Origin: Acidimicrobiia bacterium
Lineage (GTDB): Bacteria > Actinomycetota > Acidimicrobiia > Spongiisociales > JAHEDJ01
Length of the DNA stretch: 59,390 nucleotides
Assembly: GCA_029210695.1 (NCBI GenBank)
Contig: JARGFH010000022.1
Location: 1 to 59,390 of the forward strand
Direction: 5' to 3'
Shown here: positions 1 through 59,390 of the stretch, in pieces
Layout: each line of letters starts with the position of its first letter
Numbering within the stretch: the stretch's first letter is position 1
Program-made: the position numbers and the translations under genes
The notes under the pieces: generated by a model
What the model was told of the DNA's origin: nothing
Databases searched by the model: none
The model's input: the letters and a program-made list of their open reading frames with translations, nothing else

Positions 1-64
1 CCCAACAGTGGGTATTCCCTCTCAGGAGGTGGGGAATTTCAGTGAGCAGGTCTGGGGAGTTTCA

Positions 65-295
65 ATGAGCGTGGTCACTGTCATAGCCGTCTGCAATCCT
101 GATGAATGGTGGTCACCACGTCACGTCTCCGACATCATCGTCGACATCCAGACAGGCCAACACACCTACCACTTGATCACCGGTGACGGGCGCGAGTTGG
201 CACTTCGAGTTGTCGCCGGGACGACGGGAACGATGTTGAGAACCGAAACAGACACCTGGAAAGGCCAGGCTCTCGCCGATGTGGCTGACTGCTGA
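65..295 (+). CDS. DUF3892-like small protein
   Basis: CNPDEWWSPR...DIQTGQHTYH...LRT...LADVADC follows the DUF3892 pattern and is similar to the ORF at 574; the start is uncertain. Confidence 0.5.
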   Translation: MSVVTVIAVCNPDEWWSPRHVSDIIVDIQTGQHTYHLITGDGRELALRVVAGTTGTMLRTETDTWKGQALADVADC

Positions 296-573
296 TGTCG
301 GGCTAGAGCCGACCAGACCGCTTTCCACCGGAAGCCGATGGAACGGTACGCGGTCGACCGGGCAAAACACACGTCAGATCGGATGTAGGCGTCGTTGGAG
401 AACGGGACGTTCCAGGCGTTTGGCGCAGTCGTGATGGGTCTTGCCTACGGCGACGCCGTTGCGTCCTCGTCCTGTGGATCGGCACGACCCCCGACGGGAA
501 CATTACGAGTTCTCGAGCAACCGGCGAATAGAAGCAACGGCATGCCCCGACAGACGAGGAAGGATGTGAATCA

Positions 574-835
574 ATGGCTCGTCGAGGAGTCACCCGTACC
601 GGCAAGGACAACCAAGGCGACATCACCGCTCTGTGCAATCCGGGTGAGGCTTGGTCATCGCGTCGAAAAAAGGACGCGATCAACGACATCAACAGACGCC
701 TGCACAGCTACCACGTGAAGTGGCCAGACACAATCGAGACCGAGATCCCAGTGGTAGAAGGTCCGAGAGGCCCTTACCTGCGTAACGACAAGGACCAGAC
801 AATACGGAACAACCTCGGAGCCTGCCGGATGGTGG
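574..835 (+). pseudogene. DUF3892-like protein, probably frameshifted near the C-terminus
   Basis: RVTRTGKD..GDITALCNPGEAWS...GPRGPYLRND.D...NNL; the expected LPD tail appears in another frame (ctg ccg gat, ~822-830), so the ORF runs on to 1218. Confidence 0.5.
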
Positions 836-884
836 TGTACATCAGAACCGCGAGAGCATGCCGCTGCTACCTCGCCAGGATAGG

Positions 885-912
885 TCGATATATCTATTTT
901 GTTAGATATCTA
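885..912. promoter_or_regulatory. AT-rich palindromes (GATATATC, TAGATATCTA); candidate operator for the GntR regulator
   Basis: Two related palindromes directly upstream of the regulator and operon. Confidence 0.4.
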
Positions 913-934
913 GAACTTCTGGTAAGGTTGCCGT

Positions 935-2149
935 GTGCAAGTAGCGGGTTACGAGGATCCGTCGGAGATAACGCCCCGGATCAATGTCGACCGAGAGAGC
1001 CGGGTTCCGCTCGCCACGCAGGTAGCCCGCCAGTTCACCTGGCTAATCGCCACCGGAACAATCCGCGCCGGCTCTCACCTGCCCACGATTGTCGACGTCG
1101 CCAGACATGTGGGCGTCAACTTCCATACGGTCCGCGCGGCGTATCAGCAGCTGCGCGACGATGGGCTCGTACTCACCAAACGGGGCTCCGGGACGGTGGT
1201 GTTGGGATACGATCGTGATCGTGCGATGGCCCGTGGCGGGCACCATCCAACCTTCACCATCGGCGTGCTCGTTCCATCCTTCAGCGACTACTACGCCGAT
1301 TATCTCGAATCGATCATCGAAGCGGCAACGGTCGAGGGGTGGTTGCCCGTCATCTGCCACACTCGCCATTACGACTCGGTGGTGGTCGCCCGCTACCTAG
1401 ATCAACTGTTCAGCCGGAACGTTGACGGCGTCATCGTCACTCACTTCGAAACACCGGGCGATCTGAGCACGCTTGACGTCTTCAAGTCGGCGGAGGCTCT
1501 CAGACCATTCGTGTTCGTCGATTGTGCCGACGTCGGCATAGGGTCCACGATCACCGTCGACCGCGAAGGTGACGGCTCGGTGGCGACAAACCATTTCATT
1601 GAGCACGGCCATGAACGGATCGGGTACCTGGCTCCACCCGAGACGTGGAGTGCCACCAAGCGATTAGGGAGCGGCTACCACCGCGCGTTGAGTGAGGCCG
1701 GGATCGCCACAGACGCCCGTCTGATCGAGCACGCAGCAGAGTTCTCGCTTGGAGCTGGGGCCAAAGCCGCCCACCGTCTCCTCCAGCACCCTGAGCCGCC
1801 CACCGCCATCTTCTGCGCCGGCGACATCCTCGCCCTCGGCGCGATCAGCGCCATCGACAGTCTCGGACTCCGGACACCTGGCGATGTGGCGGTGATGGGC
1901 TACGGCGAGATTCCCTTCTCGGCGCTCGCCGCGCCGGCTCTGGCGAGCATCCGTCTGCCCGCCGATGTCCTCGCTCACGAGGCGGTACGAGTTCTGCGGC
2001 AGGCAATCGACGACGGCTGCACACAGCCACCTACCGCAGTCGCAACGTCGCTCGTTCCCCGGGCCTCGTGCGGATGCCACCCGACCGGCCAGGTTTCAGA
2101 AGGGCAGACCGGGGACACCTCCCCGGCACAGGAAAGGAAACGCTCATGA
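935..2149 (+). CDS. GntR-HTH / LacI-type sugar-binding transcriptional regulator (AraR-like)
   Basis: N-terminal LPT..VARHVGVNFHTVRAAYQQL...RGSGT; C-terminal periplasmic-binding fold (GHERIG, PTAIFC, VAVMGY, RASCG). Confidence 0.9.
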   Translation: MQVAGYEDPSEITPRINVDRESRVPLATQVARQFTWLIATGTIRAGSHLPTIVDVARHVGVNFHTVRAAYQQLRDDGLVLTKRGSGTVVLGYDRDRAMARGGHHPTFTIGVLVPSFSDYYADYLESIIEAATVEGWLPVICHTRHYDSVVVARYLDQLFSRNVDGVIVTHFETPGDLSTLDVFKSAEALRPFVFVDCADVGIGSTITVDREGDGSVATNHFIEHGHERIGYLAPPETWSATKRLGSGYHRALSEAGIATDARLIEHAAEFSLGAGAKAAHRLLQHPEPPTAIFCAGDILALGAISAIDSLGLRTPGDVAVMGYGEIPFSALAAPALASIRLPADVLAHEAVRVLRQAIDDGCTQPPTAVATSLVPRASCGCHPTGQVSEGQTGDTSPAQERKRS

Positions 2150-3183
2150 CACAGAAAGGCAACATCGTCCGTTGGCTGGCCACCCTCGTTACCCTGACGT
2201 TGCTGGTCGCAGCATGCGCCGGCGACGCCGCCACAACGACCACCGAGGCGGCACCGGCCGACACGACTGCTGCAGCGGCCGAACCGGTTGCCGTATCGCT
2301 GCGGCTTCCTTGGTTCCCCAGCGCCCAGTTTGCAGGAGACTACGTGGCGCTCGAAAAGGGCTTCTTCGCCGAAGAGGGCCTCGACGTCACCATCAATCCG
2401 GGCGGATTCGACATCAACAGCATCACGCTGGTTGCTGCCGGAAGCGACACGTTCGGGTTGCACGACACCAACTCGCTGCTCTTCGCCAATGCCGAAGGCA
2501 TCCCGCTGATCACGGTGGCCACCTTCCTACAGAAGCATCCAGGCGCGATCATGGCCCTCGCCGACTCCGGATTTGAATCACTCGCCGATCTCGAAGGCAA
2601 GACCATCGGCTTTCAGGAAGGTGGACCCTGGCAGCTGACACAGGCGATGCTGGTCAAGAACGGCATCGACCCCGATTCCCTCAGACAGGTGGCAGTCGGA
2701 TTCGACCTAACGCCGTTGTTCGAGGGCACCATCGATCTCATCACCGTTTTCTCGACTAACGAGCCGATGCTGGCCGAACAACAGGGCTTCGAAACCACCG
2801 TCTTCGTCCCCTACGACTACGGGGTCGAAACGTCGGCGAATGCGCTGTTCACCACCAAGGAGTATCGGGACGCCAATCCGGACACGGTGTGTGCGATGGT
2901 ACGGGCCATCGCCCGCGGTTGGGAATACGCACTCGACAACCCGGAGGAAGCCGCCGACATTGTCGTCGCCGTCGATCCCGACAACCTCGACCGTGACAAA
3001 GAACTCAAGAGCCTGGCCGCCATCGAAGACGACGTGCGGACCCCCGATGCCATAGCCAACGGCATCGGTTCGATGACCCTGGATCGATGGCAGACCGCCG
3101 AGGACGTCCTGGGGGAGTACGGTGGGTTGACCGTGGATATCGACTTGACCTCGGTCTACACGGACGCCTGCTTCTCCTCTTGA
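2146..3183 (+). CDS. ABC transporter substrate-binding lipoprotein, NMT1/THI5 family
   Basis: Lipobox VAAC; L.WFPSAQFAG.YVA.EKGFFAEEGLDV; ATGA overlap with the regulator. Confidence 0.88.
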   Translation: MTQKGNIVRWLATLVTLTLLVAACAGDAATTTTEAAPADTTAAAAEPVAVSLRLPWFPSAQFAGDYVALEKGFFAEEGLDVTINPGGFDINSITLVAAGSDTFGLHDTNSLLFANAEGIPLITVATFLQKHPGAIMALADSGFESLADLEGKTIGFQEGGPWQLTQAMLVKNGIDPDSLRQVAVGFDLTPLFEGTIDLITVFSTNEPMLAEQQGFETTVFVPYDYGVETSANALFTTKEYRDANPDTVCAMVRAIARGWEYALDNPEEAADIVVAVDPDNLDRDKELKSLAAIEDDVRTPDAIANGIGSMTLDRWQTAEDVLGEYGGLTVDIDLTSVYTDACFSS

Positions 3184-3192
3184 TTGCCAGGC

Positions 3193-3227
3193 AGGAGGGT
3201 GGCCCGGTTCATACGGACCACCCTCCT
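3193..3227 (+). terminator. Intergenic stem-loop after the binding-protein gene
   Basis: AGGAGGGTGG ... CCACCCTCCT, 10-bp inverted repeat. Confidence 0.55.
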
Positions 3228-3253
3228 CCCCGCTGGTGAAAGGACCCACCCTC

Positions 3254-4027
3254 ATGGTCTTCGACAAGAACGCCAACACCCCAGGCAAGGTGCAGTACCA
3301 CCTCCGGGTCGGCCCCGGCGACGTCGCCGAATACGTCCTCCTCCCCGGCGATCCAGACCGTGTGCTCCGCATCGCCGGCCACATCGACGACCCCAAAGAG
3401 ATAGCGCACCACCGCGAATACCGGACCGTCACGGGCAGCTACCACGGCATACCGGTCACCAGCACCTCCACCGGGATCGGATGTCCATCCGCGGCGATCG
3501 CCGTCGAAGAACTGGCCAACGTCGGTGCGACCCATTTCGTCCGGGTTGGCAGCAGCGCAGCGCTGGCTCCCGGAATCCGCACCGGCGATCTCCTCATCAA
3601 CACCGGATCGATGCGCCTCGACGGCACCAGCGCCGCCTACGTCGACCCCGGCTTTCCGGCCGTTGCCGATCACTACCTCGTGCATGCGCTCATCGAGGCA
3701 GCATCGGAGTTGAGCGACCAACGCGGGTTCGACTACCACGTGGGCATCAACGCGTCGAGCGACGCTTTCTATACCGAAACTCCCGCATTCATCGAGAACC
3801 TGATGCGACACAACATCACCAACATCGAGATGGAGAGTTCCGCGATCTTCACGGTTGCGCACCTACGCGGGCTAGCGGCTGCGATGGTGTGCGCGGTGTC
3901 GTACAACTACACGGACCCCGACGACATCGACTACGAGACCGCCAACCATCGCCTCATTCAAGGATGGGACAACGCCATCGATGTCGCCCTCGAGGGTATC
4001 CGAAGATACCAGGCTGTGAGAACCTAA
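3254..4027 (+). CDS. udp: Nucleoside (uridine) phosphorylase family
   Basis: LLPGDPDR, HREY, STGIGCPSAAIAVEEL, RVG, NIEMESSA motifs. Confidence 0.85.
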   Translation: MVFDKNANTPGKVQYHLRVGPGDVAEYVLLPGDPDRVLRIAGHIDDPKEIAHHREYRTVTGSYHGIPVTSTSTGIGCPSAAIAVEELANVGATHFVRVGSSAALAPGIRTGDLLINTGSMRLDGTSAAYVDPGFPAVADHYLVHALIEAASELSDQRGFDYHVGINASSDAFYTETPAFIENLMRHNITNIEMESSAIFTVAHLRGLAAAMVCAVSYNYTDPDDIDYETANHRLIQGWDNAIDVALEGIRRYQAVRT

Positions 4028-4029
4028 CC

Positions 4030-4845
4030 GTGGCAGAGCAGGGCATCGAGCGAGGAATCGCTTTCGATGGGATCGGGATGCGCTTCGGCGGAGAGCAGCC
4101 CGTCCGTGCGCTGCGCGACATCACGCTCCAAATCCCCGACGGCGAGTTCACCGCCATCGTTGGTCCGTCAGGATGTGGCAAGTCGACCCTCCTCCGGATA
4201 GTGGCGGGCCTGCTCGAACCCACCGAAGGCACGGTGTCGGTGCGCGGCAAAACCCCCGATCAAGCACGGCGAGATGTCGAATTTGGTTTCGTGTTTCAGA
4301 GCCCAGTGCTGTTTCCGTGGTTGCGAGCACTCGGCAACGTGCTGCTTCCCGATCGGATTCTCGGCGACCGCAACCCTGCCCACGGCTCAAACATGGACGA
4401 GCTGGCTCGGCGCCTTCTCGCCCAGCTGGGACTGGCGGGATTCGAGGGTCACTACCCCGGGCAGATGTCGGGAGGGATGAGACAACGAGTAGCCCTCGCC
4501 CGCGCATTGATCTACCAACCATCGACCTTGCTCATGGACGAACCGTTCGGCGCACTCGACGAGTTCACCCGAGACCGCCTCAATCTCCAGCTTGTCGAGG
4601 TTTGGAGCAACTCGGGGACAACGGTGTTGTTCGTGACCCACAGCATCCAAGAGGCCATCTACCTCGCCGATCGGGTGGTTGTGCTCAGCGCTCGACCTGG
4701 CCGGATCAGCAGGATCGCGGCCGTGCCTTTCGGTCGACCCAGGCCCCTCGAAATCCGGTACGAACCCGACTTCGCCTCCCTTACCGGCGAGCTGCGCAGC
4801 CTCCTCGAGGAAGACCCTGACACAACCGAAGGGACGGTCACATGA
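4030..4845 (+). CDS. ABC transporter ATP-binding protein (NitT/TauT type)
   Basis: GPSGCGKST, MSGGMRQRVALARAL, LMDEPF, VTH. Confidence 0.93.
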   Translation: MAEQGIERGIAFDGIGMRFGGEQPVRALRDITLQIPDGEFTAIVGPSGCGKSTLLRIVAGLLEPTEGTVSVRGKTPDQARRDVEFGFVFQSPVLFPWLRALGNVLLPDRILGDRNPAHGSNMDELARRLLAQLGLAGFEGHYPGQMSGGMRQRVALARALIYQPSTLLMDEPFGALDEFTRDRLNLQLVEVWSNSGTTVLFVTHSIQEAIYLADRVVVLSARPGRISRIAAVPFGRPRPLEIRYEPDFASLTGELRSLLEEDPDTTEGTVT

Positions 4846-5636
4846 CCACAGAGTCGCCGATGCGGAAGGGACGCCCGAAGTGGCGCACGGTGATACCGGC
4901 GGCCCTATTGTTCTTTGCAGCGCTCGTCGTCTGGGAGGTCATCGTCCGGGCATTCGAAGTGCCCGCCTACATCCTTCCCAGCCCCACCGAGATCCTGACA
5001 GAGCTGATCGCCGAGGGCCGCTCCCTCACCACCGATCTTGGCTGGACCATGCTCGAGGCGGTACTGGGATTCCTCGCAGGCAGCTCGGCGGCCTTCCTGG
5101 CCGCCGTCATCTTCGTGCATGTGCCGATCGTGGAACGAGCTGCCTTCCCGTGGGCGATCGTGCTGCAGACGGTCCCAATCGTGGCGATCGCTCCACTACT
5201 AACAATCTGGTTCGGATTCACCCTGGTCCCGAAGGTTGTGATTGCCGCCATCATCTGCTTCTTCCCCGTGCTGGTCAACACGACCCGAGGTCTTCGCTCG
5301 GTGAGCGGCGAAGCCCTCGAACTGATGAGCGTTCTCTCAGCTCGGCGTTCCTCTATCTTCTGGCGACTGCGCATACCTAGTTCGTTGCCCTACGTATTCG
5401 CCGGGTTGCGGGTTGCCGCCACCTTGTCGGTCATAGGAGCAATTGTTGCCGAGTTCACCGGATCGGATCGCGGAATCGGATACGTCATTGTGCAAGCTGC
5501 CTATCGGATTGACACCCGACTGATGTTCGCCGGGATCGCCCTATCATCCCTCGGCGGGATCCTTTTCTTCAACATCATCGGCTGGTTGGAGAAGGCCGCG
5601 ATTCGCTGGCCTGACGCCCGGATGGAAGACCAATAG
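4842..5636 (+). CDS. ABC transporter permease (NitT/TauT type)
   Basis: LPSP.EI, hydrophobic helices, FFPVLVNT.RG, GAIVAEF. Confidence 0.92.
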   Translation: MTTESPMRKGRPKWRTVIPAALLFFAALVVWEVIVRAFEVPAYILPSPTEILTELIAEGRSLTTDLGWTMLEAVLGFLAGSSAAFLAAVIFVHVPIVERAAFPWAIVLQTVPIVAIAPLLTIWFGFTLVPKVVIAAIICFFPVLVNTTRGLRSVSGEALELMSVLSARRSSIFWRLRIPSSLPYVFAGLRVAATLSVIGAIVAEFTGSDRGIGYVIVQAAYRIDTRLMFAGIALSSLGGILFFNIIGWLEKAAIRWPDARMEDQ

Positions 5637-5757
5637 AAGAGGAGCGAGACCGTACAGCGGCGGATACCCGGACCGGACGCGGTCCCGTCGAGACAACCGT
5701 CCGATTGACCACCGGTAGAAGACCAGCAGAACCGATACAACGAAGCAACGAGGCCCC

Positions 5758-5777
5758 GGTCAGCTACCGCTCTGACC
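5758..5777 (-). terminator. Hairpin downstream of the tRNA fragment
   Basis: GGTCAG-N8-CTGACC inverted repeat immediately 3' of the minus-strand tRNA remnant. Confidence 0.45.
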
Positions 5778-5788
5778 AGAGCCCATTC

Positions 5789-5836
5789 GTAGCCGGAACA
5801 GGATTTGAACCTCCGACCTTCGGGTTATGAGCCCGA
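5789..5836 (-). tRNA. 3' half of an initiator-type tRNA-Met(CAT); att-site remnant, not a full gene
   Basis: Reverse complement TCGGGCTCATAACCCGAAGGTCGGAGGTTCAAATCCTGTTCCGGCTAC has the anticodon arm and T-arm; no 5' half or D-arm is adjacent. Confidence 0.85.
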
Positions 5837-5939
5837 GTCCGGGGTGTTCGCTGACCTGCGGAAACGCGCGAAGCGCCTGCTCAGACGGCGCTTCTGGTCC
5901 GGGTCATTCCGCGTTCTTGACCGTCCCATCCCACCCTCT

Positions 5940-5961
5940 CGCGCGATGGACGCGCGATGGA
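5940..5961 (+). repeat. CGCGCGATGGA x2; candidate integrase arm-type sites
   Basis: Perfect 11-bp tandem repeat ~100 bp inside the att core. Confidence 0.55.
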
Positions 5962-6011
5962 GAACGTGCCCCGCCGAGATGTACACCCCACGCGAGCAGG
6001 TACCGCGATCA

Positions 6012-7790
6012 TCACGATCGCCTGATGTGCAGGATGTGGGCTTGCGGATGATCATTGGCCAGCTGACTGGCCAATGCGTGCTCGTAGGTAGTGACGATTA
6101 TCTGCTCCGGCGCATGCGCAGCAGATGCGTCAGCGAGATACCCCGCCACGGTGCGTCGCAGTTTGGGGTCGAGGTGTTCAAGGGGTTCGTCGAACCAGAC
6201 GAATGGCAATGTGGTGGAGCACTCAATTACCAGCAGGTGCGTGATGAGCCGCGCCCAAATCCGTTCGCCGCCACTGAGGCTGTCCCATCCGAGCTCTTCG
6301 CCAGCGACGAAACGGGTAACAGCGCCATCCGGTCGAAGCTGAAGCCCGCCGTCGTTGAACAGCTGCTTCCAGCGCCACTGCACTTCCCTGGCAATCGGCT
6401 CGATCCTTGTCGACGTGAGCTGTTCGGTAGCGGTTCGAAGAGCAGCAGCCGCGGCAGCCGCGACACCTTCGCGACGAAACGCCTCGGTGAGTCGGCGTTG
6501 AGCCTGCTGTACTTCGTTGTCCGCGTCGAGTTGCTGCCTGAGGGCGTCGATCTGGGAACGAAGCCCACCCAGGGTCGCGTTGTGGCTGTTGAGGGCATCG
6601 AGCGCTTCGCGGTACACCCGCTCGGCGAACTCGGGGTCTTGGTGCTCGTCGGACTGCGGGCCCTGCGGCTGGCTCAGGACTTCGAGCCGCGCCACAAGCG
6701 AGTTGATCCGTTCGAGTTGCGCAGTCGCCGTGGCTGCGGCACGGGACAGCTCGGATTCTTCGCGGTGTGCTCTTTCAGCGAGCTCGTAATGGGCTGCGCG
6801 GGCAACGGCAACGGCGTCTCGATCGATCGGTCTCAGACATGTGGGGCAGGTGGTGTGGTCACCCTCGAGGAGCTCAAGTCCGTGCTCGGCGGCGATGGTC
6901 GCGGCTCGGGCGTGATCCAGTTTCCCAATGGTTTCTTCCGTTCGGTCCGTGATGGTGACGCGGGCCTGCGCAAGCATCTCCTGGAGGACGACTCGATCAG
7001 CATCTGACGGCACCTGTTCGTCTGCAAGGACTTCCCTGACCTCCTTGGCGATGTCAACAAGCGCATCCTGAAACATGTTGGCCACGGTGCGGAATCGGGC
7101 CCACTCGGCCGCTAGTTGACGAGCCTGATCAGCGACAGCCAGCCCTGCTTCGAGGCGGGTACCGGTAGCTTCGGCGCCGACGACATCGCCTTGGAGCCTC
7201 GCGATGTCGGCCTCCACGGTTGCTCTATCGGCAACGCGCTGCTTGTCACTCGCCCGGAGTCCCTTGGTTGCCTTTTGAGCGTCCTTGAGTGCCCCGTCGG
7301 CCAGCTCCGATGCTCGGAGTAGGTTCGTGACCCCGAAGGCCTGGTGAAGATGCGTCTCGATATCGAGGGCTCGGTCTGAGGCGACATGTCCACCGCCGAG
7401 CATGACAGAAAGCCGTGCAGCCGTCGGCAGGTCAATGCCGAACTCGCTTTCGACAAGATCCTGGGCAGCTCCTGGATCCAGTTCTTCCTCGTTGAGGCGA
7501 TAGGTAGATGTTGGTGAGCCCCGGCGTTTGATGTTTCGTTCAATCGCGAGGGTCGATCCGTCGCGCAATGTCATCGAAATCTCGACGGTGGCCTGTTCGG
7601 TGCCGGCTCGGATACAGTCCTTCGGAGAGATGCTCCGGGCGTGTTCGCCGAATAGGGCCCACGCGAGGGCGTGCACGAGCGACGTCTTTCCAACGCCGTT
7701 GGGGGCTACCACGAAGGTTGTCCCCGGCGCGAAGTCGACGTCCAGGGAGTCGTACGACCTCCAGTTTCGAAGGCGAACATGGCGAATCAT
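6012..7790 (-). CDS. SMC/Rad50/SbcC-like ABC ATPase
   Basis: Walker A APNGVGKTS, coiled coil with CPTC hook, LSGGE signature, Walker B WFDEP. Confidence 0.9.
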   Translation of the reverse strand: MIRHVRLRNWRSYDSLDVDFAPGTTFVVAPNGVGKTSLVHALAWALFGEHARSISPKDCIRAGTEQATVEISMTLRDGSTLAIERNIKRRGSPTSTYRLNEEELDPGAAQDLVESEFGIDLPTAARLSVMLGGGHVASDRALDIETHLHQAFGVTNLLRASELADGALKDAQKATKGLRASDKQRVADRATVEADIARLQGDVVGAEATGTRLEAGLAVADQARQLAAEWARFRTVANMFQDALVDIAKEVREVLADEQVPSDADRVVLQEMLAQARVTITDRTEETIGKLDHARAATIAAEHGLELLEGDHTTCPTCLRPIDRDAVAVARAAHYELAERAHREESELSRAAATATAQLERINSLVARLEVLSQPQGPQSDEHQDPEFAERVYREALDALNSHNATLGGLRSQIDALRQQLDADNEVQQAQRRLTEAFRREGVAAAAAAALRTATEQLTSTRIEPIAREVQWRWKQLFNDGGLQLRPDGAVTRFVAGEELGWDSLSGGERIWARLITHLLVIECSTTLPFVWFDEPLEHLDPKLRRTVAGYLADASAAHAPEQIIVTTYEHALASQLANDHPQAHILHIRRS

Positions 7791-8692
7791 GCTGCGAGCG
7801 CTCCAACGATCTCACCGAGTCGTTCTGGCAGATCTTCGGGGCTCGCGACGCCTGATTCGAGATCGGAGATCAACCTCGCCAGCCCTGTCGTCTCCGTGTC
7901 ACCGAGATCTGACCAGGCCATTCGCTTCTCGGTGATTTGAGCGCGAGCGCCCTGGGCAGCGACAGCAAGCACAGACGACCTCACGATCGCAGGAACATCG
8001 ATTGCATCACTGCCGACGTCGAATGACCGGATCAAGTCAGCGTCCAGAGCTGTGAATGAAGGGGCGAGTTCGTTGATGAAGGCGGCGCACGCTACGGCAG
8101 CCGCCGCGATGGGCCGTGCGATCCGGGGTGGTCGGGACTGGCCGCTGGGGACCTCGAAAGCGGCTTCGAGGTCGGAACGCTCGATGATCACGCCGACCAT
8201 GGGCGGTTTGGTCATGAGCAGTATTCCGGCGGTCTCGCCGAACGCGCCGAATATGGCGGCCGCCGCTGAAATACGTCGAGGGGTCAGTTCATTGAGCTCG
8301 GAGTCGGCCGGCTCAAGCATGCCGCGAAGCCGGTGACCCCGGCAGGTGATGATCAGGTCACTGTCAATTCCGGACGCGCGGGCTGCGATGTCCGGGACGA
8401 CGTCGCAGCCCTCGTTGAGTTCATCGTGAAGGTCCGCCTCAAGCCGGCCGACGACGTCAGCGATGTCGCCGGCTGGCATCCGCGCCGGTTCGTGAGCGAG
8501 GAGTGCAGCGATCGACGGGCGTGAGGCTTGGGGATCGATTCCTCGCCCGGCTTTCAGGGACGCGATGAGCCGCTCCGCTTCTGCCCGCTGGGTGGCGGTG
8601 AGATGGTCGAGGGATGGCTCGTCGCCGCCGTGCTCGAGGAAATCGAGGTATGCGTCGAGGACCTCGTCGACCGGATCGAAGTCGTGCGTCAT
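7787..8692 (-). CDS. Hypothetical protein coupled between the sigma-like and SMC genes
   Basis: 301 aa with ATGA overlaps at both ends; acidic N-terminal helix DEVLDAYLDFLE. Confidence 0.8.
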   Translation of the reverse strand: MTHDFDPVDEVLDAYLDFLEHGGDEPSLDHLTATQRAEAERLIASLKAGRGIDPQASRPSIAALLAHEPARMPAGDIADVVGRLEADLHDELNEGCDVVPDIAARASGIDSDLIITCRGHRLRGMLEPADSELNELTPRRISAAAAIFGAFGETAGILLMTKPPMVGVIIERSDLEAAFEVPSGQSRPPRIARPIAAAAVACAAFINELAPSFTALDADLIRSFDVGSDAIDVPAIVRSSVLAVAAQGARAQITEKRMAWSDLGDTETTGLARLISDLESGVASPEDLPERLGEIVGALAA

Positions 8693-9315
8693 CGGTTGCC
8701 TCCTTGTGTGAATCGTTGGAATCTCGGATGGTCATACAGCCGTTGGGCGATGCGCCGGTAGACGTAGGTCACGCCCGGTGGCGAGAGGTCGAACTCGTTG
8801 GCGAGCGAGTCCCTGCTTCGCTCGCCGGTGTGTAGCCCGAGGAAGATGGTTCGGTCTCGATCGTCAAGAAGCTCATGCGCGAGCTTGATGAGTTCGAGCT
8901 GTTGAGCGGTGGCAAAGAACTGCTCTTCGAGGTCCGGCCCTGTCGCCGCAATCCCTTCAAAGAGGGAACGACCCAGTGTTCCGTCCGCGCCCTCTGGTCC
9001 GGGATTATCGCCGGACACCATCGTGAGCTTGGGCCGGTGCCTTGTGGCGCGCAGCCACGCCTGCCCGTCGCGTAGGGCACCCTTGGTCTTGTTCGTCGCG
9101 ATTCCGAACGCCACCGCCTCCCAGCTCTCAGTGACCTGCTCCGGCGGTTTAGTGAGCAGCGCCTTGAGGCACTCGCTGAGGATGTCCTCAGTGCTGTGCC
9201 CGCCCTGAATCTGGAGTTCAGCAACCGGATCGCCAATCACTCGGGCGACGCCGGATCCAGTTCGTCGGCGCCGTGGCGCGTTCCGACGAATCACCCTGTG
9301 GATCTGTGCCCACAT
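8689..9315 (-). CDS. Sigma-70/ECF-like factor
   Basis: Region-2-like TEDILSEC.KAL...AFGIATNKTKGALR; region-4-like LDDRDRTIF...LANEFDLSPPGV; the frame is open upstream to 9390, so the start is uncertain. Confidence 0.65.
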   Translation of the reverse strand: MWAQIHRVIRRNAPRRRRTGSGVARVIGDPVAELQIQGGHSTEDILSECLKALLTKPPEQVTESWEAVAFGIATNKTKGALRDGQAWLRATRHRPKLTMVSGDNPGPEGADGTLGRSLFEGIAATGPDLEEQFFATAQQLELIKLAHELLDDRDRTIFLGLHTGERSRDSLANEFDLSPPGVTYVYRRIAQRLYDHPRFQRFTQGGNR

Positions 9316-9427
9316 GACGTCGACGATCAGCTCAAGGCGCTCCAGGTCGTCTTCGAGCGGATGCCGCGGTAGTGGGTGAGGGCGGTGGATTCATCATCTG
9401 CTGGTCTAACTGTCGCGACCCGACTCG

Positions 9428-9459
9428 AAAAAGAAAGCGATTCGATCAACTTTCTTTTT
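9428..9459. promoter_or_regulatory. Inverted repeat in the divergent promoter region
   Basis: AAAAAGAAAG-N12-CTTTCTTTTT, perfect 10-bp arms. Confidence 0.6.
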
Positions 9460-9528
9460 GGTGTCTGGCCGCGACGTACACAGTGAGCCGCCCGCTCAAG
9501 AGAACAGACGACGAGAAGGAGTATCGCC

Positions 9529-9783
9529 ATGAACGACACCACCGTGTCAGAGATGAACCATGAGGTGCGATTTAGCATCGACGGCCAGCCATACAGCACC
9601 TGTGACCGCCGCCAGCCCGCGGCGGACTTGCTCCGGCTCGCTGGCCTCGACCCGAGCCTGTTCGATCTCGGAGAGGTGCGGGGCTCCAGCCCCGGAACCC
9701 GCCGTTACTCAGACGACGAGATCGTCAAGATCCGGCCGAGCGCTCGTTTCGTGTCCATCCGTGAACGCGCCGACGTGGCCTAG
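9529..9783 (+). CDS. Ubiquitin-like (multiubiquitin-type beta-grasp) protein
   Basis: RFSIDGQPY...LLRLAGLDP..FDL...DDEIVKIR...RFVSI; RBS AAGGAG; first gene before E2 and E1. Confidence 0.75.
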   Translation: MNDTTVSEMNHEVRFSIDGQPYSTCDRRQPAADLLRLAGLDPSLFDLGEVRGSSPGTRRYSDDEIVKIRPSARFVSIRERADVA

Positions 9784-10137
9784 ATGATGAGCGACGGGGT
9801 CGACGACTTCATCGAACGGGTGACCAGATTGGGTCTCGACCCCGTGGCCGATGGCCAACTGGTCATCTACAAGATCGAACCCGTCGACGGAGCCCACATC
9901 GGTGCCACGGTCCTCACGGGTGTCGCAATCGAGGAGCTCTCCAGGTGGCCGCTGGTACCTCCCCATTGGATCCACCTCCCAGCACCCGTCGAGTTCGCCC
10001 ACACCAACAGCCGGCCCTCTCCTCGTTCGGGATGGACCATGCATAGCCGTCAGATCACACGCTGGGGTCAAGACCCCGACCCCGGCGTAGGTTGGGTCGG
10101 CCACGTTCGCGGGGTCATCGGGGCAGCCACAGGATGA
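9784..10137 (+). CDS. Prokaryotic E2-like protein lacking cysteine
   Basis: WPLVPPHWIHL and GWTMHSR motifs; located between Ubl and E1. Confidence 0.65.
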   Translation: MMSDGVDDFIERVTRLGLDPVADGQLVIYKIEPVDGAHIGATVLTGVAIEELSRWPLVPPHWIHLPAPVEFAHTNSRPSPRSGWTMHSRQITRWGQDPDPGVGWVGHVRGVIGAATG

Positions 10138-11642
10138 CCCGCGCCACCTCCGTCGCCTTGACCGGAGCGACCCACGCCCGTCTATGCGAACACTTGCTCC
10201 GTGACGATGGCCAGGAGGACCTCTGCCTAGCTACCTACCGAGCCTCTTCAGGCCGCAACCGTGCGACGGCGATCCTGCGAGATGTCATCCTCCCTCAGCC
10301 CGGCGAACGAGACGTTCACGGCAACGTCACCTTCACCGGCGAGTACGTGCTGCGAGCAACCGAGATCGCAGCACGTACTCAAGGTGGCATCGTCGTGTTA
10401 CACAGCCACCCTGGCGCCACCCGATGGCAGTCGATGAGCGGCCCCGACCGCGACGCCGAAAGCTCGTACGCCAACCTGGCCCGTGAACTCACCGGACTGC
10501 CCCTCGTCGGAATGACCCTCGCCGGCCGCGACCGGACATGGTCTGCACGCCACTGGGACACCGGCGTCGGACGAGACATCGCCGCCAGCCCCGCTCACAA
10601 CGTTCGGGTCATCGGTGCCACACTCGACATCTCATGGAATGACCGTGCCGTTCCCGCTCCTCGTACCACAGGACAGCACCGGAGGACCGTCAGTTGCTGG
10701 GGCGAAGAGGTGCAGGCGGATCTGGCACGTCGAAGGGTTCTGGTCGTAGGCGTTGGGAGTGTCGGCCTCGACGTTGCCGTTCGACTCGCCGCGTCCGGGC
10801 TGACCTCGATCACCGTTATGGATTTCGACATCGTGAAGGAACACAACCTCGACCGGCTGATCGGTGCGACGCGACGCGACGTAGCGCTCCGCCGCGCCAA
10901 GACTCACGTTGTGGGGCGGGAGGCACGCCGCAACTCCACCGCCGCGAACGCCCGAATTGAGATCTCGAACCTGAGCATCTGTGAACCCGAAGGCCTCGCG
11001 GTAGCACTCGACCACGACGTCATCTTTTGCTGCGTCGACCGGCCATGGCCTCGAGCCGTCCTCAACGGCATCGCCTACAGCGACCTCATCCCTGTGGTCG
11101 ATGGCGGCGTCGCCGTTGACACCATGCCAAGCGGAACACTTCGCAACGCGACCTGGCGATCCCACGTTGTCGCCCCAGGACGGCCGTGCCTCCTCTGCAA
11201 TCGACAACTCGACGCCGCCCAGGTCGCCCTCGACATGGACGGCCTGCTCGACGATCCTGACTACATCGCTGGTCGAGCCGGCCACCCGAATCAACCAGCC
11301 GGTCAGAACGTCGCCATGGTGTCGATTAACGCTGCGGCGAGCCTCTTGGCCCAGTACATCAGTCTCAGTGTCGGTCCCGCCGGCATGGGCGACCCTGGAC
11401 CACTCCAATACCTCCTGAGCACTCACGAGTTGCTGCACCTCGATCACCCGTCGAACCCGCACTGTCCCTACGAAGCAGCTGAAGCCGAAGGCAACAAACG
11501 CACGCCCCTCGTTGGAGCCCACTCCGCCGCCGACCATCTCCGCGCCAGCCACGGTTCTGACTTGCCTCTGAAAGTCAGAGCACTTCGCCTCGTCGACGAT
11601 CGTGTCGACTCGATCGAGCGTTGGCTCGATCGCCGCGCGTGA
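10134..11642 (+). CDS. JAB peptidase-ThiF/E1 adenylyltransferase fusion
   Basis: JAB: E(QED)...HSH...S..D; ThiF: GVGSVG, D.D...NLDR, CVD, PCLLC. Confidence 0.88.
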   Translation: MTRATSVALTGATHARLCEHLLRDDGQEDLCLATYRASSGRNRATAILRDVILPQPGERDVHGNVTFTGEYVLRATEIAARTQGGIVVLHSHPGATRWQSMSGPDRDAESSYANLARELTGLPLVGMTLAGRDRTWSARHWDTGVGRDIAASPAHNVRVIGATLDISWNDRAVPAPRTTGQHRRTVSCWGEEVQADLARRRVLVVGVGSVGLDVAVRLAASGLTSITVMDFDIVKEHNLDRLIGATRRDVALRRAKTHVVGREARRNSTAANARIEISNLSICEPEGLAVALDHDVIFCCVDRPWPRAVLNGIAYSDLIPVVDGGVAVDTMPSGTLRNATWRSHVVAPGRPCLLCNRQLDAAQVALDMDGLLDDPDYIAGRAGHPNQPAGQNVAMVSINAAASLLAQYISLSVGPAGMGDPGPLQYLLSTHELLHLDHPSNPHCPYEAAEAEGNKRTPLVGAHSAADHLRASHGSDLPLKVRALRLVDDRVDSIERWLDRRA

Positions 11643-11928
11643 TCCATCGCCGGAGATGAAGGGATTGGGGGTCTTCAGACAGGGTGGCTCGCGCCCGACT
11701 GACAGGCTTGGGTGACCTTCTGCTCGCATTGCGCGAGCCCGTTCAATCTCGAGCGCCTGACGCTCAGGTCGCGTCCATCGGCGCCGACCAGCCCGATAGC
11801 GCCCACCTGCCTGATCTGTCAGGCAGCTACCACAAGACTGACGACGATCGCGAGGCCTGCCAAGATGACTGTTGCGCGTTGCATTCGAGCCAACTCCCTC
11901 GGCTCACGATCCAACGAGAAGGACGAAC

Positions 11929-12744
11929 GTGAAGCTCTGCTACGTCGATGAGACCGGCACAGATGGCAAGAGCCCGGCCGTCGTGATGGTCGGGATCATC
12001 GCCGACGCAGCTCGCATTCACAGGACTCGATCCGAGTTCCGCGCGATCTACGAGCGTTTGGAAGGCCTGCCGGATGGGACGATTCGGGAGTTGAAGTCGA
12101 CCGAGCTCTATCGGGGGAAAAGGCGCTGGGATGGGGTCGATGGACAACTCCGGCACCAGGCGATCGGCGACTTCTGCGATTGGCTCTGCGAAAGGAAACA
12201 TGACATCGCATTGGCTGCGCTGGACTACACCCGATTCGAGGGATCACCCCTCCACGATCAAGGCCTAGACCGTTGGGGCGCCGCTGCGCTTCACGTCGCC
12301 CTCCAAGTTCAGCGAGCGCACCAGGGCAAGAAGAAGAACAAGGGCAGCACTTTTCTCGTCTTTGATGAGAACAAGCAGAAGACGGACGCCCTAGCTCAGC
12401 TGCTCTACGAACCGCCAGCGTGGTCCGACACCTACTACGACCGTTCTGCGAAGAACGAGGCCCTTGACCAAATCATTGATACGGCTTTCTATGCCCAATC
12501 ACATCACGTAGGACTCGTGCAGGTCGCCGACCTTTTCGCGTTCCTGTTCAAGAGATACTCAGAGCTCTTGGACTATGGCCACGATGAAGACTTCCAGGGC
12601 GAGCGTGACAAGGTATCCGGATGGGTCAAAACCTTGAGCAGCAGACTGCTCCCGGCCGCACACCGCTGGCCGAAGAAACCGAAGAACGACCCTGCAAGAT
12701 GGTACGTCGACCTGGCTCCTGCAAGTCTCCGCGCTATCGGGTAG
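11929..12744 (+). CDS. DUF3800 domain protein (RNase H-like fold)
   Basis: YVDETG at the N-terminus, ELK, VFDE, S....LVQVADL. Confidence 0.85.
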   Translation: MKLCYVDETGTDGKSPAVVMVGIIADAARIHRTRSEFRAIYERLEGLPDGTIRELKSTELYRGKRRWDGVDGQLRHQAIGDFCDWLCERKHDIALAALDYTRFEGSPLHDQGLDRWGAAALHVALQVQRAHQGKKKNKGSTFLVFDENKQKTDALAQLLYEPPAWSDTYYDRSAKNEALDQIIDTAFYAQSHHVGLVQVADLFAFLFKRYSELLDYGHDEDFQGERDKVSGWVKTLSSRLLPAAHRWPKKPKNDPARWYVDLAPASLRAIG

Positions 12745-12765
12745 CTCGGGCCAGTTGTATTGGCA

Positions 12766-13482
12766 CTACTCCGGAGTCTCTGCAACTCCCAACGCCAACC
12801 TCGATTCCGCACGATCGAGTAGCCGCATGAGCAGGTCAGCGAGGAACACGACCTCGGAAGCCTCGATCGGGTCGGTGTAGTCGACTTGGCGATGGCTCGG
12901 CGGGTTCTTGAACGTACCAATAGCTCCAGCGAACAACTCCATAACACCAACCCGTTCCCCCGGATCCAGATTGGGGTCGCTGAGTGGACCACCATCGTTC
13001 TTGAAGGCTTCGCGCATCAACTTCACGCCGATGAGCGCCGAGTCCGCGTCGGCCAGCTCCCGGACCCGGATCTCCACCTCGCGCATGGCAGCGAAGGCTG
13101 CGAGCTCGTACTCCCCCAGAAGGAACTGTGATCGAACTTTTGTCAACAGGTGGTGCAAGTCCTCGTGGAGCCGCTCTGCTGCGTTGACACGACGGAGACC
13201 TTCTTCGAGAACGGACTGACCGAGTCGCGTGACGAATACTGCCTCGCTCCCCGACTGACCCGGAGTGCCGCGGGCAATCAACCCCTTGGCGACGAGCCAG
13301 TTGACCGCTTCCACAAGGCAACGCTGGGCTGGCACGCTGACGCCACGTTGTGCAGCACCCTTGACAAAGTTGCCCGAGTGCCACTCGCCAGTCTCCTCTA
13401 GATGCGCCAACACCACCAGACCCAACCGATCGATCGACAAGGAACACAGCTGATCGTCCGCGAGGGTCGTAAGTTCGCTCAT
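12766..13482 (-). CDS. TIGR02391 (Ymh) family protein
   Basis: A.REVEIRVR, GVKLMREAF, LFAGAIG.FKNP.SHR. Confidence 0.85.
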   Translation of the reverse strand: MSELTTLADDQLCSLSIDRLGLVVLAHLEETGEWHSGNFVKGAAQRGVSVPAQRCLVEAVNWLVAKGLIARGTPGQSGSEAVFVTRLGQSVLEEGLRRVNAAERLHEDLHHLLTKVRSQFLLGEYELAAFAAMREVEIRVRELADADSALIGVKLMREAFKNDGGPLSDPNLDPGERVGVMELFAGAIGTFKNPPSHRQVDYTDPIEASEVVFLADLLMRLLDRAESRLALGVAETPE

Positions 13483-13573
13483 CCAGCCCCAAGCTACCTG
13501 CCCCGGAAGGGTGATTGCGCGGCGATTGCCGGGCTATCCGATCAATGACCTTCATCCTGCGGTGTCACTCAGT

Positions 13574-13618
13574 TGACAGGGCTGCTGACACTCTGCTGAC
13601 AGGGTCGGCGCGGAATCT
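13574..13618 (+). promoter_or_regulatory. ICE box with -10 hexamer upstream of the transfer operon
   Basis: TGACAGGG-CTGC-TGACA-CTCTGC-TGACAGGGTC-N6-GAATCT. Confidence 0.75.
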
Positions 13619-13650
13619 AGCTCTCGTGAAGTGCACGAGAGGAGCGGCCT

Positions 13651-14400
13651 GTGGGGCCGAGACCCCCAGCGAGAGCGGCGGACACTGAACTGATTCGTCG
13701 GCTTGATGCGGAGTGGCGGATCCTGTCCCACTCGCGCTGGTTGCGAGATCGACTTGGGGCATGGGAAATCGACGATGACCGGCTGTCGTTCGATGACGGT
13801 GACCAGCTCGTCGCCGCCGCTCAGAGGCGAGATGCTCAGGGTTGGGCCGAGAGGGATGAGATCCTGGCCGCTCTTCTCGTACGAGCCACCGACGACGGAC
13901 TGGCCAAACGAGTCGCGCTCCAGGTGGTACTTCCGGGTTTGAAGAGCCTTATCAACGGAATCCGCGGCTGGGATGTCGAAGAACGAGCTGCCCGGGTCGT
14001 GGCGACGGCGTTGGACGCCATCTCCTGGTGCGCTACCGAGCCGGCAGGAACGCCACCGAGTTTTCGGATCTACGTGAACACGAGGCGCCGAGTCCTGCGC
14101 GCAGCGGTCCGTACTCGGTCGGAACCGGTGGTGTTCGTCGACGACTACAGGCACCTCGATGTTGGCGAGGAGAGCACCGACGGCCCGTCCGAAGAGCAGG
14201 AGGTTGAGCAACTCGTCGAGTGGGTTCGACAGCGGGGGCGGGTTCGGGAGGATGCGGCTCGCCTTGTAGTGATGACCCGGGTCGCCGGGGTTTCGGTCGA
14301 TGAACTGGCCGCCGCTGACAACGTCGATCCCCAGACGCTGCGACAGCGGCGACTGCGTGCCGAGTGTCGCGTTCGCCAAGCCCTGACCCTGGCTCGATGA
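13651..14400 (+). CDS. Sigma-70-like DNA-binding protein heading the transfer operon
   Basis: RVALQVVLPGL; C-terminal region-4-like HTH (TRVAGVSVDELAA...TLRQRRLRAE). Confidence 0.65.
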   Translation: MGPRPPARAADTELIRRLDAEWRILSHSRWLRDRLGAWEIDDDRLSFDDGDQLVAAAQRRDAQGWAERDEILAALLVRATDDGLAKRVALQVVLPGLKSLINGIRGWDVEERAARVVATALDAISWCATEPAGTPPSFRIYVNTRRRVLRAAVRTRSEPVVFVDDYRHLDVGEESTDGPSEEQEVEQLVEWVRQRGRVREDAARLVVMTRVAGVSVDELAAADNVDPQTLRQRRLRAECRVRQALTLAR

Positions 14401-14505
14401 CCACATCAAGACCGAGAGTGTGTCGCGTCCCGCTCCTTCGCCCGCCCCTTATGCCAGCGATAGGCCATGAAGTCCGACCCCGACCACCGACCGAATGGAG
14501 GAAAC

Positions 14506-14826
14506 ATGCAAGCTCTTTCACAGCAACCCGACCGGAAACTCGGACGAAGCGTCACCCCGCCGGACGGTGACGCCCGCGCGCTGACCGAGGTCGAGCTGGA
14601 CGGTCAGATCCGAGCCGGCTGGGGCATCTGGTGTGATCTGCTCGACGATCTCCTGAGTACTGGCGGGATGCTGCCGTCCCGTGAACTGGCCGGCCGGGTG
14701 GTGGGCTTCTTCGAGGACGGCTACTGGCGAGCCGAGGACGCCCGAGTCGAGGCGTTGCGCCGTCAGATGGCTTCCCAACACATCCGACGACGCCGTGTGA
14801 CCGATCGGTCGAGAGGGATCCGATGA
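14506..14826 (+). CDS. Hypothetical protein
   Basis: RBS GGAGGA; ATGA coupling to the next gene; Arg-rich tail. Confidence 0.65.
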   Translation: MQALSQQPDRKLGRSVTPPDGDARALTEVELDGQIRAGWGIWCDLLDDLLSTGGMLPSRELAGRVVGFFEDGYWRAEDARVEALRRQMASQHIRRRRVTDRSRGIR

Positions 14827-15752
14827 CTACCCAAGGTAACGAGGTGTACACCGGAGACCGGCACTCTCGGCGAAGCTTCACCCCGGCGCTGACCATCCGA
14901 ATCCTGTATTTCGCCCTATGGCTGCTAGTGCTGTCGGGTCCGGTCGCAGCCCTCCTCGTTGCAGCGCAGGTGTCGTCACTCAGCAAGCGAATCGACGTCG
15001 TGGATGGGCGGGCTGAAGCGGAGCCGGCTCCCGACACCGCTGGAGCTGAGGGTTTCGCCGAGCTCTTCATCGCCGCCTACCTCGGTGCCGGAGAGAATTC
15101 AACCGATTCGCTCGGTCCCTTCCTGGACAACGTTTCGTTGGATGGAGTTGAGAGCGGATCGTGGTCGGCGACGAGGACGACGAGCCTCGGCGCCTCGGAG
15201 GTCTCCCCTGGCTACTACGCGGTGAGGGTGGCTGCGGAGGTTGTTGGCGCCGGAAGCGATGCCGACGGGCAGCCCGTGTGGGTTCCGGCAGGCACCCGTT
15301 TCTACTCGGTTGGTGTGGCCGAGACGCCAACTGGGTGGGCAGTCACCGGCTTACCCACATTGATTCCGGCACCCGCCCGCGTCACTGTCCCGGACCTGCT
15401 GATTGATCGCCTTGACGGACTCGATGCGACACCAGGTCTGGAGGAGATGCTGTCGCGCTTCCTGGCTGCCTTCCTAGCCGGGGATGGCGAGCTGGCCCGG
15501 TACACCTCCCCGTCCTCGCCCATCGTTCCGATCCAGCCAGCGCCATTTTTGAGTGTCGAGATCCTCGAGGCCGGGATGGCCGAAGCGTCGGGCGGCCTGT
15601 CCGAGGTGGCGGTGGTTGTTCGGGCGACTGATATCGCCGGCCGGGCCCAGATTCTCGAATACGCCCTCGTAGTCGAACAGCGGGACGGGCGGTGGGAGGT
15701 ATCTGAGCTCTTGCCGGCACCACCCCTGGCAACGCTCCAAGAAGGCAGTTGA
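14823..15752 (+). CDS. Conjugal transfer protein, TcpC/VirB8-like
   Basis: N-terminal TM, GFAELFIAAYL, second domain RFLAAFL...LARY, RDGRWEV. Confidence 0.8.
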   Translation: MTTQGNEVYTGDRHSRRSFTPALTIRILYFALWLLVLSGPVAALLVAAQVSSLSKRIDVVDGRAEAEPAPDTAGAEGFAELFIAAYLGAGENSTDSLGPFLDNVSLDGVESGSWSATRTTSLGASEVSPGYYAVRVAAEVVGAGSDADGQPVWVPAGTRFYSVGVAETPTGWAVTGLPTLIPAPARVTVPDLLIDRLDGLDATPGLEEMLSRFLAAFLAGDGELARYTSPSSPIVPIQPAPFLSVEILEAGMAEASGGLSEVAVVVRATDIAGRAQILEYALVVEQRDGRWEVSELLPAPPLATLQEGS

Positions 15753-15778
15753 ACGAATCCAGTGAGAGGAAGGAACAA

Positions 15779-16042
15779 ATGATTGAGACAGCAGAGACCG
15801 TGGTTGGGAACTTGACCAATCTGGCGATCGGGGCGGCGGTGTTGGTCGCTATCGGCATGATCTTGTGGTCGTGGCTGGTGAAGCGGACCGTGTCGGCGGT
15901 GATCGGGGTGATCATCCTGGCCGCCATTGTCCTGTTCGCTATCAACGCCACCGACTGGCTACAGAACAAGGTGGCTGAGGACGTCGGCGCCCTCGCCCCG
16001 CCCGCTCACACAGTCGTCGTGACGATCGACGGGTCGCTGTAG
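15779..16042 (+). CDS. Small two-TM conjugation protein (TcpD/pilin-like)
   Basis: Two hydrophobic helices; lies between TcpC and TcpE. Confidence 0.6.
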   Translation: MIETAETVVGNLTNLAIGAAVLVAIGMILWSWLVKRTVSAVIGVIILAAIVLFAINATDWLQNKVAEDVGALAPPAHTVVVTIDGSL

Positions 16043-16474
16043 GTGGCGGCGATGGACTTCGACGTCTATCACTCGTACACCCAGGCTCTCCGTCACCCGG
16101 TGATTATCGGCCACGTTGCCGGTTGGCGGCTCCCGTGGGCTCTTTCGGCTTCGCAGTTGGGGGCGGTCGCTGGGATGAGCGGGCTGCTGTTGGCGACCCG
16201 ACCTGTGTGGGCGCACCTCGGGGCGGTCGGGAACCTGGCCGTGTTCACGTTGTTGATTGCCGGGTCGGGGTGGGCGGTGAGGCATTGGAGGATCGAGGGT
16301 CGCTCCCCGTTCCTGGTCGCTGCCGGACTGGCCATGGTGATTCTGTCGCCTGGGTGCAGACACGGAGTCCGCAATGGGACGCCCGTCACGCTGGCACGAC
16401 CGACCCGCGGCAACCAAGTCGGCGTCGTGATGGTGCCCGCCCCGTTGGGTCTGGGGAGGCGGGCGGATGGGTAA
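16043..16474 (+). CDS. TcpE/VirB3-like protein
   Basis: YT.A.RHP.IIG...GWRLPW, TM pair, RIEGRSP; precedes VirB4. Confidence 0.7.
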   Translation: MAAMDFDVYHSYTQALRHPVIIGHVAGWRLPWALSASQLGAVAGMSGLLLATRPVWAHLGAVGNLAVFTLLIAGSGWAVRHWRIEGRSPFLVAAGLAMVILSPGCRHGVRNGTPVTLARPTRGNQVGVVMVPAPLGLGRRADG

Positions 16475-18965
16475 TCCGCTTCCGGTGCGGGGCGTCACCG
16501 GTCATCTGGTGTGGGGCGCCGATGGGGCCGTGTGGGCGTGCTTCGAGGTGGAATCGTTCCCATATCCGCATCGGTCGGTTCGTGATGCCCGGGAGGTGCG
16601 TGCTCGCACCACCGCCGCTCTCCTCGGTCTCCCGACCCATTCGCTGATCCTGTCGATCGGCCGCAACCTCTCCCGCGATGAGCTTGAACAGCGGATCCGT
16701 GGCGAAGACGCTGCGCCTGGCTGGGCGGGCACGGCGCGTCGCACGGCGAGTCGGCTGGCCTCGGAGTCGGTGTATGAGCGCCGCTGGTTTCTTGCCGTTC
16801 AACTCCCCGACACGAGCGGCAGGCGCCGCATGGTGGATCGGCTCCGGGCGGCGGCATCAGAGCTCGGCTGTGCATTTGGGATACCTCCACAGGTCGTGGG
16901 GCGTGGTCGAGTTGCAGTGGCGATTTCGCAGGCGGGTTCTCTGGCGGATCAGCTGTCACAGCATCTCCGTCTCCGGCCGCTCGACGCCGGCCAGGTGCAC
17001 TGGCTCTACCAGCGAGCGGTGCTGCGGGGCCTCCTCGACCCGCCCCTCCCGAATGACAACAGCGCGGATCATCCGTCGGTGGTCAGGTTGGATCGTGATG
17101 CCGTCTACTTCGAGGGTGGCCGCCGGACCGATCCGGATCGGCTGTCGCATTGGCGGTACCTCACCGTCGAACATCCCGACTACGGGACCGGCTATCAAGC
17201 CTTCTCCTGTCTGGCTGAAATCCCAGCGGCCTGGACGTTCCCGTATGGGTCCGGGGAGTGGCTGTGGCATCTGGACGATCAGCTCCCCTTCCCCCTCGAC
17301 TGGGCCGTCCGCATTGAGAGAATCGACAATCAGGCGGCCCGCCGCCGAGCATTGCGGGCGAAGCGGAACCTGGTCGGCCAACTCGCCGAACCGGGTGGCG
17401 ACCCGGCCGGCCCGGCCACCACCCTCACCGCCGCCACCGATGCGGTCGACGAGCATCGGGCCCGGCTCGAATCGAATCCGGCGCTCCCGGCGCTGCGGGC
17501 GACCACCATCGTCGCCGTCGCCCATCGGAACCTGTCGGAGGTGGAGCGGCGGGTGGCCGTGTTCGAATCCGGGTTCCGGGCGGCCGAGTTCAACTTCTAT
17601 CGGCCCACCGGCGCCCAGCTGGCGTGTTTCACCGCCATGCTCCCCGGAGCACCAGTCTTGCCGGTGGTACGGGAGTACGCCCAGGACCTGTTGCCCGACG
17701 GTCTCGCTTCGGCGATGCCGTTCGCCGGCTCGGGTGTCGGCGACCCCGGCGGCATGCTCCTCGGTTTCTCCCTCGACGGGCTTCTTCCCCGTCCCGTCTT
17801 CCTGGATCCTGCCCATGGCCCCCGAGATCTCAACCGGTCCGGGTCGCTTGCTGCCATCGGTGAACTCGGAGCCGGCAAGAGCTTCCTTGCCAAGACTCTC
17901 GCCTACAACACGGTGGCGATGGGCGGCCAGGTGGTCGCTATCGACCGTACCGAGCAGGGCGAATACGGTCGGCTCGCCGAGGTGATGGGGGGCACCGTCC
18001 ATGTGGTGGAGATCTCGGCCGATGCGGCCGTGGGTCTGGACCCGTTCCGGGTGTTCGACACCGACGAACTGCGACTCCGTTACGGGGTCGGGTTCATCAC
18101 CCTCCTCACCGCCACCCCACCAGGCTCGACCGCCGGCACTCATTGCTACCGGGCCGCCCAACACACCTTGGAACGGGCCGCACAGACCGGTCAACCCGCC
18201 CGACTGCGTGATGTGATCGACGACCTCGAAGCATCCGACGGACCGGGTGGTGAGGTGGCTGACAAGTTGCGGGCCCTCTCCGAGATCTCCTACGGCCGGT
18301 TGGTGTTCGGGGACCCGGGACCGGCTGTCGACCTCGACGGTGACTACGTGTGCTTCCACATCCCCGGTCTGCGCCTCCCCCGCCGCGGGGTGTCGCGGGA
18401 CGATCAGCTCCCTGAGGAACTCCTCGGCCAGGCCATCTTGTACTTGGTCGCCGCCTTCTCCCGCCGGGTACTGTTCCGAGACGTCCGCCGGTTTGCGGCT
18501 CTGCTGTTGGACGAGGCTCACGCCTTGACTGCGAGTGCTCAGGGTCACGGGCTGGTGATGGACCTGATCCGTGACGGCCGCAAGCACTTCGCCGCGGTGT
18601 GGGCGTTCAGCCAACTCGCCACCGACCTCACCGCCGAAAGCGGCACCGAGGACGTCGACACGCTGTTGGGTTACCGGGTCGTGTTCCGCCAGTCCCCCGG
18701 GACCGCTGCCGACGCTCTCCGCTTCCTCGGTTCGGACGGCCGGGACGACAACGTCGAGACGATCGCATCGCTCGGTACCGGCGAGTGTCTCATGCGGGAC
18801 CCCTCTGGGCGTCTTGGGCTGGTCCGCATCGCTGTACCCGACGACCCCGACGTTGCCAACGCCTTTTCCACGACCCCCGGCGCCAGCCGGGTGGCGGTTG
18901 GACCGTGGCCCTCCCTCAGCCACGATCACGATTCGGGGCTCGTCGCCGGCGGGACGGCACCGTGA
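16467..18965 (+). CDS. virB4: VirB4-like conjugation ATPase
   Basis: GELGAGKS, LLLDEAH, RDGRK, SQ, GECLMRD..GR.G. Confidence 0.88.
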   Translation: MGNPLPVRGVTGHLVWGADGAVWACFEVESFPYPHRSVRDAREVRARTTAALLGLPTHSLILSIGRNLSRDELEQRIRGEDAAPGWAGTARRTASRLASESVYERRWFLAVQLPDTSGRRRMVDRLRAAASELGCAFGIPPQVVGRGRVAVAISQAGSLADQLSQHLRLRPLDAGQVHWLYQRAVLRGLLDPPLPNDNSADHPSVVRLDRDAVYFEGGRRTDPDRLSHWRYLTVEHPDYGTGYQAFSCLAEIPAAWTFPYGSGEWLWHLDDQLPFPLDWAVRIERIDNQAARRRALRAKRNLVGQLAEPGGDPAGPATTLTAATDAVDEHRARLESNPALPALRATTIVAVAHRNLSEVERRVAVFESGFRAAEFNFYRPTGAQLACFTAMLPGAPVLPVVREYAQDLLPDGLASAMPFAGSGVGDPGGMLLGFSLDGLLPRPVFLDPAHGPRDLNRSGSLAAIGELGAGKSFLAKTLAYNTVAMGGQVVAIDRTEQGEYGRLAEVMGGTVHVVEISADAAVGLDPFRVFDTDELRLRYGVGFITLLTATPPGSTAGTHCYRAAQHTLERAAQTGQPARLRDVIDDLEASDGPGGEVADKLRALSEISYGRLVFGDPGPAVDLDGDYVCFHIPGLRLPRRGVSRDDQLPEELLGQAILYLVAAFSRRVLFRDVRRFAALLLDEAHALTASAQGHGLVMDLIRDGRKHFAAVWAFSQLATDLTAESGTEDVDTLLGYRVVFRQSPGTAADALRFLGSDGRDDNVETIASLGTGECLMRDPSGRLGLVRIAVPDDPDVANAFSTTPGASRVAVGPWPSLSHDHDSGLVAGGTAP

Positions 18966-20461
18966 GCCATCACCAAGACACGGCGGAGCGCCGTCGCCAG
19001 GCGCCGGCTTTGGACGGGTGGGGGTGGATCGTCGCATGGCTCCTCGCTGTCCTCGCCATCACGGCAGTGGTCTGGGCGCCCCCGGCCCACGCCCAGACCG
19101 GTGAACCTACCCCCGGCGTCGAGTTGGGTGAGGAGTTGTATCCGCCCACCGACTACCCGACCGACGACAGTCAGGGGATTGTCGGGATCGGCCGTTACGA
19201 CATCGGCTGCGACAACGACGGGTTCATCGGCGACATCGGGTGCGTGACGATCGGCACGGCCACCGACCTGGTCTTCTCGATCGCCAAGATGCTGGTCGCC
19301 CTCGCCATCTGGTTGCTTGAGGCCGCCACCGGGTTCGTCATCGAAGGAGCGCTAACCGACGCCGCCACCGCTGTCGCCGACCTGTTGGATGGTCGGGTGC
19401 TGGGGCCGATGCGACTGTCGCACCTGGGACTGGTCGTCTCCGCCCTCTACATGGGTTGGCAGTTCCTGCGGGGAAAGGTCGGTGCCGGGGCCGGGGAGTT
19501 CGCCCTCACCCTGATCGTGTTCGCCGTGCTCGTCCACGTCACTACCGGACCCGGCTTCGGGGGAGCGGTAACTGGCGCGATGCGAACTGCCGGTGGGATC
19601 TCGGCCGAGATTGTCTCGCTCGCCGCCGACACCGACCGAGATGCCAATGTGTCCGATGGGGTGAGCGGGGCGTTGATGGCCGGGTTCGTTCGTGACCCCT
19701 ACGACACCATCAACTGGGGAAAGCCACTCCAAACGAGTTCATGTGCGGACGCCCGCAACCAGGCGTTGGTTTCCGGACCTCACGGCTTCGACGACACCCC
19801 CCGACAGCTGATGCAAGCTGCTGGATGCGACGCTGAGGCCGGGTTCAACGCCGACGCCACGGTCGGGCGCCTCGTCGGAGCTTTGCTCTACCTGGTCGTC
19901 GCTGCAGCGGCCCTCGCCCTGTTCGTGGTCACCGCCTTCACCCTGGTGGTCGCTAAGGGCCTGGCCCTGTTCCTGATCGCCCTCCTCCCCGTCGCTCTCT
20001 ACGCCGGGCTGTTCCCCGGTGCGGGGCGCAGCCTCCTCTGGCATTGGGTGGCCGCCCTCGTGCGGGTGGTTGCTCTCGTGATCGTGATGGGTGTCTTCCT
20101 CGCCCTGCTAATCACCGGCCTCAATGGGCTCCTCGGCGTGGCGGGCGGCATGTGGACACGGTTCCTGCTGGTGATCTTCTTCATGGCCGTGATGACGATC
20201 GGCCGCCGTCAACTCCTCGACATCGCCTCCCGGTTCGCCGATTCCACGCTCGGTCGCCTCGAAGGCGGCCAGGTCGGAGGCTCCCACGGGGCGGCCTGGA
20301 TTCGCCCCTACCAGGCGGGAGGGCTCACCGGACTCGGCGTCACCCACACCGTCCGCGAGGCCACGACCGACCTTCCCGCCTTGCCCCGCAAGAAACCCCA
20401 AGCGGTGCCCGCCCTGACGGCGGCAGCCTGGCAGCAGGTTCCGCGGAGGACCTCGGCGTGA
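18962..20461 (+). CDS. VirB6-like polytopic membrane protein
   Basis: Multiple TM helices, P...INWG motif, position after VirB4. Confidence 0.72.
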   Translation: MSHHQDTAERRRQAPALDGWGWIVAWLLAVLAITAVVWAPPAHAQTGEPTPGVELGEELYPPTDYPTDDSQGIVGIGRYDIGCDNDGFIGDIGCVTIGTATDLVFSIAKMLVALAIWLLEAATGFVIEGALTDAATAVADLLDGRVLGPMRLSHLGLVVSALYMGWQFLRGKVGAGAGEFALTLIVFAVLVHVTTGPGFGGAVTGAMRTAGGISAEIVSLAADTDRDANVSDGVSGALMAGFVRDPYDTINWGKPLQTSSCADARNQALVSGPHGFDDTPRQLMQAAGCDAEAGFNADATVGRLVGALLYLVVAAAALALFVVTAFTLVVAKGLALFLIALLPVALYAGLFPGAGRSLLWHWVAALVRVVALVIVMGVFLALLITGLNGLLGVAGGMWTRFLLVIFFMAVMTIGRRQLLDIASRFADSTLGRLEGGQVGGSHGAAWIRPYQAGGLTGLGVTHTVREATTDLPALPRKKPQAVPALTAAAWQQVPRRTSA

Positions 20462-21648
20462 GCTGGCATCTCGTCGCCCGCGCCGCCGCCCATGTCGCCA
20501 AGAAGAAGCTCGCCGAGCAGAGAAGCGGTTCGGTGCTCTGGCGGGTCGTCGTCACCGTCGGGATGGTGACCGCACCACTCGGCCTCGTCCTCCTCATTGT
20601 GATGCTTGGGGTCGCGGCGGTGGTCGCCCACAGCCCTGCGGCCGCCGCTAGCGGAGCGCTCGGCATCCCGCCGGTGGTGTTCTCCGCCTACGTCGCCGCC
20701 GAAACAAACGCACCGAGCATCGCCGCCGGCTGTGTGGTGGATTGGCCGATCATCGCCGGCATCTGGGTGGTCGAATCCGGCCACGCCACCACTGGTGGAC
20801 GTAGCGTCGGCTCCGACGGGCAAGTGACCCCGCCCCTCTATGGGATCACCCTTGACGGCTCACAGCCCGGCACCGCCATCGTCCCCGACTCCGACGGTGG
20901 CCTCCTCGACGGCGACCCGATTTGGGACCGGGCGGTCGGGCCTGCACAATTCCTCCCCGGATCGTGGCGTGCCTTCGGACAGGACGCCAACAAGGACGGC
21001 ACGGCCGACCCGCAGAACGTGTTCGACGCCGCCCTCGGCTCCGTCGCCCACCTCTGTCTCACCGCGCCCGGCGACTACACCAACCCCACCGACCTCGAAG
21101 CGGCGATACACGGCTACAACAACTCGGCCGAGTACGTCGCCACCGTCTCCGGGTGGATCGACTATTACCGGTCGTTCCAGTTCGCCCAAGGTGCCATCAC
21201 CGCCGACGGGCTATACGCCTTCCCCCTCCCAGTCGAATCGGTCACGGTCGACCAGATACGCAGGAGTCACCACGACTACCCCGCCTCCGACCTCGGCGTA
21301 CCCGAAGGCACCCCCGTCTACGCCGCCCACCCCGGCACCGTCAGCAACGTCTACGAGCCATGCCACACCTGCAAGTGCGGGCGGGGTGTCACCATCACCG
21401 GTCTCGACAACCACCGCTACACCTACTGCCACGGCACCCAAGTCAACGTCGAGCCCGGAGCCGAGGTGACAGCCGGACAGCTGATCATGACGTCGGGCAA
21501 CACCGGCAACTCCGAAGCCCCACACCTCCACTTCCAGATCCGCAACCCCGACGGTGCCCTGCTCTGCCCTCAACAGCCGCTCGAGGCCTGGTGGAACGGG
21601 ATCGGGCTCAACCCCGCCACCGCACCCACCAGCGGCTGCACGCACTGA
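20458..21648 (+). CDS. Lytic transglycosylase plus M23 peptidase (conjugative cell-wall hydrolase)
   Basis: VES.H, RAVGPAQFLPGSW, YNNS..YV; M23 H...D, Y.H, SGNTGNS..PHLHF. Confidence 0.88.
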   Translation: MSWHLVARAAAHVAKKKLAEQRSGSVLWRVVVTVGMVTAPLGLVLLIVMLGVAAVVAHSPAAAASGALGIPPVVFSAYVAAETNAPSIAAGCVVDWPIIAGIWVVESGHATTGGRSVGSDGQVTPPLYGITLDGSQPGTAIVPDSDGGLLDGDPIWDRAVGPAQFLPGSWRAFGQDANKDGTADPQNVFDAALGSVAHLCLTAPGDYTNPTDLEAAIHGYNNSAEYVATVSGWIDYYRSFQFAQGAITADGLYAFPLPVESVTVDQIRRSHHDYPASDLGVPEGTPVYAAHPGTVSNVYEPCHTCKCGRGVTITGLDNHRYTYCHGTQVNVEPGAEVTAGQLIMTSGNTGNSEAPHLHFQIRNPDGALLCPQQPLEAWWNGIGLNPATAPTSGCTH

Positions 21649-21661
21649 AAGGAACAACCAC

Positions 21662-21979
21662 ATGCCACCCGTCCAACCTCAGCCGGTCGACCCGACCGAA
21701 ATTCTTAACAAGCGGCGGATTGGAGCAGCCTTCGCCGCCCTGACCAACTCCGACGATTGCCACTCCGATGTTTCCCTCCAACTCGACGAAGAAGAGCGAA
21801 GGAGCATCGCCCACGTCCTCAACGACAACTCACATCCCCTCGGTGGGTTCGCCCAGACAGTCCTCGACCAATGGGACCAACTCGATGCCGACGATCGAGT
21901 AGCGGGACTCCTCCTCTTCGCCGAGATCGTCAACCGGCCACACCGGCAACGAACCGTCGCGCAGGGGATGGAAAGGTGA
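21662..21979 (+). CDS. Hypothetical protein
   Basis: RBS GAAAGGA; GTGA overlap with the next gene; ends QGMER. Confidence 0.65.
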   Translation: MPPVQPQPVDPTEILNKRRIGAAFAALTNSDDCHSDVSLQLDEEERRSIAHVLNDNSHPLGGFAQTVLDQWDQLDADDRVAGLLLFAEIVNRPHRQRTVAQGMER

Positions 21980-22434
21980 CCGACGCATGTGTGAGCTGCG
22001 ACTCCGAAACTAGCCTCACCACGCAGGGGTTGTGTGAGTCGTGCCGTGACGACCTGCGGTTCGTCGTCCGGCCCGCCGCACACCGCGAGGCCTACCGGCG
22101 CAGAGTCGCCGCCGAAGCCGGTCTCCGGGCCGAGATGGAACGACTCGGGGTGGTCATCATCACCAGCGTCCCCGACGACAACAGCCTGTGGATCTGCGAC
22201 CTGTGCAACAGCCGGATCCCCGTCGACGGTGACTACACCCTCATCCCACTGCTCGGCAGCCACGCCCTCTGCACTCCGTGTGCCACCACCATCCCCTACT
22301 GGCCCGACGGATGGACCCAACCCACCCCGCGAGCCTGCCGGTGTGGTGCCTGCCAAGCCCCACTCCTGCGCACCCTCATCACCGAACCCAACCATCGACA
22401 CCGGACGGCACGGCAACGGGGCATCGAACGATGA
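21976..22434 (+). CDS. Cys-rich (multiple CxxC) hypothetical protein
   Basis: CVSC, CESC, CDLC, CTPC, CRCGAC; ends RGIER. Confidence 0.65.
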   Translation: MTDACVSCDSETSLTTQGLCESCRDDLRFVVRPAAHREAYRRRVAAEAGLRAEMERLGVVIITSVPDDNSLWICDLCNSRIPVDGDYTLIPLLGSHALCTPCATTIPYWPDGWTQPTPRACRCGACQAPLLRTLITEPNHRHRTARQRGIER

Positions 22435-24101
22435 CCCACCCGGCAGCGAACAGTCCTGACGGTGAGAAGGTCCTCACCATCGTCACCGGCGCCCTGGTGG
22501 CCGCCTGCCTGATGGTGTGGGCCGCCGGCCAGGTCGCCGCCCGCCTCTGGACCGGCACCTGGCCGCAAGTTCCCCTCTCCGAGAGCCCACTGATCCTCTG
22601 GAAACTCGTCGCCAGTCCGGCCATTCCTAGCGAAGCTTGGCCACCTGCGGCTGCACACGTTCTCCCGGGGCCCCTCCCCTACTACGGCACGCTCATCTTC
22701 CTCGTGGCGGTTCTGATTGCCGTCGGTGCGATCGGCTACCGCTGGCACGACCGGCATCGGAACTCGTCAGATGGCGAGTCAGCCCGATGGGCCAAACCCC
22801 GAGACCTCAAACCCCTCCTCGTCCGCCGCCCCCACCCGGGACGTCTCACACTCGGCACCGTCCAGCGAAGACTCATCGCCACCGAAGCCCAACACTCCGT
22901 CGCCGTCATCGGCCCGGCCGGCACCGGAAAGACCACCGGATTCGCCATCCCCGCCCTCCTCGAATGGGACGGACCCGTCATCGCCACCTCCGTCAAAGGC
23001 GACCTCCTCGAACACACCATCAACCACCGCCGCACGATCGGCGACACCTACGTCTTCGACCCCGTCGGCTCCACCGCCGAACCCTCCGCCGGATGGTCAC
23101 CACTGCACAGCGCATCAGACTGGCAGGGGGCTCTCCGTATGGCCGCCTGGCTCGCCTCCACCGCCCGAGCAGGAGAACGAGGCGGACTCCAAGACTCCGA
23201 CTTCTGGTACGCCGTCGCCCAAAAACTCCTTGCCCCGCTCCTGTTTGCCGCCGCCCAATCCGGAGCGGCCATGACCGACGTCATGCGTTGGGTCGACCTT
23301 CAAGACGAAGAAGAACCCCTCCGCGCCCTCCAACAAGCCCAGGAGCTCGATGCTATCCAAGCGTTCGCCGCTTCCATCGGTCGAGAAGACCGCACCCGCT
23401 CCTCGGCGTACACAACCGCCGAAACCGTTCTCGCCGCCTTCGCCGACCCCGGCGTGCTCGCGACCACCACCCGCCAGCCAGCCATCGACCCCGACCGGCT
23501 CCTCGACGGCGGCAACCACACCCTCTACATCTGCGGACCCCTCCACGAGCAAGCCCGACTCCGCCCCCTCTTCACCGCACTCATCGAACAGACCGTCGCC
23601 CGCATCTACGACCGGGCCAACCGACCAGCCGACCGGCCCACCAAGCCACTCCTTCTTGTGATCGACGAAGCCGCCAACATCGCCCCCCTCCCCGACCTCG
23701 CCCAAATCGCCTCCACCGCCCGCGGCGTTGGCATCCAACTAGTCACGGTCTGGCAGGACTTCGCCCAGATCCAGGCCCGCTACGGCACCTTCGCCCAGAC
23801 CGTCATCAACAACCACCGCGCCAAAGTCGTCCTCGCCGGCGTATCCGACACGCCCACCCTCGACTACTTCAGCCGCCTCATCGGCGACGAGGCCGCAGTC
23901 GAAGAGACCCGAAGCCGCAGCCCCGACGGACGAGAAAGCATCACCAAGTCGGTCCGCCACCGACCCCTCGCCCCCGCGTCCGAACTCCGACGTGCAGACA
24001 CCGGAACCGGAGTCCTCGTCTACGGCAACTTCCACCCCGTGCGAGTCAGGCTCAGGCCGTGGTACGAGGATCGAGCGCTGCGGTCACAAGCATTCTCATA
24101 G
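22431..24101 (+). CDS. virD4: Type IV coupling protein, VirD4/TraG family
   Basis: N-terminal TMs, GPAGTGKT, TSVKGD, FW, IDEAANI, WQDFAQI..RYG. Confidence 0.9.
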   Translation: MTHPAANSPDGEKVLTIVTGALVAACLMVWAAGQVAARLWTGTWPQVPLSESPLILWKLVASPAIPSEAWPPAAAHVLPGPLPYYGTLIFLVAVLIAVGAIGYRWHDRHRNSSDGESARWAKPRDLKPLLVRRPHPGRLTLGTVQRRLIATEAQHSVAVIGPAGTGKTTGFAIPALLEWDGPVIATSVKGDLLEHTINHRRTIGDTYVFDPVGSTAEPSAGWSPLHSASDWQGALRMAAWLASTARAGERGGLQDSDFWYAVAQKLLAPLLFAAAQSGAAMTDVMRWVDLQDEEEPLRALQQAQELDAIQAFAASIGREDRTRSSAYTTAETVLAAFADPGVLATTTRQPAIDPDRLLDGGNHTLYICGPLHEQARLRPLFTALIEQTVARIYDRANRPADRPTKPLLLVIDEAANIAPLPDLAQIASTARGVGIQLVTVWQDFAQIQARYGTFAQTVINNHRAKVVLAGVSDTPTLDYFSRLIGDEAAVEETRSRSPDGRESITKSVRHRPLAPASELRRADTGTGVLVYGNFHPVRVRLRPWYEDRALRSQAFS

Positions 24102-24272
24102 CGGGATGCACGGTCCGATGAACGACGGCTCGAGGCGTGCCACCGCGGCCCGCGAAATGGCATCGAGTAGTACCCCGTCCGGTACAAGTTCGGTAGAAGC
24201 CGGCCAGGAATCGTGGCCCAGCGACACTAAGGTTCGTTGCGATGGCACGTCACAGGCTCAAGCGTCGATCGT

Positions 24273-27200
24273 ATGCGTAATACTGGCAGTTTCCTGATCG
24301 ATCAGCCGGGGCCTATCCCCTGGCAGCTCCCCGAAGTAGGCCGCGGATCATTCCAAGCGTGCGACCTGTTCCTTGGCAAAGGCGCCCACCCGCTCGAAGT
24401 CGCCGTGGCCACCGCGCCCACCCGCCCCAATGTGAGCGATGTCCGTCAACTCTGGAAACGTCGCAAGGACAACCGCGCCGCTCCCCTGCTGCTGATCGTC
24501 CTCTATCAAGGGGCGCACGGGCTGCGAGCCGCGATGTGTGGGCCGACCGGTGACAACCCACCGGTCCAGGACGACCGGGATCCAGGCCAGGCAGAACGGA
24601 TCGCGACGTCGGCCCTAGCCGAGCCAAACCGTAACGCTGCGATCCGGTTCCTGCACGAAGTCCTTCCCGAATCGGACTCGGATCTGGCGGGTATCCGCAA
24701 CGCTGGGATGTTCGCCACCCACCAACTGAAGGATGGGGTACCGACCCGCCCCGACTGGGCAGCGATGACCAAGACCGGTCAGACGGCTTTGAATAAACGA
24801 GGTCAGGACCTGATCCGGTCGCTCGGGTTCATCATCGACCAATTGGGCGCTGCTACGTCGGTGTTGCGGTTAGAGGACAACGGCGCCAAGACCGCCGTGG
24901 CGATCTTCCTCGACGAGAACGAAACGCCCGAAGGTGCCGCCCCGCGGTTCGGTGGAACCAGCCCGATCTCTCACGCCCTCGCCCAGGCCGATGCAGAGTC
25001 GCTCCCCTATGTGGTGTTGACCAGGGGCAGCCAGATCCGGGTGTATGCCGCCCGCAAGCACACCGGGGTAGGTCGCAAAGGCCGGGCGGAGACGTTCATC
25101 GAAGCCAACCTGGCGCTCTTACCCGATGACCTGGCCGGCTACCTGCCGTTGCTGTTCGGCGCCGATGCTCTCCGCCCCGAGGGGAGTTTCGAGCAGATCC
25201 TCGAGGAGTCCCAACGGTTTGCCTCAGGGCTTGGGGAGCGGCTTCGGGACCGCGTCTACAACCAGGTGGTGCCGCATTTGGCCCGCGTGGTAGCTGCCCA
25301 CCACAAGGCCAATGGCTCGACTGTCACCGAGCAGGATCTCGCCGACCTGTACGAACTGGCAATGGTGATCCTGTTCCGGCTGCTGTTCGTTGCCTACGCA
25401 GAGGACAAGGACCTGCTCCCTTACCGGTCGAATGGGCTGTACCAGCGCAACGCCCTCAAGACCCTGGCTGCCGGTCTGGCGGACCGGGTCAACCAGGATC
25501 ACACCGACTTCGACCCCGCCGCCACCGACATGGGGGACCAGATCCGCAGCCTCTCCAAAGCGGTCGATCAGGGCAATCGGGACTGGGCGGTCCCCGCCTA
25601 CAACGGGGGGATGTTCTCCTCCGACCCAGATATCAGCCAGGTTGGTGCTCGTCTCGCCGAGTTGAGCCTCACGAACGCCGAGATCGGCCCGGCTTTGCTC
25701 GCCCTTTTAGTGGACCGTACGGACGAGGACGTGCACGGACCGGTCGACTTCCGGTCGCTTTCGGTCCGGGAGTTCGGAACCATCTATGAAGGTCTGCTGG
25801 AGTCCAACCTCTCCGTAGCGCCGTCCAACCTGACGGTGGCGAGTGATGGCGCGTATGTACCTGCCGGGGACCGTGACGAAGTGGTGGTTGTTGAGGGAGA
25901 AATCTACCTGCACAACCGATCTGGCGCCCGCAAGGCCACCGGAAGCTACTTCACCAAACCCTTCGCCGTTGAGCATCTCCTCGAGCACGCCCTAGAGCCT
26001 GCCCTCGACGATCATCTCAAGCGACTGCGTGAACTCACTGACGCCGGTGAGGAGCATAAGGCCGCCGACGCCTTCTTCGATTTCCGCTGCGCCGACATCG
26101 CTATGGGTTCCGGGCACTTCCTGGTTGCAGCCGTCGACCACATCGAAGCACGTCTCTCCTCGTTCCTCGCCGAACATCCGATCCCGGGAGTGGTCAATGA
26201 ACTCGAGCGCATCCGGGCCGCCGCCTTCGAGAACCTTGGTCCTGACCTGGCCGACGCCTACGAGATTGAACAGGCCAGCCTGCTTAGACGTCAGGTGGCC
26301 CGACGGTGCATCTACGGGGTGGACCTCAATCTGATCGCCGTCGAGTTGGCTCGGTTGGGAATGTGGATCCACACGTTCGTGCCAGGGCTGCCACTTAGTT
26401 TCTTGGATCACAACCTCGTGCAGGGGAACAGCCTCACCGGGATCGGCACGATCGACGAGGCGCTCGACATCCTCGTCCCGGAAACGGGCAGGACCGGAAC
26501 ACCCTCCCTGTTACGCAGCCAGATCGAAGGGTGGCTAGAGCGTGCAGAGGACGCCCTAAGTCGGCTGGGGCGAATCAGCGATGCCACTGCCCGCGAGATA
26601 CGGGATGCCCGAGCAGCGCATGACCAGGCAACGGAGGCTGTGGAACCTGCACGAAAGCTATTCGATTTGCTCATCGCCGTCCGAATCGGTGCCATTCCGA
26701 GATTCGAGGATGTGTCAGATGAAACGCTGGCACATCCGCAGCTGAAGGAGGCCGTGGGCCTAGCCAGCCAACTCGGAGCGCTACATTTCCCGATAGCGTT
26801 TCCGGAGGTATTTTCGCGGGGACGCCCTGGCTTCGACTGCATTGTTGGGAATCCGCCTTGGGAGGAAGTCAAGACGGAGGAACTGGCGTTCTGGAACCTC
26901 CACTTCCCGGGCCTGAAGGGTATGGCGAAGACCCTCCAGAAGAGCCAGATCAGGTTGAACAGGGCACAGCGACCGGATCTGGTAGCCGAATACGAGACTC
27001 AGCTCGCCGAGTCCGACGCTGTGCGCCACGCCCTCCTCGCCGGACCGTATGACGGTATGTCGGAAGGTGATCCGGACCTCTACAAGGCTTTTGCCTGGAG
27101 ATTCTGGCAACTGTCGCACGAGGATGGCTTCGTTGGGGTCGTTCTTCCGAAGAGCATTCTCGCGACGAAGGGCTCAGCACCTTGGCGCAGGACGGTGCTC

Positions 27201-28289
27201 CCGCGGTCCCACACGACAATCGACCTCTGCAGGAATCAGAATGAATGGCTCTTCACTGATGTGAATCCGGGCTATCCGATTGCGTTGGTGGAATTCGTCA
27301 AGGGGTTCGCTGATGGCGACCTGACGATAAGAGGCACTCACGCATCAGTCGATGAATTGCTCGAGGCGAGACGGCTTCCCGGTGGGGTCCTCCGGGTCGA
27401 TCGTCTGGCGCTTATCGACCCCTTGATATGTGTTCCGGCCGTGGAGTCAAGAGCCGAGGTGGAGCTACTCGGCGCCTTGCTCGAACACCCGGCGTTCGGT
27501 CAGCCCGACAGACCCGACTTCCGAGCGCGACCACACACGGAGTTGCACGTAACCAACGATGAGCGTTGGTTCTCCGATGCTGGGGATGAGATCTACAACC
27601 ACCTAAACATCGAGAGACATAGGTTCGCGCGGGAGACTGGCGCTTTTGCCCACGGCGATTTCAACGCTATCGCCGAGGATCTCCAGCGGCAACGGATGCG
27701 ATTAGCCCGACACCAAAGATCACCTTTCTCGGAAATGGCGCCGGAGTGGGCGGCCAATCCCAAGTCGCTGCCAGCACGGAATCCGAGGATTGCATATCGG
27801 GCGATCATCCACGCTTCCAACCCAAGGAAGATGTGGGCGGCGCTCGTGCCTCCGCGGCACCTCCTCACCAACGCAGCCCCTTACCTCCTTTTCCCCCGTG
27901 GTGGGGTGACTGAGCAGGCGTATGTCCTGGGAATGCTCAATTCGTCCGTCTGTGACTGGTTCGGGCACCTCCGCATCGTGCTCAACCTCAACTATTTCAT
28001 CCTCAATTCGGTTCCTGTACCGCTTCTGAGGAGAAGCGAGCGTGTTGATAGGTTCATCGGCATTGCTGCGGGTCTCGCCATCACCGAAGCTCACGACTGG
28101 GGTGAATGGACAAGCATTGCGCATGATCCAGGCACCGACGTCACCAGCGCCTACGCAGAACTCGATGCAATTGCCTTCCTCGAATACGGACTCGAAGAGG
28201 GACACAAGGCTCTGGTCTGGACGGAAGAGGGTGACGTTGCTCACCCCCCTAGGGATCTCGTCGAGTCGTTTATCAAGAGATGGCGATGA
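24273..28289 (+). CDS. Large N6-adenine DNA methyltransferase (Eco57I/type IIG-like)
   Basis: G.IYEGLL, RKATGSYFT, DIAMGSGHFL, YGVDLN, GNPPW; the start is uncertain (24237 or 24273). Confidence 0.88.
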   Translation: MRNTGSFLIDQPGPIPWQLPEVGRGSFQACDLFLGKGAHPLEVAVATAPTRPNVSDVRQLWKRRKDNRAAPLLLIVLYQGAHGLRAAMCGPTGDNPPVQDDRDPGQAERIATSALAEPNRNAAIRFLHEVLPESDSDLAGIRNAGMFATHQLKDGVPTRPDWAAMTKTGQTALNKRGQDLIRSLGFIIDQLGAATSVLRLEDNGAKTAVAIFLDENETPEGAAPRFGGTSPISHALAQADAESLPYVVLTRGSQIRVYAARKHTGVGRKGRAETFIEANLALLPDDLAGYLPLLFGADALRPEGSFEQILEESQRFASGLGERLRDRVYNQVVPHLARVVAAHHKANGSTVTEQDLADLYELAMVILFRLLFVAYAEDKDLLPYRSNGLYQRNALKTLAAGLADRVNQDHTDFDPAATDMGDQIRSLSKAVDQGNRDWAVPAYNGGMFSSDPDISQVGARLAELSLTNAEIGPALLALLVDRTDEDVHGPVDFRSLSVREFGTIYEGLLESNLSVAPSNLTVASDGAYVPAGDRDEVVVVEGEIYLHNRSGARKATGSYFTKPFAVEHLLEHALEPALDDHLKRLRELTDAGEEHKAADAFFDFRCADIAMGSGHFLVAAVDHIEARLSSFLAEHPIPGVVNELERIRAAAFENLGPDLADAYEIEQASLLRRQVARRCIYGVDLNLIAVELARLGMWIHTFVPGLPLSFLDHNLVQGNSLTGIGTIDEALDILVPETGRTGTPSLLRSQIEGWLERAEDALSRLGRISDATAREIRDARAAHDQATEAVEPARKLFDLLIAVRIGAIPRFEDVSDETLAHPQLKEAVGLASQLGALHFPIAFPEVFSRGRPGFDCIVGNPPWEEVKTEELAFWNLHFPGLKGMAKTLQKSQIRLNRAQRPDLVAEYETQLAESDAVRHALLAGPYDGMSEGDPDLYKAFAWRFWQLSHEDGFVGVVLPKSILATKGSAPWRRTVLPRSHTTIDLCRNQNEWLFTDVNPGYPIALVEFVKGFADGDLTIRGTHASVDELLEARRLPGGVLRVDRLALIDPLICVPAVESRAEVELLGALLEHPAFGQPDRPDFRARPHTELHVTNDERWFSDAGDEIYNHLNIERHRFARETGAFAHGDFNAIAEDLQRQRMRLARHQRSPFSEMAPEWAANPKSLPARNPRIAYRAIIHASNPRKMWAALVPPRHLLTNAAPYLLFPRGGVTEQAYVLGMLNSSVCDWFGHLRIVLNLNYFILNSVPVPLLRRSERVDRFIGIAAGLAITEAHDWGEWTSIAHDPGTDVTSAYAELDAIAFLEYGLEEGHKALVWTEEGDVAHPPRDLVESFIKRWR

Positions 28290-31200
28290 GCAAAGCAAAG
28301 CCCGAGTTCGCGACCAACCGTTCGGATGAGATGGTGGCCGATGCGCTGCGTAGTCATCTCGGCTACTTGCTGGAGACGTGGGCGAAACCGTTCGAGGTGG
28401 CGGTCGCAACTGCCTACTTCAACTCGGGTGGATTCGGTCTGATTGCCAACGAGTTGGAGAGGGTCGGTGAAGTGCGGTTGTTGTTGGGGGCGGAGCCGGA
28501 TGCGCGTGAGTGGCGTATCCGCAACCTGGACCCGAAGACCCCCCCGCAACGAGCGGAGCGGGCTCGTCTCCGCAACGCTCTGGTTGGTCATGAGCGGGAG
28601 ATCGAACAGGACCGGGATCTGCTCGGGTTTGAGATCGAAGCGGATGCTGGCGCAAAAAGGCTGATCGAGTGGTTGCGTTCGGGCCGGGTCGAGGTGCGCC
28701 GTTTCGAGGAGGGCTTCCTGCACGGGAAGGCGTTCCTGGTCACCACCGATGATGAGGGTGTTGTGGCCGGATCATCGAACTTCACTTACGCCGGGTTGGC
28801 CAAGAACCTCGAGTTGAACTTGGGCCACTATCAGCCGCACGTGGTCAAGCAGGTGCGGGAGTGGTACGAGGAGCTGTGGAAGGATGCAGTCCCGTTCGAC
28901 CTCGCCGAAATCTATGACGCCCGGTTCGAACCCCACAACCCTTACCTGATCTATTTGCGGATGCTGTACGAGCGGTACGGTCGGGAGATCGAGGACGAGG
29001 CCCGCGACGCCGGCACGGGTATCCATCTGACAGAGTTCCAGCGGGACGGTGTGTGGCGTGCCCGGCGGATCCTCGACCGGTACACCGGGGTGCTGGTCGC
29101 CGACGGAGTCGGGTTGGGCAAATCGTTCATCGCCGGGGAGCTGATCCGAGAAGCGGTGATCGATCGCAGGCAGCGGGTGCTGTTGGTGGCGCCGGCGGCG
29201 CTACGGGACGGGATGTGGAGGAAGTTCCTGCTCACCCACCAGCTCGGAGTGGAGATCAAGTCCTATGAAGAACTCTCCGAGGACCCAAGACTCAATCCCC
29301 AAGGTGCCGGGTCAGGCTTGGCTTTCGGCTTAAACGACTATGCGATGGTCGTGATCGACGAATCGCACGCCTACCGCAACCCGGAAACGCTCCGTGCCGA
29401 GGTGCTGCGGAAACTGTTGGGGGGAACCCCACCCAAGGAGCTGGTCCTGTTGACAGCCACCCCGGTGAACAACAGCCTGTGGGACCTTTACTACCTGCTC
29501 AACTACTTCGTGAAGAACGACGCAGCGTTCGCCGACACGGGGATCCGGAGCCTTCGAGACCATTTCGCTCAGGCGATGGCGGAAGACCCCGACGACCTGA
29601 CCCCCGACCGGCTGTTCGATGTCCTGGACGCGGTGGCAGTGCGCCGGACCCGCCACTTCGTGAAGCGCTACTACCCGAACGACTCCATCACCCTCGACGG
29701 CATCCAGGTGCAGATCACGTTCCCGAAACCGGTCGTGCACAAGGTGACCTATAACCTCGATGACGTGCTGCCGGGGTTCTTCGAAAGGTTCGCTCATGCT
29801 CTCGACTGTGATGAACCCGATTGTGGCCGCGACGATCACGCCTCGGTGCAGGGTGAACCGGTCCTGCATCTCGCCCGGTACAGCCCGACCCGTTTCTTGC
29901 GGAACCTCGATGATCTCCTTGATGCCGATACCGAGCAAGGTGTCGAGGTGCGGCGCAGGCGGTCCTCTGAAATCCCACTTGGTGGTCTGCTGCGGTCAGG
30001 GCTGTTGAAACGGTTCGAGTCGTCCGCTCACGCTTTCGCCAAGACTTGCCGCCGGATGGCCGGAAGCCACGATGGTTTCTTGGATCTTCTCGGCGTCGGG
30101 AAGGTAGCGACCGGGGAAGCGTTAGCCGAATGGCTGAAGGCCGACACCGACGAACTGGACGCATACCTAGAGGAACATGGCGACCTCGACGACGCTGATC
30201 TCTACGACACCGATACTCTCCGCGCTGCCGTCAAGGCTGACCGGAAGTTACTGCTCGACTTCGCCGGCCAGGCGGAGACGGTCACCTGGGACCGGGACCC
30301 GAAACTCACCGCTTTGGTCGAGGAGATGCGGGAGATCCTCACCCAGGCAGAGGATGAAAAGATCGGCGAGGAGGATGCACGCAACCGGCGAAAGGTGCTG
30401 GTGTTCTCCTATTTCGCTGATACCGCCAGGTGGATCACCGACTACCTCGAGGACGTCTTCGCCACCGAACCCGACCTGACACCTTACAGGGATCGACTGG
30501 CGCAGATCACCGGTTCCGCGGGCGATAGGAGCGAGGTGCTGTTTGGGTTCGCCCCAGTGTCCAGCGAAGCACCGGAGGGCTTGAACCAGGACCGTTTCGA
30601 CGTCCTAGTCTCCACCGATGTGCTCGCCGAGGGCGTCAACCTGCAGCAAGCCCGCCACATCATCAACTTCGACCTGCCCTGGAACCCGATGCGGATGGTG
30701 CAGCGCCACGGGCGGATCGACCGGATCGGCTCCCTCCATGACCGGGTGTACGTCCGCTGTTTCTTCCCCGACCAGCAGTTGGACGGGCTCCTGGGTTTGG
30801 AGGAGCGACTGCACAACAAGATCACCCAAGCGGCACGCACCATTGGGGTCGAGGGCGAGGTGCTGCCCGGTTCGGAGACAAGCGACCGGGTCTTTGCCGA
30901 GACCCGCGAGGAGATCGAACGGCTTCGCCGGGAGGAAACCACCCTGTTCGAAACTGGAGGTGAGGGTGGACACGCCTACTCGGGCGAGGAGTACCGTCAG
31001 GAACTCCGCCAGGGACTAGCTGACCCCGACACTGCCCGGCTGATCAAGGCTCTCCCGTGGGGGTCCGGCAGCGGCATGGTCCGGGCCGGCGCCAGCCCAG
31101 GGTTCGTGTTCTGTGCCCGGGTCGGCGACCACCCCGAACCTCTCTACCGGTACGTCGAAATGACAGACACCGGCGAAACGGACATTGTCGCCGACACGCT

Positions 31201-31690
31201 CACCTGTCTCGCCCATGCCCACGCCGGCGTCGACAGCGACAGAGTGCTCAGCGACGACACCCACCGGACCGCCTACGATGCTTGGGCGGCCGCCCGACAG
31301 CACATCCTCGACGAATGGACGCTTGCGACCGACCCGGCCAACCTGCAACCGTCCGTCCCGAAAACAATGCGGGACGCCGCCCAGCTGATTCGCGACTACC
31401 CGCCGGCTGGACTCACCCAAGACGAGGTTGACCGGCTGGTTGATACCCTGGAGGCGCCGTACGGGAATCGCATCCAGCGGGTGATCCGGGCGGCGATGCG
31501 CTCATCCGAGGATCCCCGCCAAGCAGCGGTAGCCATCGCACAAGCGGTAGAGGAGCAGGGTCTCGAACCGGCCCCACCAGTGGAGCCGCTCCCGGTGATC
31601 ATCGCCGATGACATCCACCTGGTCTGCTGGCAAGCGATCGTCCCCTCGGAGACCACCGGAGAACCTCCAGGTAACGATCGTCGGTTATGA
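28286..31690 (+). CDS. PLD nuclease-SNF2 helicase fusion
   Basis: HGK...GSSNFT (PLD); ADGVGLGKS, DESH, TATP, EGVNLQ, QRHGRIDRIG. Confidence 0.9.
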   Translation: MSKAKPEFATNRSDEMVADALRSHLGYLLETWAKPFEVAVATAYFNSGGFGLIANELERVGEVRLLLGAEPDAREWRIRNLDPKTPPQRAERARLRNALVGHEREIEQDRDLLGFEIEADAGAKRLIEWLRSGRVEVRRFEEGFLHGKAFLVTTDDEGVVAGSSNFTYAGLAKNLELNLGHYQPHVVKQVREWYEELWKDAVPFDLAEIYDARFEPHNPYLIYLRMLYERYGREIEDEARDAGTGIHLTEFQRDGVWRARRILDRYTGVLVADGVGLGKSFIAGELIREAVIDRRQRVLLVAPAALRDGMWRKFLLTHQLGVEIKSYEELSEDPRLNPQGAGSGLAFGLNDYAMVVIDESHAYRNPETLRAEVLRKLLGGTPPKELVLLTATPVNNSLWDLYYLLNYFVKNDAAFADTGIRSLRDHFAQAMAEDPDDLTPDRLFDVLDAVAVRRTRHFVKRYYPNDSITLDGIQVQITFPKPVVHKVTYNLDDVLPGFFERFAHALDCDEPDCGRDDHASVQGEPVLHLARYSPTRFLRNLDDLLDADTEQGVEVRRRRSSEIPLGGLLRSGLLKRFESSAHAFAKTCRRMAGSHDGFLDLLGVGKVATGEALAEWLKADTDELDAYLEEHGDLDDADLYDTDTLRAAVKADRKLLLDFAGQAETVTWDRDPKLTALVEEMREILTQAEDEKIGEEDARNRRKVLVFSYFADTARWITDYLEDVFATEPDLTPYRDRLAQITGSAGDRSEVLFGFAPVSSEAPEGLNQDRFDVLVSTDVLAEGVNLQQARHIINFDLPWNPMRMVQRHGRIDRIGSLHDRVYVRCFFPDQQLDGLLGLEERLHNKITQAARTIGVEGEVLPGSETSDRVFAETREEIERLRREETTLFETGGEGGHAYSGEEYRQELRQGLADPDTARLIKALPWGSGSGMVRAGASPGFVFCARVGDHPEPLYRYVEMTDTGETDIVADTLTCLAHAHAGVDSDRVLSDDTHRTAYDAWAAARQHILDEWTLATDPANLQPSVPKTMRDAAQLIRDYPPAGLTQDEVDRLVDTLEAPYGNRIQRVIRAAMRSSEDPRQAAVAIAQAVEEQGLEPAPPVEPLPVIIADDIHLVCWQAIVPSETTGEPPGNDRRL

Positions 31691-31844
31691 CGACCGCGAT
31701 CCGCTGGGGCGCATCGAGGCAGCGGTACTCGACATCCTCGCCGCCCCTTGAACCTCGAGGGCAGGCCGAGCACATCCCCCCGGCAGCAATTGACGGGTTT
31801 CCGCAGGCGGATCACCTCGAGCGACTGAGCGCCTTCGAATCAGA

Positions 31845-34800
31845 TCAGCGAGCGATTGCGTCAAGGCCTCGACTGTTTGAACCGTTCAGTTCTCGGACAT
31901 CTTCTTCAATGCTCCGGCGGGCGACCATCCATGATGCTCGTCTGACAACGTCCCAACTGGGAGGCTGAGGACCCAAGAGATTGCGGGCATCGTCGGGGAC
32001 ATCAAGATGGGTTCGGATGTAAACCACTCGATCGACGATCCGCTCCCACGCTGCGCGTCGATCGGGGTCGGCGGGCCGCTCGCCGATGACATCGACGATC
32101 CATCCAGGTGGCTCGTACGCGATGGCGTCGAGCCGGTCTCGATGTCGGGCCCGTGTCTCCTGGTGGAGGGCGATGTATTCAGCAAGAAGTTCGTCCCGAC
32201 CTTCGACGGACTCGGTGACTCGTCTGGAATCAAGTTGTACTTCCAGGGCCGCCACGCGCTCGTTCAGTTGTCGGTCGGTGAGGGTCCGGGGTCCCCGTCC
32301 GGTGTCAGAAGCCGCCGGCTCCGTGGCCGTCCGGCCTAGGGCCGTGATGAGGGTGGGCAGCCGCTCGGGGTGTTGGTGGGTCAGGTGCGTGCATTCGCTC
32401 TCGTTGAGGTCTGGATCGGTGAGGTAGAGCGTGTTGGCTTCGCGGCCTCGGCTCATGGTGACGTAGATCCATTCTCGGTCGACGCCGTCCCCAGCGACCG
32501 TGTGGGCACGCCGGGCGGTTGCGCCTTGGGCCTTGTGGCCCGTGAGGGCGTAGCCCCAGTCGAGGTTGCCTTCGTCGATGTACCAATGTGGGACGGTCAC
32601 AATCTTGTCGTTGCGGTCGAGTCTGAGCGTGATCGTGCGCCGTTCGGTGTCGATTCCGGTGACGGTGGCGAGGTCGCCGTTGAGCACACCCAGCTTGGGG
32701 CGGTTCTTGAGGCACACGGCTCTGTCTCCAGTCTGGAACTGGCGGTCGCCAGCGTTCACCGTCGGTCCGTGGAGCAATCCGGATTCAGCGATGCGGGCGC
32801 GAGCCTGCTGGTTGAGCTGGTCGACGGTGGTGTTGCGGTGCCCAATGAGTAGCACTTGGGCGGGGCCACCGGTGTCTTGGACGTCGCGGTGCCAGGCGGC
32901 GACGGCTTGGGTGATGGGGTCATCGGGGGTGGCGGCAACGTTGATCAGTCCGCGCCGGTCGTACATGGCTACCGCCCGGGAGATCGAACCATGGCGGAGT
33001 TCCGCCAGTGCGGTTCGCTCCCATTCCTGGTCCTGTCGGACGTTCTCGGTCAGCTCGATGGCGGGGAGGCGAGCCGTGAGCGCGGCGAACAGGCCGCCGG
33101 CGTCGATCTCGGCGAGTTGGCGGTGGTCGCCGATCAGGATGAGTTTCCCGGATGCTGATTCGACCAGGTCGGAGACCTCGGCGAGGTGGCGGCTGCCGAC
33201 CATGCCTGCCTCGTCGACGACAACGATGGCACCGGTTGGGAGGCCACCGGATGCTTTGGTTTCCCATAGGAAGCGGGTGATGGTGGCTGAGGGGATGCCG
33301 GTGGCGGTTTCGAATCCGGCGGCGGCTCGGGCGGCCAGCGCCGTTCCAATGACGGGGGTTCCAGTTTCGGTGGCGAGTTCCTCGATGGTGGCCATGACGG
33401 TCGTCTTGCCGGTCCCGGCCGCTCCAACGCCGATGTCGATAGCGTTTCCGGAATTGGCGAACTGACGGACCATCGCCCGCTGCCCATCGGTGAGGTTCTG
33501 TTGAGTCGCGAGAACGGCATCGACACGCGCCTCAGGGACAATCCACCGTTGGGCTGCGATTCCGTTCTGGGCGCGGTCGATGATTCGCTGTTCGATGGTT
33601 AGGAGTTCGGCGGTGGTGTAGCGGCGTTCGTTGACCAGTCCGGGAAAGGTGTCGCCGTTCGCGCGTCGCATGATGGGAGCGTTCGCCGAGTTGACGAGTT
33701 CGAGGAGTCGGTCGAGTTCGGCGGGCTCAAGGTTGATCGACAGGTCACCCAGTGGGTCCGTCGCTAAATGACTCGGGAGGATCGGGATCACTTCAGCACG
33801 GTGCAGGAAGGTGTCGGCGAGGCCCTCGATCTGGGCTCGTCGTCCTCCTTCAGGCAAAGCCTCTGCGGCGGCGGCGATCACGTCCGCTCGCCCAAAGGTG
33901 GATGCCTGGGCGGTGAGCCCCTCGGCCGATGCCATACGATCGAATACCGGTTCGGGCTCAGGCATTTCGACCTCGCGCCCTTGCTCAAGGAACGCGGCCA
34001 CCGAGGCTGGGGTCAGCCCGACGTCGGCGCCGCGATCGAGCCACGAGGGCATTAGAGCATCGACCGGGTGTTCTTGCTTGGGTGTGCGAGTTGCCAGGGT
34101 GGCGGTTTCGTTGGCAGCTGGGGTGTCGGCGAAGCCGTGCGAGTCCCGCCACTCCTCGATTTCCTGGCGTCGCTGGGAGAAGGCCGTGATCTGGTCGCGG
34201 GTGAAGCCTTCGATGTCGGCCATCCCGTTGCGGACGGGCTGCCAGCGAACACCGAGTCGTTCGCTGAGCCGACTGCGCAGTTCCGCTTCGTGGAGGTATC
34301 CGGCGTCGAGTTGGTGACGGTACAAGAGTCGTCCATCGATGGCCCGCCAGACGCCGTCGACACCCTCGACCCGGTTGCCTACGACGACGTGGGTGTGGAG
34401 CTGGGGGTCGTCGCTGCGGCTGGTGAACTCGGTGAACCACGCGGCCAGGTACCCGGTGGTCCGAATCGGCCAGGTTTCCACTCGAAAGCGGGTCGTCCCA
34501 TCGTGATCGAGGATCGGCTTGCCTCCGCGATCGGTGACGGGCACCCGGGATGCTCCCCGGGTCGAGGAAGCGACCGACTCCAGGTAGGCGACCGCCTCGG
34601 CGGTGGCTTCCTCGAACGCCTCGACGACGTGCCTGCGGACCTCATCGTCCCCGAACGCCCACAGCAGCGACACCGACTTGTCCGCCGAGAACGTCAGATC
34701 CCACGCCGCGACCCCGTCCTTGCGAAGCTGCCGCCCGAGCTGCTCCCCCGTCGCGGGGTGCTGACCGTCGAACAGTCGGACCAGGCCCTCGGCCGACACG

Positions 34801-34946
34801 GTTCCCGTCAGGCCTTGTTCGGCGGCGCCGGTGCCGTGCCAGCGACCGGTGGCATTTCCGCCTCGCAGGTAGTAGTCCTCGCGGGGCGAGATCTCGCTCG
34901 TCTTGCGAAGGTAGTAGTCCTTGCGGGCCTTGGCGAGACTCAGCAT
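31845..34946 (-). CDS. MOBF (TrwC-like) relaxase-helicase
   Basis: DYYL x2, DLTFSADKSVS, TSR..DPQLHTH; helicase GAAGTGKT, VDEAGM, YALTGHKAQG. Confidence 0.93.
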   Translation of the reverse strand: MLSLAKARKDYYLRKTSEISPREDYYLRGGNATGRWHGTGAAEQGLTGTVSAEGLVRLFDGQHPATGEQLGRQLRKDGVAAWDLTFSADKSVSLLWAFGDDEVRRHVVEAFEEATAEAVAYLESVASSTRGASRVPVTDRGGKPILDHDGTTRFRVETWPIRTTGYLAAWFTEFTSRSDDPQLHTHVVVGNRVEGVDGVWRAIDGRLLYRHQLDAGYLHEAELRSRLSERLGVRWQPVRNGMADIEGFTRDQITAFSQRRQEIEEWRDSHGFADTPAANETATLATRTPKQEHPVDALMPSWLDRGADVGLTPASVAAFLEQGREVEMPEPEPVFDRMASAEGLTAQASTFGRADVIAAAAEALPEGGRRAQIEGLADTFLHRAEVIPILPSHLATDPLGDLSINLEPAELDRLLELVNSANAPIMRRANGDTFPGLVNERRYTTAELLTIEQRIIDRAQNGIAAQRWIVPEARVDAVLATQQNLTDGQRAMVRQFANSGNAIDIGVGAAGTGKTTVMATIEELATETGTPVIGTALAARAAAGFETATGIPSATITRFLWETKASGGLPTGAIVVVDEAGMVGSRHLAEVSDLVESASGKLILIGDHRQLAEIDAGGLFAALTARLPAIELTENVRQDQEWERTALAELRHGSISRAVAMYDRRGLINVAATPDDPITQAVAAWHRDVQDTGGPAQVLLIGHRNTTVDQLNQQARARIAESGLLHGPTVNAGDRQFQTGDRAVCLKNRPKLGVLNGDLATVTGIDTERRTITLRLDRNDKIVTVPHWYIDEGNLDWGYALTGHKAQGATARRAHTVAGDGVDREWIYVTMSRGREANTLYLTDPDLNESECTHLTHQHPERLPTLITALGRTATEPAASDTGRGPRTLTDRQLNERVAALEVQLDSRRVTESVEGRDELLAEYIALHQETRARHRDRLDAIAYEPPGWIVDVIGERPADPDRRAAWERIVDRVVYIRTHLDVPDDARNLLGPQPPSWDVVRRASWMVARRSIEEDVRELNGSNSRGLDAIAR

Positions 34947-34982
34947 TCGGACCCTCCAAAACGGCTCGCCGTGAGAGCCCGG

Positions 34983-35010
34983 GCAACTTGTTGCAGGTGC
35001 GTGTGGTGCT
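34983..35010 (+). other. Candidate oriT/nic site
   Basis: GCAAC-TT-GTTGC hairpin followed by AGGTGCGTGTGGTGCT, resembling F/R388-type nic regions, just upstream of the relaxase. Confidence 0.55.
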
Positions 35011-35126
35011 GAGGGGGGTTCAGTCGGCGACGGCTGACAGGGTGCAGTGAGGTGTCGGCGGCGGCGGTCTGGGAGTACTCGGTGGTTGGCATCGGGTTCG
35101 TCTTCTCGATCTGGCTCATAGGGCTA

Positions 35127-35170
35127 ATCGTGGAGGAGGACCCTTTCAGCAGAATGCCATTTGCCCTGTC
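35127..35170 (-). promoter_or_regulatory. ICE box with -10 hexamer facing the relaxase
   Basis: Minus strand GACAGGG-CAAA-TGGCA-TTCTGC-TGAAAGGGTC-N6-CACGAT; ATG at 35119. Confidence 0.65.
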
Positions 35171-35341
35171 CGACGAGGACAATCTTGCCGAATCTCACTC
35201 CGTCGATGACGGGGATCTGGCGTTGGGGGCCGCCGCGGCCAAGAAACGGCAACTGAGCGCTGCTCCGCCGGCACATCCAGAAACGCCCTGGTTCCTTCGG
35301 ATTCCGAGCCAGCAACGTCGGCCGGCGGCGCACGGACCCGA

Positions 35342-35421
35342 TTGGAGGGTTCTTGAAAGGGCTACGAACACTCTGGTGAGAGGGTTGCTGACACTCTGGT
35401 GAAAGGGTTGGGCTGCACTAT
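35342..35421 (+). promoter_or_regulatory. Tandem ICE boxes with -10 hexamer; probable leaderless promoter of ArdC-primase
   Basis: TGA(A/G)AGGG at 35354, 35377 and 35400 (23-bp period), then CACTAT, 6 nt, GTG. Confidence 0.78.
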
Positions 35422-35427
35422 CGAAGC

Positions 35428-37365
35428 GTGGAAACAGCAGAACGAAAGACCAGCGGAGACGATGCGGTGGATCGACTCCACCAGCAGCTCCAGGACTCGC
35501 TGCAGGAACTCGTCACCTCGGAGGATTGGCAGCGGGCGCTGTCGGTCGCGGCCCGCTTCCACGACTACTCGTTCGCCAACACCCGCTTGATCTGGGCCCA
35601 GTCGATCGCTCGCGGGTCTACGCTGAGCCGGGTTGCCGGCTATCGGGCTTGGCAGAAACTCGGCCGCCACGTCCGCAAGGGTGAGCGGGGACTCCAGATC
35701 CTTGCCCCGGTCATCCGCAAGGTCACACCCGACAACGGAGAGGAGGAAGAGCGCCGGGTCGTCGGGTTCCGAGTCGTCCACGTCTTCGACATCGCCCAGA
35801 CCGACGGCGACCCCCTCCCCGAGGTGCCGATCACGCTCGTCGAAGGCGATCTCCCCTCTCACTGGGAGCAAGTTCGTGGGCTCATCACCGAATCCGGTTT
35901 CGACCTCCAGGTCGCCGACATCGAGCGGCTCGGTGAAGCCAACGGCATCACCGACTGGAAGCGACGAGACGTGGTTGTGCGTGCCAGCCTGCCCGGCGCC
36001 CAGCGGTTCAAGACAGCAGTTCACGAACTCGCCCACATCCGGCTGCACGAGCCGAACTCCGACGGTCGGCCTTCGTGTCGGGGCATCGTCGAGGTTGAGG
36101 CCGAGTCCGTCGCGTACATGGTCTGTGCCGGTTTGGGGATCGACAGTGCTGGCTATAGCCTCGGATATGTGGCGTCGTGGAGCGGAGGCGACCTCACCAA
36201 GGTGGCCGCCACCGCCAACCGGGTGATCGGTTGTGCTCGCCAGGTGCTCGCCCAGATCGAGCAGGAACGCCAACTCGGCCGTGAGGCGGTTTCGTCCGGT
36301 TCCCGGATGGAAGTACGGGATCGGGAGTCTCCACAGCGGACACCAGCGCCTACCGCCCGATCGGACCTCGAGGCGGCCGTCAACGCCGCCACGGCGTTTT
36401 ACCAACGCCAACTCCACGAGCCAGCCGGGGCGGCGGCAGTCGAGTGTCTCGGCGGCCGTGGCATCGACACGGAGGCGATCGATCTGTGGCAGCTGGGCTA
36501 TGCACCCGACTCATGGCAGGCGTTGACCACGGCGCTCCGCAAGCAAGGCTTCAGCGATGACCTACTCCTCGGGGCCGGCGTTGCCGGCCGATCTCGGTAC
36601 GCGCGCGTCTACGACCGGATGCGCAATCGAGTGATCTTTCCCATCCATGATGAGCACGGTGAACCAAGAGGCTTCGCCGGACGGCTCCTCACCGGAGACG
36701 GGCCTAAGTATCTCAACACTCCCGAGACCGACCTGTACCAGAAGCGGTCCTTGCTCTACGGCTTCCACCTCGCCCGCCAGCCCATCGTCGAGACCGGCAA
36801 CGCAGTCGTCGTTGAGGGCTACACCGATGCCATCGCCGCCCACCAAGCGGGGATCACCAACGTCGTGGCAACGGCCGGCACAGCCCTCACTCCGGAGCAC
36901 CTGGAGACGCTCAGCCGGATAACCGCCAACGTGACTCTCCTCTTCGACGGAGATCAGGCCGGCGTATTAGCAGTCGAGCGTGCAGGTGTCCTCGACCAGG
37001 CCAAGAACTCCATACGGGTTTCGGTCGCACACCTTCCTCCGGGGCTCGATCCAGCGGAGCTTCTCGCACGTGACACACAAGCTCTCATGCAGGTACTCAC
37101 CACCGCTGTCCCGATCGAACACCACTTGATCGATCAGATCATCGCCAACCACAACCTCGAGGAACCCGAGGCCATGGCTCGGGCGATCCACGCGGCGACC
37201 GAGGTGATCCGGTCCGTTGGCTATGCGGACATACGCCATGCGGCCACTGCACACCTCGCGACTCGCATCGGTCGAGACGAGCAGCTCATTCACACCTACC
37301 TCGAGCAGAGCCTTCAGCGGCAGCCACACAAGAGGGGCCGAGCACGAACGCTAGGCATCGCCTGA
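35428..37365 (+). CDS. ArdC-like ssDNA-binding/MPTase domains fused to a DnaG-type primase core
   Basis: YSFANT.LI..Q, GYRAWQKLGR.VRKGE, VFDIAQT, HELAH..EVEAES; GYAP, RVIFPI, KYLNTPET, VEGYTD, FDGD. Confidence 0.88.
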   Translation: METAERKTSGDDAVDRLHQQLQDSLQELVTSEDWQRALSVAARFHDYSFANTRLIWAQSIARGSTLSRVAGYRAWQKLGRHVRKGERGLQILAPVIRKVTPDNGEEEERRVVGFRVVHVFDIAQTDGDPLPEVPITLVEGDLPSHWEQVRGLITESGFDLQVADIERLGEANGITDWKRRDVVVRASLPGAQRFKTAVHELAHIRLHEPNSDGRPSCRGIVEVEAESVAYMVCAGLGIDSAGYSLGYVASWSGGDLTKVAATANRVIGCARQVLAQIEQERQLGREAVSSGSRMEVRDRESPQRTPAPTARSDLEAAVNAATAFYQRQLHEPAGAAAVECLGGRGIDTEAIDLWQLGYAPDSWQALTTALRKQGFSDDLLLGAGVAGRSRYARVYDRMRNRVIFPIHDEHGEPRGFAGRLLTGDGPKYLNTPETDLYQKRSLLYGFHLARQPIVETGNAVVVEGYTDAIAAHQAGITNVVATAGTALTPEHLETLSRITANVTLLFDGDQAGVLAVERAGVLDQAKNSIRVSVAHLPPGLDPAELLARDTQALMQVLTTAVPIEHHLIDQIIANHNLEEPEAMARAIHAATEVIRSVGYADIRHAATAHLATRIGRDEQLIHTYLEQSLQRQPHKRGRARTLGIA

Positions 37366-37412
37366 TTCGACCAGCACACAGAAGAGCGCCGGGCCGAACG
37401 CGTCGAAGCCAC

Positions 37413-38489
37413 CTAAAACACCAGTCGCTGTATGAGACTCGGCCATTTGTTGTACTGGTCTCTCTCTCGCTGGAGTCGCCCGGCAACGATCCCTGGATGG
37501 ATACCGATCTCATCGGCGAACGCCACTATGTCCGCTGCGGTATTCAGCTCATCCAGCTCGGCCTCGTACTCGTCGGGAATCAGGGTGCGGGCAGCGAAAG
37601 CTTCAGCCGCACGTTCGATGTCGTCCGTGTCGCCATCGTCCATGTCGATGAACGTCTCGCGTTTGCCGTGTAGAAGAAGGTGACCAGCCTCGTGGAAGAA
37701 GGTGAACCACAGGAAGTCGGCACGGTGGTACCTGCCGCTGAGCTGGATCAGAGCTTTCTCGGGGGTGAGCCACCGAACGGCACCGTTGATGCTGGCGCCC
37801 TGGACCTCGGGCTCGATGACGACTGCGACGCCGGCTTCTGCGCAGACAGACACGAGGGCAGAGGTCCATTGCGGCTGCGTCAAGCGAGTGGCGGCCCGCA
37901 ACTCGCTGAGCGCCTGACGGAATCGCGATCGGTCGAAAGGGGCGCACTCGATCTCCTGCGCTTGGATCTCTCCATACCTCAACCACGCTGCGACCGCTCC
38001 CGGATGACTCGTGAACGCTGGTGATCGACGATACGCGGTCGGTTTCTGCCAGACCGTTTCCCAAGCGGAGCGGTCCGCCACGCCAAAGAAGCGCAGCACC
38101 TCTCGCAACTGGTCGACCTTGTCTCGGCACTTCTCGATCCAGCCACGGCGAATGAGCTCAGCTACCGGAAGCTCGTCGAGCCACGTCACGTCACCAGCAA
38201 ACTCCGACTCCTCCTGCATGCGGGAGAGGTGCTCCCGGTAGTGAGCTTCAAGCCCGTTCCACATCGCCGCCGATATGCCCGTGACCTTCTCGAGCCGCAG
38301 CGCCGTATCTGGAGACAGAGCAGCCGATCCCTTGATGATCTGGTTGAGGTGTTTCCTTGAGATGCCGGCACGATTAGCGACCGCTGCCTGCGTGTAGCCG
38401 AGTTCATCGAGCGCTGCAGCCAGGGTCGTCCCAGGCGAGCGCGCGTAGTCCGGCGTAAACCGAGTGCGTGCTTGCTGTTCGCCCATCAT
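37413..38489 (-). CDS. higA: HigA-type HTH antitoxin with ImmA/IrrE peptidase domain
   Basis: SPG..L, XRE HTH, ALRLEKV; WFTFFHEAGH.LLH. Confidence 0.85.
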   Translation of the reverse strand: MMGEQQARTRFTPDYARSPGTTLAAALDELGYTQAAVANRAGISRKHLNQIIKGSAALSPDTALRLEKVTGISAAMWNGLEAHYREHLSRMQEESEFAGDVTWLDELPVAELIRRGWIEKCRDKVDQLREVLRFFGVADRSAWETVWQKPTAYRRSPAFTSHPGAVAAWLRYGEIQAQEIECAPFDRSRFRQALSELRAATRLTQPQWTSALVSVCAEAGVAVVIEPEVQGASINGAVRWLTPEKALIQLSGRYHRADFLWFTFFHEAGHLLLHGKRETFIDMDDGDTDDIERAAEAFAARTLIPDEYEAELDELNTAADIVAFADEIGIHPGIVAGRLQRERDQYNKWPSLIQRLVF

Positions 38490-38495
38490 GTCTCC

Positions 38496-38828
38496 CTAAT
38501 GCGTGTCTGCGATCTCGACGACAACTACGCCGATTACCGCAGCCCAGTCGAGTCCCCCATCCTGTGTTCGGGGTGTCGGCTCGATCGGCTCAATGATCAA
38601 TCGCTGCGGATGCACGAGATCAAGGCTCAGCTGGCCTTGCCGATCCCCGGTCAACTCGTGGCAGCGGCCAAGGCCAGGACCCCGCATGTCCACCAGGGTT
38701 GGCGCGGCCGCGAGCTGCGTGAGCCGAAGCGCGATCAGGTCACCTTGCCTCTTGCCCCAAGTCGTCACAAGTGCCTTCTCATTCGAGCATCGCTTGGCGA
38801 GCCTCGAGTTCGAAAACCAGACCTCCAA
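38496..38828 (-). CDS. higB: HigB/RelE-family toxin
   Basis: RCHELTGDRQGQLSLDLVHP.RLI, EI.DTH; upstream of higA. Confidence 0.85.
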   Translation of the reverse strand: MEVWFSNSRLAKRCSNEKALVTTWGKRQGDLIALRLTQLAAAPTLVDMRGPGLGRCHELTGDRQGQLSLDLVHPQRLIIEPIEPTPRTQDGGLDWAAVIGVVVVEIADTH

Positions 38829-38850
38829 ACCTCACCGCTCCATGATATCG

Positions 38851-38894
38851 TATACCTGTTCGGTAAACAAGATATGATTTACCTTGTAGGTGTA
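38851..38894. promoter_or_regulatory. Two imperfect palindromes (TWTACC-N5-GGTRWA); probable HigA operators
   Basis: TATACCTGTTCGGTAAA and TTTACCTTGTAGGTGTA in the divergent promoter. Confidence 0.55.
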
Positions 38895-38940
38895 TGGTAC
38901 TCTATGGCAGCTCGATCACAAAGCTATTGGACAGTCCAGG

Positions 38941-40008
38941 ATGGTTAACCCAACCGCCATCAAGATCACCGAGGGGACGCTGCCGTATCCCTCGGCCACC
39001 CTCGATACCCCACTGCTGGCACGCATTGCGGAACTCGGCGGCGGGCTCATGCTGAAGGGTGACCGCGGGGCCTCTGCCGCCGCCGTTCTTCGCTCACGCG
39101 GGTACGCGGGGACTCTCGTGCTCGACCCGGCCCGCTACGAGCAAGCTACATCTACCCCGGACCAGGGATCGTTGTTCGGCGACTACGACCCGTGGATCCG
39201 CCAGCAACAGGCCCAGGGAGTCACAACCTTCATTGCACCATCGCACGGAATCGGCCCACGCGAGTTCACCCGAGTCGCGGAAGTACTCGCGGCGGGTAAA
39301 ACGTTTGCGGCGGAGGTATCTGCCCACGGAATCGACGCCGAGGTGGTAGTCCCAGTCAACATCTATCGATCTTGGGTAGTCAGCCGGTGTCGGGAACTAC
39401 GCGATGTGGCTGGCGACACCCCCTTCACGATTGGGCTCCTCTTGACCAACCCCGGGGACCCCCTAGATCGAAAAGGTGCAGTCGCGGGTTTGACCGAGGT
39501 GGTCCGCGGGCTACCTGGGTGCGCCGTGCTCCGGACGGATCTTGCCGGCGGACTCGGTGCGCTTTCGGTCGGTGCGCGATGGGTGTCAATCGGAACGATG
39601 CCCACCCATCGTCATGCGACAAAACCGGGCACGCCGGGGTTCTCACCGAATGTCACCGATCGCACACCGAGCATCGTGGTGTCAGAACTTCTGAGCTTCC
39701 GGAAAGCTTCAAAGCTGGAACAGCTCGAACGAGTGGACCCCGTTCTCACCTGTCGCTGTCACGTGTGCAAAGGGGCCGACATCCGGCGCTTCGCCGATCC
39801 CGCCTACTACGACGAAGGCGAGTTCCACAACGCAGCGGTGGTGGCCGACCTCACCAATACCCTGGTGGCCGCGTCGGACCGGACAGCGACGTGGGGCAAT
39901 TGGTGCAACCGCGCCGTGGACACTCATGCATGGGTCGAGCAGGTCACGGGCGTCGCCCTCCCGGTGCCGCTGGCGATCGAGGAATGGGCTGCGATCTCGT
40001 CAACATGA
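38941..40008 (+). CDS. TIM-barrel-like protein with a TGT-type CxCxxC...HN zinc motif
   Basis: LVLDP..Y, FIAP, CRCHVC...EFHN. Confidence 0.55.
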   Translation: MVNPTAIKITEGTLPYPSATLDTPLLARIAELGGGLMLKGDRGASAAAVLRSRGYAGTLVLDPARYEQATSTPDQGSLFGDYDPWIRQQQAQGVTTFIAPSHGIGPREFTRVAEVLAAGKTFAAEVSAHGIDAEVVVPVNIYRSWVVSRCRELRDVAGDTPFTIGLLLTNPGDPLDRKGAVAGLTEVVRGLPGCAVLRTDLAGGLGALSVGARWVSIGTMPTHRHATKPGTPGFSPNVTDRTPSIVVSELLSFRKASKLEQLERVDPVLTCRCHVCKGADIRRFADPAYYDEGEFHNAAVVADLTNTLVAASDRTATWGNWCNRAVDTHAWVEQVTGVALPVPLAIEEWAAISST

Positions 40009-40585
40009 GCCAGGACTCGTAGGCCAACTCGGCATTGCGCCACCTTCGTGGACCCGAAGGAACCAGAAACCTCCGGCTCGGTTCCACCACGCTTTGAAGA
40101 TGGCGACCCTCAGTCGTCACTACTCCGATGCCCAATGTCCGAGCTCGATCCACCAGTCTCCTCCCACACAATGATCGAGCCACGCCGATGCCGCGAGGGG
40201 CGTCGGGAGCCAGCCAACTGACGCTTCGCAAACTGGACTCAGGCTCGCGGCCACTGACCACTGCGCCCACAAGTTGTACAGCTGGTCGAAACCACCGCAC
40301 CACAAACTCGGAATCACTCTCTACGACCCCAGGGGGAAGCCCATCGAGCAGCGCTGCCAACACCGGATCTATCGATGCCCATGGCACCGCCAGACCAAGC
40401 GGAAGTTCGCCGATGACCCGAAGCGCCGTCCGGTCCGTAAGCGGTTGTCGGAGACCTTCTCGACCTCTGCGGGCAATCTCCTCCTCGTCGAGCTGGATAA
40501 CCAATGTCACCCTCTCGCCCGCGATCCACACGTCGGGGAGAACGGTTCCTTCAAACCCCAGTGCCGCAGCCACTCGATCAATCAC
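39944..40585 (-). CDS. Hypothetical protein, possibly a degenerate restriction-endonuclease fold
   Basis: ATGA-coupled to the XRE gene; ARTLGIGVV, RW..AE..Y. Confidence 0.55.
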   Translation of the reverse strand: MIDRVAAALGFEGTVLPDVWIAGERVTLVIQLDEEEIARRGREGLRQPLTDRTALRVIGELPLGLAVPWASIDPVLAALLDGLPPGVVESDSEFVVRWFRPAVQLVGAVVSGREPESSLRSVSWLAPDAPRGIGVARSLCGRRLVDRARTLGIGVVTTEGRHLQSVVEPSRRFLVPSGPRRWRNAELAYESWLMLTRSQPIPRSPAAPGGRRP

Positions 40586-40836
40586 GGCGCCTCCTCAACA
40601 GCGTCCACTAGCTCGTCGAGACTCCCCTCAAGCTCGTCAACAACAGCCGAGACGATGAACAGCGCCGGGTAGGCGATACCACCCCGCTCGAGCTTCCGGA
40701 TCGTGTCGACTGACACACCGCTCTCCGACGCAAGGTGTGCCTGTGTTGTGCTGTGCCCCTTACGAAGTGCCTGCAGCGCGCGACCGAGCCTTTCCGCCCT
40801 TGACCAATCCGCCTCGCTTACTTTGCGTCGTCCCAC
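40582..40836 (-). CDS. XRE-family HTH regulator
   Basis: LGRALQALR...TQAHLASESGVSVDTIRKLERG...P. Confidence 0.88.
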   Translation of the reverse strand: MGRRKVSEADWSRAERLGRALQALRKGHSTTQAHLASESGVSVDTIRKLERGGIAYPALFIVSAVVDELEGSLDELVDAVEEAP

Positions 40837-40847
40837 GATATTTATCC

Positions 40848-40863
40848 TAGTATATATATACTA
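40848..40863. promoter_or_regulatory. Perfect palindrome TAGTATATATATACTA; probable XRE operator
   Basis: 16-bp AT-rich palindrome 11 bp upstream of the XRE start. Confidence 0.6.
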
Positions 40864-41235
40864 CCCTACTCAGTCGAGCCGCGAGGATCGGAGCGGGGAC
40901 CACGCACCGACTCACTGCGCCCCACAGCAAGCTTCCTCCGCCCGACGGGAGCAATAGGCTGGCATGGCAGCCGCTCACCACGTTCTGCGTCCTCAACGGT
41001 TTCACGCTCGAGTTCGTGCGGACGACGCAGTCGACCTCATGCTCCGACTGCCGCCAGCGACGTCGACGAAACCAACGTGGCAGCCTGGCTCGCCAGATAG
41101 CTCAGGCCTCTCGACTGACACACAACAAACCGCGCAATGGTCACCTCACGACCGACGGATGTGACCCGAGCCGAACCGGCAAAGCCTGGTCTCATTCCTA
41201 TCGCGCTCTCGGTGCGAGTGGTGTAGCCCGTCATC

Positions 41236-44200
41236 TCAACCCGCCTGACGTCGTCGGCCTCGGGACTCCCCCTCGTAGAGCTCCACGGTCTTGGGGTCGA
41301 GGAATGTGGCGGCATCGGGGCCTTCGTCTGCGTCGATCACGGCGAGTAGCTCGGTGTAGACGGCTTCGAGTGCGACTTGGTTGCCTTCGGCGATGGCGGC
41401 ACGCATGAGGTTGCGGTAGCACTCCTCGCAGGCTCCTGTGGCGACGAGTCCCTTCCGGGCCGCCCAGGTTGCCTGCTCGGGATCGCCGTGCGTCAGGGCG
41501 TATTCGGCGAGGCGGTGGGCGGCGTTGTCGATGGCGACGATGGTGTGGGTGATGATCCCGTCGGTGTGAGCCCACCCGTAGCTGTTGCCGGCTCCGGTGA
41601 ACGGGGTTCCTTCCACCAGTTGGAGAGCGGACCGCAGGTGGTCGGCTTCGTCTGCCCCCGTTGCTCGGTCGGCTTGGCGGATGTGGTCGGTGAATTGTTC
41701 GATGTCGCTGCGTAGGTGGGGGCTGATCCGGTAGCGGCCATCCCTGACATAGGACAGCAGGTGTTCGCCATCGGGGCCTAGGCCGAGGGTGGTCCGCGTG
41801 CGTGAGGTGTGGCGGTTGAGACGCCGGTAGTCGGGTGCCTCTTCTGGCCAGAGCGCTTCCATCAGGGCATCGGCTTCGACACCGTGGCGGTGGAAGGTGA
41901 GGTAGGCGACGAGCTCGGTGCCTCTTCGGAGCGGGAGATCGGCATCGAGACCGTCGACCCGGAGGGTGCCCAGCATCTTCACCTCAGGAACCGCACGGGT
42001 GGTGACCTGCTCGGTCACCTTCGAATCGGCGGTTTCGGTCGGCTCGTCGAGTGGCACCGGTATATCGACCGGTTCGTTCAGCAGGAGCGGATCAGTGGTG
42101 AGTTTGGGAGGGAGCCCTTCGAGGTCCTTGGCGGCAGCGACGAGGTTGGCGACCGCGGTCTGTTCTGTGGGGGTGAGGTTGCGTCGGGCGAAGGTGGAGC
42201 CGAGGGGCTCGATCCGAACGGTGTCGTTGTCGATGTGGAGTTGCCACCGGTTCCCCGTCGGGTAGCCGACGACTGCAGCGACAGCTCGGCCGGCGTGGGC
42301 GATGGTGAGAAGCCGGTCTGCCTCGTCGGTCGGGTCGGCTGCCGGGTCGAAGACGACGATCGGATCCCAGGTGTCGCCGCCTGGTGAGGAGATCCGACCA
42401 TGCAGTGGTGACGGAGATGCCATCCGGGTAATGGCGGTGGCTTTGGCGTCGAGGGTGGGGAGGATGTCGCCGAGGTGGTCGACGACTTGCACGCGTTCCA
42501 TGTGGGCAAGGTCTGCTCCGAATCCGACGCAGATGATCTGGATGCCGTCGGCTGCTGGGCTGGCGGCGAGTTCGGTGGCCATGGTGTAGCAGGTGGATGC
42601 AACGTCGTCGGGGTCGCCGGTGATCTGGGTGGCGCCGAGGTATTCGAGGTCGAGGAGCAGCTGGGCCTGGTCTTGGTGACCGACGCTGACGAGAGCCGGG
42701 TATGGGCCGGCGACGCCGTTGGCCTTGTGTCGTAGTCGAGCGATGTCCGTGTTAGTGGAGATCGTCCAGCTGCGTCCGTCGTCGTCGACGCTCCATTCGG
42801 GTGGCGGGTCCTGATGTGGGGTCCACAGCAGCAGCCGCAACTTCTCGGTGGTGAGGTGGACACCGACTACCTCGGGGGCTGGTGCGTGTGAGTCGATGAC
42901 GTCTTGGGCCATGGCGCGCAGGGCGAGGTCGATGAACTCGGTCGAGTCCGGTGCGGCCGCAGTGCGGATCGCGGTCTCGGTTTCGACGGTGTCGGCGGGT
43001 GGTGGCGTGGGGATCGTGCCGGGGCGGCGATGACGTAGCTGTACGCCTCGGAGACGGCGGAGGAGGGCGACGAGGCCGGCGGCGAGGATGCCGAGGCCGG
43101 CGAGGGTGCTGGCGATGGGCAGCAGATCACTCCCGGCACGGGCGTCAGATGCGGCGGTGGTGTCGGCGGGTTCGGATCGGTCGGTCGGTTCCGGCGATTC
43201 GGGTTGGCTGAGCGTCGTTGAGGATGTCGACACCTCAGAGGTCGGGGTCGGCTGCGTCACGGCCGGTAGGAGATCGGTCCCAGGCGTTTCCGTGGTGGGA
43301 GGCTCGTCGGGAAGGACCGGTGAGGGCACCGACCCGAGGAGAGGCTCAACCGCGTCCTCGGGTTGGGCGGGTGCTTGGGGGTCGTCGGGGATCGTGGGTA
43401 GGCGGAAGACCTGGCCGGGGTGGATGAGGTTCGGGTCGTGCGGTGGCTCCAGCCGATCCTGGTTGGCTTCGATCAGCTGCTTCGTGTAGTTCGTTGTCTC
43501 GCTGGTGGTGGGCGTGCGATCCCAAGCGTCGGTGAGGGTGTCTTCGGCGATGCTCCAGAAGGTGTCACCTGGCGCGACCGTGACCTCGTCATGGTTCGCA
43601 GACTCGGTGCGTTCCGAGACCTGAGGTGCTGCCGACTCGATGTTCGCGTCGGTGGGGGTTGGGGGCAGTTCGAGCTGTTGGCCGGGAAAGATGAGGTTGG
43701 GGTCGTGCGGTGGGCGCAGTCGGTCTCGGTTGGACTCGACGAGGCTCCGCCAGTACTTCGATACTTCGTCGCCCGTGGGGGCCCGTCCCCATGCGGTCTC
43801 GAGCGTGGTTTCGGCGATCGTCCAGAAGTTGTCGCCCGCCTCGACCGTCACTTCGCTCCCCACTCGTGATACCTGACCGGTGTCGGGGGTGGAGGCATCG
43901 TTCGGGAGGAGGATGAGCCAGCCCTGTGAGAGCCGGTCCGTCTCCTTCGTGAAGTCGTGGCCGTCAACCATGGTTCGCCCGTTGTTGAGGTCACGGATTT
44001 CTTTCCATCGTCGACCGTCGTCGAGGGTCGTCTCGGCGATGCTCCAGAGTGTGTCGTGTCGCCGAACTCGGTATGTCGGTAGATCGGAGTTGGTGCCTCG
44101 ATGCGGTGCCGGCACCCCCGCGGCGACGGCTGTCGGTCCAAGACCTGGGGAGGAAGACGTCTGGTGGGTCTGGGTCACAGAGACTGGGTCGGGCAGCGGG

Positions 44201-44589
44201 CTCGCGGCGGCGGGGGCGACCCGGAGTGGGCCGAGGGTGGCGACTGCCAAGGTGATGGCGGCCACGAGTTGGGCGGTTGCCGGTTGCAGTCCCGGTAGGA
44301 CCGGTAGGCGACGGGCGGTCCCGCCTCGAACGGCCGCTACGGCTTCCGCGAGAAGGACGATGACGATCTGGATCCAGACGATCCAAACAATGACCGCCAG
44401 CGTGTTGATGAGGATTTGAGGGTCGATGCCGCCTCGCAGCGCGATTTGGATCCGGTCGATGGAGGGGAGGGTGGTGGGTAGTGGCCATCCCACGTATGAG
44501 ACCAGTCCGGCGGGGACTGCGATGACGAACACCAGGCTGGCGATGAGGGCGCCGATGCCGCGAAGGATGGTCGTTGCGTGTCGCATCAT
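41236..44589 (-). CDS. Membrane protein with three LysM domains and a C-terminal BTAD (SARP-like) region
   Basis: V..GD..W.IAE...PNLI.PG repeats, TM helices, ELVAYL, ALWP, SDIEQF, ALQLVEG.PF, E..YR.LMRA. Confidence 0.88.
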   Translation of the reverse strand: MMRHATTILRGIGALIASLVFVIAVPAGLVSYVGWPLPTTLPSIDRIQIALRGGIDPQILINTLAVIVWIVWIQIVIVLLAEAVAAVRGGTARRLPVLPGLQPATAQLVAAITLAVATLGPLRVAPAAASPLPDPVSVTQTHQTSSSPGLGPTAVAAGVPAPHRGTNSDLPTYRVRRHDTLWSIAETTLDDGRRWKEIRDLNNGRTMVDGHDFTKETDRLSQGWLILLPNDASTPDTGQVSRVGSEVTVEAGDNFWTIAETTLETAWGRAPTGDEVSKYWRSLVESNRDRLRPPHDPNLIFPGQQLELPPTPTDANIESAAPQVSERTESANHDEVTVAPGDTFWSIAEDTLTDAWDRTPTTSETTNYTKQLIEANQDRLEPPHDPNLIHPGQVFRLPTIPDDPQAPAQPEDAVEPLLGSVPSPVLPDEPPTTETPGTDLLPAVTQPTPTSEVSTSSTTLSQPESPEPTDRSEPADTTAASDARAGSDLLPIASTLAGLGILAAGLVALLRRLRGVQLRHRRPGTIPTPPPADTVETETAIRTAAAPDSTEFIDLALRAMAQDVIDSHAPAPEVVGVHLTTEKLRLLLWTPHQDPPPEWSVDDDGRSWTISTNTDIARLRHKANGVAGPYPALVSVGHQDQAQLLLDLEYLGATQITGDPDDVASTCYTMATELAASPAADGIQIICVGFGADLAHMERVQVVDHLGDILPTLDAKATAITRMASPSPLHGRISSPGGDTWDPIVVFDPAADPTDEADRLLTIAHAGRAVAAVVGYPTGNRWQLHIDNDTVRIEPLGSTFARRNLTPTEQTAVANLVAAAKDLEGLPPKLTTDPLLLNEPVDIPVPLDEPTETADSKVTEQVTTRAVPEVKMLGTLRVDGLDADLPLRRGTELVAYLTFHRHGVEADALMEALWPEEAPDYRRLNRHTSRTRTTLGLGPDGEHLLSYVRDGRYRISPHLRSDIEQFTDHIRQADRATGADEADHLRSALQLVEGTPFTGAGNSYGWAHTDGIITHTIVAIDNAAHRLAEYALTHGDPEQATWAARKGLVATGACEECYRNLMRAAIAEGNQVALEAVYTELLAVIDADEGPDAATFLDPKTVELYEGESRGRRRQAG

Positions 44590-44990
44590 GGCTCCTGGGT
44601 GATGGCTGCGGCGGTCTCGGTGGCGCTGACGGTCATCGGCCCGGTCGGGAGAAGGACGGGGTCGACGGTGATGTCGACAGTGACGGTAACGGTCGCACCG
44701 TTCACGATTACGTTCGTCGCGCTGTATCCGAGGATGGCCAGGTATGCCTCGACACGGTTGGCCGCCTCGCTGGGAAGCAGTTGTAGGTCGCCGGTGGTGC
44801 GGAGCGTGTCGAGGTCAACGGCTTGGGCGCCGGCGCGGGCGGCGTTGTCGGCGATGTGGCTTGCTTCGCGCAATGCGTTGACCTTCCGTCCGCCGTCGAT
44901 GGCGAGGCCGCCCGCCATGAGGAGAGCGAGCGCAATGACTGCCAGGAAGGTGGACACCGCTCCCCGTTCGTCGGCAAGGATCCGGCTCAT
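44586..44990 (-). CDS. TadG/TadE-like pseudopilin
   Basis: DERG|AVS, GLAIDGG, A.NAARAGAQ. Confidence 0.8.
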   Translation of the reverse strand: MSRILADERGAVSTFLAVIALALLMAGGLAIDGGRKVNALREASHIADNAARAGAQAVDLDTLRTTGDLQLLPSEAANRVEAYLAILGYSATNVIVNGATVTVTVDITVDPVLLPTGPMTVSATETAAAITQEP

Positions 44991-45415
44991 GGTGGGCTCC
45001 CACCGTCGGCTCGGAACGTGTCGAGTATCTCGACTGCAGTTGCGGCGAAGGTGCGGCTGCCGGGTACGGCGAGCATGGCGATGTCGCCGAATGCGGCCTC
45101 GCAGCTGACCGTCACTGTCACCTGTCCCCCGGCGTCGAAATCGGAGGTGTCAACAATGACCTCCATACGCCGACATGCCACGGCCCCTTCGGCAATGTTG
45201 GCTTCGGCGGTCTCGGTGGCCGCTTCTACGGCTGCTCGAGGTGCGCCAACGAGGGAAGCCGCACGAGCGGCCTCGTGAGCCGCGTTGGCAACGTCGCCTT
45301 CGGCCTGGGCGACACGCCCGGCGAACACCACGAAGAGCATGAACCCGATCAGGAGCGGAGCGAGTACCGCCAGTTCGGTGGAGACCGCCCCTCGCTGTCC
45401 GTCGAGGCGGGTCAT
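44987..45415 (-). CDS. tadE: TadE-like pseudopilin
   Basis: QRG|AVSTELAVL.P, AA.EAARAAS. Confidence 0.82.
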   Translation of the reverse strand: MTRLDGQRGAVSTELAVLAPLLIGFMLFVVFAGRVAQAEGDVANAAHEAARAASLVGAPRAAVEAATETAEANIAEGAVACRRMEVIVDTSDFDAGGQVTVTVSCEAAFGDIAMLAVPGSRTFAATAVEILDTFRADGGSPP

Positions 45416-45588
45416 CGTTCCGGCTCTGTAGGAAGTGCTTTGAGTTCTCATCTCGTGTCTCCCCCCAGCGTGAGGTGTTTACCGGGTGTAGAGCCCGCGA
45501 AAAGTCGGAAGGGATACTCCGACGGTCTCTCGGGATTCCCGGCTATTTTTCGGGATTCATGACGGTGTGTCGGTCTGGGTGAAGTGAG

Positions 45589-46683
45589 GTGGCGATGTCG
45601 TTGGCGGTGGTTCGGTCGTTGGGCACGGCTCGTAGCTTGCGCTCGCCTCAGGAGTTCGAGGATTTCGAGCAGGAGCTTGTCGACCAGTTCTCGCTGGCGG
45701 CGGCAGGTGCGGGTGTGACCGACCGGCACGTTTCGGTGGATCGCACGATCGTCTTCGAGTTCATCCGCTTCATCGACCGACCGGTGTGGACGGCCACGCC
45801 TGCGGACGCCGACCGGTATCTGGTGTGGCTGCGGCGAGACCGTGGTCAGGCCAAGTCGACGGTGCAGGCAAAGGCCTGGACGCTGGGCCGCTTCTTCGAC
45901 TTTGTTGTCGGCCGCTACCAGGGCGACATCCACGCCCTCACCGGCACAGTGGTGGTCCAGCCGATCGACGAGTTCAACCGGCCGGCCAAAGCCGACTACG
46001 GGGGTTCGCCGCGAGTCCCGCCCTCGAGCGACGAGGTGGAGGGGCTTTTCGTCGCCTGGCGGGAGGTTCTGCCCGACGCCAGGAAGTTCCTGCCCGCCGC
46101 CCGTGACTATCTGGCTGCATCGTTGTGGCGTCGCTGCGGGCTTCGGATCGGCGAAACGGTGATGCTCGACCTCCGCGATTGGCGTCCCGACCTCGGCGAG
46201 CACGGCAAACTGCATGTCCGATTCGGGAAGGGCAGCAACGGTCGGGGCCCGAAGACCCGGCTGGTCCCAGCTATCAACTCGGTTGATGAGTTGCTGGTGT
46301 GGTGGCTCACCGATGTGCGCCACCAGTTCGGTGACGACTGGGACGACCCCGACGCTCCTCTCCTCCCGAGCGAACGTCGGGACCGGCTGACGACACGATG
46401 CGGACGGATAGGACCCGAGGCGCTGCGAGCCGGACTGGCTCATGCGGTGGGACGTTGGTTGCCCGCTTGGAGTGGACGGCTGACACCCCACGGGCTCCGT
46501 CATTTCTGCGCCTCGTCTCTCTATGAGCGAGGCATGGACCTCAAGGCCATCCAAGAGCTGTTGGGTCACGAGTGGCTGTCCACCACCACCCGATACATCC
46601 ATGTTCACGACAACCACATCGAACAAGCCTGGGCTGCTGCCAACCAGCGGGTAGCTGCCCGGTTTGGCGAGGAAACGAGGTGA
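45589..46683 (+). CDS. XerC/D-like tyrosine recombinase
   Basis: GLRIGE, GKG, TPHGLRH, LLGH, TTRY. Confidence 0.92.
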   Translation: MAMSLAVVRSLGTARSLRSPQEFEDFEQELVDQFSLAAAGAGVTDRHVSVDRTIVFEFIRFIDRPVWTATPADADRYLVWLRRDRGQAKSTVQAKAWTLGRFFDFVVGRYQGDIHALTGTVVVQPIDEFNRPAKADYGGSPRVPPSSDEVEGLFVAWREVLPDARKFLPAARDYLAASLWRRCGLRIGETVMLDLRDWRPDLGEHGKLHVRFGKGSNGRGPKTRLVPAINSVDELLVWWLTDVRHQFGDDWDDPDAPLLPSERRDRLTTRCGRIGPEALRAGLAHAVGRWLPAWSGRLTPHGLRHFCASSLYERGMDLKAIQELLGHEWLSTTTRYIHVHDNHIEQAWAAANQRVAARFGEETR

Positions 46684-46687
46684 GATC

Positions 46688-46999
46688 ATGCGTTGGAATC
46701 TGCGAATGAAGGCCGCCGAGGAGGGCATCTGGAAGTCCACCGAGATGCGACGCCGACTAGCAGATGCCGGTCTGGAGATCAGCGCAGGGAAGATGTCGGC
46801 GCTGTGGACGGGAACACCCACCACCATCCGCCTTGACGACCTCGACGTGTTCTGCCATGTGCTCGACTGCGGTCCGGATGATCTGCTGATCCCCGAACCG
46901 GACAAGGTCGAAGCCACCAAACCCACCACGGCAGCCACCGCCGAACAGGGGACAACGCCGATCCGACCCGGCCGGAACCGGACCAAGCCACCGGCTTGA
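46688..46999 (+). CDS. HTH (Cro/C1-type) protein
   Basis: MRWNLR..AAE.GIW...IRLDDL...C.VLDC.PDDLL. Confidence 0.8.
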   Translation: MRWNLRMKAAEEGIWKSTEMRRRLADAGLEISAGKMSALWTGTPTTIRLDDLDVFCHVLDCGPDDLLIPEPDKVEATKPTTAATAEQGTTPIRPGRNRTKPPA

Positions 47000-48645
47000 C
47001 CCGACCTAGAGCATGCACCGGATGTGGTGTGAAGCCGGTCGCCACCAAACGCCACCAGTTCTGTTTCACCTGTCAGCCCGGAGGGTCGTTCCCAGAGCCT
47101 CCCTGCCGCCGGTGCGGATCGGTCGACGACTATTACTCGGCCGGGTTGTGCGCCCGCTGCCACCAGTACGCACCGCAACAGCCCGGATCGTGTGAGGACT
47201 GTCACGCCTGGGGGGTTGCCCGACAGCAACAGGGCGTGTGCTACGGCTGTCGAAACTGGCGGAAGTCGCATCCCATCCCGGGTCCATGCACGATCTGCAG
47301 CCGCTGGCGTCCTGTCGACTCCCGCCGTCTGTGCCGTCTCTGCTGGCGGCAGGCCGCCAACCAACGGCGACCCCAACAGCCACTCGACCCGGTCGCCGCC
47401 AACCGGTGCGGACAGCAGCTCTTCTTCGCCGACATGCACCGCCAAGCCCGCAACCGCGCCCCAGCAGCACCAGCCAGCCCACCAACCTCCTCGTCTTCGA
47501 CCACCACCCCCCATCACCTCCGTCAGCAGCTCGACCTGTTCGACCAGCCCGATCCGAGGCTGGAAATCCTCGAGAGCATCTCCCGAGACCGCGCCGTTCG
47601 TTTTGGATGGAGCAAGGTCACCCTCAAACGAGTCCTCGCCGGCATCAGAACCCTGTGCAGACTCCACCCTGCCGCTGACACGATCAGAGCCACCGACGTG
47701 GCCGCCCTCACCGCCCGCGGCCTGCCCGTCAGCCAATGCCTCGATCTGTTCGCCGCGGCGGAGATGCTCCACGACGACCGCACCCCCGCCATCGAAGCCT
47801 GGTTCGCTCGACAGGTTGCCGACCTTCCCGAAGCCATGGTCAGCGAGCTCCAACTCTGGTTCGATGTCCTCTCCAACGGGAGCACCCAACCGCCCCGTAG
47901 CCGGCCACGGTCGCCGATCACCATCAAGACCCGTCTGGCCTGGGCGCTGCCCACCCTCAAAGCATGGGCCTACCAGGGTCATCAGTCCCTCCGAGAGATC
48001 AGCCGCCAAGACGTCGAAGTGGCTCTCCCGGCCGGCGGAAACCCTCGAGCCACCCTCGGGTACGCCCTCCGATCCATCTTCGGCACCCTCAAAGCCCACA
48101 AGACGATCTTCACCAACCCGACCAGCCGCATCGATGTAGGGACCATCGACCGGCACCAGCCCCTCCCCCTGGACCCCGACCAGATACGGGAAGCCTTCAC
48201 TTCTACCGATCCCGGTCGGGCGGTGCTTGCCGGCCTCATCGCCTTCCACGGCATCCGATCCAAAGAGATCCGTGACTTGGCGCTCACCGACCTTCGTGAC
48301 GGTCGACTCCATCTCCCCGACCGCACGATTCCGCTCGCCGAGCCGGTCAAGACACGACTCGCCGTCTGGCTCGACTATCGCAACGACCGGTGGCCCCATA
48401 CTGCTAACCCGCACCTGTTCATCCACCACAGAACGGCCACCGGCACTGGACCGGTCGGCAGCCGGTGGGTTGGCCTCGCCCTCGGCTTCTCCCCCGACGC
48501 CCTCCGCCAAGACCGGATCCTCGACGAAGCTTTGGCCACCAGCGGCGACGTCCGACGGATCAGTGACCTGTTCGGTGTCACCGTCAAGACCGCGGAGCGA
48601 TACGCCCGCGTTCTCGACCCTCCCGGACTCAGGGCCCATGTTTAG
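46996..48645 (+). CDS. Cys-rich zinc-finger plus degenerate tyrosine-recombinase protein
   Basis: Many N-terminal CxxC motifs; HGIRSKEI, LRQDRILDE, LFG, RY. Confidence 0.78.
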   Translation: MTRPRACTGCGVKPVATKRHQFCFTCQPGGSFPEPPCRRCGSVDDYYSAGLCARCHQYAPQQPGSCEDCHAWGVARQQQGVCYGCRNWRKSHPIPGPCTICSRWRPVDSRRLCRLCWRQAANQRRPQQPLDPVAANRCGQQLFFADMHRQARNRAPAAPASPPTSSSSTTTPHHLRQQLDLFDQPDPRLEILESISRDRAVRFGWSKVTLKRVLAGIRTLCRLHPAADTIRATDVAALTARGLPVSQCLDLFAAAEMLHDDRTPAIEAWFARQVADLPEAMVSELQLWFDVLSNGSTQPPRSRPRSPITIKTRLAWALPTLKAWAYQGHQSLREISRQDVEVALPAGGNPRATLGYALRSIFGTLKAHKTIFTNPTSRIDVGTIDRHQPLPLDPDQIREAFTSTDPGRAVLAGLIAFHGIRSKEIRDLALTDLRDGRLHLPDRTIPLAEPVKTRLAVWLDYRNDRWPHTANPHLFIHHRTATGTGPVGSRWVGLALGFSPDALRQDRILDEALATSGDVRRISDLFGVTVKTAERYARVLDPPGLRAHV

Positions 48646-48654
48646 GATCGGCTC

Positions 48655-49080
48655 ATGAGCTGGTGGGGATGGATCGGTCTCACCGCCGGCGTCCTCATCG
48701 TCGCCGTCACCGCAGCCGCGTTGACGGCTCGACGGAGTCGCACGGCGCTGATCGAACTGGCGCGCCTCATTCCCCTTTGCCTCGCCTTGCTCCGCGACAT
48801 CATGAGGGACCCGCTTGTGCCGCGCCGGGCCAAGATCGCCCCCGCCCTCGTCGTCGCCTATCTCGCGATACCGTTCGATCTCGTACCGGACTTCATTCCT
48901 GTCCTCGGCTACCTCGACGATGCCCTGATCGTCGCCTGGGTGATCCGACATCTGATCAAAGCCACCGGGCATCAGCGACTCCAGACCCATTGGAAAGGCG
49001 ACCCTCAAACCTTGGAGCGCATCATTCGGCTCCTGCGCATTCCACCCGCCCCCAGTTCTCCAACCCAAGGGTCCGCATAA
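48655..49080 (+). CDS. YkvA/DUF1232 family membrane protein
   Basis: Y...PFDLVPDFIPVLGYLDD. Confidence 0.88.
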   Translation: MSWWGWIGLTAGVLIVAVTAAALTARRSRTALIELARLIPLCLALLRDIMRDPLVPRRAKIAPALVVAYLAIPFDLVPDFIPVLGYLDDALIVAWVIRHLIKATGHQRLQTHWKGDPQTLERIIRLLRIPPAPSSPTQGSA

Positions 49081-49085
49081 CCGCA

Positions 49086-49535
49086 TCACGGACCACCAGT
49101 CCCTGAGTCCAACCCGACCAACCCTTCAGTAATCCCGAACCGCTCGTCTTCCCGGATGAATCGTTCGATCGGACCGGCTGCGCGGGCGGTGACCTGCCAA
49201 TCGAATCCCGGGACGAGCCGGGGTGCTCGCCCCGTCACCTCGACGCTGACCGTGTCGGCGGTCCGGGTAACCGTTACCTCCGGGTCGGTGATGTTGCCGG
49301 CAGCGTCGAGGAACCACTCGGCGGCTCGCGTCCCGTCTTCCTCGGTCGCGGTGGCGACCTGGGCGGCGTCGACTGCCTCTCGTGCCGCTGCATCGGCGAT
49401 CTGATCGGCGTGCCACCACAACGTGACCTGGAACGGGATGAGGACGAGCGCGATTAGGACGGGCATGAGCACTGCAAGTTCGGTGGACGTGAGCCCCTTC
49501 TCGTGTGCGAATCGTGCCGAGTCCATCGCTGCCAT
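49086..49535 (-). CDS. tadE: TadE-like pseudopilin with C-terminus replaced by insertion sequence
   Basis: EKG|LTSTELAVLMP, AAAREA; native similarity ends at ERFI. Confidence 0.8.
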   Translation of the reverse strand: MAAMDSARFAHEKGLTSTELAVLMPVLIALVLIPFQVTLWWHADQIADAAAREAVDAAQVATATEEDGTRAAEWFLDAAGNITDPEVTVTRTADTVSVEVTGRAPRLVPGFDWQVTARAAGPIERFIREDERFGITEGLVGLDSGTGGP

Positions 49536-49545
49536 CGGCGAACCC

Positions 49546-49764
49546 TTAGTTGCCGGGAGGCGCGACGTTGTCGGGGATCGCCTCGGCGTTGGATGTCATC
49601 TTGGCGATGAGGATCAGGCCGGCGGCGACCGCAATGGCGACCAGCACACCCGTTAGGACGGCTGCTTCGGTGGACATGGCGCCTCGTTCGTCACGGACCT
49701 GGACCCCGATCCGGGTGAGGCCCACCTCGATTAGGAGACGGGCATAGTCGATGTACGTGGACAT
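49546..49764 (-). CDS. Flp-type major pilin
   Basis: RDERG|AMSTE followed by a hydrophobic helix. Confidence 0.78.
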   Translation of the reverse strand: MSTYIDYARLLIEVGLTRIGVQVRDERGAMSTEAAVLTGVLVAIAVAAGLILIAKMTSNAEAIPDNVAPPGN

Positions 49765-49824
49765 GGGTGCTCCCTTCGCTCGTGAGTTGTCCGGGTTGTG
49801 GTTGGTGGTTTCCTTTCAGTGGTT

Positions 49825-50742
49825 TCATGGGATTGCCCCGGGGGTGGAGATGGCCTGCACGACGCCGAATCCGATGAAGAGAATCATGCCGACGACCAGC
49901 GTGACGACCGGCAGCAACATCTTCTCGGTGGCAGCTTCGGCTTGGGCCTCGATGGCGGCGGTCTGGCTGGCACGCATGGAGTCCGCCTTGGCGGCGAGAG
50001 ACGCCCGGATGCGGGCACCCTGATCGCCTGCCAGGTGAGCCGCTGCTGCCAGTTCGCGCAGTTCGTCGACACCCAACTCCTGTCCGAGTTGGTCGAAGAC
50101 CTCCCACGGTGTTCGACTGGTGAGGCGGGCCCTGTGGAGCGCGGCGCGGATCTCGGCGAAGGCCCACCCATCTCCAAGGTCGGCTGAGGTCTGTAGAGCC
50201 GTTTCGAGCCCTCCGCCACCGGCCAGGATGATGGTGACGAGATCCAGGTAGGCGGACAGGGAGTGGCGGAAGTCGCGGCGGCGGCGTTCGATCCGCTCGG
50301 ACAGCCCGAGATCCGGGTACATGAATCCGGCCAGCGACAGTCCCACTGCCAGGGCCACGATGACGCCGGGGGAAACCGACACTCCGGCCGCTGCGACCGC
50401 TAGGCCGAAGATGACCGGGATTAGGAGTCCGGCCATCCCACCGAGCAGCTTTTCGAAGGCATGGGCTTCGATCGGTTTGCCGAGCGCCCGGAGGCGACGC
50501 CGGAGCTCGCCGAGATCCGCGAGTCCTGTGGACTCGACGACCCGGATCACCCACTGGCCGATCCGGTCGGCCACGCCGGAAGTCGACGACGCCGGGGCAA
50601 GCTCGGCCAAGGAGCGACGCGGCCGTTCGAGGTCCGCGAGGGCTCTGCTGAGAGGTATCGGCCGAGGGAACAGCGCCCGGAACCCGAGGACGACACCAAG
50701 CCCGACGCCTGCACCGGCGACCATGACTGCCAGCAGTGTCAT
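49825..50742 (-). CDS. tadC: TadC (T2SS F family)
   Basis: YLDLV.I.L.GG.GLE.AL; L..KA..MR; EKM.LP. Confidence 0.85.
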   Translation of the reverse strand: MTLLAVMVAGAGVGLGVVLGFRALFPRPIPLSRALADLERPRRSLAELAPASSTSGVADRIGQWVIRVVESTGLADLGELRRRLRALGKPIEAHAFEKLLGGMAGLLIPVIFGLAVAAAGVSVSPGVIVALAVGLSLAGFMYPDLGLSERIERRRRDFRHSLSAYLDLVTIILAGGGGLETALQTSADLGDGWAFAEIRAALHRARLTSRTPWEVFDQLGQELGVDELRELAAAAHLAGDQGARIRASLAAKADSMRASQTAAIEAQAEAATEKMLLPVVTLVVGMILFIGFGVVQAISTPGAIP

Positions 50743-51602
50743 CGCTCCGCTCCTTTGAGTTCGGGTGCGTGGCGGAGTCTGAATCGTTCGGGCGTCTCGA
50801 GCCGGCTGTAGTGATGCAGCATCACCCCTGCACCGAAGAACACGGCCAACACCACGAGGAGCCAACCCTGCCCGGCCGCGGTGTCATACGGCTCAAGGAG
50901 GTGCCCGGCGAACACGTACAGAAAGACGACGGTGGCGACAGTGGTGGCGACCGCGATCCGGGCAGACGTGCGGATCCGTGCCCGGCCAATCTCGATACGG
51001 CTACGCATGCGAACATCGCCGCGGATTGCCTCCGCCAGGCGGGCAAGCAGGGGGCCGAGGTCCCTGGCCTCCAACCGTGCAGCCGCAGCGAGAGAGGCCA
51101 CGACAAGGTCAGCGGACGAGTGGTCCAAGTCACGAGCAAGATCATCGAGGGCAGCGTCGAGTGGCTGATGCCGCAGCCGCAGCGCGAAAGATTGGAGCTG
51201 CGGTTTGATGGCGATAGGGGCGACCGTTGCGGTCTGGATGAGCGACTCCTCCAGACCCGACGCCCCGGCCATGGTGTCGCGGATCATGTCCGCCCAGGTG
51301 GCAATGGCATCGGCCGTCGCTGCTTCCTCTGCACGCCTGGCTGTGCCCCCCACGGCTGCAGGTCCTGCCAGTAGTCCGAGCGCGGCCCCGATCCCGGCAA
51401 CCGGCCAACCGGTCCCTAGCCCCACGACGATGCCCACCAGCAGCGAGACGGCGAGCCATGCGACGGCACGATTCGCCGGCACTTCGTTGGGGACGAGTCG
51501 CCGCGCCTCGGGTACGACGCGGACTCCCCTAGCTGCGGTGATCCCCAGCCACAGCCCGAAACCTGCAACGGCCCCGGCGCCGGCAATTAGCAGGACCTGC
51601 AT
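50739..51602 (-). CDS. tadB: TadB (T2SS F family)
   Basis: W...IRD...G.GLE; PYDT..GQ; located between cpaF and tadC. Confidence 0.83.
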   Translation of the reverse strand: MQVLLIAGAGAVAGFGLWLGITAARGVRVVPEARRLVPNEVPANRAVAWLAVSLLVGIVVGLGTGWPVAGIGAALGLLAGPAAVGGTARRAEEAATADAIATWADMIRDTMAGASGLEESLIQTATVAPIAIKPQLQSFALRLRHQPLDAALDDLARDLDHSSADLVVASLAAAARLEARDLGPLLARLAEAIRGDVRMRSRIEIGRARIRTSARIAVATTVATVVFLYVFAGHLLEPYDTAAGQGWLLVVLAVFFGAGVMLHHYSRLETPERFRLRHAPELKGAER

Positions 51603-51604
51603 AC

Positions 51605-52906
51605 TTACCACCACCCTGCCACATTGGCCAGATATGAGGGGTCGAAGCCGACACGGACGAGACGGTCCAACGTGTCGTTGCGGATGGTCGGCCCGGGTGC
51701 CGGAGTCGCCCTCCCGTCGGTTGATGGTCGGTATACCTCGTTGGTTGCGATCTGACGTTCCTCGGCATCGAGCACTTCGCGGATGCTGGTGACCCGACGC
51801 ATGCCATCGACCCAGCCGAGATGGACGATCAGATCGACGGCGTTGGCGATCCACTTGTTCGAGGTCTGCTCATCGAGACCGGCCTCGGCCGTGTACATGC
51901 CGAGCCGCACGATGGCGCCCTTCGATGAGTCGGCATGAATAGACGACATGGACCCGTCGTTGCCCTGGGACATGGCGCGGAGCATGTCAACGACCTCGAC
52001 ACCGCGGATCTCCCCGACGATCACCCGGTCGGGGTTCTGACGTAGCGTCGCCCGCACACAGTCGGCCAACGTCGCTTCGCCCCGGCCCTCGATGTTGGCG
52101 CCCCGTCGCTCCCACATGACCTGGTCCGGGTGGAGATCTGCGAACCGATCCAACCCGATTTCGAGGTTGTCTTCGACGGTCACGACGCGTTCATCGGGCG
52201 GGATCTCGTTCAACAGGCACCGCAACATCGTGGTCTTGCCCGTGTTGGTGCCGCCCGCAACGATCAAGTTCAGCTTCGCCTGCACCGCCGCGGCGAGGAA
52301 CGCTGCCAACCCCTCGTCGATGACGCCCAAGTCGATGAGGTGCTTCAGCCGATAGATGCTGAAGTCGTGGCGGCGGATCGTGATTGCTGGCCGACCCGTC
52401 AAGCCCATCACGGCATGGAGACGCTCCCCACCCGGGAGTTGGAGGTGCAGTTCCCACGACACCTGGTCCCATCGCTTCTCCGACCTGCCCATCCTCCGAG
52501 CTGCCGTTGCGATGATCTCGATCAACTCGCGATCGGAGTCCGCCGCTGGTTCACCGTGGATCTTCGTGCCGTCCCGATAGACGAGCCACACGTTGTCGTG
52601 ACCGTTGACGTGGATGTTCGCCAGCTCCGGGTCGTCGATGTAGGGCTGGAGCCTCCCCAACCCGTGAACCCGATCAAAGACAGCATCCGCAAGCTCGGAT
52701 TCTGTCGCGGCGTCCAGCGGCGCTTCTCCGTTGCGGTAGGCGTCCTCGGCGAGACGCCGAAGCTCGGCAGCGATCAGGGAGCGCGTTAGCGCCTTCTCGT
52801 CGTCCAGGCTCAGAGGATGGTCGCCGTCGAGGGAGCGAAGCTGCTCCGACAGCTTCTCCGCCACGGCTCCGTGGAGCTGTCCGCGCAGGTCCATGTCGCT
52901 GTTCAC
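51605..52906 (-). CDS. cpaF: CpaF/TadA pilus ATPase
   Basis: GGTNTGKTT, TVED..E, LRQNPDRVIVGEIRG, SSIHA. Confidence 0.92.
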   Translation of the reverse strand: MNSDMDLRGQLHGAVAEKLSEQLRSLDGDHPLSLDDEKALTRSLIAAELRRLAEDAYRNGEAPLDAATESELADAVFDRVHGLGRLQPYIDDPELANIHVNGHDNVWLVYRDGTKIHGEPAADSDRELIEIIATAARRMGRSEKRWDQVSWELHLQLPGGERLHAVMGLTGRPAITIRRHDFSIYRLKHLIDLGVIDEGLAAFLAAAVQAKLNLIVAGGTNTGKTTMLRCLLNEIPPDERVVTVEDNLEIGLDRFADLHPDQVMWERRGANIEGRGEATLADCVRATLRQNPDRVIVGEIRGVEVVDMLRAMSQGNDGSMSSIHADSSKGAIVRLGMYTAEAGLDEQTSNKWIANAVDLIVHLGWVDGMRRVTSIREVLDAEERQIATNEVYRPSTDGRATPAPGPTIRNDTLDRLVRVGFDPSYLANVAGWW

Positions 52907-53694
52907 GACGTTGCCTCCTGAACCTGCTCCTTCGGTTGAACGAGGGATGCCAGCTGGGTGTTGTGTCCCGGTTCAGGTCGGGACGGGCGCGTCGGAGCGA
53001 GTCGTTCGGCCAGAGTCGCAACCGATCGAACCAGCGGGGAGCGGCGGAGATCGCGTACCGAGCCACGGGCGCCGGTGAGAACGGCTGCTGTTCGGGGATC
53101 CCAAGCGACGATCCCGACCACAGGCATCTGGAGCGCGGCGGTCACTTCGGCCGGACCGTACGGCTTATCGCCCACCAGCAACAGACCGACATCAATGCCC
53201 AATGCGTTGAGGGCCCCGAGTCGATGCGCCGCCGGTCGAAGCTGGTCGAGCGTTGGGCGAGTGAGCACCATCACGACACCTGCCTCGCCGATGGTGTCGA
53301 TCGTCGATAGGCCCGGTGGAATCCTCCCGCAGTCGATGATCACGTCAATCTCAATCTGTTCCGTTGACCAAGCGGTGAGGGCATCAGCGATGTCGCGCAG
53401 CACGACATGCGCCTCATCGGGTGAGGCGGGACCGACCAGGACCGGTACTCCTCCGGGGAGGTATTGGGCGTGCCGCCAGACAACGTCGTCATCCAACCCC
53501 CGTCGCGAATCCGCAGCGAGCGACGAGAGGCCGGGCGTGTCGCCCAAACCGTATCGGGCCGCGATCACCCCTCCGAACAGGTCCGCCTCGACCAAGAGAC
53601 AGCGGCGGTGCGATGGCCAGGTGGCCGCCAGCGCCAGCGCGGTGGTGGTCACGCCCGGTGATCCATGCGCAGATGTCAGGCACACCACGCTCAT
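52903..53694 (-). CDS. MinD/CpaE-like ATPase
   Basis: SAHGSPGVTTTALALA, LVEAD..GG, IDCGR. Confidence 0.8.
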   Translation of the reverse strand: MSVVCLTSAHGSPGVTTTALALAATWPSHRRCLLVEADLFGGVIAARYGLGDTPGLSSLAADSRRGLDDDVVWRHAQYLPGGVPVLVGPASPDEAHVVLRDIADALTAWSTEQIEIDVIIDCGRIPPGLSTIDTIGEAGVVMVLTRPTLDQLRPAAHRLGALNALGIDVGLLLVGDKPYGPAEVTAALQMPVVGIVAWDPRTAAVLTGARGSVRDLRRSPLVRSVATLAERLAPTRPSRPEPGHNTQLASLVQPKEQVQEATS

Positions 53695-54386
53695 TGGTCG
53701 ACTCCCGAAACCAACACGAGCCGAACCCTGCCGGCGGCAGCCGCGCCGGCAACCTTGGCTGCATCGTCAGCAGGCAACAGCAGTGAGATGAACCGATCGC
53801 CCTGGGTCCCCAGCTCCGCAACGTCGAATACCTCGGCAGATGTCGCGACAGCTTCGATGTCGGTGACTCCCTCTTCAGACGGCGTCCGACTTGTGAGCAC
53901 GACATCGACTCGGTCACCGGGCGTCAACAGCAGCGTCGGATACTCGCCCGGTGCCAACGCCATGCCGACAACACCCTCACCCGCGTCGAGGAGGCTGCGA
54001 GACACCAAGTGCGCCGAAGTGAGAAGGGTGCCGGGTTCGAGGTCCGCAACCGCGGTCAAACCGACCAGGCCGGCGGCTGCGTCCGGCGGAAGGCTGCTGA
54101 CCGGATCGTCGGTCGCCACGTACACGACCATCAGATCGCCAGACGTGACGGCCTCGCCGCGCTCCACCGATTGGGCAAGAGCAAGCGCTGGTTCTCGAGC
54201 CGCGGCCTGGGAGAACAGAACCACCGCCACCAGTGCACTCACTGCCACCATGAACACGGCAATCAACAGTTGTGGGATCTCCACCTTTCGGCGGGGTGCC
54301 TCCAGCCGAAAGGGACTCTCCGATTGCTGGCCATTACCCGACGGGTCGACACGCCCCGTCGATGCTTTCGTAGTGCTCCTGTTCAT
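53691..54386 (-). CDS. SAF-domain/CpaB-like protein
   Basis: TM, V.RGE.VT..DL, A..DL.PG.LL, L.PGDRV. Confidence 0.78.
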   Translation of the reverse strand: MNRSTTKASTGRVDPSGNGQQSESPFRLEAPRRKVEIPQLLIAVFMVAVSALVAVVLFSQAAAREPALALAQSVERGEAVTSGDLMVVYVATDDPVSSLPPDAAAGLVGLTAVADLEPGTLLTSAHLVSRSLLDAGEGVVGMALAPGEYPTLLLTPGDRVDVVLTSRTPSEEGVTDIEAVATSAEVFDVAELGTQGDRFISLLLPADDAAKVAGAAAAGRVRLVLVSGVDQ

Positions 54387-54387
54387 G

Positions 54388-55284
54388 TCACCCTCCCGTC
54401 TCCACGGCCTGGATCTCGGCAACCTCAACCCCGAATGAAGCCGACAGGTCAACCGACCCGAACACTCCCTGGTAGACGTCGTTGATCCACCACTCGAACT
54501 CCCACCTCACCATCACCGAAGCTTCGAAGCGGCCCTCCGGCTCGCCATAGGAGCTGTGCAGGTAGGTGTACGCACAGTCCGTGTCAGCCTCGGACGCACC
54601 CGACACCCACACCACACCCGGACCCAGACAAGTGACCGCGCCGCCATCACCCATCAGCCACCGGGCATGCATCGGGGTCGCCCGAACCGTCACCGTCGTC
54701 AACCCCCGCGTTGTGGAGACCTCGATAGGCGACCATGCGGCCTGGTCCAGCCAAAGCCACGTCGGGACACGAACAAACGTCTGTCGTGCAAGAGGTGGGC
54801 TCGTCTCCGGGACTGGAGTCGGCGGCTCCAGACGAGCAGCAGCGATGTCCCGGATGACTTCGGGCGGGACAGGCGGGGTCACCTCGACCGCGAACTCGAA
54901 GGCATGCGCCGGCTCCCCCTCCCGCCAACAAGTGACGTTCCACCACCAATACTCCCCTGTCGGATCAAATCCCAGGTTCTCCACATCCCCCGGACTGAGC
55001 TGATCCATCGCGTCAAACTCGACCTCGTCACCCTCCTGGTACTCACCGACGGCAGCCGCGCAGTAGATGTCCCAGGCCTCATGGACAGTCCCTCCACCCG
55101 GTTGTCCCGGTGTTACCCCGTGACACTCAGCGACGACGTCTCCCCCTCCTTGATAGATATCACCCTCGCCGGAGCAGTGGTGGGCGGATGCCGGCGCGAC
55201 TGTCAGCAACGTCGCCGAGCCGAACAGGGCGATGGCGACGATCAAACGGACGGCAGTCCACGGTTTGTTGGTGCGAACTCGCAT
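54388..55284 (-). CDS. Secreted Tad-associated protein (PKD-like C-terminus)
   Basis: Signal peptide, PTWLW, W.MGDG..V.C.GPG, C.YTY..SS, EIQAV. Confidence 0.75.
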   Translation of the reverse strand: MRVRTNKPWTAVRLIVAIALFGSATLLTVAPASAHHCSGEGDIYQGGGDVVAECHGVTPGQPGGGTVHEAWDIYCAAAVGEYQEGDEVEFDAMDQLSPGDVENLGFDPTGEYWWWNVTCWREGEPAHAFEFAVEVTPPVPPEVIRDIAAARLEPPTPVPETSPPLARQTFVRVPTWLWLDQAAWSPIEVSTTRGLTTVTVRATPMHARWLMGDGGAVTCLGPGVVWVSGASEADTDCAYTYLHSSYGEPEGRFEASVMVRWEFEWWINDVYQGVFGSVDLSASFGVEVAEIQAVETGG

Positions 55285-56375
55285 GCGAAATCCACTTGTC
55301 CCTGTAGGTCTGAAACTTTCCAGAGGCCGCCCTCAAGGACCATTACGGCCGACTCGAGGTTGCGCTGACCGGCCTGAACTGCCGGCACGTCGTCGAGCCG
55401 TTCTCCCGAATTGACGTCGTAGAGGCCGTAGTCGGAGTCGGGCTCTAGGCAGCTCAAGATGACTAATTCTGTCGGACTCCGAACCTCAATCACTTCCGGA
55501 TGCAAGACCGGGCGACCCCTGAGAGCCGCACTCCGAGCCTGATGATCGACAAGGAGCTCGAGGATGAGGGCCTTCTGTGGTTCGATGAGAACCTCTCCGA
55601 CCAGTGGGGAGTCCGGGTTGGCTGGATCCCAGAATTCGTTCCACCCGGCATAGAAGGCTTCGTATCCGGCGATCGCAGCGTCAGCCATCTCCTCAGGTAC
55701 ACAGCCACCACCACTCGGAATCCGAACAGCGTCAACCACCCAGCCTTGCTCGGTCAGAGTCAGATCCGCCTGGTACCAGACACCAACCGTGTCGGTCAAC
55801 GACGGCGAAAGCAACACACAATCCTCGACTGAGGCCCGATCGGGTTCGAAGTCGGTAACCGTTGGGTGGAGCACGACTTCGGTATCAACTGGACCAAGCC
55901 CCGAAGAGCGCTGACGCTCGAAAAGGACAAGAGCACCATCGACCACGTCCGTGGCAGCGACCACCTCAAGAGGCGCCCGATCGAGATCATCCGAGGCCCG
56001 CACCTCCACCCACGCATCCCAATAGGCGCTCCACGCGTCAACCACATCTTCAGCAAGTGGAAGCGTCGATGTCACGGCGATCAATGTCGACGTACTCGTA
56101 GAAGTGGACGGTGGGCCCGTATGTGTGGACGTCACGGGTGGGATTGACGAGGTTGTCGTTGACTCACTGGAGCCCGACGACGTGCAGGCACTCATAACCA
56201 GCAACGCCGCGATGGCGACGCCCAAAAGAAGCGGCGGCCTGGTCAGGCCACCGAACCCGATTGACCAGCGTCGTGGGCTCAAATGGCTACCCCTCACTCC
56301 CAGTAGCCATTCCCACCCTACGCGTCTGACAACGCAACTGGCGGAGCGAACTAGAGAGAACATCTTTTCATCCAC
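55242..56375 (-). CDS. Putative lipoprotein with two similar domains
   Basis: Lipobox-like VMSAC, Ser/Thr linker, repeated A(W/Y).A(Y/F)...VLHP.V...C...W.V; the start is uncertain. Confidence 0.65.
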   Translation of the reverse strand: MDEKMFSLVRSASCVVRRVGWEWLLGVRGSHLSPRRWSIGFGGLTRPPLLLGVAIAALLVMSACTSSGSSESTTTSSIPPVTSTHTGPPSTSTSTSTLIAVTSTLPLAEDVVDAWSAYWDAWVEVRASDDLDRAPLEVVAATDVVDGALVLFERQRSSGLGPVDTEVVLHPTVTDFEPDRASVEDCVLLSPSLTDTVGVWYQADLTLTEQGWVVDAVRIPSGGGCVPEEMADAAIAGYEAFYAGWNEFWDPANPDSPLVGEVLIEPQKALILELLVDHQARSAALRGRPVLHPEVIEVRSPTELVILSCLEPDSDYGLYDVNSGERLDDVPAVQAGQRNLESAVMVLEGGLWKVSDLQGQVDFACEFAPTNRGLPSV

Positions 56376-56405
56376 CTAAGGGGCACCAGCAGCCGGGGAA
56401 CGCGA

Positions 56406-56580
56406 CAACCCTTTCACCAGAGTGTCAACAGCCCTCCAACCGGATCCGGAGACCCTCTGAATCGATGAGACCGACGCCGCCATGTCCGAACCATTCCATC
56501 GCACCCTCTCACCAAAGTGTCAGCAACCCTCTCACCAGAGTGCCAGTAACCCTTTTACGCACATCAAGAACCCTCCAACT
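56406..56580 (-). promoter_or_regulatory. ICE boxes upstream of the Tad operon
   Basis: CCCT(C/T)T(C/T)A at 56504, 56527 and 56550 (23-bp period), plus a copy at 56406-56440; the minus-strand box is followed by N6-AATGGT-N6-ATG (56483). Confidence 0.78.
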
Positions 56581-56667
56581 CGCGAGAATTGCACTTTCCA
56601 GGTCGGCGATCCGACGACCACCGGCGGGCGACGAGGCGGCCCTGGATATGGTCGATATGGCAACGGT

Positions 56668-56701
56668 CTGACATCCTGGTGAAAGGGTTCACGCCGATGA
56701 T
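56668..56701 (+). promoter_or_regulatory. ICE box with -10 hexamer; probable leaderless promoter of xis-int
   Basis: CTGACATCCTGGTGAAAGGGTT-N6-GATGAT-N6-ATG. Confidence 0.72.
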
Positions 56702-56707
56702 CTGTCC

Positions 56708-56950
56708 ATGAACGACAACGACCGCCTACTCACCGCCGAGGATCTCGCCGCCTTCCTCGACGTCCCGATCAAGACGCTGTACGCGTGGCGGTACCGGGGA
56801 GAGGGACCCGTCGGCTTTCGGGTGGGCAAGCACGTCCGCTACCGGTGGACTGATGTCGAACAATGGATCCGAGACCGGGTTCGTGTCGCCGAGGTACGAA
56901 GGAACTCGGATCGCACTCGCACCCGAGCGCATGTCGGTGATCGTCGGTAG
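56708..56950 (+). CDS. xis: Excisionase (HTH_17/AlpA-like)
   Basis: LLT.EDLA.FL.VP.KTLY.WR..G.GP...RVGKHVRY. Confidence 0.88.
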   Translation: MNDNDRLLTAEDLAAFLDVPIKTLYAWRYRGEGPVGFRVGKHVRYRWTDVEQWIRDRVRVAEVRRNSDRTRTRAHVGDRR

Positions 56951-57008
56951 AGTCGCAATTGGGTGGCTCCGGCCGACGACCGGATCCGCTATTGGCTCAG
57001 GAGCGAAC

Positions 57009-58175
57009 ATGGCGAACATCAGGAGACGGCAGACGGCAAGTGGCGAGACCCGCTGGGATGTCCGCTACCGCGATCCGGATACGAGAGATCGAACCCGTAC
57101 CTTCCATCGGAAGGCCGACGCACAGAAGTTCGCCAACGTGGTGGAAGCGGACATCACCCGCGGCGATTGGCTGGACCCTCAGCTCGGAAGGGAGACGTTC
57201 GGTGACTGGGCGAGTCGGTGGGTTCCGACCATCGCTGGCCTGACGCCAAAGACACGCGAGACCTACGAATCGATTCTCCGTCGCCATCTCCTCCCCCGCT
57301 TCGAGGACTTTCCCGTCAACCGCATCGACCATCCGACCGTCGTCGCGCTGATAGCCGAACTGACGTCGAATGGGGCGGGCGCAGGCACGGTGCGCAACAT
57401 ACGAGATGTGCTCCGGCTCGTGCTGGAGCTGGCGCGTCGGTCGGGTGCGATCAAGGTCAATCCGGTCGAGGGAGCTAAGGCACCCAAGAAGCCACTCGCA
57501 CAAATGGTGTTCTTGAACGCTGACGAGATCATGACCCTCGCCGATGAACTCACCGACCCGCCGATCAGACGAGGTGGCGGAGAGCACCGCCGGCCGAGCT
57601 ATCCGGAGCGTGGGCTTCTGGTCCGGTTCGCCAGCTTTACGGGTCTCCGGTCAGGTGAGATCGTGGCGCTGCGGACCGAGACAATGGACCTGCTCCATGG
57701 ACGTGTTCACGTCGTCGCCTCCGCAACAGAGGCGTACGGCAAGCTGCAGTTCGGCTCCCCGAAGACGTACCAACGCCGGACGGTGCCGCTCCCCCAGGCA
57801 CTCGTCGACGAGCTGACGACGTCTCTGGCCGGCAAGGCGAGTAGCGACTTCGTGTTCACATCGTCGAGAGGTGGCCCACTGCGGCACTCCAACTTCTATG
57901 CCCGACACTTCAAACCTGCCGTAATCCGGGCTGGCCTCCCGGAAGCCACCAGGTTCCATGACCTCCGCCACAGCTATGCAGCCATGCTCATCGCCGAAGG
58001 CGCCCACCCCAGAGCCATTATGGAGCGCCTCGGTCACAGCACGATCCAGGTCACCCTCGGCACCTACGGTCACCTGTTCCCAAGCCTGGAAGCGTCGCTC
58101 ACCGAAGCACTCGACGACGTGTACCGAACGGCGGAGCCGACGCAACCAGCGGAGGTTCGAGAGATCGAAGGCTGA
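57009..58175 (+). CDS. int: Tyrosine integrase
   Basis: W.VRYRDP arm-binding domain, TGLRSGE, PKT, FHDLRHS, RLGH, TYGHL. Confidence 0.95.
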   Translation: MANIRRRQTASGETRWDVRYRDPDTRDRTRTFHRKADAQKFANVVEADITRGDWLDPQLGRETFGDWASRWVPTIAGLTPKTRETYESILRRHLLPRFEDFPVNRIDHPTVVALIAELTSNGAGAGTVRNIRDVLRLVLELARRSGAIKVNPVEGAKAPKKPLAQMVFLNADEIMTLADELTDPPIRRGGGEHRRPSYPERGLLVRFASFTGLRSGEIVALRTETMDLLHGRVHVVASATEAYGKLQFGSPKTYQRRTVPLPQALVDELTTSLAGKASSDFVFTSSRGGPLRHSNFYARHFKPAVIRAGLPEATRFHDLRHSYAAMLIAEGAHPRAIMERLGHSTIQVTLGTYGHLFPSLEASLTEALDDVYRTAEPTQPAEVREIEG

Positions 58176-58230
58176 GCGAGCAGGACGACGATCCATACAT
58201 ACGATCTCGAGGACCCACCAGGAGACCAGC

Positions 58231-58443
58231 ATGGCCGAATCCCTACGAACTCACGCACAAGACCTGGCCGACTACCTCAACGACACCGTGCTCGACTACG
58301 ACGAGGTGTCCTACGCGGACATACTCGAAGCGCTCGCGAGTCTGGGAACGACCCTCGTCGAAGATCCTGTCGCCGACAGCACCCTCACATACTACGAGTC
58401 ACTGCCCCGGCCGGAGCAGGAGTCCGGATCCGACTCCGACTGA
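58231..58443 (+). CDS. Small acidic hypothetical protein
   Basis: RBS AGGAG, 70-aa ORF. Confidence 0.55.
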   Translation: MAESLRTHAQDLADYLNDTVLDYDEVSYADILEALASLGTTLVEDPVADSTLTYYESLPRPEQESGSDSD

Positions 58444-58569
58444 GCCATGAGTTTCGGCCCGAGGCGTTGATGACGCCACCGCTGACCGCCATCACGCTAC
58501 GTGGCAACCCAATATCTGGGAACCGATCTAGATTGAAGCTCTTATGTGTCAACCCTCTTTCTTGGGGCC

Positions 58570-58750
58570 GGTTGCGGGTTGGCGGACATGACAGGGTTGG
58601 GCCACTGGGAGGCTCTCCGAGGGCATGCTCTTATTAGGTCACGCGAGTTCCGCTGCCGGGAGTTTGATCCTGGTGGGGGCGGGTCGGCAGTTCATTCATT
58701 GGACAGCTCCGGGGAGCGTCGGCCGGTTCAGGGGCCAGACCCAGCCCGGA
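58570..58750 (+). ncRNA. Candidate IS110 bridge RNA, antisense and downstream of the recombinase
   Basis: ~200-bp non-coding segment; internal GCTCTTAT (58627-58634) equals the element-end sequence at 58538-58545. Confidence 0.5.
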
Positions 58751-58754
58751 ATGG

Positions 58755-59313
58755 TTAGACGGCGTGGGGGAGGTGCTTGAAGACCTCTCGGGCGGCGTAG
58801 CGTTTCAGGACCCGCACGATCTCAGCGATTGATTTGCCCTCGGCGGTTCGTCGTTGCACGTAGCGTTTGGTTTCCGCATCGGAGGACAGACGGCTGAGGA
58901 TGATCCGGTAGAGGGCATGGTTGGCTTGTCGATTGCCGCCCCGGTTGAGGCGGTGACGAACCACCTTGCCCGATGAAGCCTCCAGGGGTGCGACTCCACA
59001 CATGCGGGCAAAGGCGGCTTCGTTCTTCAACCGGTGTGAGTTGTCACCGGCGGCTACCAGCAGAATGGAGGCGACCTCGATTCCGACTCCGTTGATGTCG
59101 AGCAGGCTGGGAGCGGCAGCATTGATGAGGGGCCGGAGCAGGGTGCGGATCTGTTTGATCTGTGTCTCGAGGAGCTGGACTCGCTGGGCCAGGCTCTTGA
59201 GTGCCACTTTGGTGGCGTAGGTGACCGGATCACCGGTCTCCCGGGGACGAAGAGCGGCGGTCTGTTTGACCAGTTGGGTCTTGGTGAGCCCGAAGAACCG
59301 GTCCCGAAGTTCC
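58755..59313 (-). pseudogene. IS110 transposase, interrupted on the N-terminal side
   Basis: GVG, FA..CGVAP..ASSG...RHRLNRGGNRQANHAL, R.LKRY.ARE; similarity stops at PELRDRF. Confidence 0.85.
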
Positions 59314-59390
59314 GGGCGTGTCAGATCCTCTGTGTAAGAGGGGTGGCCTGACATAGTGACCCTGGCGGTTGGAGTCGGGGTCCGTGGAAG
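59314..59390. mobile_element. Terminus of a second IS (IS256-like inverted repeat) inserted in the IS110
   Basis: GGGCGTGTCAGATCCTCTGTGTAAG begins where transposase similarity ends. Confidence 0.5.

What the first reader, a model, noticed from the sequence alone, without database searches (positions are those of the whole stretch)
6012..11642. Sigma-like / unknown / SMC-ATPase operon head-to-head with a ubiquitination-like operon
Seen: two tightly coupled three-gene operons diverge from one short region that holds a perfect 10-bp inverted repeat. Leftward are an ECF-like sigma, a 301-aa unknown and a Rad50-like ATPase; rightward are Ubl, E2-like and JAB-E1. Known: Bil/Bub ubiquitination operons and SMC-containing Lamassu/ABC-three-component systems are each linked to antiphage defence, and Bub loci are usually described beside HTH/peptidase regulators. 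Inference: this may be one six-gene system in which an SMC DNA sensor controls a sigma factor that induces protein conjugation. I do not know a description of this combination.
Basis: partly seen in the sequence, partly recalled or inferred. Interest (0 to 1): 0.9.

Follow-up and report, generated by a model that had tools for sequence, protein, structure and literature searches.

The report
Sigma/Rad50-like regulator beside Bub-like operon
A bacterial ubiquitin-like protein-tagging operon sits next to, and shares a promoter-like motif with, an operon for its own sigma factor, an unknown nuclease-fold protein and a Rad50-like ATPase, which suggests a new way of switching such systems on.

Summary
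In detail: two translationally coupled three-gene operons diverge from a 131-213 bp spacer that holds an inverted repeat.

The rightward operon is a Bub-like ("6E") conjugation core. It has a single-domain Ubl, a cysteine-less E2 fold and a JAB-E1 fusion whose best solved relative is Citrobacter BubCD. It lacks BubE/DUF6527, and its Ubl ends in Ala rather than Gly.

The leftward operon encodes three proteins:
- a divergent sigma-70/ECF-like protein;
- a 301-aa protein with a degenerate PD-(D/E)xK-like core;
- a Rad50-like ATPase with a CPxC hook.

All six genes recur in 4 of 4 independent sequence-verified loci, in two gene orders.

The "inverted repeat" is really two copies of CTTTC-N15-CGCGAC, one before each operon. 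In the co-directional loci the copies are direct, about 2.2-2.4 kb apart. Related cores without this trio lack the motif and carry HTH/ImmA-type regulators instead.

The best reading is therefore a dedicated sigma-based regulator/sensor module for a Bub-like core.

Sigma-promoter recognition, anti-sigma binding and DNA sensing are inferred, not shown. The complex predictor was unavailable. The window's sigma gene appears frameshifted near its 5' end. I found no description of this combination in print.

The parts
6012..7790 (-). Rad50/SbcC-like ABC ATPase (592 aa): N- and C-terminal head halves joined by a coiled coil of about 330 aa
   Evidence: SMC_N 1.2e-20 spanning residues 1-576 and AAA_23 3e-16. 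Rad50 NCBIfam models 3e-19, far below cut-offs, head only. PADLOC best hits are mad3 2e-21 and LmuB 4e-17, N-terminal 100 aa only. Best solved relatives are Rad50 heads, 3qf7 6.6e-7. Walker A GVGKTS, LSGGE-like signature, Walker B FDEPLEHLD and TTYEH are conserved in 4 of 4 homologues.
6837..6848 (-). CPTC (CxxC) zinc-hook-like motif at the middle of the coiled coil (residues 315-318)
   Evidence: CPxCxRP is conserved in 4 of 4 aligned homologues. The L003 homologue gives a weak Rad50_zn_hook match, E=0.0075. Zinc binding was not tested.
7787..8692 (-). 301-aa protein of no named family. It has a conserved N-terminal helix pair (about residues 1-65), a disordered linker, a PD-(D/E)xK-like alpha/beta core (about 75-210) and a helical C-terminal part (about 233-300)
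   Evidence: No Pfam, PADLOC, NCBIfam or PDB-sequence match. AF2 model pLDDT 74.9, pTM 0.51. Foldseek places the core nearest archaeal Hjc resolvases (prob 1.0, E 4e-3, TM by target 0.45-0.55), then RecU and the SPARDA nuclease. Strand 3 carries invariant R121 and R123 where ExK would be expected (the placement is my reading of the model). Family size: 22 hits by word search; 303 hits at E<=1e-3 and 47 at E<=1e-30 by full HMMER.
8689..9397 (-). Divergent sigma-70/ECF-like protein. The main ORF 8689-9315 gives 208 aa. Conserved coding continues upstream to the stop at 9391-9393, and the homologue-like start (ATG ATG at 9397/9394) lies in another frame, so there is an apparent frameshift within the first ~11 codons
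   Evidence: TIGR02937 E=0.0012. Among 19 aligned family members, Sigma70_r2 matches 6 and Sigma70_r4 matches 2, all below cut-off. L003, L004 and L005 homologues match both r2 and r4 in the right order. PDB profile hits are sigma factors, 6pfj 0.0012. PGAP names the L004 homologue a sigma-70 family sigma factor. Atlas nearest clusters are sigma-70 r2/r4. Frameshift.
9412..9437 (-). Promoter-like bipartite motif CTTTC-N15-CGCGAC facing the sigma operon (left arm of the inverted repeat)
   Evidence: Exact match. The -10-like hexamer ends 14 nt before ATG 9397. The homologous copies lie 12, 12 and 14 nt before the sigma ATG in L001, L003 and L004.
9450..9475 (+). Promoter-like bipartite motif CTTTC-N15-CGCGAC facing the Ubl operon (right arm of the inverted repeat)
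   Evidence: Exact match, 53 nt before the Ubl ATG. Homologous copies lie before the Ubl gene in L001 (1 mismatch), L003 (exact) and L004 (variant TTTTC-N15-GTCGAC).
9529..9783 (+). Single-domain ubiquitin-like protein (84 aa) ending in ...ADVA
   Evidence: Multi_ubiq E=0.019 for the window protein. 9 of 11 aligned homologues match Multi_ubiq, best 3.9e-12. All 11 end in Val-Ala. No PDB sequence match.
9784..10137 (+). Cysteine-less E2/UBC-fold protein (117 aa), BubB-like
   Evidence: No family match. AF2 pLDDT 94.6. Foldseek best is Citrobacter BubB 9eae_C (prob 0.96, TM 0.58/0.54, E 0.075). 9 of the 10 best chains are BubB or E2 entries, and none reaches E<=0.001. No conserved Cys in 32 sequences; invariant PPHW, TN and H87-S88-R89.
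10134..11642 (+). JAB/JAMM peptidase fused to an E1-like adenylyltransferase (502 aa from ATG 10134; the ORF is open from TTG 10092)
   Evidence: ThiF 3.7e-23. Best solved relative is Citrobacter BubCD 9ea4, 1.5e-20 over residues 21-365, with HSHPG and the Asp that aligns to BubCD D104. In 8 aligned homologues the GQED Glu, HSHP, Asp, RPCxxC and a Tyr in DDPxYI are invariant.

Best explanation
This is one six-gene, two-promoter system: a Bub-like (old "6E") ubiquitin-like conjugation core under the control of its own sigma-factor module.

Shown:
- The six genes travel together.
- The same bipartite motif precedes both operons in every sequence-verified locus.

Inferred:
1. The divergent ECF-like sigma directs RNA polymerase to the two CTTTC-N15-CGCGAC sites. 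It thereby amplifies its own operon and switches on Ubl, E2-like and JAB-E1.
2. At rest the sigma is held by the 301-aa protein, whose conserved N-terminal helix pair acts as an anti-sigma-like module.
3. The Rad50-like zinc-hook ATPase, working with the nuclease-fold and C-terminal parts of the 301-aa protein, senses DNA ends or aberrant or foreign DNA. It uses ATP to release the sigma, much as Lamassu releases its effector.
4. The induced core then conjugates the Ubl to targets. This probably runs through Tyr (E1) and Ser (E2) oxyester intermediates as in Bub, with a C-terminal Ala in place of Gly.

The module takes the place that CapH+CapP, CapW or CapK+CapS take beside other Bub operons.

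My odds:
- one functional unit, about 0.8;
- the sigma reads both motifs, about 0.6;
- the 301-aa protein is the anti-sigma, about 0.45;
- the ATPase is the DNA sensor that frees the sigma, about 0.35.
For: Linkage:
- All six genes are present in the window, L001 (L002 is 99.99% identical), L003 and the M. avium plasmid locus L004. That is 4 of 4 independent loci.
- The layout is divergent in the window and L001, and co-directional (Ubl-E2-JAB/E1-sigma-X-ATPase) in L003 and L004.
- Three further contigs probably carry sigma and/or the 301-aa protein with the E2-like gene.

Promoter motif:
- Exact CTTTC-N15-CGCGAC occurs twice in the window, twice in L003 and once in L001 (plus one copy with one mismatch), always directly before the two operons on the coding strand.
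- The degenerate form YTTTM-N15-SKCGAC gives 2 hits in each of L001, L003 and L004. Shuffle means are 0.07-0.16.
- It gives 0 hits in L005-L008, which have the core but not this trio.
- The -10-like hexamer lies 12-14 nt from the sigma ATG in all four loci.
- No sigma-70-type promoter-like site occurs in 5600-12200.

Regulator position:
- Of 8 plasmid loci examined with JAB-E1 at 50-60% identity, 6 carry divergent HTH and/or ImmA/IrrE (CapH/CapP-like) genes, 1 carries sigma + hypothetical + ImmA/IrrE, and 1 carries the sigma/X/ATPase trio.

Sigma identity.

Anti-sigma lead:
- The sigma and 301-aa genes overlap by ATGA.
- The N-terminal ~60-80 residues are the only part of the middle protein conserved in the distant L004 version (blastp 5e-13).
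- The C-terminal half is homologous (hhalign prob 99%, E 3e-18) to 450-470-aa proteins that all carry an N-terminal HxxxCxxC motif, 5 of 5.
- Three of the 150 best relatives include sigma region 4-like sequence upstream in the same polypeptide: P0081, P0170 and P0175.

ATPase: Rad50-like head motifs and the CPxC hook.

Core: BubCD and BubB are the best solved relatives.
Against:
- All sigma-domain matches are below curated cut-offs.
- The 301-aa protein matches no anti-sigma family. Its N-terminus is not homologous to the HxxxCxxC N-termini (hhalign prob 0.2%). Only 1 of those 5 gave even a weak zf-HC2 match (E 0.15).
- P0081's junction looks frameshifted, so that fusion may be an artefact.
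- I defined the motif from these same sequences, so the shuffle statistics are indicative only. One stray degenerate hit lies at 12096-12121. The motif does not resemble the common GGAAC/CGT ECF pattern (recalled).
- The window's sigma gene appears frameshifted at its 5' end, so this copy may be impaired.
- The nuclease fold could be an active effector rather than a sensor part.
- Bub operons have not been shown to protect against phage (PMC11601596, Discussion).
- Only four loci have verified context.
Confidence: 0.5

Rival explanations
1. Composite locus. The 301-aa nuclease-fold protein and the Rad50-like ATPase form an SbcCD-, Lamassu- or Gabija-like DNA-targeting effector of their own. 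The sigma-like protein is simply the shared transcription factor (activator or repressor) for that effector and for the Bub-like core. On this reading no anti-sigma or sensor relay exists.
For: The central domain of the 301-aa protein has a PD-(D/E)xK nuclease fold. Rad50/SbcC-type ATPases normally pair with a nuclease. PADLOC finds LmuB, GajA and PtuA-type similarity in the ATPase head. The gene order effector-middle-SMC resembles Lamassu (PMC12663957, passages). The shared motif fits any common regulator.
Against: The canonical acidic and Lys catalytic positions are not conserved; invariant R121 and R123 sit on strand 3. There is no match to LmuA, LmuC, SbcD, GajB or any PADLOC partner model. 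The best-conserved part of the middle protein across distant loci is the N-terminal helix pair, not the nuclease-like core. The trio sits where known regulators sit in related loci.
Confidence: 0.2
2. Reverse logic. The Ubl/E2/JAB-E1 core is the accessory that primes or resets the sigma/301/ATPase module by conjugating the Ubl to one of its proteins, as Cap2/Cap3 do for the CD-NTase in type II CBASS. The real output is a sigma-driven change in transcription.
For: Co-occurrence is strict in 4 of 4 loci. JAB is present although the Ubl needs no cleavage from a fusion, which would fit a deconjugating or resetting role. Priming by E1-E2 is an established precedent (PMC11601596, Discussion).
Against: The same core occurs without the trio in 7 of 8 plasmid loci, so it has a function of its own. 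The only motif copies found lie before the system's own two operons, apart from one stray degenerate hit, so no wider regulon is visible in the DNA held.
Confidence: 0.12
3. Two unrelated systems that merely lie side by side in defence islands or mobile elements. The inverted repeat is then an ordinary operator or a chance feature.
For: Defence genes cluster. The window locus lies beside ICE genes and L003 lies among GmrSD, an OLD-like ATPase and HEPN-DUF499. The core can exist alone.
Against: The neighbourhood is kept in 4 of 4 independent loci despite rearrangement and only 31-64% protein identity. The same motif sits before both operons in each locus and is absent from related cores without the trio.
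Confidence: 0.05

Closest known systems
Type I Bub ("6E.1") operons, BubAB-BubCD-BubE (Ye et al., PMC11601596; operon type 6e of Iyer et al. 2006, PMC1779556)
   Same: JAB/JAMM-E1 fusion whose best solved relative is Citrobacter BubCD (1.5e-20). Cysteine-less E2 fold nearest BubB. Multi_ubiq-type Ubl. An invariant Tyr after the adenylation domain and an invariant Ser in the E2, compatible with the oxyester mechanism. Found on mobile elements and in defence islands.
   Different: Ubl and E2 are separate genes. No BubE/DUF6527 in any ORF of 90 aa or more in three loci. The Ubl ends in Val-Ala, not Gly. An invariant RPCxxC precedes the Tyr region, whereas BubCD crossover loops lack Cys. The regulator is of another kind.
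Regulators of Bub and other immune operons: CapH+CapP, CapW/BrxR, CapK+CapS (PMC11601596 section 5; PMC13373217 abstract and passages)
   Same: Same position, next to the promoter of a Bub-type operon. The proposed logic is the same: a DNA-related signal turns on the adjacent operon. Sister loci of this very core carry ImmA/IrrE plus HTH genes there.
   Different: Those are repressors relieved by proteolysis, ligand binding or phosphorylation. Here the candidate is a positive factor (a sigma) with an anti-sigma-like partner and a Rad50-like ATPase. None of the three known pairs is present at this locus.
Lamassu LmuA-LmuC-LmuB (PMC12663957, passages)
   Same: A CxxC-type SMC/Rad50-like ATPase encoded last in a three-gene operon, after a small middle protein and an "output" protein. 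Lamassu senses DNA ends and releases its sequestered effector, which is the working model borrowed here.
   Different: Only the N-terminal ~100 residues match LmuB profiles. No LmuA or LmuC match. The output would be a sigma factor, not a nuclease, protease or Sir2 effector.
ECF sigma/anti-sigma control of defence genes: DdvS/DdvA in Myxococcus xanthus (PMC11506125, abstract only) and Csx30-RpoE of type III-E CRISPR (PMC9729208, passages)
   Same: A dedicated sigma factor held by a partner protein and tied to an immune locus.
   Different: DdvA is a transmembrane TPR-CHAT anti-sigma with a zinc three-helix bundle. Csx30 is released by an RNA-activated protease. Here the partner is cytoplasmic, has a nuclease-like fold and is paired with an ABC ATPase, and the regulated genes are a Ubl-conjugation core.
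Rad50-Mre11 / SbcC-SbcD
   Same: ABC head motifs, a long coiled coil and a CPxCxR-type hook. Rad50 heads are the best solved relatives.
   Different: The ATPase is much shorter (592 aa). The partner has a PD-(D/E)xK-like fold rather than an Mre11/SbcD phosphoesterase. The genes are encoded with a sigma factor.

Membership tests
Bub Type I (6E.1) | JAB/JAMM peptidase fused to a homodimeric E1-like adenylation domain (BubCD) | tested here: met
   phmmer to Citrobacter BubCD 9ea4, 1.5e-20 over residues 21-365. The Glu, HSHP and Asp metal and catalytic residues are invariant in 8 homologues.
Bub Type I (6E.1) | E1 crossover loop without a catalytic Cys but with an invariant Tyr (Y370) | tested here: inconclusive
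   A Tyr in DDPxYI is invariant in 8 of 8, but an invariant RPCxxC lies about 20 residues upstream. The HMMER alignment to BubCD stops before the loop, so equivalence is not shown.
Bub Type I (6E.1) | Cysteine-less E2 fold with a catalytic Ser plus His/Asp (BubB) | tested here: inconclusive
   High-confidence E2 fold with BubB as best structural match (prob 0.96, E 0.075). No Cys, and invariant H87-S88-R89 and E51. Residue-level equivalence to S333/H335/D299 could not be checked.
Bub Type I (6E.1) | Ubl encoded as a fusion to the E2 (BubAB) and released by the JAB domain at a conserved Gly | tested here: not met
   Separate genes with a stop between them. The Ubl ends in Val-Ala in 11 of 11 homologues. 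Dataset EV1 does list one 6E.1 operon with separate Ubl and E2 ids.
Bub Type I (6E.1) | BubE / DUF6527 serine protease in the operon ("all Bub operons encode BubE") | tested here: not met
   No DUF6527 match at E<=0.01 in any ORF of 90 aa or more of window 5640-12800, L001 4400-11650 or L003 6500-12800.
Sigma-70 family, ECF-like (group 4) | Region 2 and region 4 domains in that order | tested here: inconclusive
   TIGR02937 E=0.0012 against a cut-off of 42.9 bits. r2 matches 6 of 19 and r4 matches 2 of 19 members. Both regions match in the L003, L004 and L005 homologues at 1e-3 to 5e-7. PDB sigma factors at 0.0012. Atlas neighbours are sigma-70 clusters. All matches are below gathering scores, and no structure was predicted.
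Sigma-70 family, ECF-like (group 4) | Binds core RNA polymerase and initiates at a cognate -35/-10 promoter, often its own | not testable with these tools
   Only the conserved bipartite motif before both operons speaks for it.
Anti-sigma factor (for the 301-aa protein) | Recognisable anti-sigma domain (for example ZAS HxxxCxxC) and binding to the cognate sigma | tested here: not met
   No Pfam or NCBIfam match. No HxxxCxxC. hhalign of the N-terminus against the HxxxCxxC N-termini of relatives gives prob 0.2%. The anti-sigma role is a functional hypothesis, not a membership claim.
Lamassu | LmuB SMC-like ATPase together with LmuA effector (conserved CTD) and, usually, LmuC | tested here: not met
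   LmuB profiles match only residues 2-99 (4e-17). The sigma and the 301-aa protein match no LmuA or LmuC profile.
Rad50/SbcC-type (CxxC) SMC-like ATPases | Split ABC head (Walker A, signature, Walker B, H-loop), an antiparallel coiled coil and an apical CxxC hook | tested here: met
   Motifs conserved in 4 of 4. SMC_N spans both ends. The CPxCxRP motif sits at mid-length. The coiled coil is inferred from composition and from the position between the two head halves, not computed.
PD-(D/E)xK nucleases (for the 301-aa core) | alpha-beta-beta-beta-alpha-beta core with D...(D/E)xK catalytic residues | tested here: inconclusive
   Fold match to Hjc and RecU (prob 0.9-1.0, E 4e-3 to 4e-2) on a model of pLDDT 74.9. 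The expected ExK position shows invariant RxR. D101 and D174 are invariant. Activity is unknown.

The most novel reading that the evidence does not exclude
A Rad50-family zinc-hook ATPase acts as a cytoplasmic DNA sensor that frees a dedicated sigma factor from a nuclease-fold anti-sigma protein. This would be a previously undescribed class of sigma-factor signal transduction ("SMC-gated sigma"). Its output is a self-amplifying burst of a cysteine-free, Ala-terminated ubiquitin-like conjugation pathway on mobile elements of Actinomycetota.
Probability: 0.3. Interest if true: 0.85.

Novelty: new variant of a known kind. Interest (0 to 1): 0.7.

Why it matters
Bub-type ubiquitin-like pathways are biochemically characterised, but their biological role and triggers are still open. 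The authors report no phage protection so far, and roughly half of the catalogued operons have no known regulator.

This locus offers a compact positive switch that can be tested directly:
- a sigma factor;
- two near-identical target sites;
- a Rad50-like candidate sensor.

That gives a concrete handle on what signal turns the pathway on. If the ATPase really gates the sigma, it would link SMC/Rad50-type DNA sensing to transcription initiation, which has not been described. It would also add a fourth, mechanistically different regulator class to bacterial immune operons.

Finally, it defines an actinobacterial three-gene Bub-like subtype (no BubE, Ubl ending in Ala). Catalogues that appear to include only DUF6527-carrying operons (every Dataset EV1 row I saw has a DUF6527 id) probably miss it.

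Tried and rejected
- Complex prediction for sigma (A4) with the 301-aa protein (A5): queue full, sent too early, then the tool was declared unavailable. Nothing was folded, so binding stays untested.
- The 301-aa protein against Pfam, PADLOC, NCBIfam, PDB sequences by profile, ESM Atlas and plasmids by tblastn: nothing usable.
- E2-like profile against PDB sequences: only chance aquaporin hits. Ubl against PDB sequences: none.
- Lamassu, ABC-3C or MADS membership for the ATPase: only head-level similarity. NCBIfam MAD3 E=0.017 against a cut-off of 420 bits. Rejected as membership.
- Inverted repeat as a palindromic operator or terminator: rejected as the main reading. In L003 and L004 the two copies are direct repeats about 2.2-2.4 kb apart, each just before an operon. 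The repeat also lies between two 5' ends. No Rfam family in 5600-12000. No terminator-like site in the spacer.
- ZAS anti-sigma homology of the 301 N-terminus: hhalign prob 0.2%.
- ORF 5805-7007 (+, 400 aa), antisense to the ATPase gene: no family match, treated as spurious.
- tRNA as an insertion site: none in the window.
- The contexts of the ~300 relatives could not be examined.

Full report
**1. Observation**

The region holds six ORFs in two divergent sets.

Minus strand:
- 6012-7790 (592 aa);
- 7787-8692 (301 aa);
- 8689-9315 (208 aa).

Each junction on this strand is a 4-bp ATGA overlap.

Plus strand:
- 9529-9783 (84 aa);
- 9784-10137 (117 aa), whose ATG directly follows the Ubl stop;
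- an ORF open from TTG 10092 whose homologue-like start is ATG 10134, again overlapping the preceding stop as ATGA.

The spacer holds an inverted repeat with arms at 9412-9437 and 9450-9475. The arms are 26 nt long, 85% complementary and 12 nt apart, and the inner 10 bp are perfect. No sigma-70-type promoter-like site and no terminator-like site lies in the spacer. No Rfam family reaches threshold in 5600-12000.

**2. The rightward operon is a Bub-like ("6E") conjugation core**

*JAB-E1.* The 502/516-aa protein matches ThiF at 3.7e-23. Its best solved relative is Citrobacter BubCD (9ea4, 1.5e-20, residues 21-365). That alignment includes the JAB HSHPG motif and the Asp that aligns with BubCD D104. 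In an alignment of eight homologues the following are invariant: the JAB Glu/His/His/Asp residues, an RPCxxC motif, and a Tyr in DDPxYI.

*E2-like protein.* The 117-aa protein has no family match. It folds with pLDDT 94.6 into an E2/UBC fold.
- Its best structural match is BubB (9eae_C, prob 0.96, TM 0.58/0.54, E 0.075).
- 9 of the 10 best chains are BubB or E2 entries, although none reaches E<=0.001.
- I aligned 32 sequences: 30 of the 36 hits, plus the window and L003. The six short hits P0044, P0070, P0071, P0073, P0074 and P0077 were left out.
- No Cys is conserved. PPHW, TN and H87-S88-R89 are invariant.

*Ubl.* The 84-aa protein matches Multi_ubiq only at E=0.019. However, 9 of 11 aligned homologues match, the best at 3.9e-12. 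All 11 end in Val-Ala.

*Literature.* Iyer et al. 2006 (PMC1779556, passages) describe operon type 6e: polyUbl or solo Ubl, an inactive E2/RWD-like protein without Cys, and JAB-E1. Ye et al. (PMC11601596; outline and sections 5, 6, 7, 9, 12 read) rename 6E as Bub. They show conjugation through an E1 Tyr and an E2 Ser oxyester, cleavage of the BubAB fusion after a Gly, and a BubE/DUF6527 protease in "all" Bub operons.

*Differences from Bub.*
- The Ubl and E2 are separate genes.
- The Ubl ends in Ala.
- No DUF6527 match appears in any ORF of 90 aa or more of the window, L001 or L003 clusters.

I therefore call it Bub-like, a distinct three-gene actinobacterial subtype, and not a full member.

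**3. The leftward operon**

*ATPase.*
- SMC_N matches at 1.2e-20 across both ends.
- Its best named relatives are Rad50 models, head only and far below cut-offs.
- Its best solved relatives are Rad50 heads (3qf7, 6.6e-7).
- Walker A, signature, Walker B and H-loop motifs, and a mid-protein CPxCxRP hook-like motif, are conserved in 4 of 4 homologues.
- PADLOC similarity to LmuB, GajA and PtuA is confined to the head. NCBIfam MAD3 is at E=0.017.

*Sigma-like protein.*
- TIGR02937 matches only at E=0.0012.
- I aligned 19 family members: 17 of the 19 hits, plus the window ORF and L003. P0023 and P0041 were left out.
- Six of the 19 match Sigma70_r2 and two match Sigma70_r4.
- The L003, L004 and L005 homologues match both regions in order.
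- A family profile finds PDB sigma factors at 0.0012.
- PGAP names the L004 protein a sigma-70 family sigma factor.
- The Atlas neighbours of the L001 protein are sigma-70 clusters, score 0.97.
- Every one of these matches is below curated cut-offs, so this is a divergent sigma-like protein.

*301-aa protein.* It matches nothing by sequence. Its AF2 model (pLDDT 74.9, pTM 0.51) shows four parts:
- an N-terminal helix pair;
- a disordered linker;
- an alpha/beta core;
- a helical C-terminus.

Foldseek puts the core nearest archaeal Hjc resolvases (prob 1.0, E 4e-3, TM by target 0.45-0.55), then RecU and the SPARDA nuclease. That indicates a PD-(D/E)xK-like fold. The expected ExK strand carries invariant R121 and R123, so I regard catalysis as doubtful. 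It remains untested.

**4. Are the two operons one system?**

The word-indexed search found small families:
- 22 hits for the 301-aa protein. That includes the window's own protein, and only the 8000 best candidates were scored.
- 19 hits for the sigma.
- 36 hits for the E2-like protein.

L001 and L002 are 99.99% identical, so they count as one locus.

tblastn shows all six genes in L001 and L003. L001 has the window's divergent layout. In L003 all six genes are co-directional: Ubl, E2-like, JAB-E1, sigma, X, ATPase.

tblastn against plasmids found a fourth locus on a Mycobacterium avium plasmid (L004). It has the L003 order and much more divergent trio proteins:
- ATPase, 31% identity;
- sigma, 39% over 64 aa;
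- middle protein of 336 aa, similar only in its N-terminal 60-80 residues.

So the set is kept in 4 of 4 independent sequence-verified loci through a rearrangement. Three more contigs are suggested only by equal contig lengths and, in one case, by adjacent locus tags.

**5. The inverted repeat is a pair of promoter-like sites**

Each arm reads CTTTC-N15-CGCGAC towards its operon. Exact copies occur as follows:
- Window: only at 9412-9437 (-) and 9450-9475 (+).
- L003: only at 7056-7081 and 9268-9293, both on the + strand. One lies just before the Ubl ATG (7129) and one just before the sigma ATG (9306).
- L001: at 7462-7487 before the sigma, with a one-mismatch copy at 7425-7450 before the Ubl.
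- L004: variants TTTTC-N15-GTCGAC and CTTTA-N15-GTCGAC at the same two positions.

With the degenerate form YTTTM-N15-SKCGAC:
- L001, L003 and L004 each have exactly these two hits. Shuffle means are 0.16, 0.14 and 0.07.
- The window has them plus one stray hit at 12096-12121. The shuffle mean is 0.45.
- Four loci with a related core but no such trio (L005-L008) have none.

The -10-like hexamer ends 12-14 nt before the sigma start in all four loci. That fits near-leaderless transcripts.

Caveat: I derived the motif from these sequences, so the statistics are indicative only. The independent points are its position, its strand, and its conversion from inverted to direct copies with the gene order. 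This argues for promoters, or at least operon-specific sites, rather than a palindromic operator.

**6. The core also occurs with other regulators**

Ten actinobacterial plasmid records carry JAB-E1 at 50-60% identity, out of 54 records in all at E<=1e-10. I examined eight of the ten: H1, H2, H4, H5, H6, H7, H9 and H10. I did not examine H3, H8 or the 44 records at about 30% identity. The eight split as follows:
- One has the sigma/X/ATPase trio (L004).
- One has a different trio of sigma, a 222-aa hypothetical and an ImmA/IrrE peptidase (L005, Nocardioides).
- Six have divergent ImmA/IrrE and/or long HTH "HigA-like" genes, some with a small partner (L006-L011). L007's 358-aa protein matches HTH_3 and, weakly, Peptidase_M78.

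This is the CapH/CapP-like arrangement reported for 31% of Bub operons (PMC11601596, section 5). CapW and CapK+CapS are the other known regulators (PMC13373217, abstract and passages).

The core is therefore autonomous, and the flanking module is exchangeable. The trio occupies the regulator slot.

It is not met for the trio (0 of 4 without the core).

**7. Leads on the 301-aa protein**

Full HMMER over 1.84 billion representatives finds 303 relatives at E<=1e-3, 154 at E<=1e-10 and 47 at E<=1e-30. The family is rare, but larger than the word search implied.

Among 36 architectural variants that I scanned and inspected:
- The N-terminal module occurs alone, fused to a protein with an HExxH motif that I read as ImmA/IrrE-like (P0190). 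That is by eye; Pfam was negative.
- It also occurs fused to TPR repeats (P0168).
- It occurs with an inserted HTH_31 (P0135, P0162, P0218).
- The C-terminal half occurs in 450-470-aa proteins that all (5 of 5) start with an HxxxCxxC motif typical of zinc anti-sigma domains. That assignment is recalled; Pfam zf-HC2 reaches only E=0.15, in 1 of 5.
- hhalign confirms that the C-terminal halves are homologous (prob 99%, E 3e-18) and that the N-termini are not (prob 0.2%).
- Three of the 150 listed relatives carry sigma region 4-like sequence upstream in one polypeptide (P0081, P0170, P0175). P0081's junction looks frameshifted.

These points, together with the ATGA coupling to the sigma gene and the selective conservation of the N-terminus, make an anti-sigma-like role plausible. 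They do not demonstrate it. The complex predictor was unavailable.

**8. Mechanism proposed**

See Best explanation. The working analogies are:
- Lamassu, in which a CxxC SMC-like LmuB with LmuC senses DNA ends and the sequestered effector LmuA is released (PMC12663957, passages).
- Sigma-controlled defence: DdvS/DdvA (PMC11506125, abstract only) and Csx30-RpoE (PMC9729208, passages).

**9. Context and state of this copy**

The locus lies between an ABC transporter (2068-5636) and conjugation genes: TcpC/TcpE-like, VirB4-like, a coupling protein, a TrwC relaxase and integrases. L003 sits among GmrSD, an OLD-like ATPase-TOPRIM and HEPN-DUF499 genes.

The window's sigma gene looks frameshifted.
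- Homologues begin MTNPPAP...RHPLEDD.
- Here ATG ATG at 9397/9394 opens a frame reading MMNPPPSP... that stops after 21 codons.
- The main frame reads ...LPRHPLEDDLERLELIVDV before its first canonical start at 9315.
- I cannot tell a real mutation from an assembly error.

**10. Novelty**

I ran six full-text searches. I also ran term searches in the EMBO J paper and in its Dataset EV1 (file 8 only; files 11 and 14 were not searched). Dataset EV1 had 0 occurrences of sigma, SMC or ATPase.

None of these gave a description of a sigma/Rad50-like module beside a Ubl operon. Table S1 of the Bub preprint was not seen.

I rate this a new variant of a known kind: a Bub-like core with a new, mechanistically unusual candidate regulator. 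The bolder reading is given in the section on the most novel reading.

Noticed in passing
window 9315-9397 (-): The sigma gene appears frameshifted within its first ~11 codons. The homologue-like start (ATG ATG, MMNPPPSP...) is in one frame and stops after 21 codons. The conserved ...RHPLEDD...IVDV continues in the main frame, which has no canonical start before ATG 9315. This could be a real inactivating or attenuating mutation, or an assembly error.
   Followed up: partly
window 14823-24101, 31845-37365, 45589-46683, 56853-58175: Integrative conjugative element-like gene set: TcpC/TcpE-like proteins, a VirB4-like AAA_10 ATPase, an M23/SLT hydrolase, a T4 coupling protein, a TrwC relaxase-helicase, an ArdC-primase fusion and two tyrosine recombinases. 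The six-gene system lies at or just outside its left edge, next to an ABC transporter. There is no tRNA in the window.
   Followed up: partly
window 13585-13606, 35365-35386, 35388-35409, 56668-56689: A 22-nt word (CTGACACTCTGGTGAAAGGGTT-like, 86-100% identity) recurs four times. One copy is near the start of the conjugation block, two are in tandem just before the ArdC-primase gene, and one is about 165 nt before the integrase gene. It could be a regulatory site or element-boundary repeats.
   Followed up: no
window 24237-31690 (+): A 1350-aa Eco57I-type methylase-domain protein followed by a 1136-aa PLD-nuclease/SNF2-helicase protein, inside the conjugative element. It looks like a restriction- or DISARM/BREX-like cargo pair.
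   Followed up: no
window 11872-13482: A DUF3800 protein (+) and a Hypoth_Ymh/TIGR02391-type protein (-) directly follow the JAB-E1 gene. A TIGR02391 family protein also lies near the related core in the M. abscessus plasmid locus L006.
   Followed up: no
L005 3837-8476 (Nocardioides plasmid pCHL): The same Ubl/E2-like/JAB-E1 core is preceded, co-directionally, by a different trio: a clearer ECF-type sigma (r2 5e-7, r4 5e-6), a 222-aa hypothetical and an ImmA/IrrE peptidase. This looks like a hybrid between sigma-based and CapP-like control. The stretch also carries erm and aminoglycoside phosphotransferase genes.
   Followed up: partly
proteins P0190, P0168, P0135, P0186 (relatives): The two halves of the 301-aa protein are shuffled in other proteins. 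The N-terminal module is fused to an HExxH peptidase-like region or to TPR repeats, and occurs with an inserted HTH. The C-terminal module sits behind an HxxxCxxC N-terminus.
   Followed up: partly
L003 3301-6662 and 12778-20439: The co-directional six-gene locus is flanked by a CHAT protease gene with an M48-like neighbour on one side. On the other side are GmrSD, an OLD-family ATPase-TOPRIM and a HEPN_Swt1-DUF499 protein. This is a dense defence island.
   Followed up: no
window 37413-38489 (-): An HTH_3 + Peptidase_M78 (ImmA/IrrE) fusion protein of 358 aa inside the conjugative element. It is the same regulator type that flanks related Bub-like cores elsewhere. Here it is 26 kb away and probably belongs to the element's own control.
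   Followed up: no
window 12096-12121 (-): One extra match to the degenerate motif YTTTM-N15-SKCGAC, antisense inside the DUF3800 gene. It is probably chance (0.45 expected per window).
   Followed up: no
L006, L008, L010, L011 Ubl genes: In four loci without the trio the Ubl has two tandem beta-grasp domains (145-155 aa). All four trio-linked loci have a single-domain Ubl.
   Followed up: no

Follow-up and report, generated by a model that had tools for sequence, protein, structure and literature searches.

Direct-repeat boxes before the mobility modules of an actinobacterial ICE: a candidate operator for a membrane-anchored SARP

What reads the box that recurs in front of the mobility modules of this ICE, one of a family in uncultured Actinobacteria? 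The box itself, found in a window of 59,390 nucleotides (the whole stretch of DNA analysed here), is real and specific, and on comparative sequence grounds we hold it probable, at roughly 0.7, that it is the operator of an ICE-encoded LysM-SARP protein, which would drive a cascade through the sigma gene sigL and also act on satellite elements. The analysis puts forward a candidate for the master activator together with its operator, a proposed second-tier sigma factor and promoter, and natural variants of helix and box. In the literature searched we found no description of how transfer is switched on in actinobacterial T4SS-type ICEs or Tad-bearing plasmids.

Geometry and distribution of the box

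The window holds the integrase, relaxase, T4CP and VirB4 of a T4SS-type ICE. Its T4SS operon (14506..24101, plus strand), conserved in sister ICEs, encodes the 14506 protein, TcpC, a TcpD-like protein, TcpE, VirB4, VirB6, an M23/SLT hydrolase and the T4CP; it is accompanied by a TrwC (MOBF) relaxase-helicase (31845..34946, minus), an ArdC-N/DnaG primase fusion (35428..37365, plus), a Tad/Flp pilus operon (44586..56375, minus) of lipoprotein, 54388, RcpC, TadZ/A/B/C, pilin and TadE/G genes, split at about 45427-49191 by an integrase island, and xis (HTH_17) with a tyrosine integrase gene (56708..58175, plus). No tRNA was found within the window, a search for terminal repeats and att sites found none, and a viral-contig scan found no relative. 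A 1213-aa ORF at 45448 is probably the antisense shadow of an integrase island, and the HTH-ImmA gene (37413), found in only one other contig, was set aside as core regulator.

The original prediction placed one consensus box before five module loci, and it does occur there: at up to 3 mismatches the window holds 8 matches against 0.06 expected, 7 at these loci and 1 (11678, 3 mismatches) elsewhere, the copy before xis being the distal part only, as claimed. The 23-bp period then described is seen and resolves into alternating 12-bp and 11-bp units, so that the box consists of arrayed 11/12-bp direct repeats covering -40..-19, placed at -40..-30 and -29..-19, 6 nt ahead of a weak -10, with further upstream repeats adding a 12-bp step. 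Three repeats (13574..13606, plus) precede the ECF-like sigma gene, with GAATCT at 13613-13618 as -10; the box before the relaxase leader (35139..35170, minus) is followed by CACGAT (35132-35127) and ATG 35119, the array before the leaderless ArdC-primase (35342..35409, plus) by CACTAT (35416-35421) and GTG 35428, the first Tad array (56503..56578, minus) by AATGGT (56495-56490) and ATG 56483, and the two-repeat box before leaderless xis (56668..56689, plus) by GATGAT (56696-56701) and ATG 56708. All five hexamers lie, in agreement with the spacing reported, 7 nt past GGGT and hence 6 nt past the 11-nt repeat.

A start codon 6-7 nt after the hexamer, previously noted for four copies, is present in all five. 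The idea of leaderless-type starts holds for ArdC and xis, where this codon opens the main gene, and not for the other three copies, where it opens short ORFs: one of 20 aa, out of frame, at 13574 (behind the equivalent box in C55 and C148 the codon is in frame with the sigma gene), one of 35 aa at the Tad promoter box, and one of 59 aa at the relaxase. Within this last ORF lies a DNA-conserved oriT candidate (34983..35005, plus), a short hairpin with a conserved flank, which is at least 85% conserved across 19 ICE/satellite relaxase leaders, whereas the ORF is not; it may resemble MOBF nic regions. A repeat box (of type A, B or C, or of a further variant) occupies the 13574-equivalent position in 15/15 aligned loci. 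Just downstream, an inverted repeat (13621..13641, plus) spans the predicted TSS. Only in read-through RNA does it pair with part of the Shine-Dalgarno region. In 13 of the 14 loci with a full arm this fold lies between -7.9 and -13.0 kcal/mol, energies that carry no shuffle control; when the RNA begins at the inferred TSS it is -4.2 or weaker.

Had the motif been common genome-wide, this would have spoken against the prediction; it is not. At 20 bits or more the genome holds 34 matches against 0, 0 and 1 in three shuffles, the matrix having been trained on the 8 window copies, themselves among the 34. Of these, 32/34 adjoin mobility genes of sister ICEs and of small satellite elements, no more than 2 kb from a mobility marker, markers that cover 7.5% of the genome and include two serine-recombinase markers picked because they adjoin boxes. 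Among 401 genomes (G021 entering in these tallies only), 73 contain an exact match and 328 do not. In the terminal copies the first base of the -10 is C/G in 23/31, A is kept in 23/31 and T in 27/31, with a start codon following in 27/31. The box -10 thus departs from the host consensus TAnnnT, used by leaderless host genes at spacing 6 in 121/1843 cases against 2-10 at spacings 11-22. A fixed distance to a weak -10 and a start codon fits promoters that need an activator.

Two conserved copies are of another kind, namely a single reverse-oriented repeat (35035..35043, plus) that adjoins the oriT candidate and has no -10, and a second SARP-type Tad box (56408..56439, minus). The latter lies 95 bp downstream of the first, a spacing found in 7/11 loci; it has no -10 of the box kind and directly abuts the -35 of a different, sigma-type promoter.

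Candidate readers of the box

Three readers had been put forward: a BTAD protein, the sigma-like 13651 protein and the 14506 protein. Our results favour the BTAD protein, by its AfsR-like fold and by co-variation of helix and box; 13651 is better seen as a downstream sigma factor, and 14506 finds no support, having no family match, NCBIfam scan included.

The BTAD protein, our proposed master activator (41236..44589, minus), is encoded by the last gene of the Tad operon, and its gene is core in sister ICEs. It comprises 3 TM helices, 3 LysM domains, a further TM helix, an FtsK/TcpA-like fold without Walker A, and a C-terminal SARP domain (about 41239-41997; recognition helix about 41785-41826). 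Charges alternate according to the positive-inside rule, which predicts LysM outside and SARP inside. An OmpR-type wHTH followed by a BTAD is the architecture of a SARP. The C-terminal domain matches AfsR in fold (Foldseek 8k60/8hvr, E 2e-5; AfsR/EmbR range 2e-5 to 6e-5), and SARP-domain profiles span wHTH and BTAD at E 2e-18 and 1e-24. For the domain alone, the BTAD is over the Pfam cut-off and the wHTH below it (Trans_reg_C, E 0.025); phmmer with the single SARP domain against the PDB gave nothing useful, and a full-length profile matched LysM alone. In a comparison of AfsR DNA-contact residues (W74, P79, S91, R92, R94, K95, T88), W74, S91, R92 and R94 align to W, S, R and R; T88 is replaced by R, R87 by N and K95 by T.

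The box comes in types that pair with the recognition helix: RLNRHTSR with TGACA/TGAVAGGG boxes, RLSQLVSR with TTGGAG repeats, and RGPRYISD with TGGTGAAC repeats. Across 22 elements, the best 8 of 243 sliding SARP-domain windows all overlap this helix, with partial r up to 0.67 against an ArdC control maximum of 0.44; with group B and G242 removed, helix windows still rank first, at an r of 0.44 that is below the ArdC control maximum of 0.50. Some sigL region-2 windows (residues about 114-130) reach r 0.75, and thus what discriminates is where r peaks, not how large it is. Types A, B and C all occur within family f2, and in these alignments box type follows the ICE SARP helix rather than host family, the independent box groups being few.

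Could another protein read the box? That the sigma-like 13651 protein does so, or partners the SARP as the sigma of box promoters, is unlikely. It is encoded by the first gene behind a box and is core in ICEs, its region-2 windows co-vary with the box, and the box -10 is unlike the host consensus; however, the repeats lie 11 and 22 nt from the -10, which does not suit a -35/-10 spacer, its sigma-4 helix is near-invariant across box types (r -0.18 to 0.33), a separate invariant promoter with a 17-nt spacer fits it better, and, with a box at its own promoter, it would need to start itself. Somewhat less likely still is Xis (HTH_17, BldC/RdfS-like), polymerising head-to-tail on the repeats as activator or repressor, with satellites regulating themselves. 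BldC-type proteins bind direct repeats, Xis has a weak BldC-family match, and the many satellites that carry xis would explain boxes in genomes without an ICE. Against this, one helix, VPVATLYVWRHR, occurs with a type-A box in L156 and with type-B boxes in L083, L164 and L168, the Xis helix, like that of sigma-4, being nearly unchanged between types A and B; an xis match is missing at some box-bearing loci (L035, L037, L041, L003, L009), and the fixed -10 spacing fits a SARP.

A host SARP/BTAD or other host wHTH protein, with LysM-BTAD as a mere structural part of the pilus, is a very improbable reader. Boxes do occur in many genomes without a close SARP (18/401 genomes have one, against 73/401 with a box), and five box-rich genomes encode only distant generic SARP/BTAD proteins, both of which count against our main reading; a Cutibacterium plasmid table (PMC3666418) lists the homologue as a pilus assembly protein. 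Yet no host regulon is seen, given the 328 genomes lacking an exact match and the 32 strong matches beside mobility genes, and box type tracks the ICE helix within a single family. Least credible is a role as repressor operators or DNA-processing sites: the copies at 35035 and 56408 without a -10, one beside the oriT candidate, would suit it, but the terminal copies keep a constant spacing to a weak -10 and a start codon downstream.

LysM-BTAD homologues occur on 162 PLSDB plasmids. A de novo intergenic search, which recovered the window and G242 boxes but missed the group B box already known, found no SARP-type box in 3 plasmids (MicroB, Curto, Strep) and 5 more distant Acidimicrobiia regions that encode such homologues (G503, 2 regions; G637; G136 C2; and G586, which has a motif of another kind). 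An initial de novo clustering of all -10-like sites returned pure noise.

A proposed sigma tier and satellite elements

The sigL product (13651..14400, plus), the proposed second-tier regulator, is a putative ECF-like sigma factor; all matches point to sigma70/ECF, and each single test is weak: NCBIfam sigma70-ECF matches at E 0.01, Atlas clusters show Sigma70_r4 in 11-22% of members, and the top Foldseek matches are all sigma factors (best E 5e-3, on a pLDDT-55 model in which the sigma4 part reaches about 80 and the remainder is below 60). On plasmids, tblastn found no sigL, whereas a profile search found homologues on Curtobacterium and Microbacterium plasmids (E 1e-6, 1e-4), and the use of these plasmids as a case of SARP without sigma was therefore dropped.

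A bipartite promoter, TGTCGCG-N17-CCCCTTA, precedes the T4SS operon (14421..14451, plus), and a second copy lies in the Tad leader (56377..56407, minus). As YGTCGCG-N17-CCCCTTA it precedes T4SS genes in 13/13 loci and Tad operons in 9/13, unchanged across box types A, B and C. The tight motif has 9 genome copies at spacer 17, all in ICEs, against 0-1 in 10 shuffles; counts of a loose motif are no better than chance (8 vs 4-7). We infer that it is the cognate promoter of the 13651 protein. A flat regulon with a box before the T4SS operon had been proposed; the box at 13574 is there, but the gene behind it is sigL, and the T4SS operon has a promoter of its own, which gives the system the look of a two-tier cascade. 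What survives of the master-activator regulon is its reach over excision, relaxase, primase and pilus genes.

In the mechanism we propose, adjacent SARP protomers would occupy the 11/12-bp repeats from -40 to -19 and those upstream. They would bring the housekeeping RNA polymerase to xis-int, relaxase, ArdC-primase, the Tad leader and sigL, where the promoters are weak and often of the leaderless kind. The sigma factor would then transcribe the T4SS and Tad operons from the YGTCGCG-N17-CCCCTTA promoters and, as the SARP gene ends the Tad operon, a positive loop would close. Satellites without a T4SS, bearing a SARP box before xis/int, relaxase or recombinase genes, may be activated by a visiting ICE.

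Boxes do precede xis/int, trwC or recombinase genes in genomes where sigL and a close SARP were not found. Of these satellites, L034, L035, L040, L043, L044, L046 and L047 hold Int and TrwC, in keeping with IMEs, which combine a recombinase with a relaxase or oriT and have no T4SS. VirB4 was not found in 5/5 satellite genomes searched, a set without positive control and without G036 of L047. They bear the SARP box only, the sigma motif being absent at 13/13 satellite loci. A 2017 review (PMC5704250) knew no MOBF IME and one actinobacterial IME; the box exposes a large satellite set, many with MOBF relaxases.

Known systems and a possible contact sensor

The regulons of SetCD (SXT/R391 ICEs) and AcaCD (IncA/C plasmids) share with our ICE a single element-encoded activator (a proposed one in our case), a box at a fixed position over weak excision and transfer promoters, boxes arranged divergently and back to back, and satellites (there MGIs and SGI1) bearing the activator box (PMC4344509, PMC5704250). 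The analogy drawn earlier stands for a regulon that satellites would exploit, and fails for box geometry. The FlhCD-like SetCD recognises 19 bp on or immediately upstream of the -35 (PMC4344509). AfsR, by contrast, occupies direct repeats of 11 bp from -40 to -19 (PMC10936776), which reassigns the ICE box to SARP geometry. In our ICE, unlike SetCD/AcaCD systems, repeats reach the spacer, a membrane-anchored SARP is proposed, a second sigma tier is added, and several box specificity types exist. No FlhC/FlhD-like pair was found among 51 ORFs scanned with Pfam or 28 with NCBIfam, sets that take in only part of the small ORFs.

AfsR, ActII-ORF4 and EmbR resemble the present system in wHTH+BTAD fold, 11-bp direct repeats at -40..-19 and a suboptimal, C-starting -10; the SARPs described (PMC10936776) are soluble, have an N-terminal domain and control secondary-metabolism or cell-wall genes. 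Ours is encoded on a conjugative element and carries the domain at its C-terminus, after the LysM part, a TM helix and the FtsK-like fold, and its box differs from the afs box in that repeats alternate between 11 and 12 bp. Weak profile matches also link it to the membrane-anchored wHTH activators ToxR, TcpP and CadC. The likeness is an OmpR-type DNA-binding domain tethered to the membrane and coupled to a sensor outside; however, they have no BTAD and the reverse domain order, and are not known as ICE regulators. Actinobacterial T4SS-type ICEs share Int, MOBF relaxase, T4CP and VirB4 (PMC3218068), and Tad-bearing plasmids carry a LysM-BTAD gene within the Tad locus, labelled pilus assembly protein (PMC3666418); the cited parts of these two papers describe no regulation. 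A function is thus proposed for the LysM-BTAD gene that ends actinobacterial Tad loci.

More tentatively, and on balance doubtfully, the LysM-SARP protein may sense contact as a one-component system. The Tad pilus would draw in a recipient cell, the three LysM domains outside would bind its peptidoglycan, the signal would pass the membrane via the FtsK-like domain to the SARP, and the SARP-sigma loop would commit the cell to excision and transfer; box and helix might diversify into private types, escaping satellites that outnumber their helpers. As outside LysM domains are joined to a transcription activator, recipient sensing becomes testable. Through the adjacent reverse repeat at 35035, whose sequence tracks the box type of the element in L156 and G242, the tethered protein may also keep oriT at the mating site.

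A box shared by the mobility modules

The repeat array considered here, the box, lies upstream of the sigma gene (13574), the relaxase, ArdC-primase and xis-int genes and the Tad operon. The consensus put forward in the original prediction finds eight matches in the window at no more than 3 mismatches, against 0.06 expected; seven are at the predicted loci, and upstream of xis, for which a distal half only had been proposed, the distal part is seen. Pfam and NCBIfam bear out the five mobility modules, namely T4SS (genes at 14823-24101), TrwC relaxase, ArdC-primase, Tad, and xis with integrase. The 23-bp period is present as well, but its unit is a pair of direct repeats of 12 + 11 bp. Taking the leaderless start as +1, the final two repeats occupy -40 to -30 and -29 to -19, followed after 6 nt by a hexamer at -12 to -7. 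This is the geometry of AfsR sites, in which two 11-bp repeats are bound at -40 to -19 above a weak -10, CACTGT (PMC10936776); the 19-bp SetCD site, in contrast, is placed at -35 or just upstream (PMC4344509).

The motif is not common genome-wide: a matrix trained on the 8 window copies, themselves included in the count, gives 34 matches of at least 20 bits, against 0, 0 and 1 in shuffles. All but two of these (32/34) have a mobility marker no more than 2 kb away, such markers covering 7.5% of the genome. Among the 31 terminal boxes, A is found at -11 in 23 and T at -7 in 27, the hexamer starts with C or G in 23, and a start codon follows it after 5-8 nt in 27. Host leaderless genes carry TAnnnT (121 of 1843 genes at spacing 6, against 2-10 at spacings 11-22), and because the box hexamers differ from it, the promoters behind the boxes seem weak and dependent on an activator. 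From five copies of the sigma gene and from gene maps, we count at least five sister ICEs in the same genome, with boxes at equivalent positions, and relatives of the element occur in Acidimicrobiia records.

Judged from sequence, the box regulon is real and element-specific. The predicted master-activator regulon is supported as ICE-wide and proves specific to the element, but it looks two-tiered, with a probable sigma tier, rather than flat. We favour, at a probability of roughly 0.7, a regulon of the SetCD/AcaCD kind with satellites, whose likeliest parts are a SARP anchored in the membrane and a sigma factor encoded by the ICE; the likeness to SetCD/AcaCD lies in an activator regulon shared with satellites, the difference in these two proposed parts. 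Full-text searches of mostly open journals, judged by titles and abstract openings, gave no paper pointing to the box, to a LysM-SARP conjugation activator or to the sigma promoter YGTCGCG-N17-CCCCTTA.

A candidate reader

What reads the box? The last gene of the Tad operon (41236-44589, minus) encodes a protein in which hydrophobic helices precede three LysM repeats, and a further TM helix separates these from a middle and a C-terminal domain. A 25-sequence profile aligns with AfsR across wHTH and BTAD (E 2e-18), and the structure model (pLDDT 64) matches AfsR and EmbR at E 2e-5 to 6e-5. The model also matches TcpA/FtsK, presumably through the middle domain; the protein has no Walker A motif. 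Across 19-20 homologues, net charge alternates around the first helices (+2.0, -1.4, +3.3) and is -6.2/+5.2 flanking the last TM helix, the third helix being only moderately hydrophobic; the predicted topology is therefore LysM outside and SARP inside.

Box and recognition helix vary together. Type A boxes, as in the window, pair with RLNRHTSR; type B boxes (G007, G165, L164, L168), with TTGGAG repeats, pair with RLSQLVSR; type C (genome G242), with TGGTGAAC repeats at four promoters, pairs with RGPRYISD; and in L161, L162 and L166 helix and box each take further forms, spacing being kept throughout. In 22 elements an ArdC promoter is accompanied by a SARP domain. For these the domain was scanned in steps with a window of 11 residues, and each window was tested for correlation with box distance once the overall distances of SARP and ArdC had been taken out. 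Of 243 windows, the eight with the highest values all lie over the recognition helix (r as high as 0.67, against at most 0.44 for the ArdC control); the rows being kin, the permutation p overstates. With 15 pruned rows the helix reaches 0.70 against 0.53; with type B and G242 left out, helix windows still rank first, yet at 0.44 against 0.50. For the sigma gene (15 loci), sigma-4 helix windows give r of -0.18 to 0.33 and region-2 windows reach 0.75, so that only the peak position is informative. The R92 equivalent is replaced on two separate branches (G130, L156), both with TGAGA in place of TGACA, which is weak evidence since the window itself mixes the two.

The box travels beyond its candidate reader. 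A full box occurs in 9 of 40 relatives; neither the sigma gene nor a close SARP was found in these nine, nor VirB4 in the five tested. Fourteen regions taken from six of these nine show boxes ahead of xis/int, of a TrwC leader or of a large recombinase, which by a motif we take to be serine-type. In the order's 401 genomes, mostly drafts, a box 20-mer is found in 73 (reversed control, 0) and a close SARP in 18, which fits satellites outnumbering helper ICEs. Because of the drafts, and because hosts carry generic SARPs, a host SARP/BTAD or other host wHTH factor keeps a slim chance of being the reader. Xis is scarcely less improbable, given that its helix is identical between L156, with a type A box, and L083, L164 and L168, with type B boxes. 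The membrane-anchored SARP stays our preferred reader. The TGCGA variant of ICE L162 recurs in satellite C124, from the window's genome. In another satellite class (G000 C9, C21, L037, L038, L041), lacking a relaxase match nearby, the box is followed by a leaderless ORF of about 65 aa and then the large recombinase.

A proposed sigma tier

Three tests, each weak, class the gene that follows the box at 13574 (13651-14400) as sigma-like. TGTCGCG-N17-CCCCTTA stands immediately downstream of this gene (14421-14451) and again immediately downstream of the second Tad box (56407-56377). The genome has nine copies of this tight motif, always with spacer 17 and inside ICEs, against one match in total for 15 other spacers and 0-1 in 10 shuffles; a looser pattern gives 8 matches, all with spacer 17, against 4-7 in shuffles. 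The tight motif precedes the homologue of 14506, the first T4SS gene, in 13/13 loci, which have boxes of types A, B or C, and is present in 9/13 Tad leaders and 0/13 satellite loci. Its constancy over box types fits an apparently invariant sigma-4 helix. An inverted repeat spans the predicted sigma-gene TSS and would fold over the ribosome-binding region in read-through transcripts alone (13/14 loci, a folding figure that stands without a shuffle control).

Distant homologues of the sigma gene are found on 2 of 3 plasmids examined. Curtobacterium plasmid pC1b (L125) encodes one, and has a related motif, ATTTGTCCCGG-N18-CCYCY, at 6822, 25994, 36032 and 37679, two sites preceding the T4SS and Tad operons and two lying elsewhere. 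A distant Tad/LysM-BTAD/sigma element (G586:C1, about 895,700-925,000; L139-L141) has GAGGGGCCTAC as its motif instead, in many cases preceded by GCGAAG; this motif stands at 4-5 promoters, some leaderless, and looks sigma-type. As de novo search of three plasmids and five more distant regions found no SARP-type box, the SARP-box system may be confined to this ICE family and the sigma tier may be wider.

Cargo and boundaries

Upstream of the SARP gene, at the end of tadE1, lies a 3.77-kb island (45427-49191) with a tyrosine integrase (45589, plus), an HTH gene (46664, plus) and DUF1232. Four other runs yielded contigs without it, and contig C155, where tadE2 is missing, carries a copy 97% identical to it. 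The island could be polar on the activator. An oriT candidate (34983-35005) is common to ICEs and satellites; the 59-aa ORF that overlaps it shows no conservation at the protein level. The genes left of the sigma gene (6012-13482) are probable defence cargo: an SMC-like ATPase, two unknown genes (8689, a weak ECF match), a small gene pair with an E1/ThiF protein, DUF3800 and Ymh. Further cargo between T4CP and relaxase (24237-31690) consists of a Type IIG restriction-modification enzyme and a PLD-SNF2 helicase, and variable cargo at 37413-40585 comprises an HTH-ImmA/IrrE protein and two unannotated genes. ICE ends were looked for and not found. The contig end (58550-59390) is an IS110-family transposase, and the box half-site at 58589, without a -10, is part of the IS110 end, as also on contig C12.
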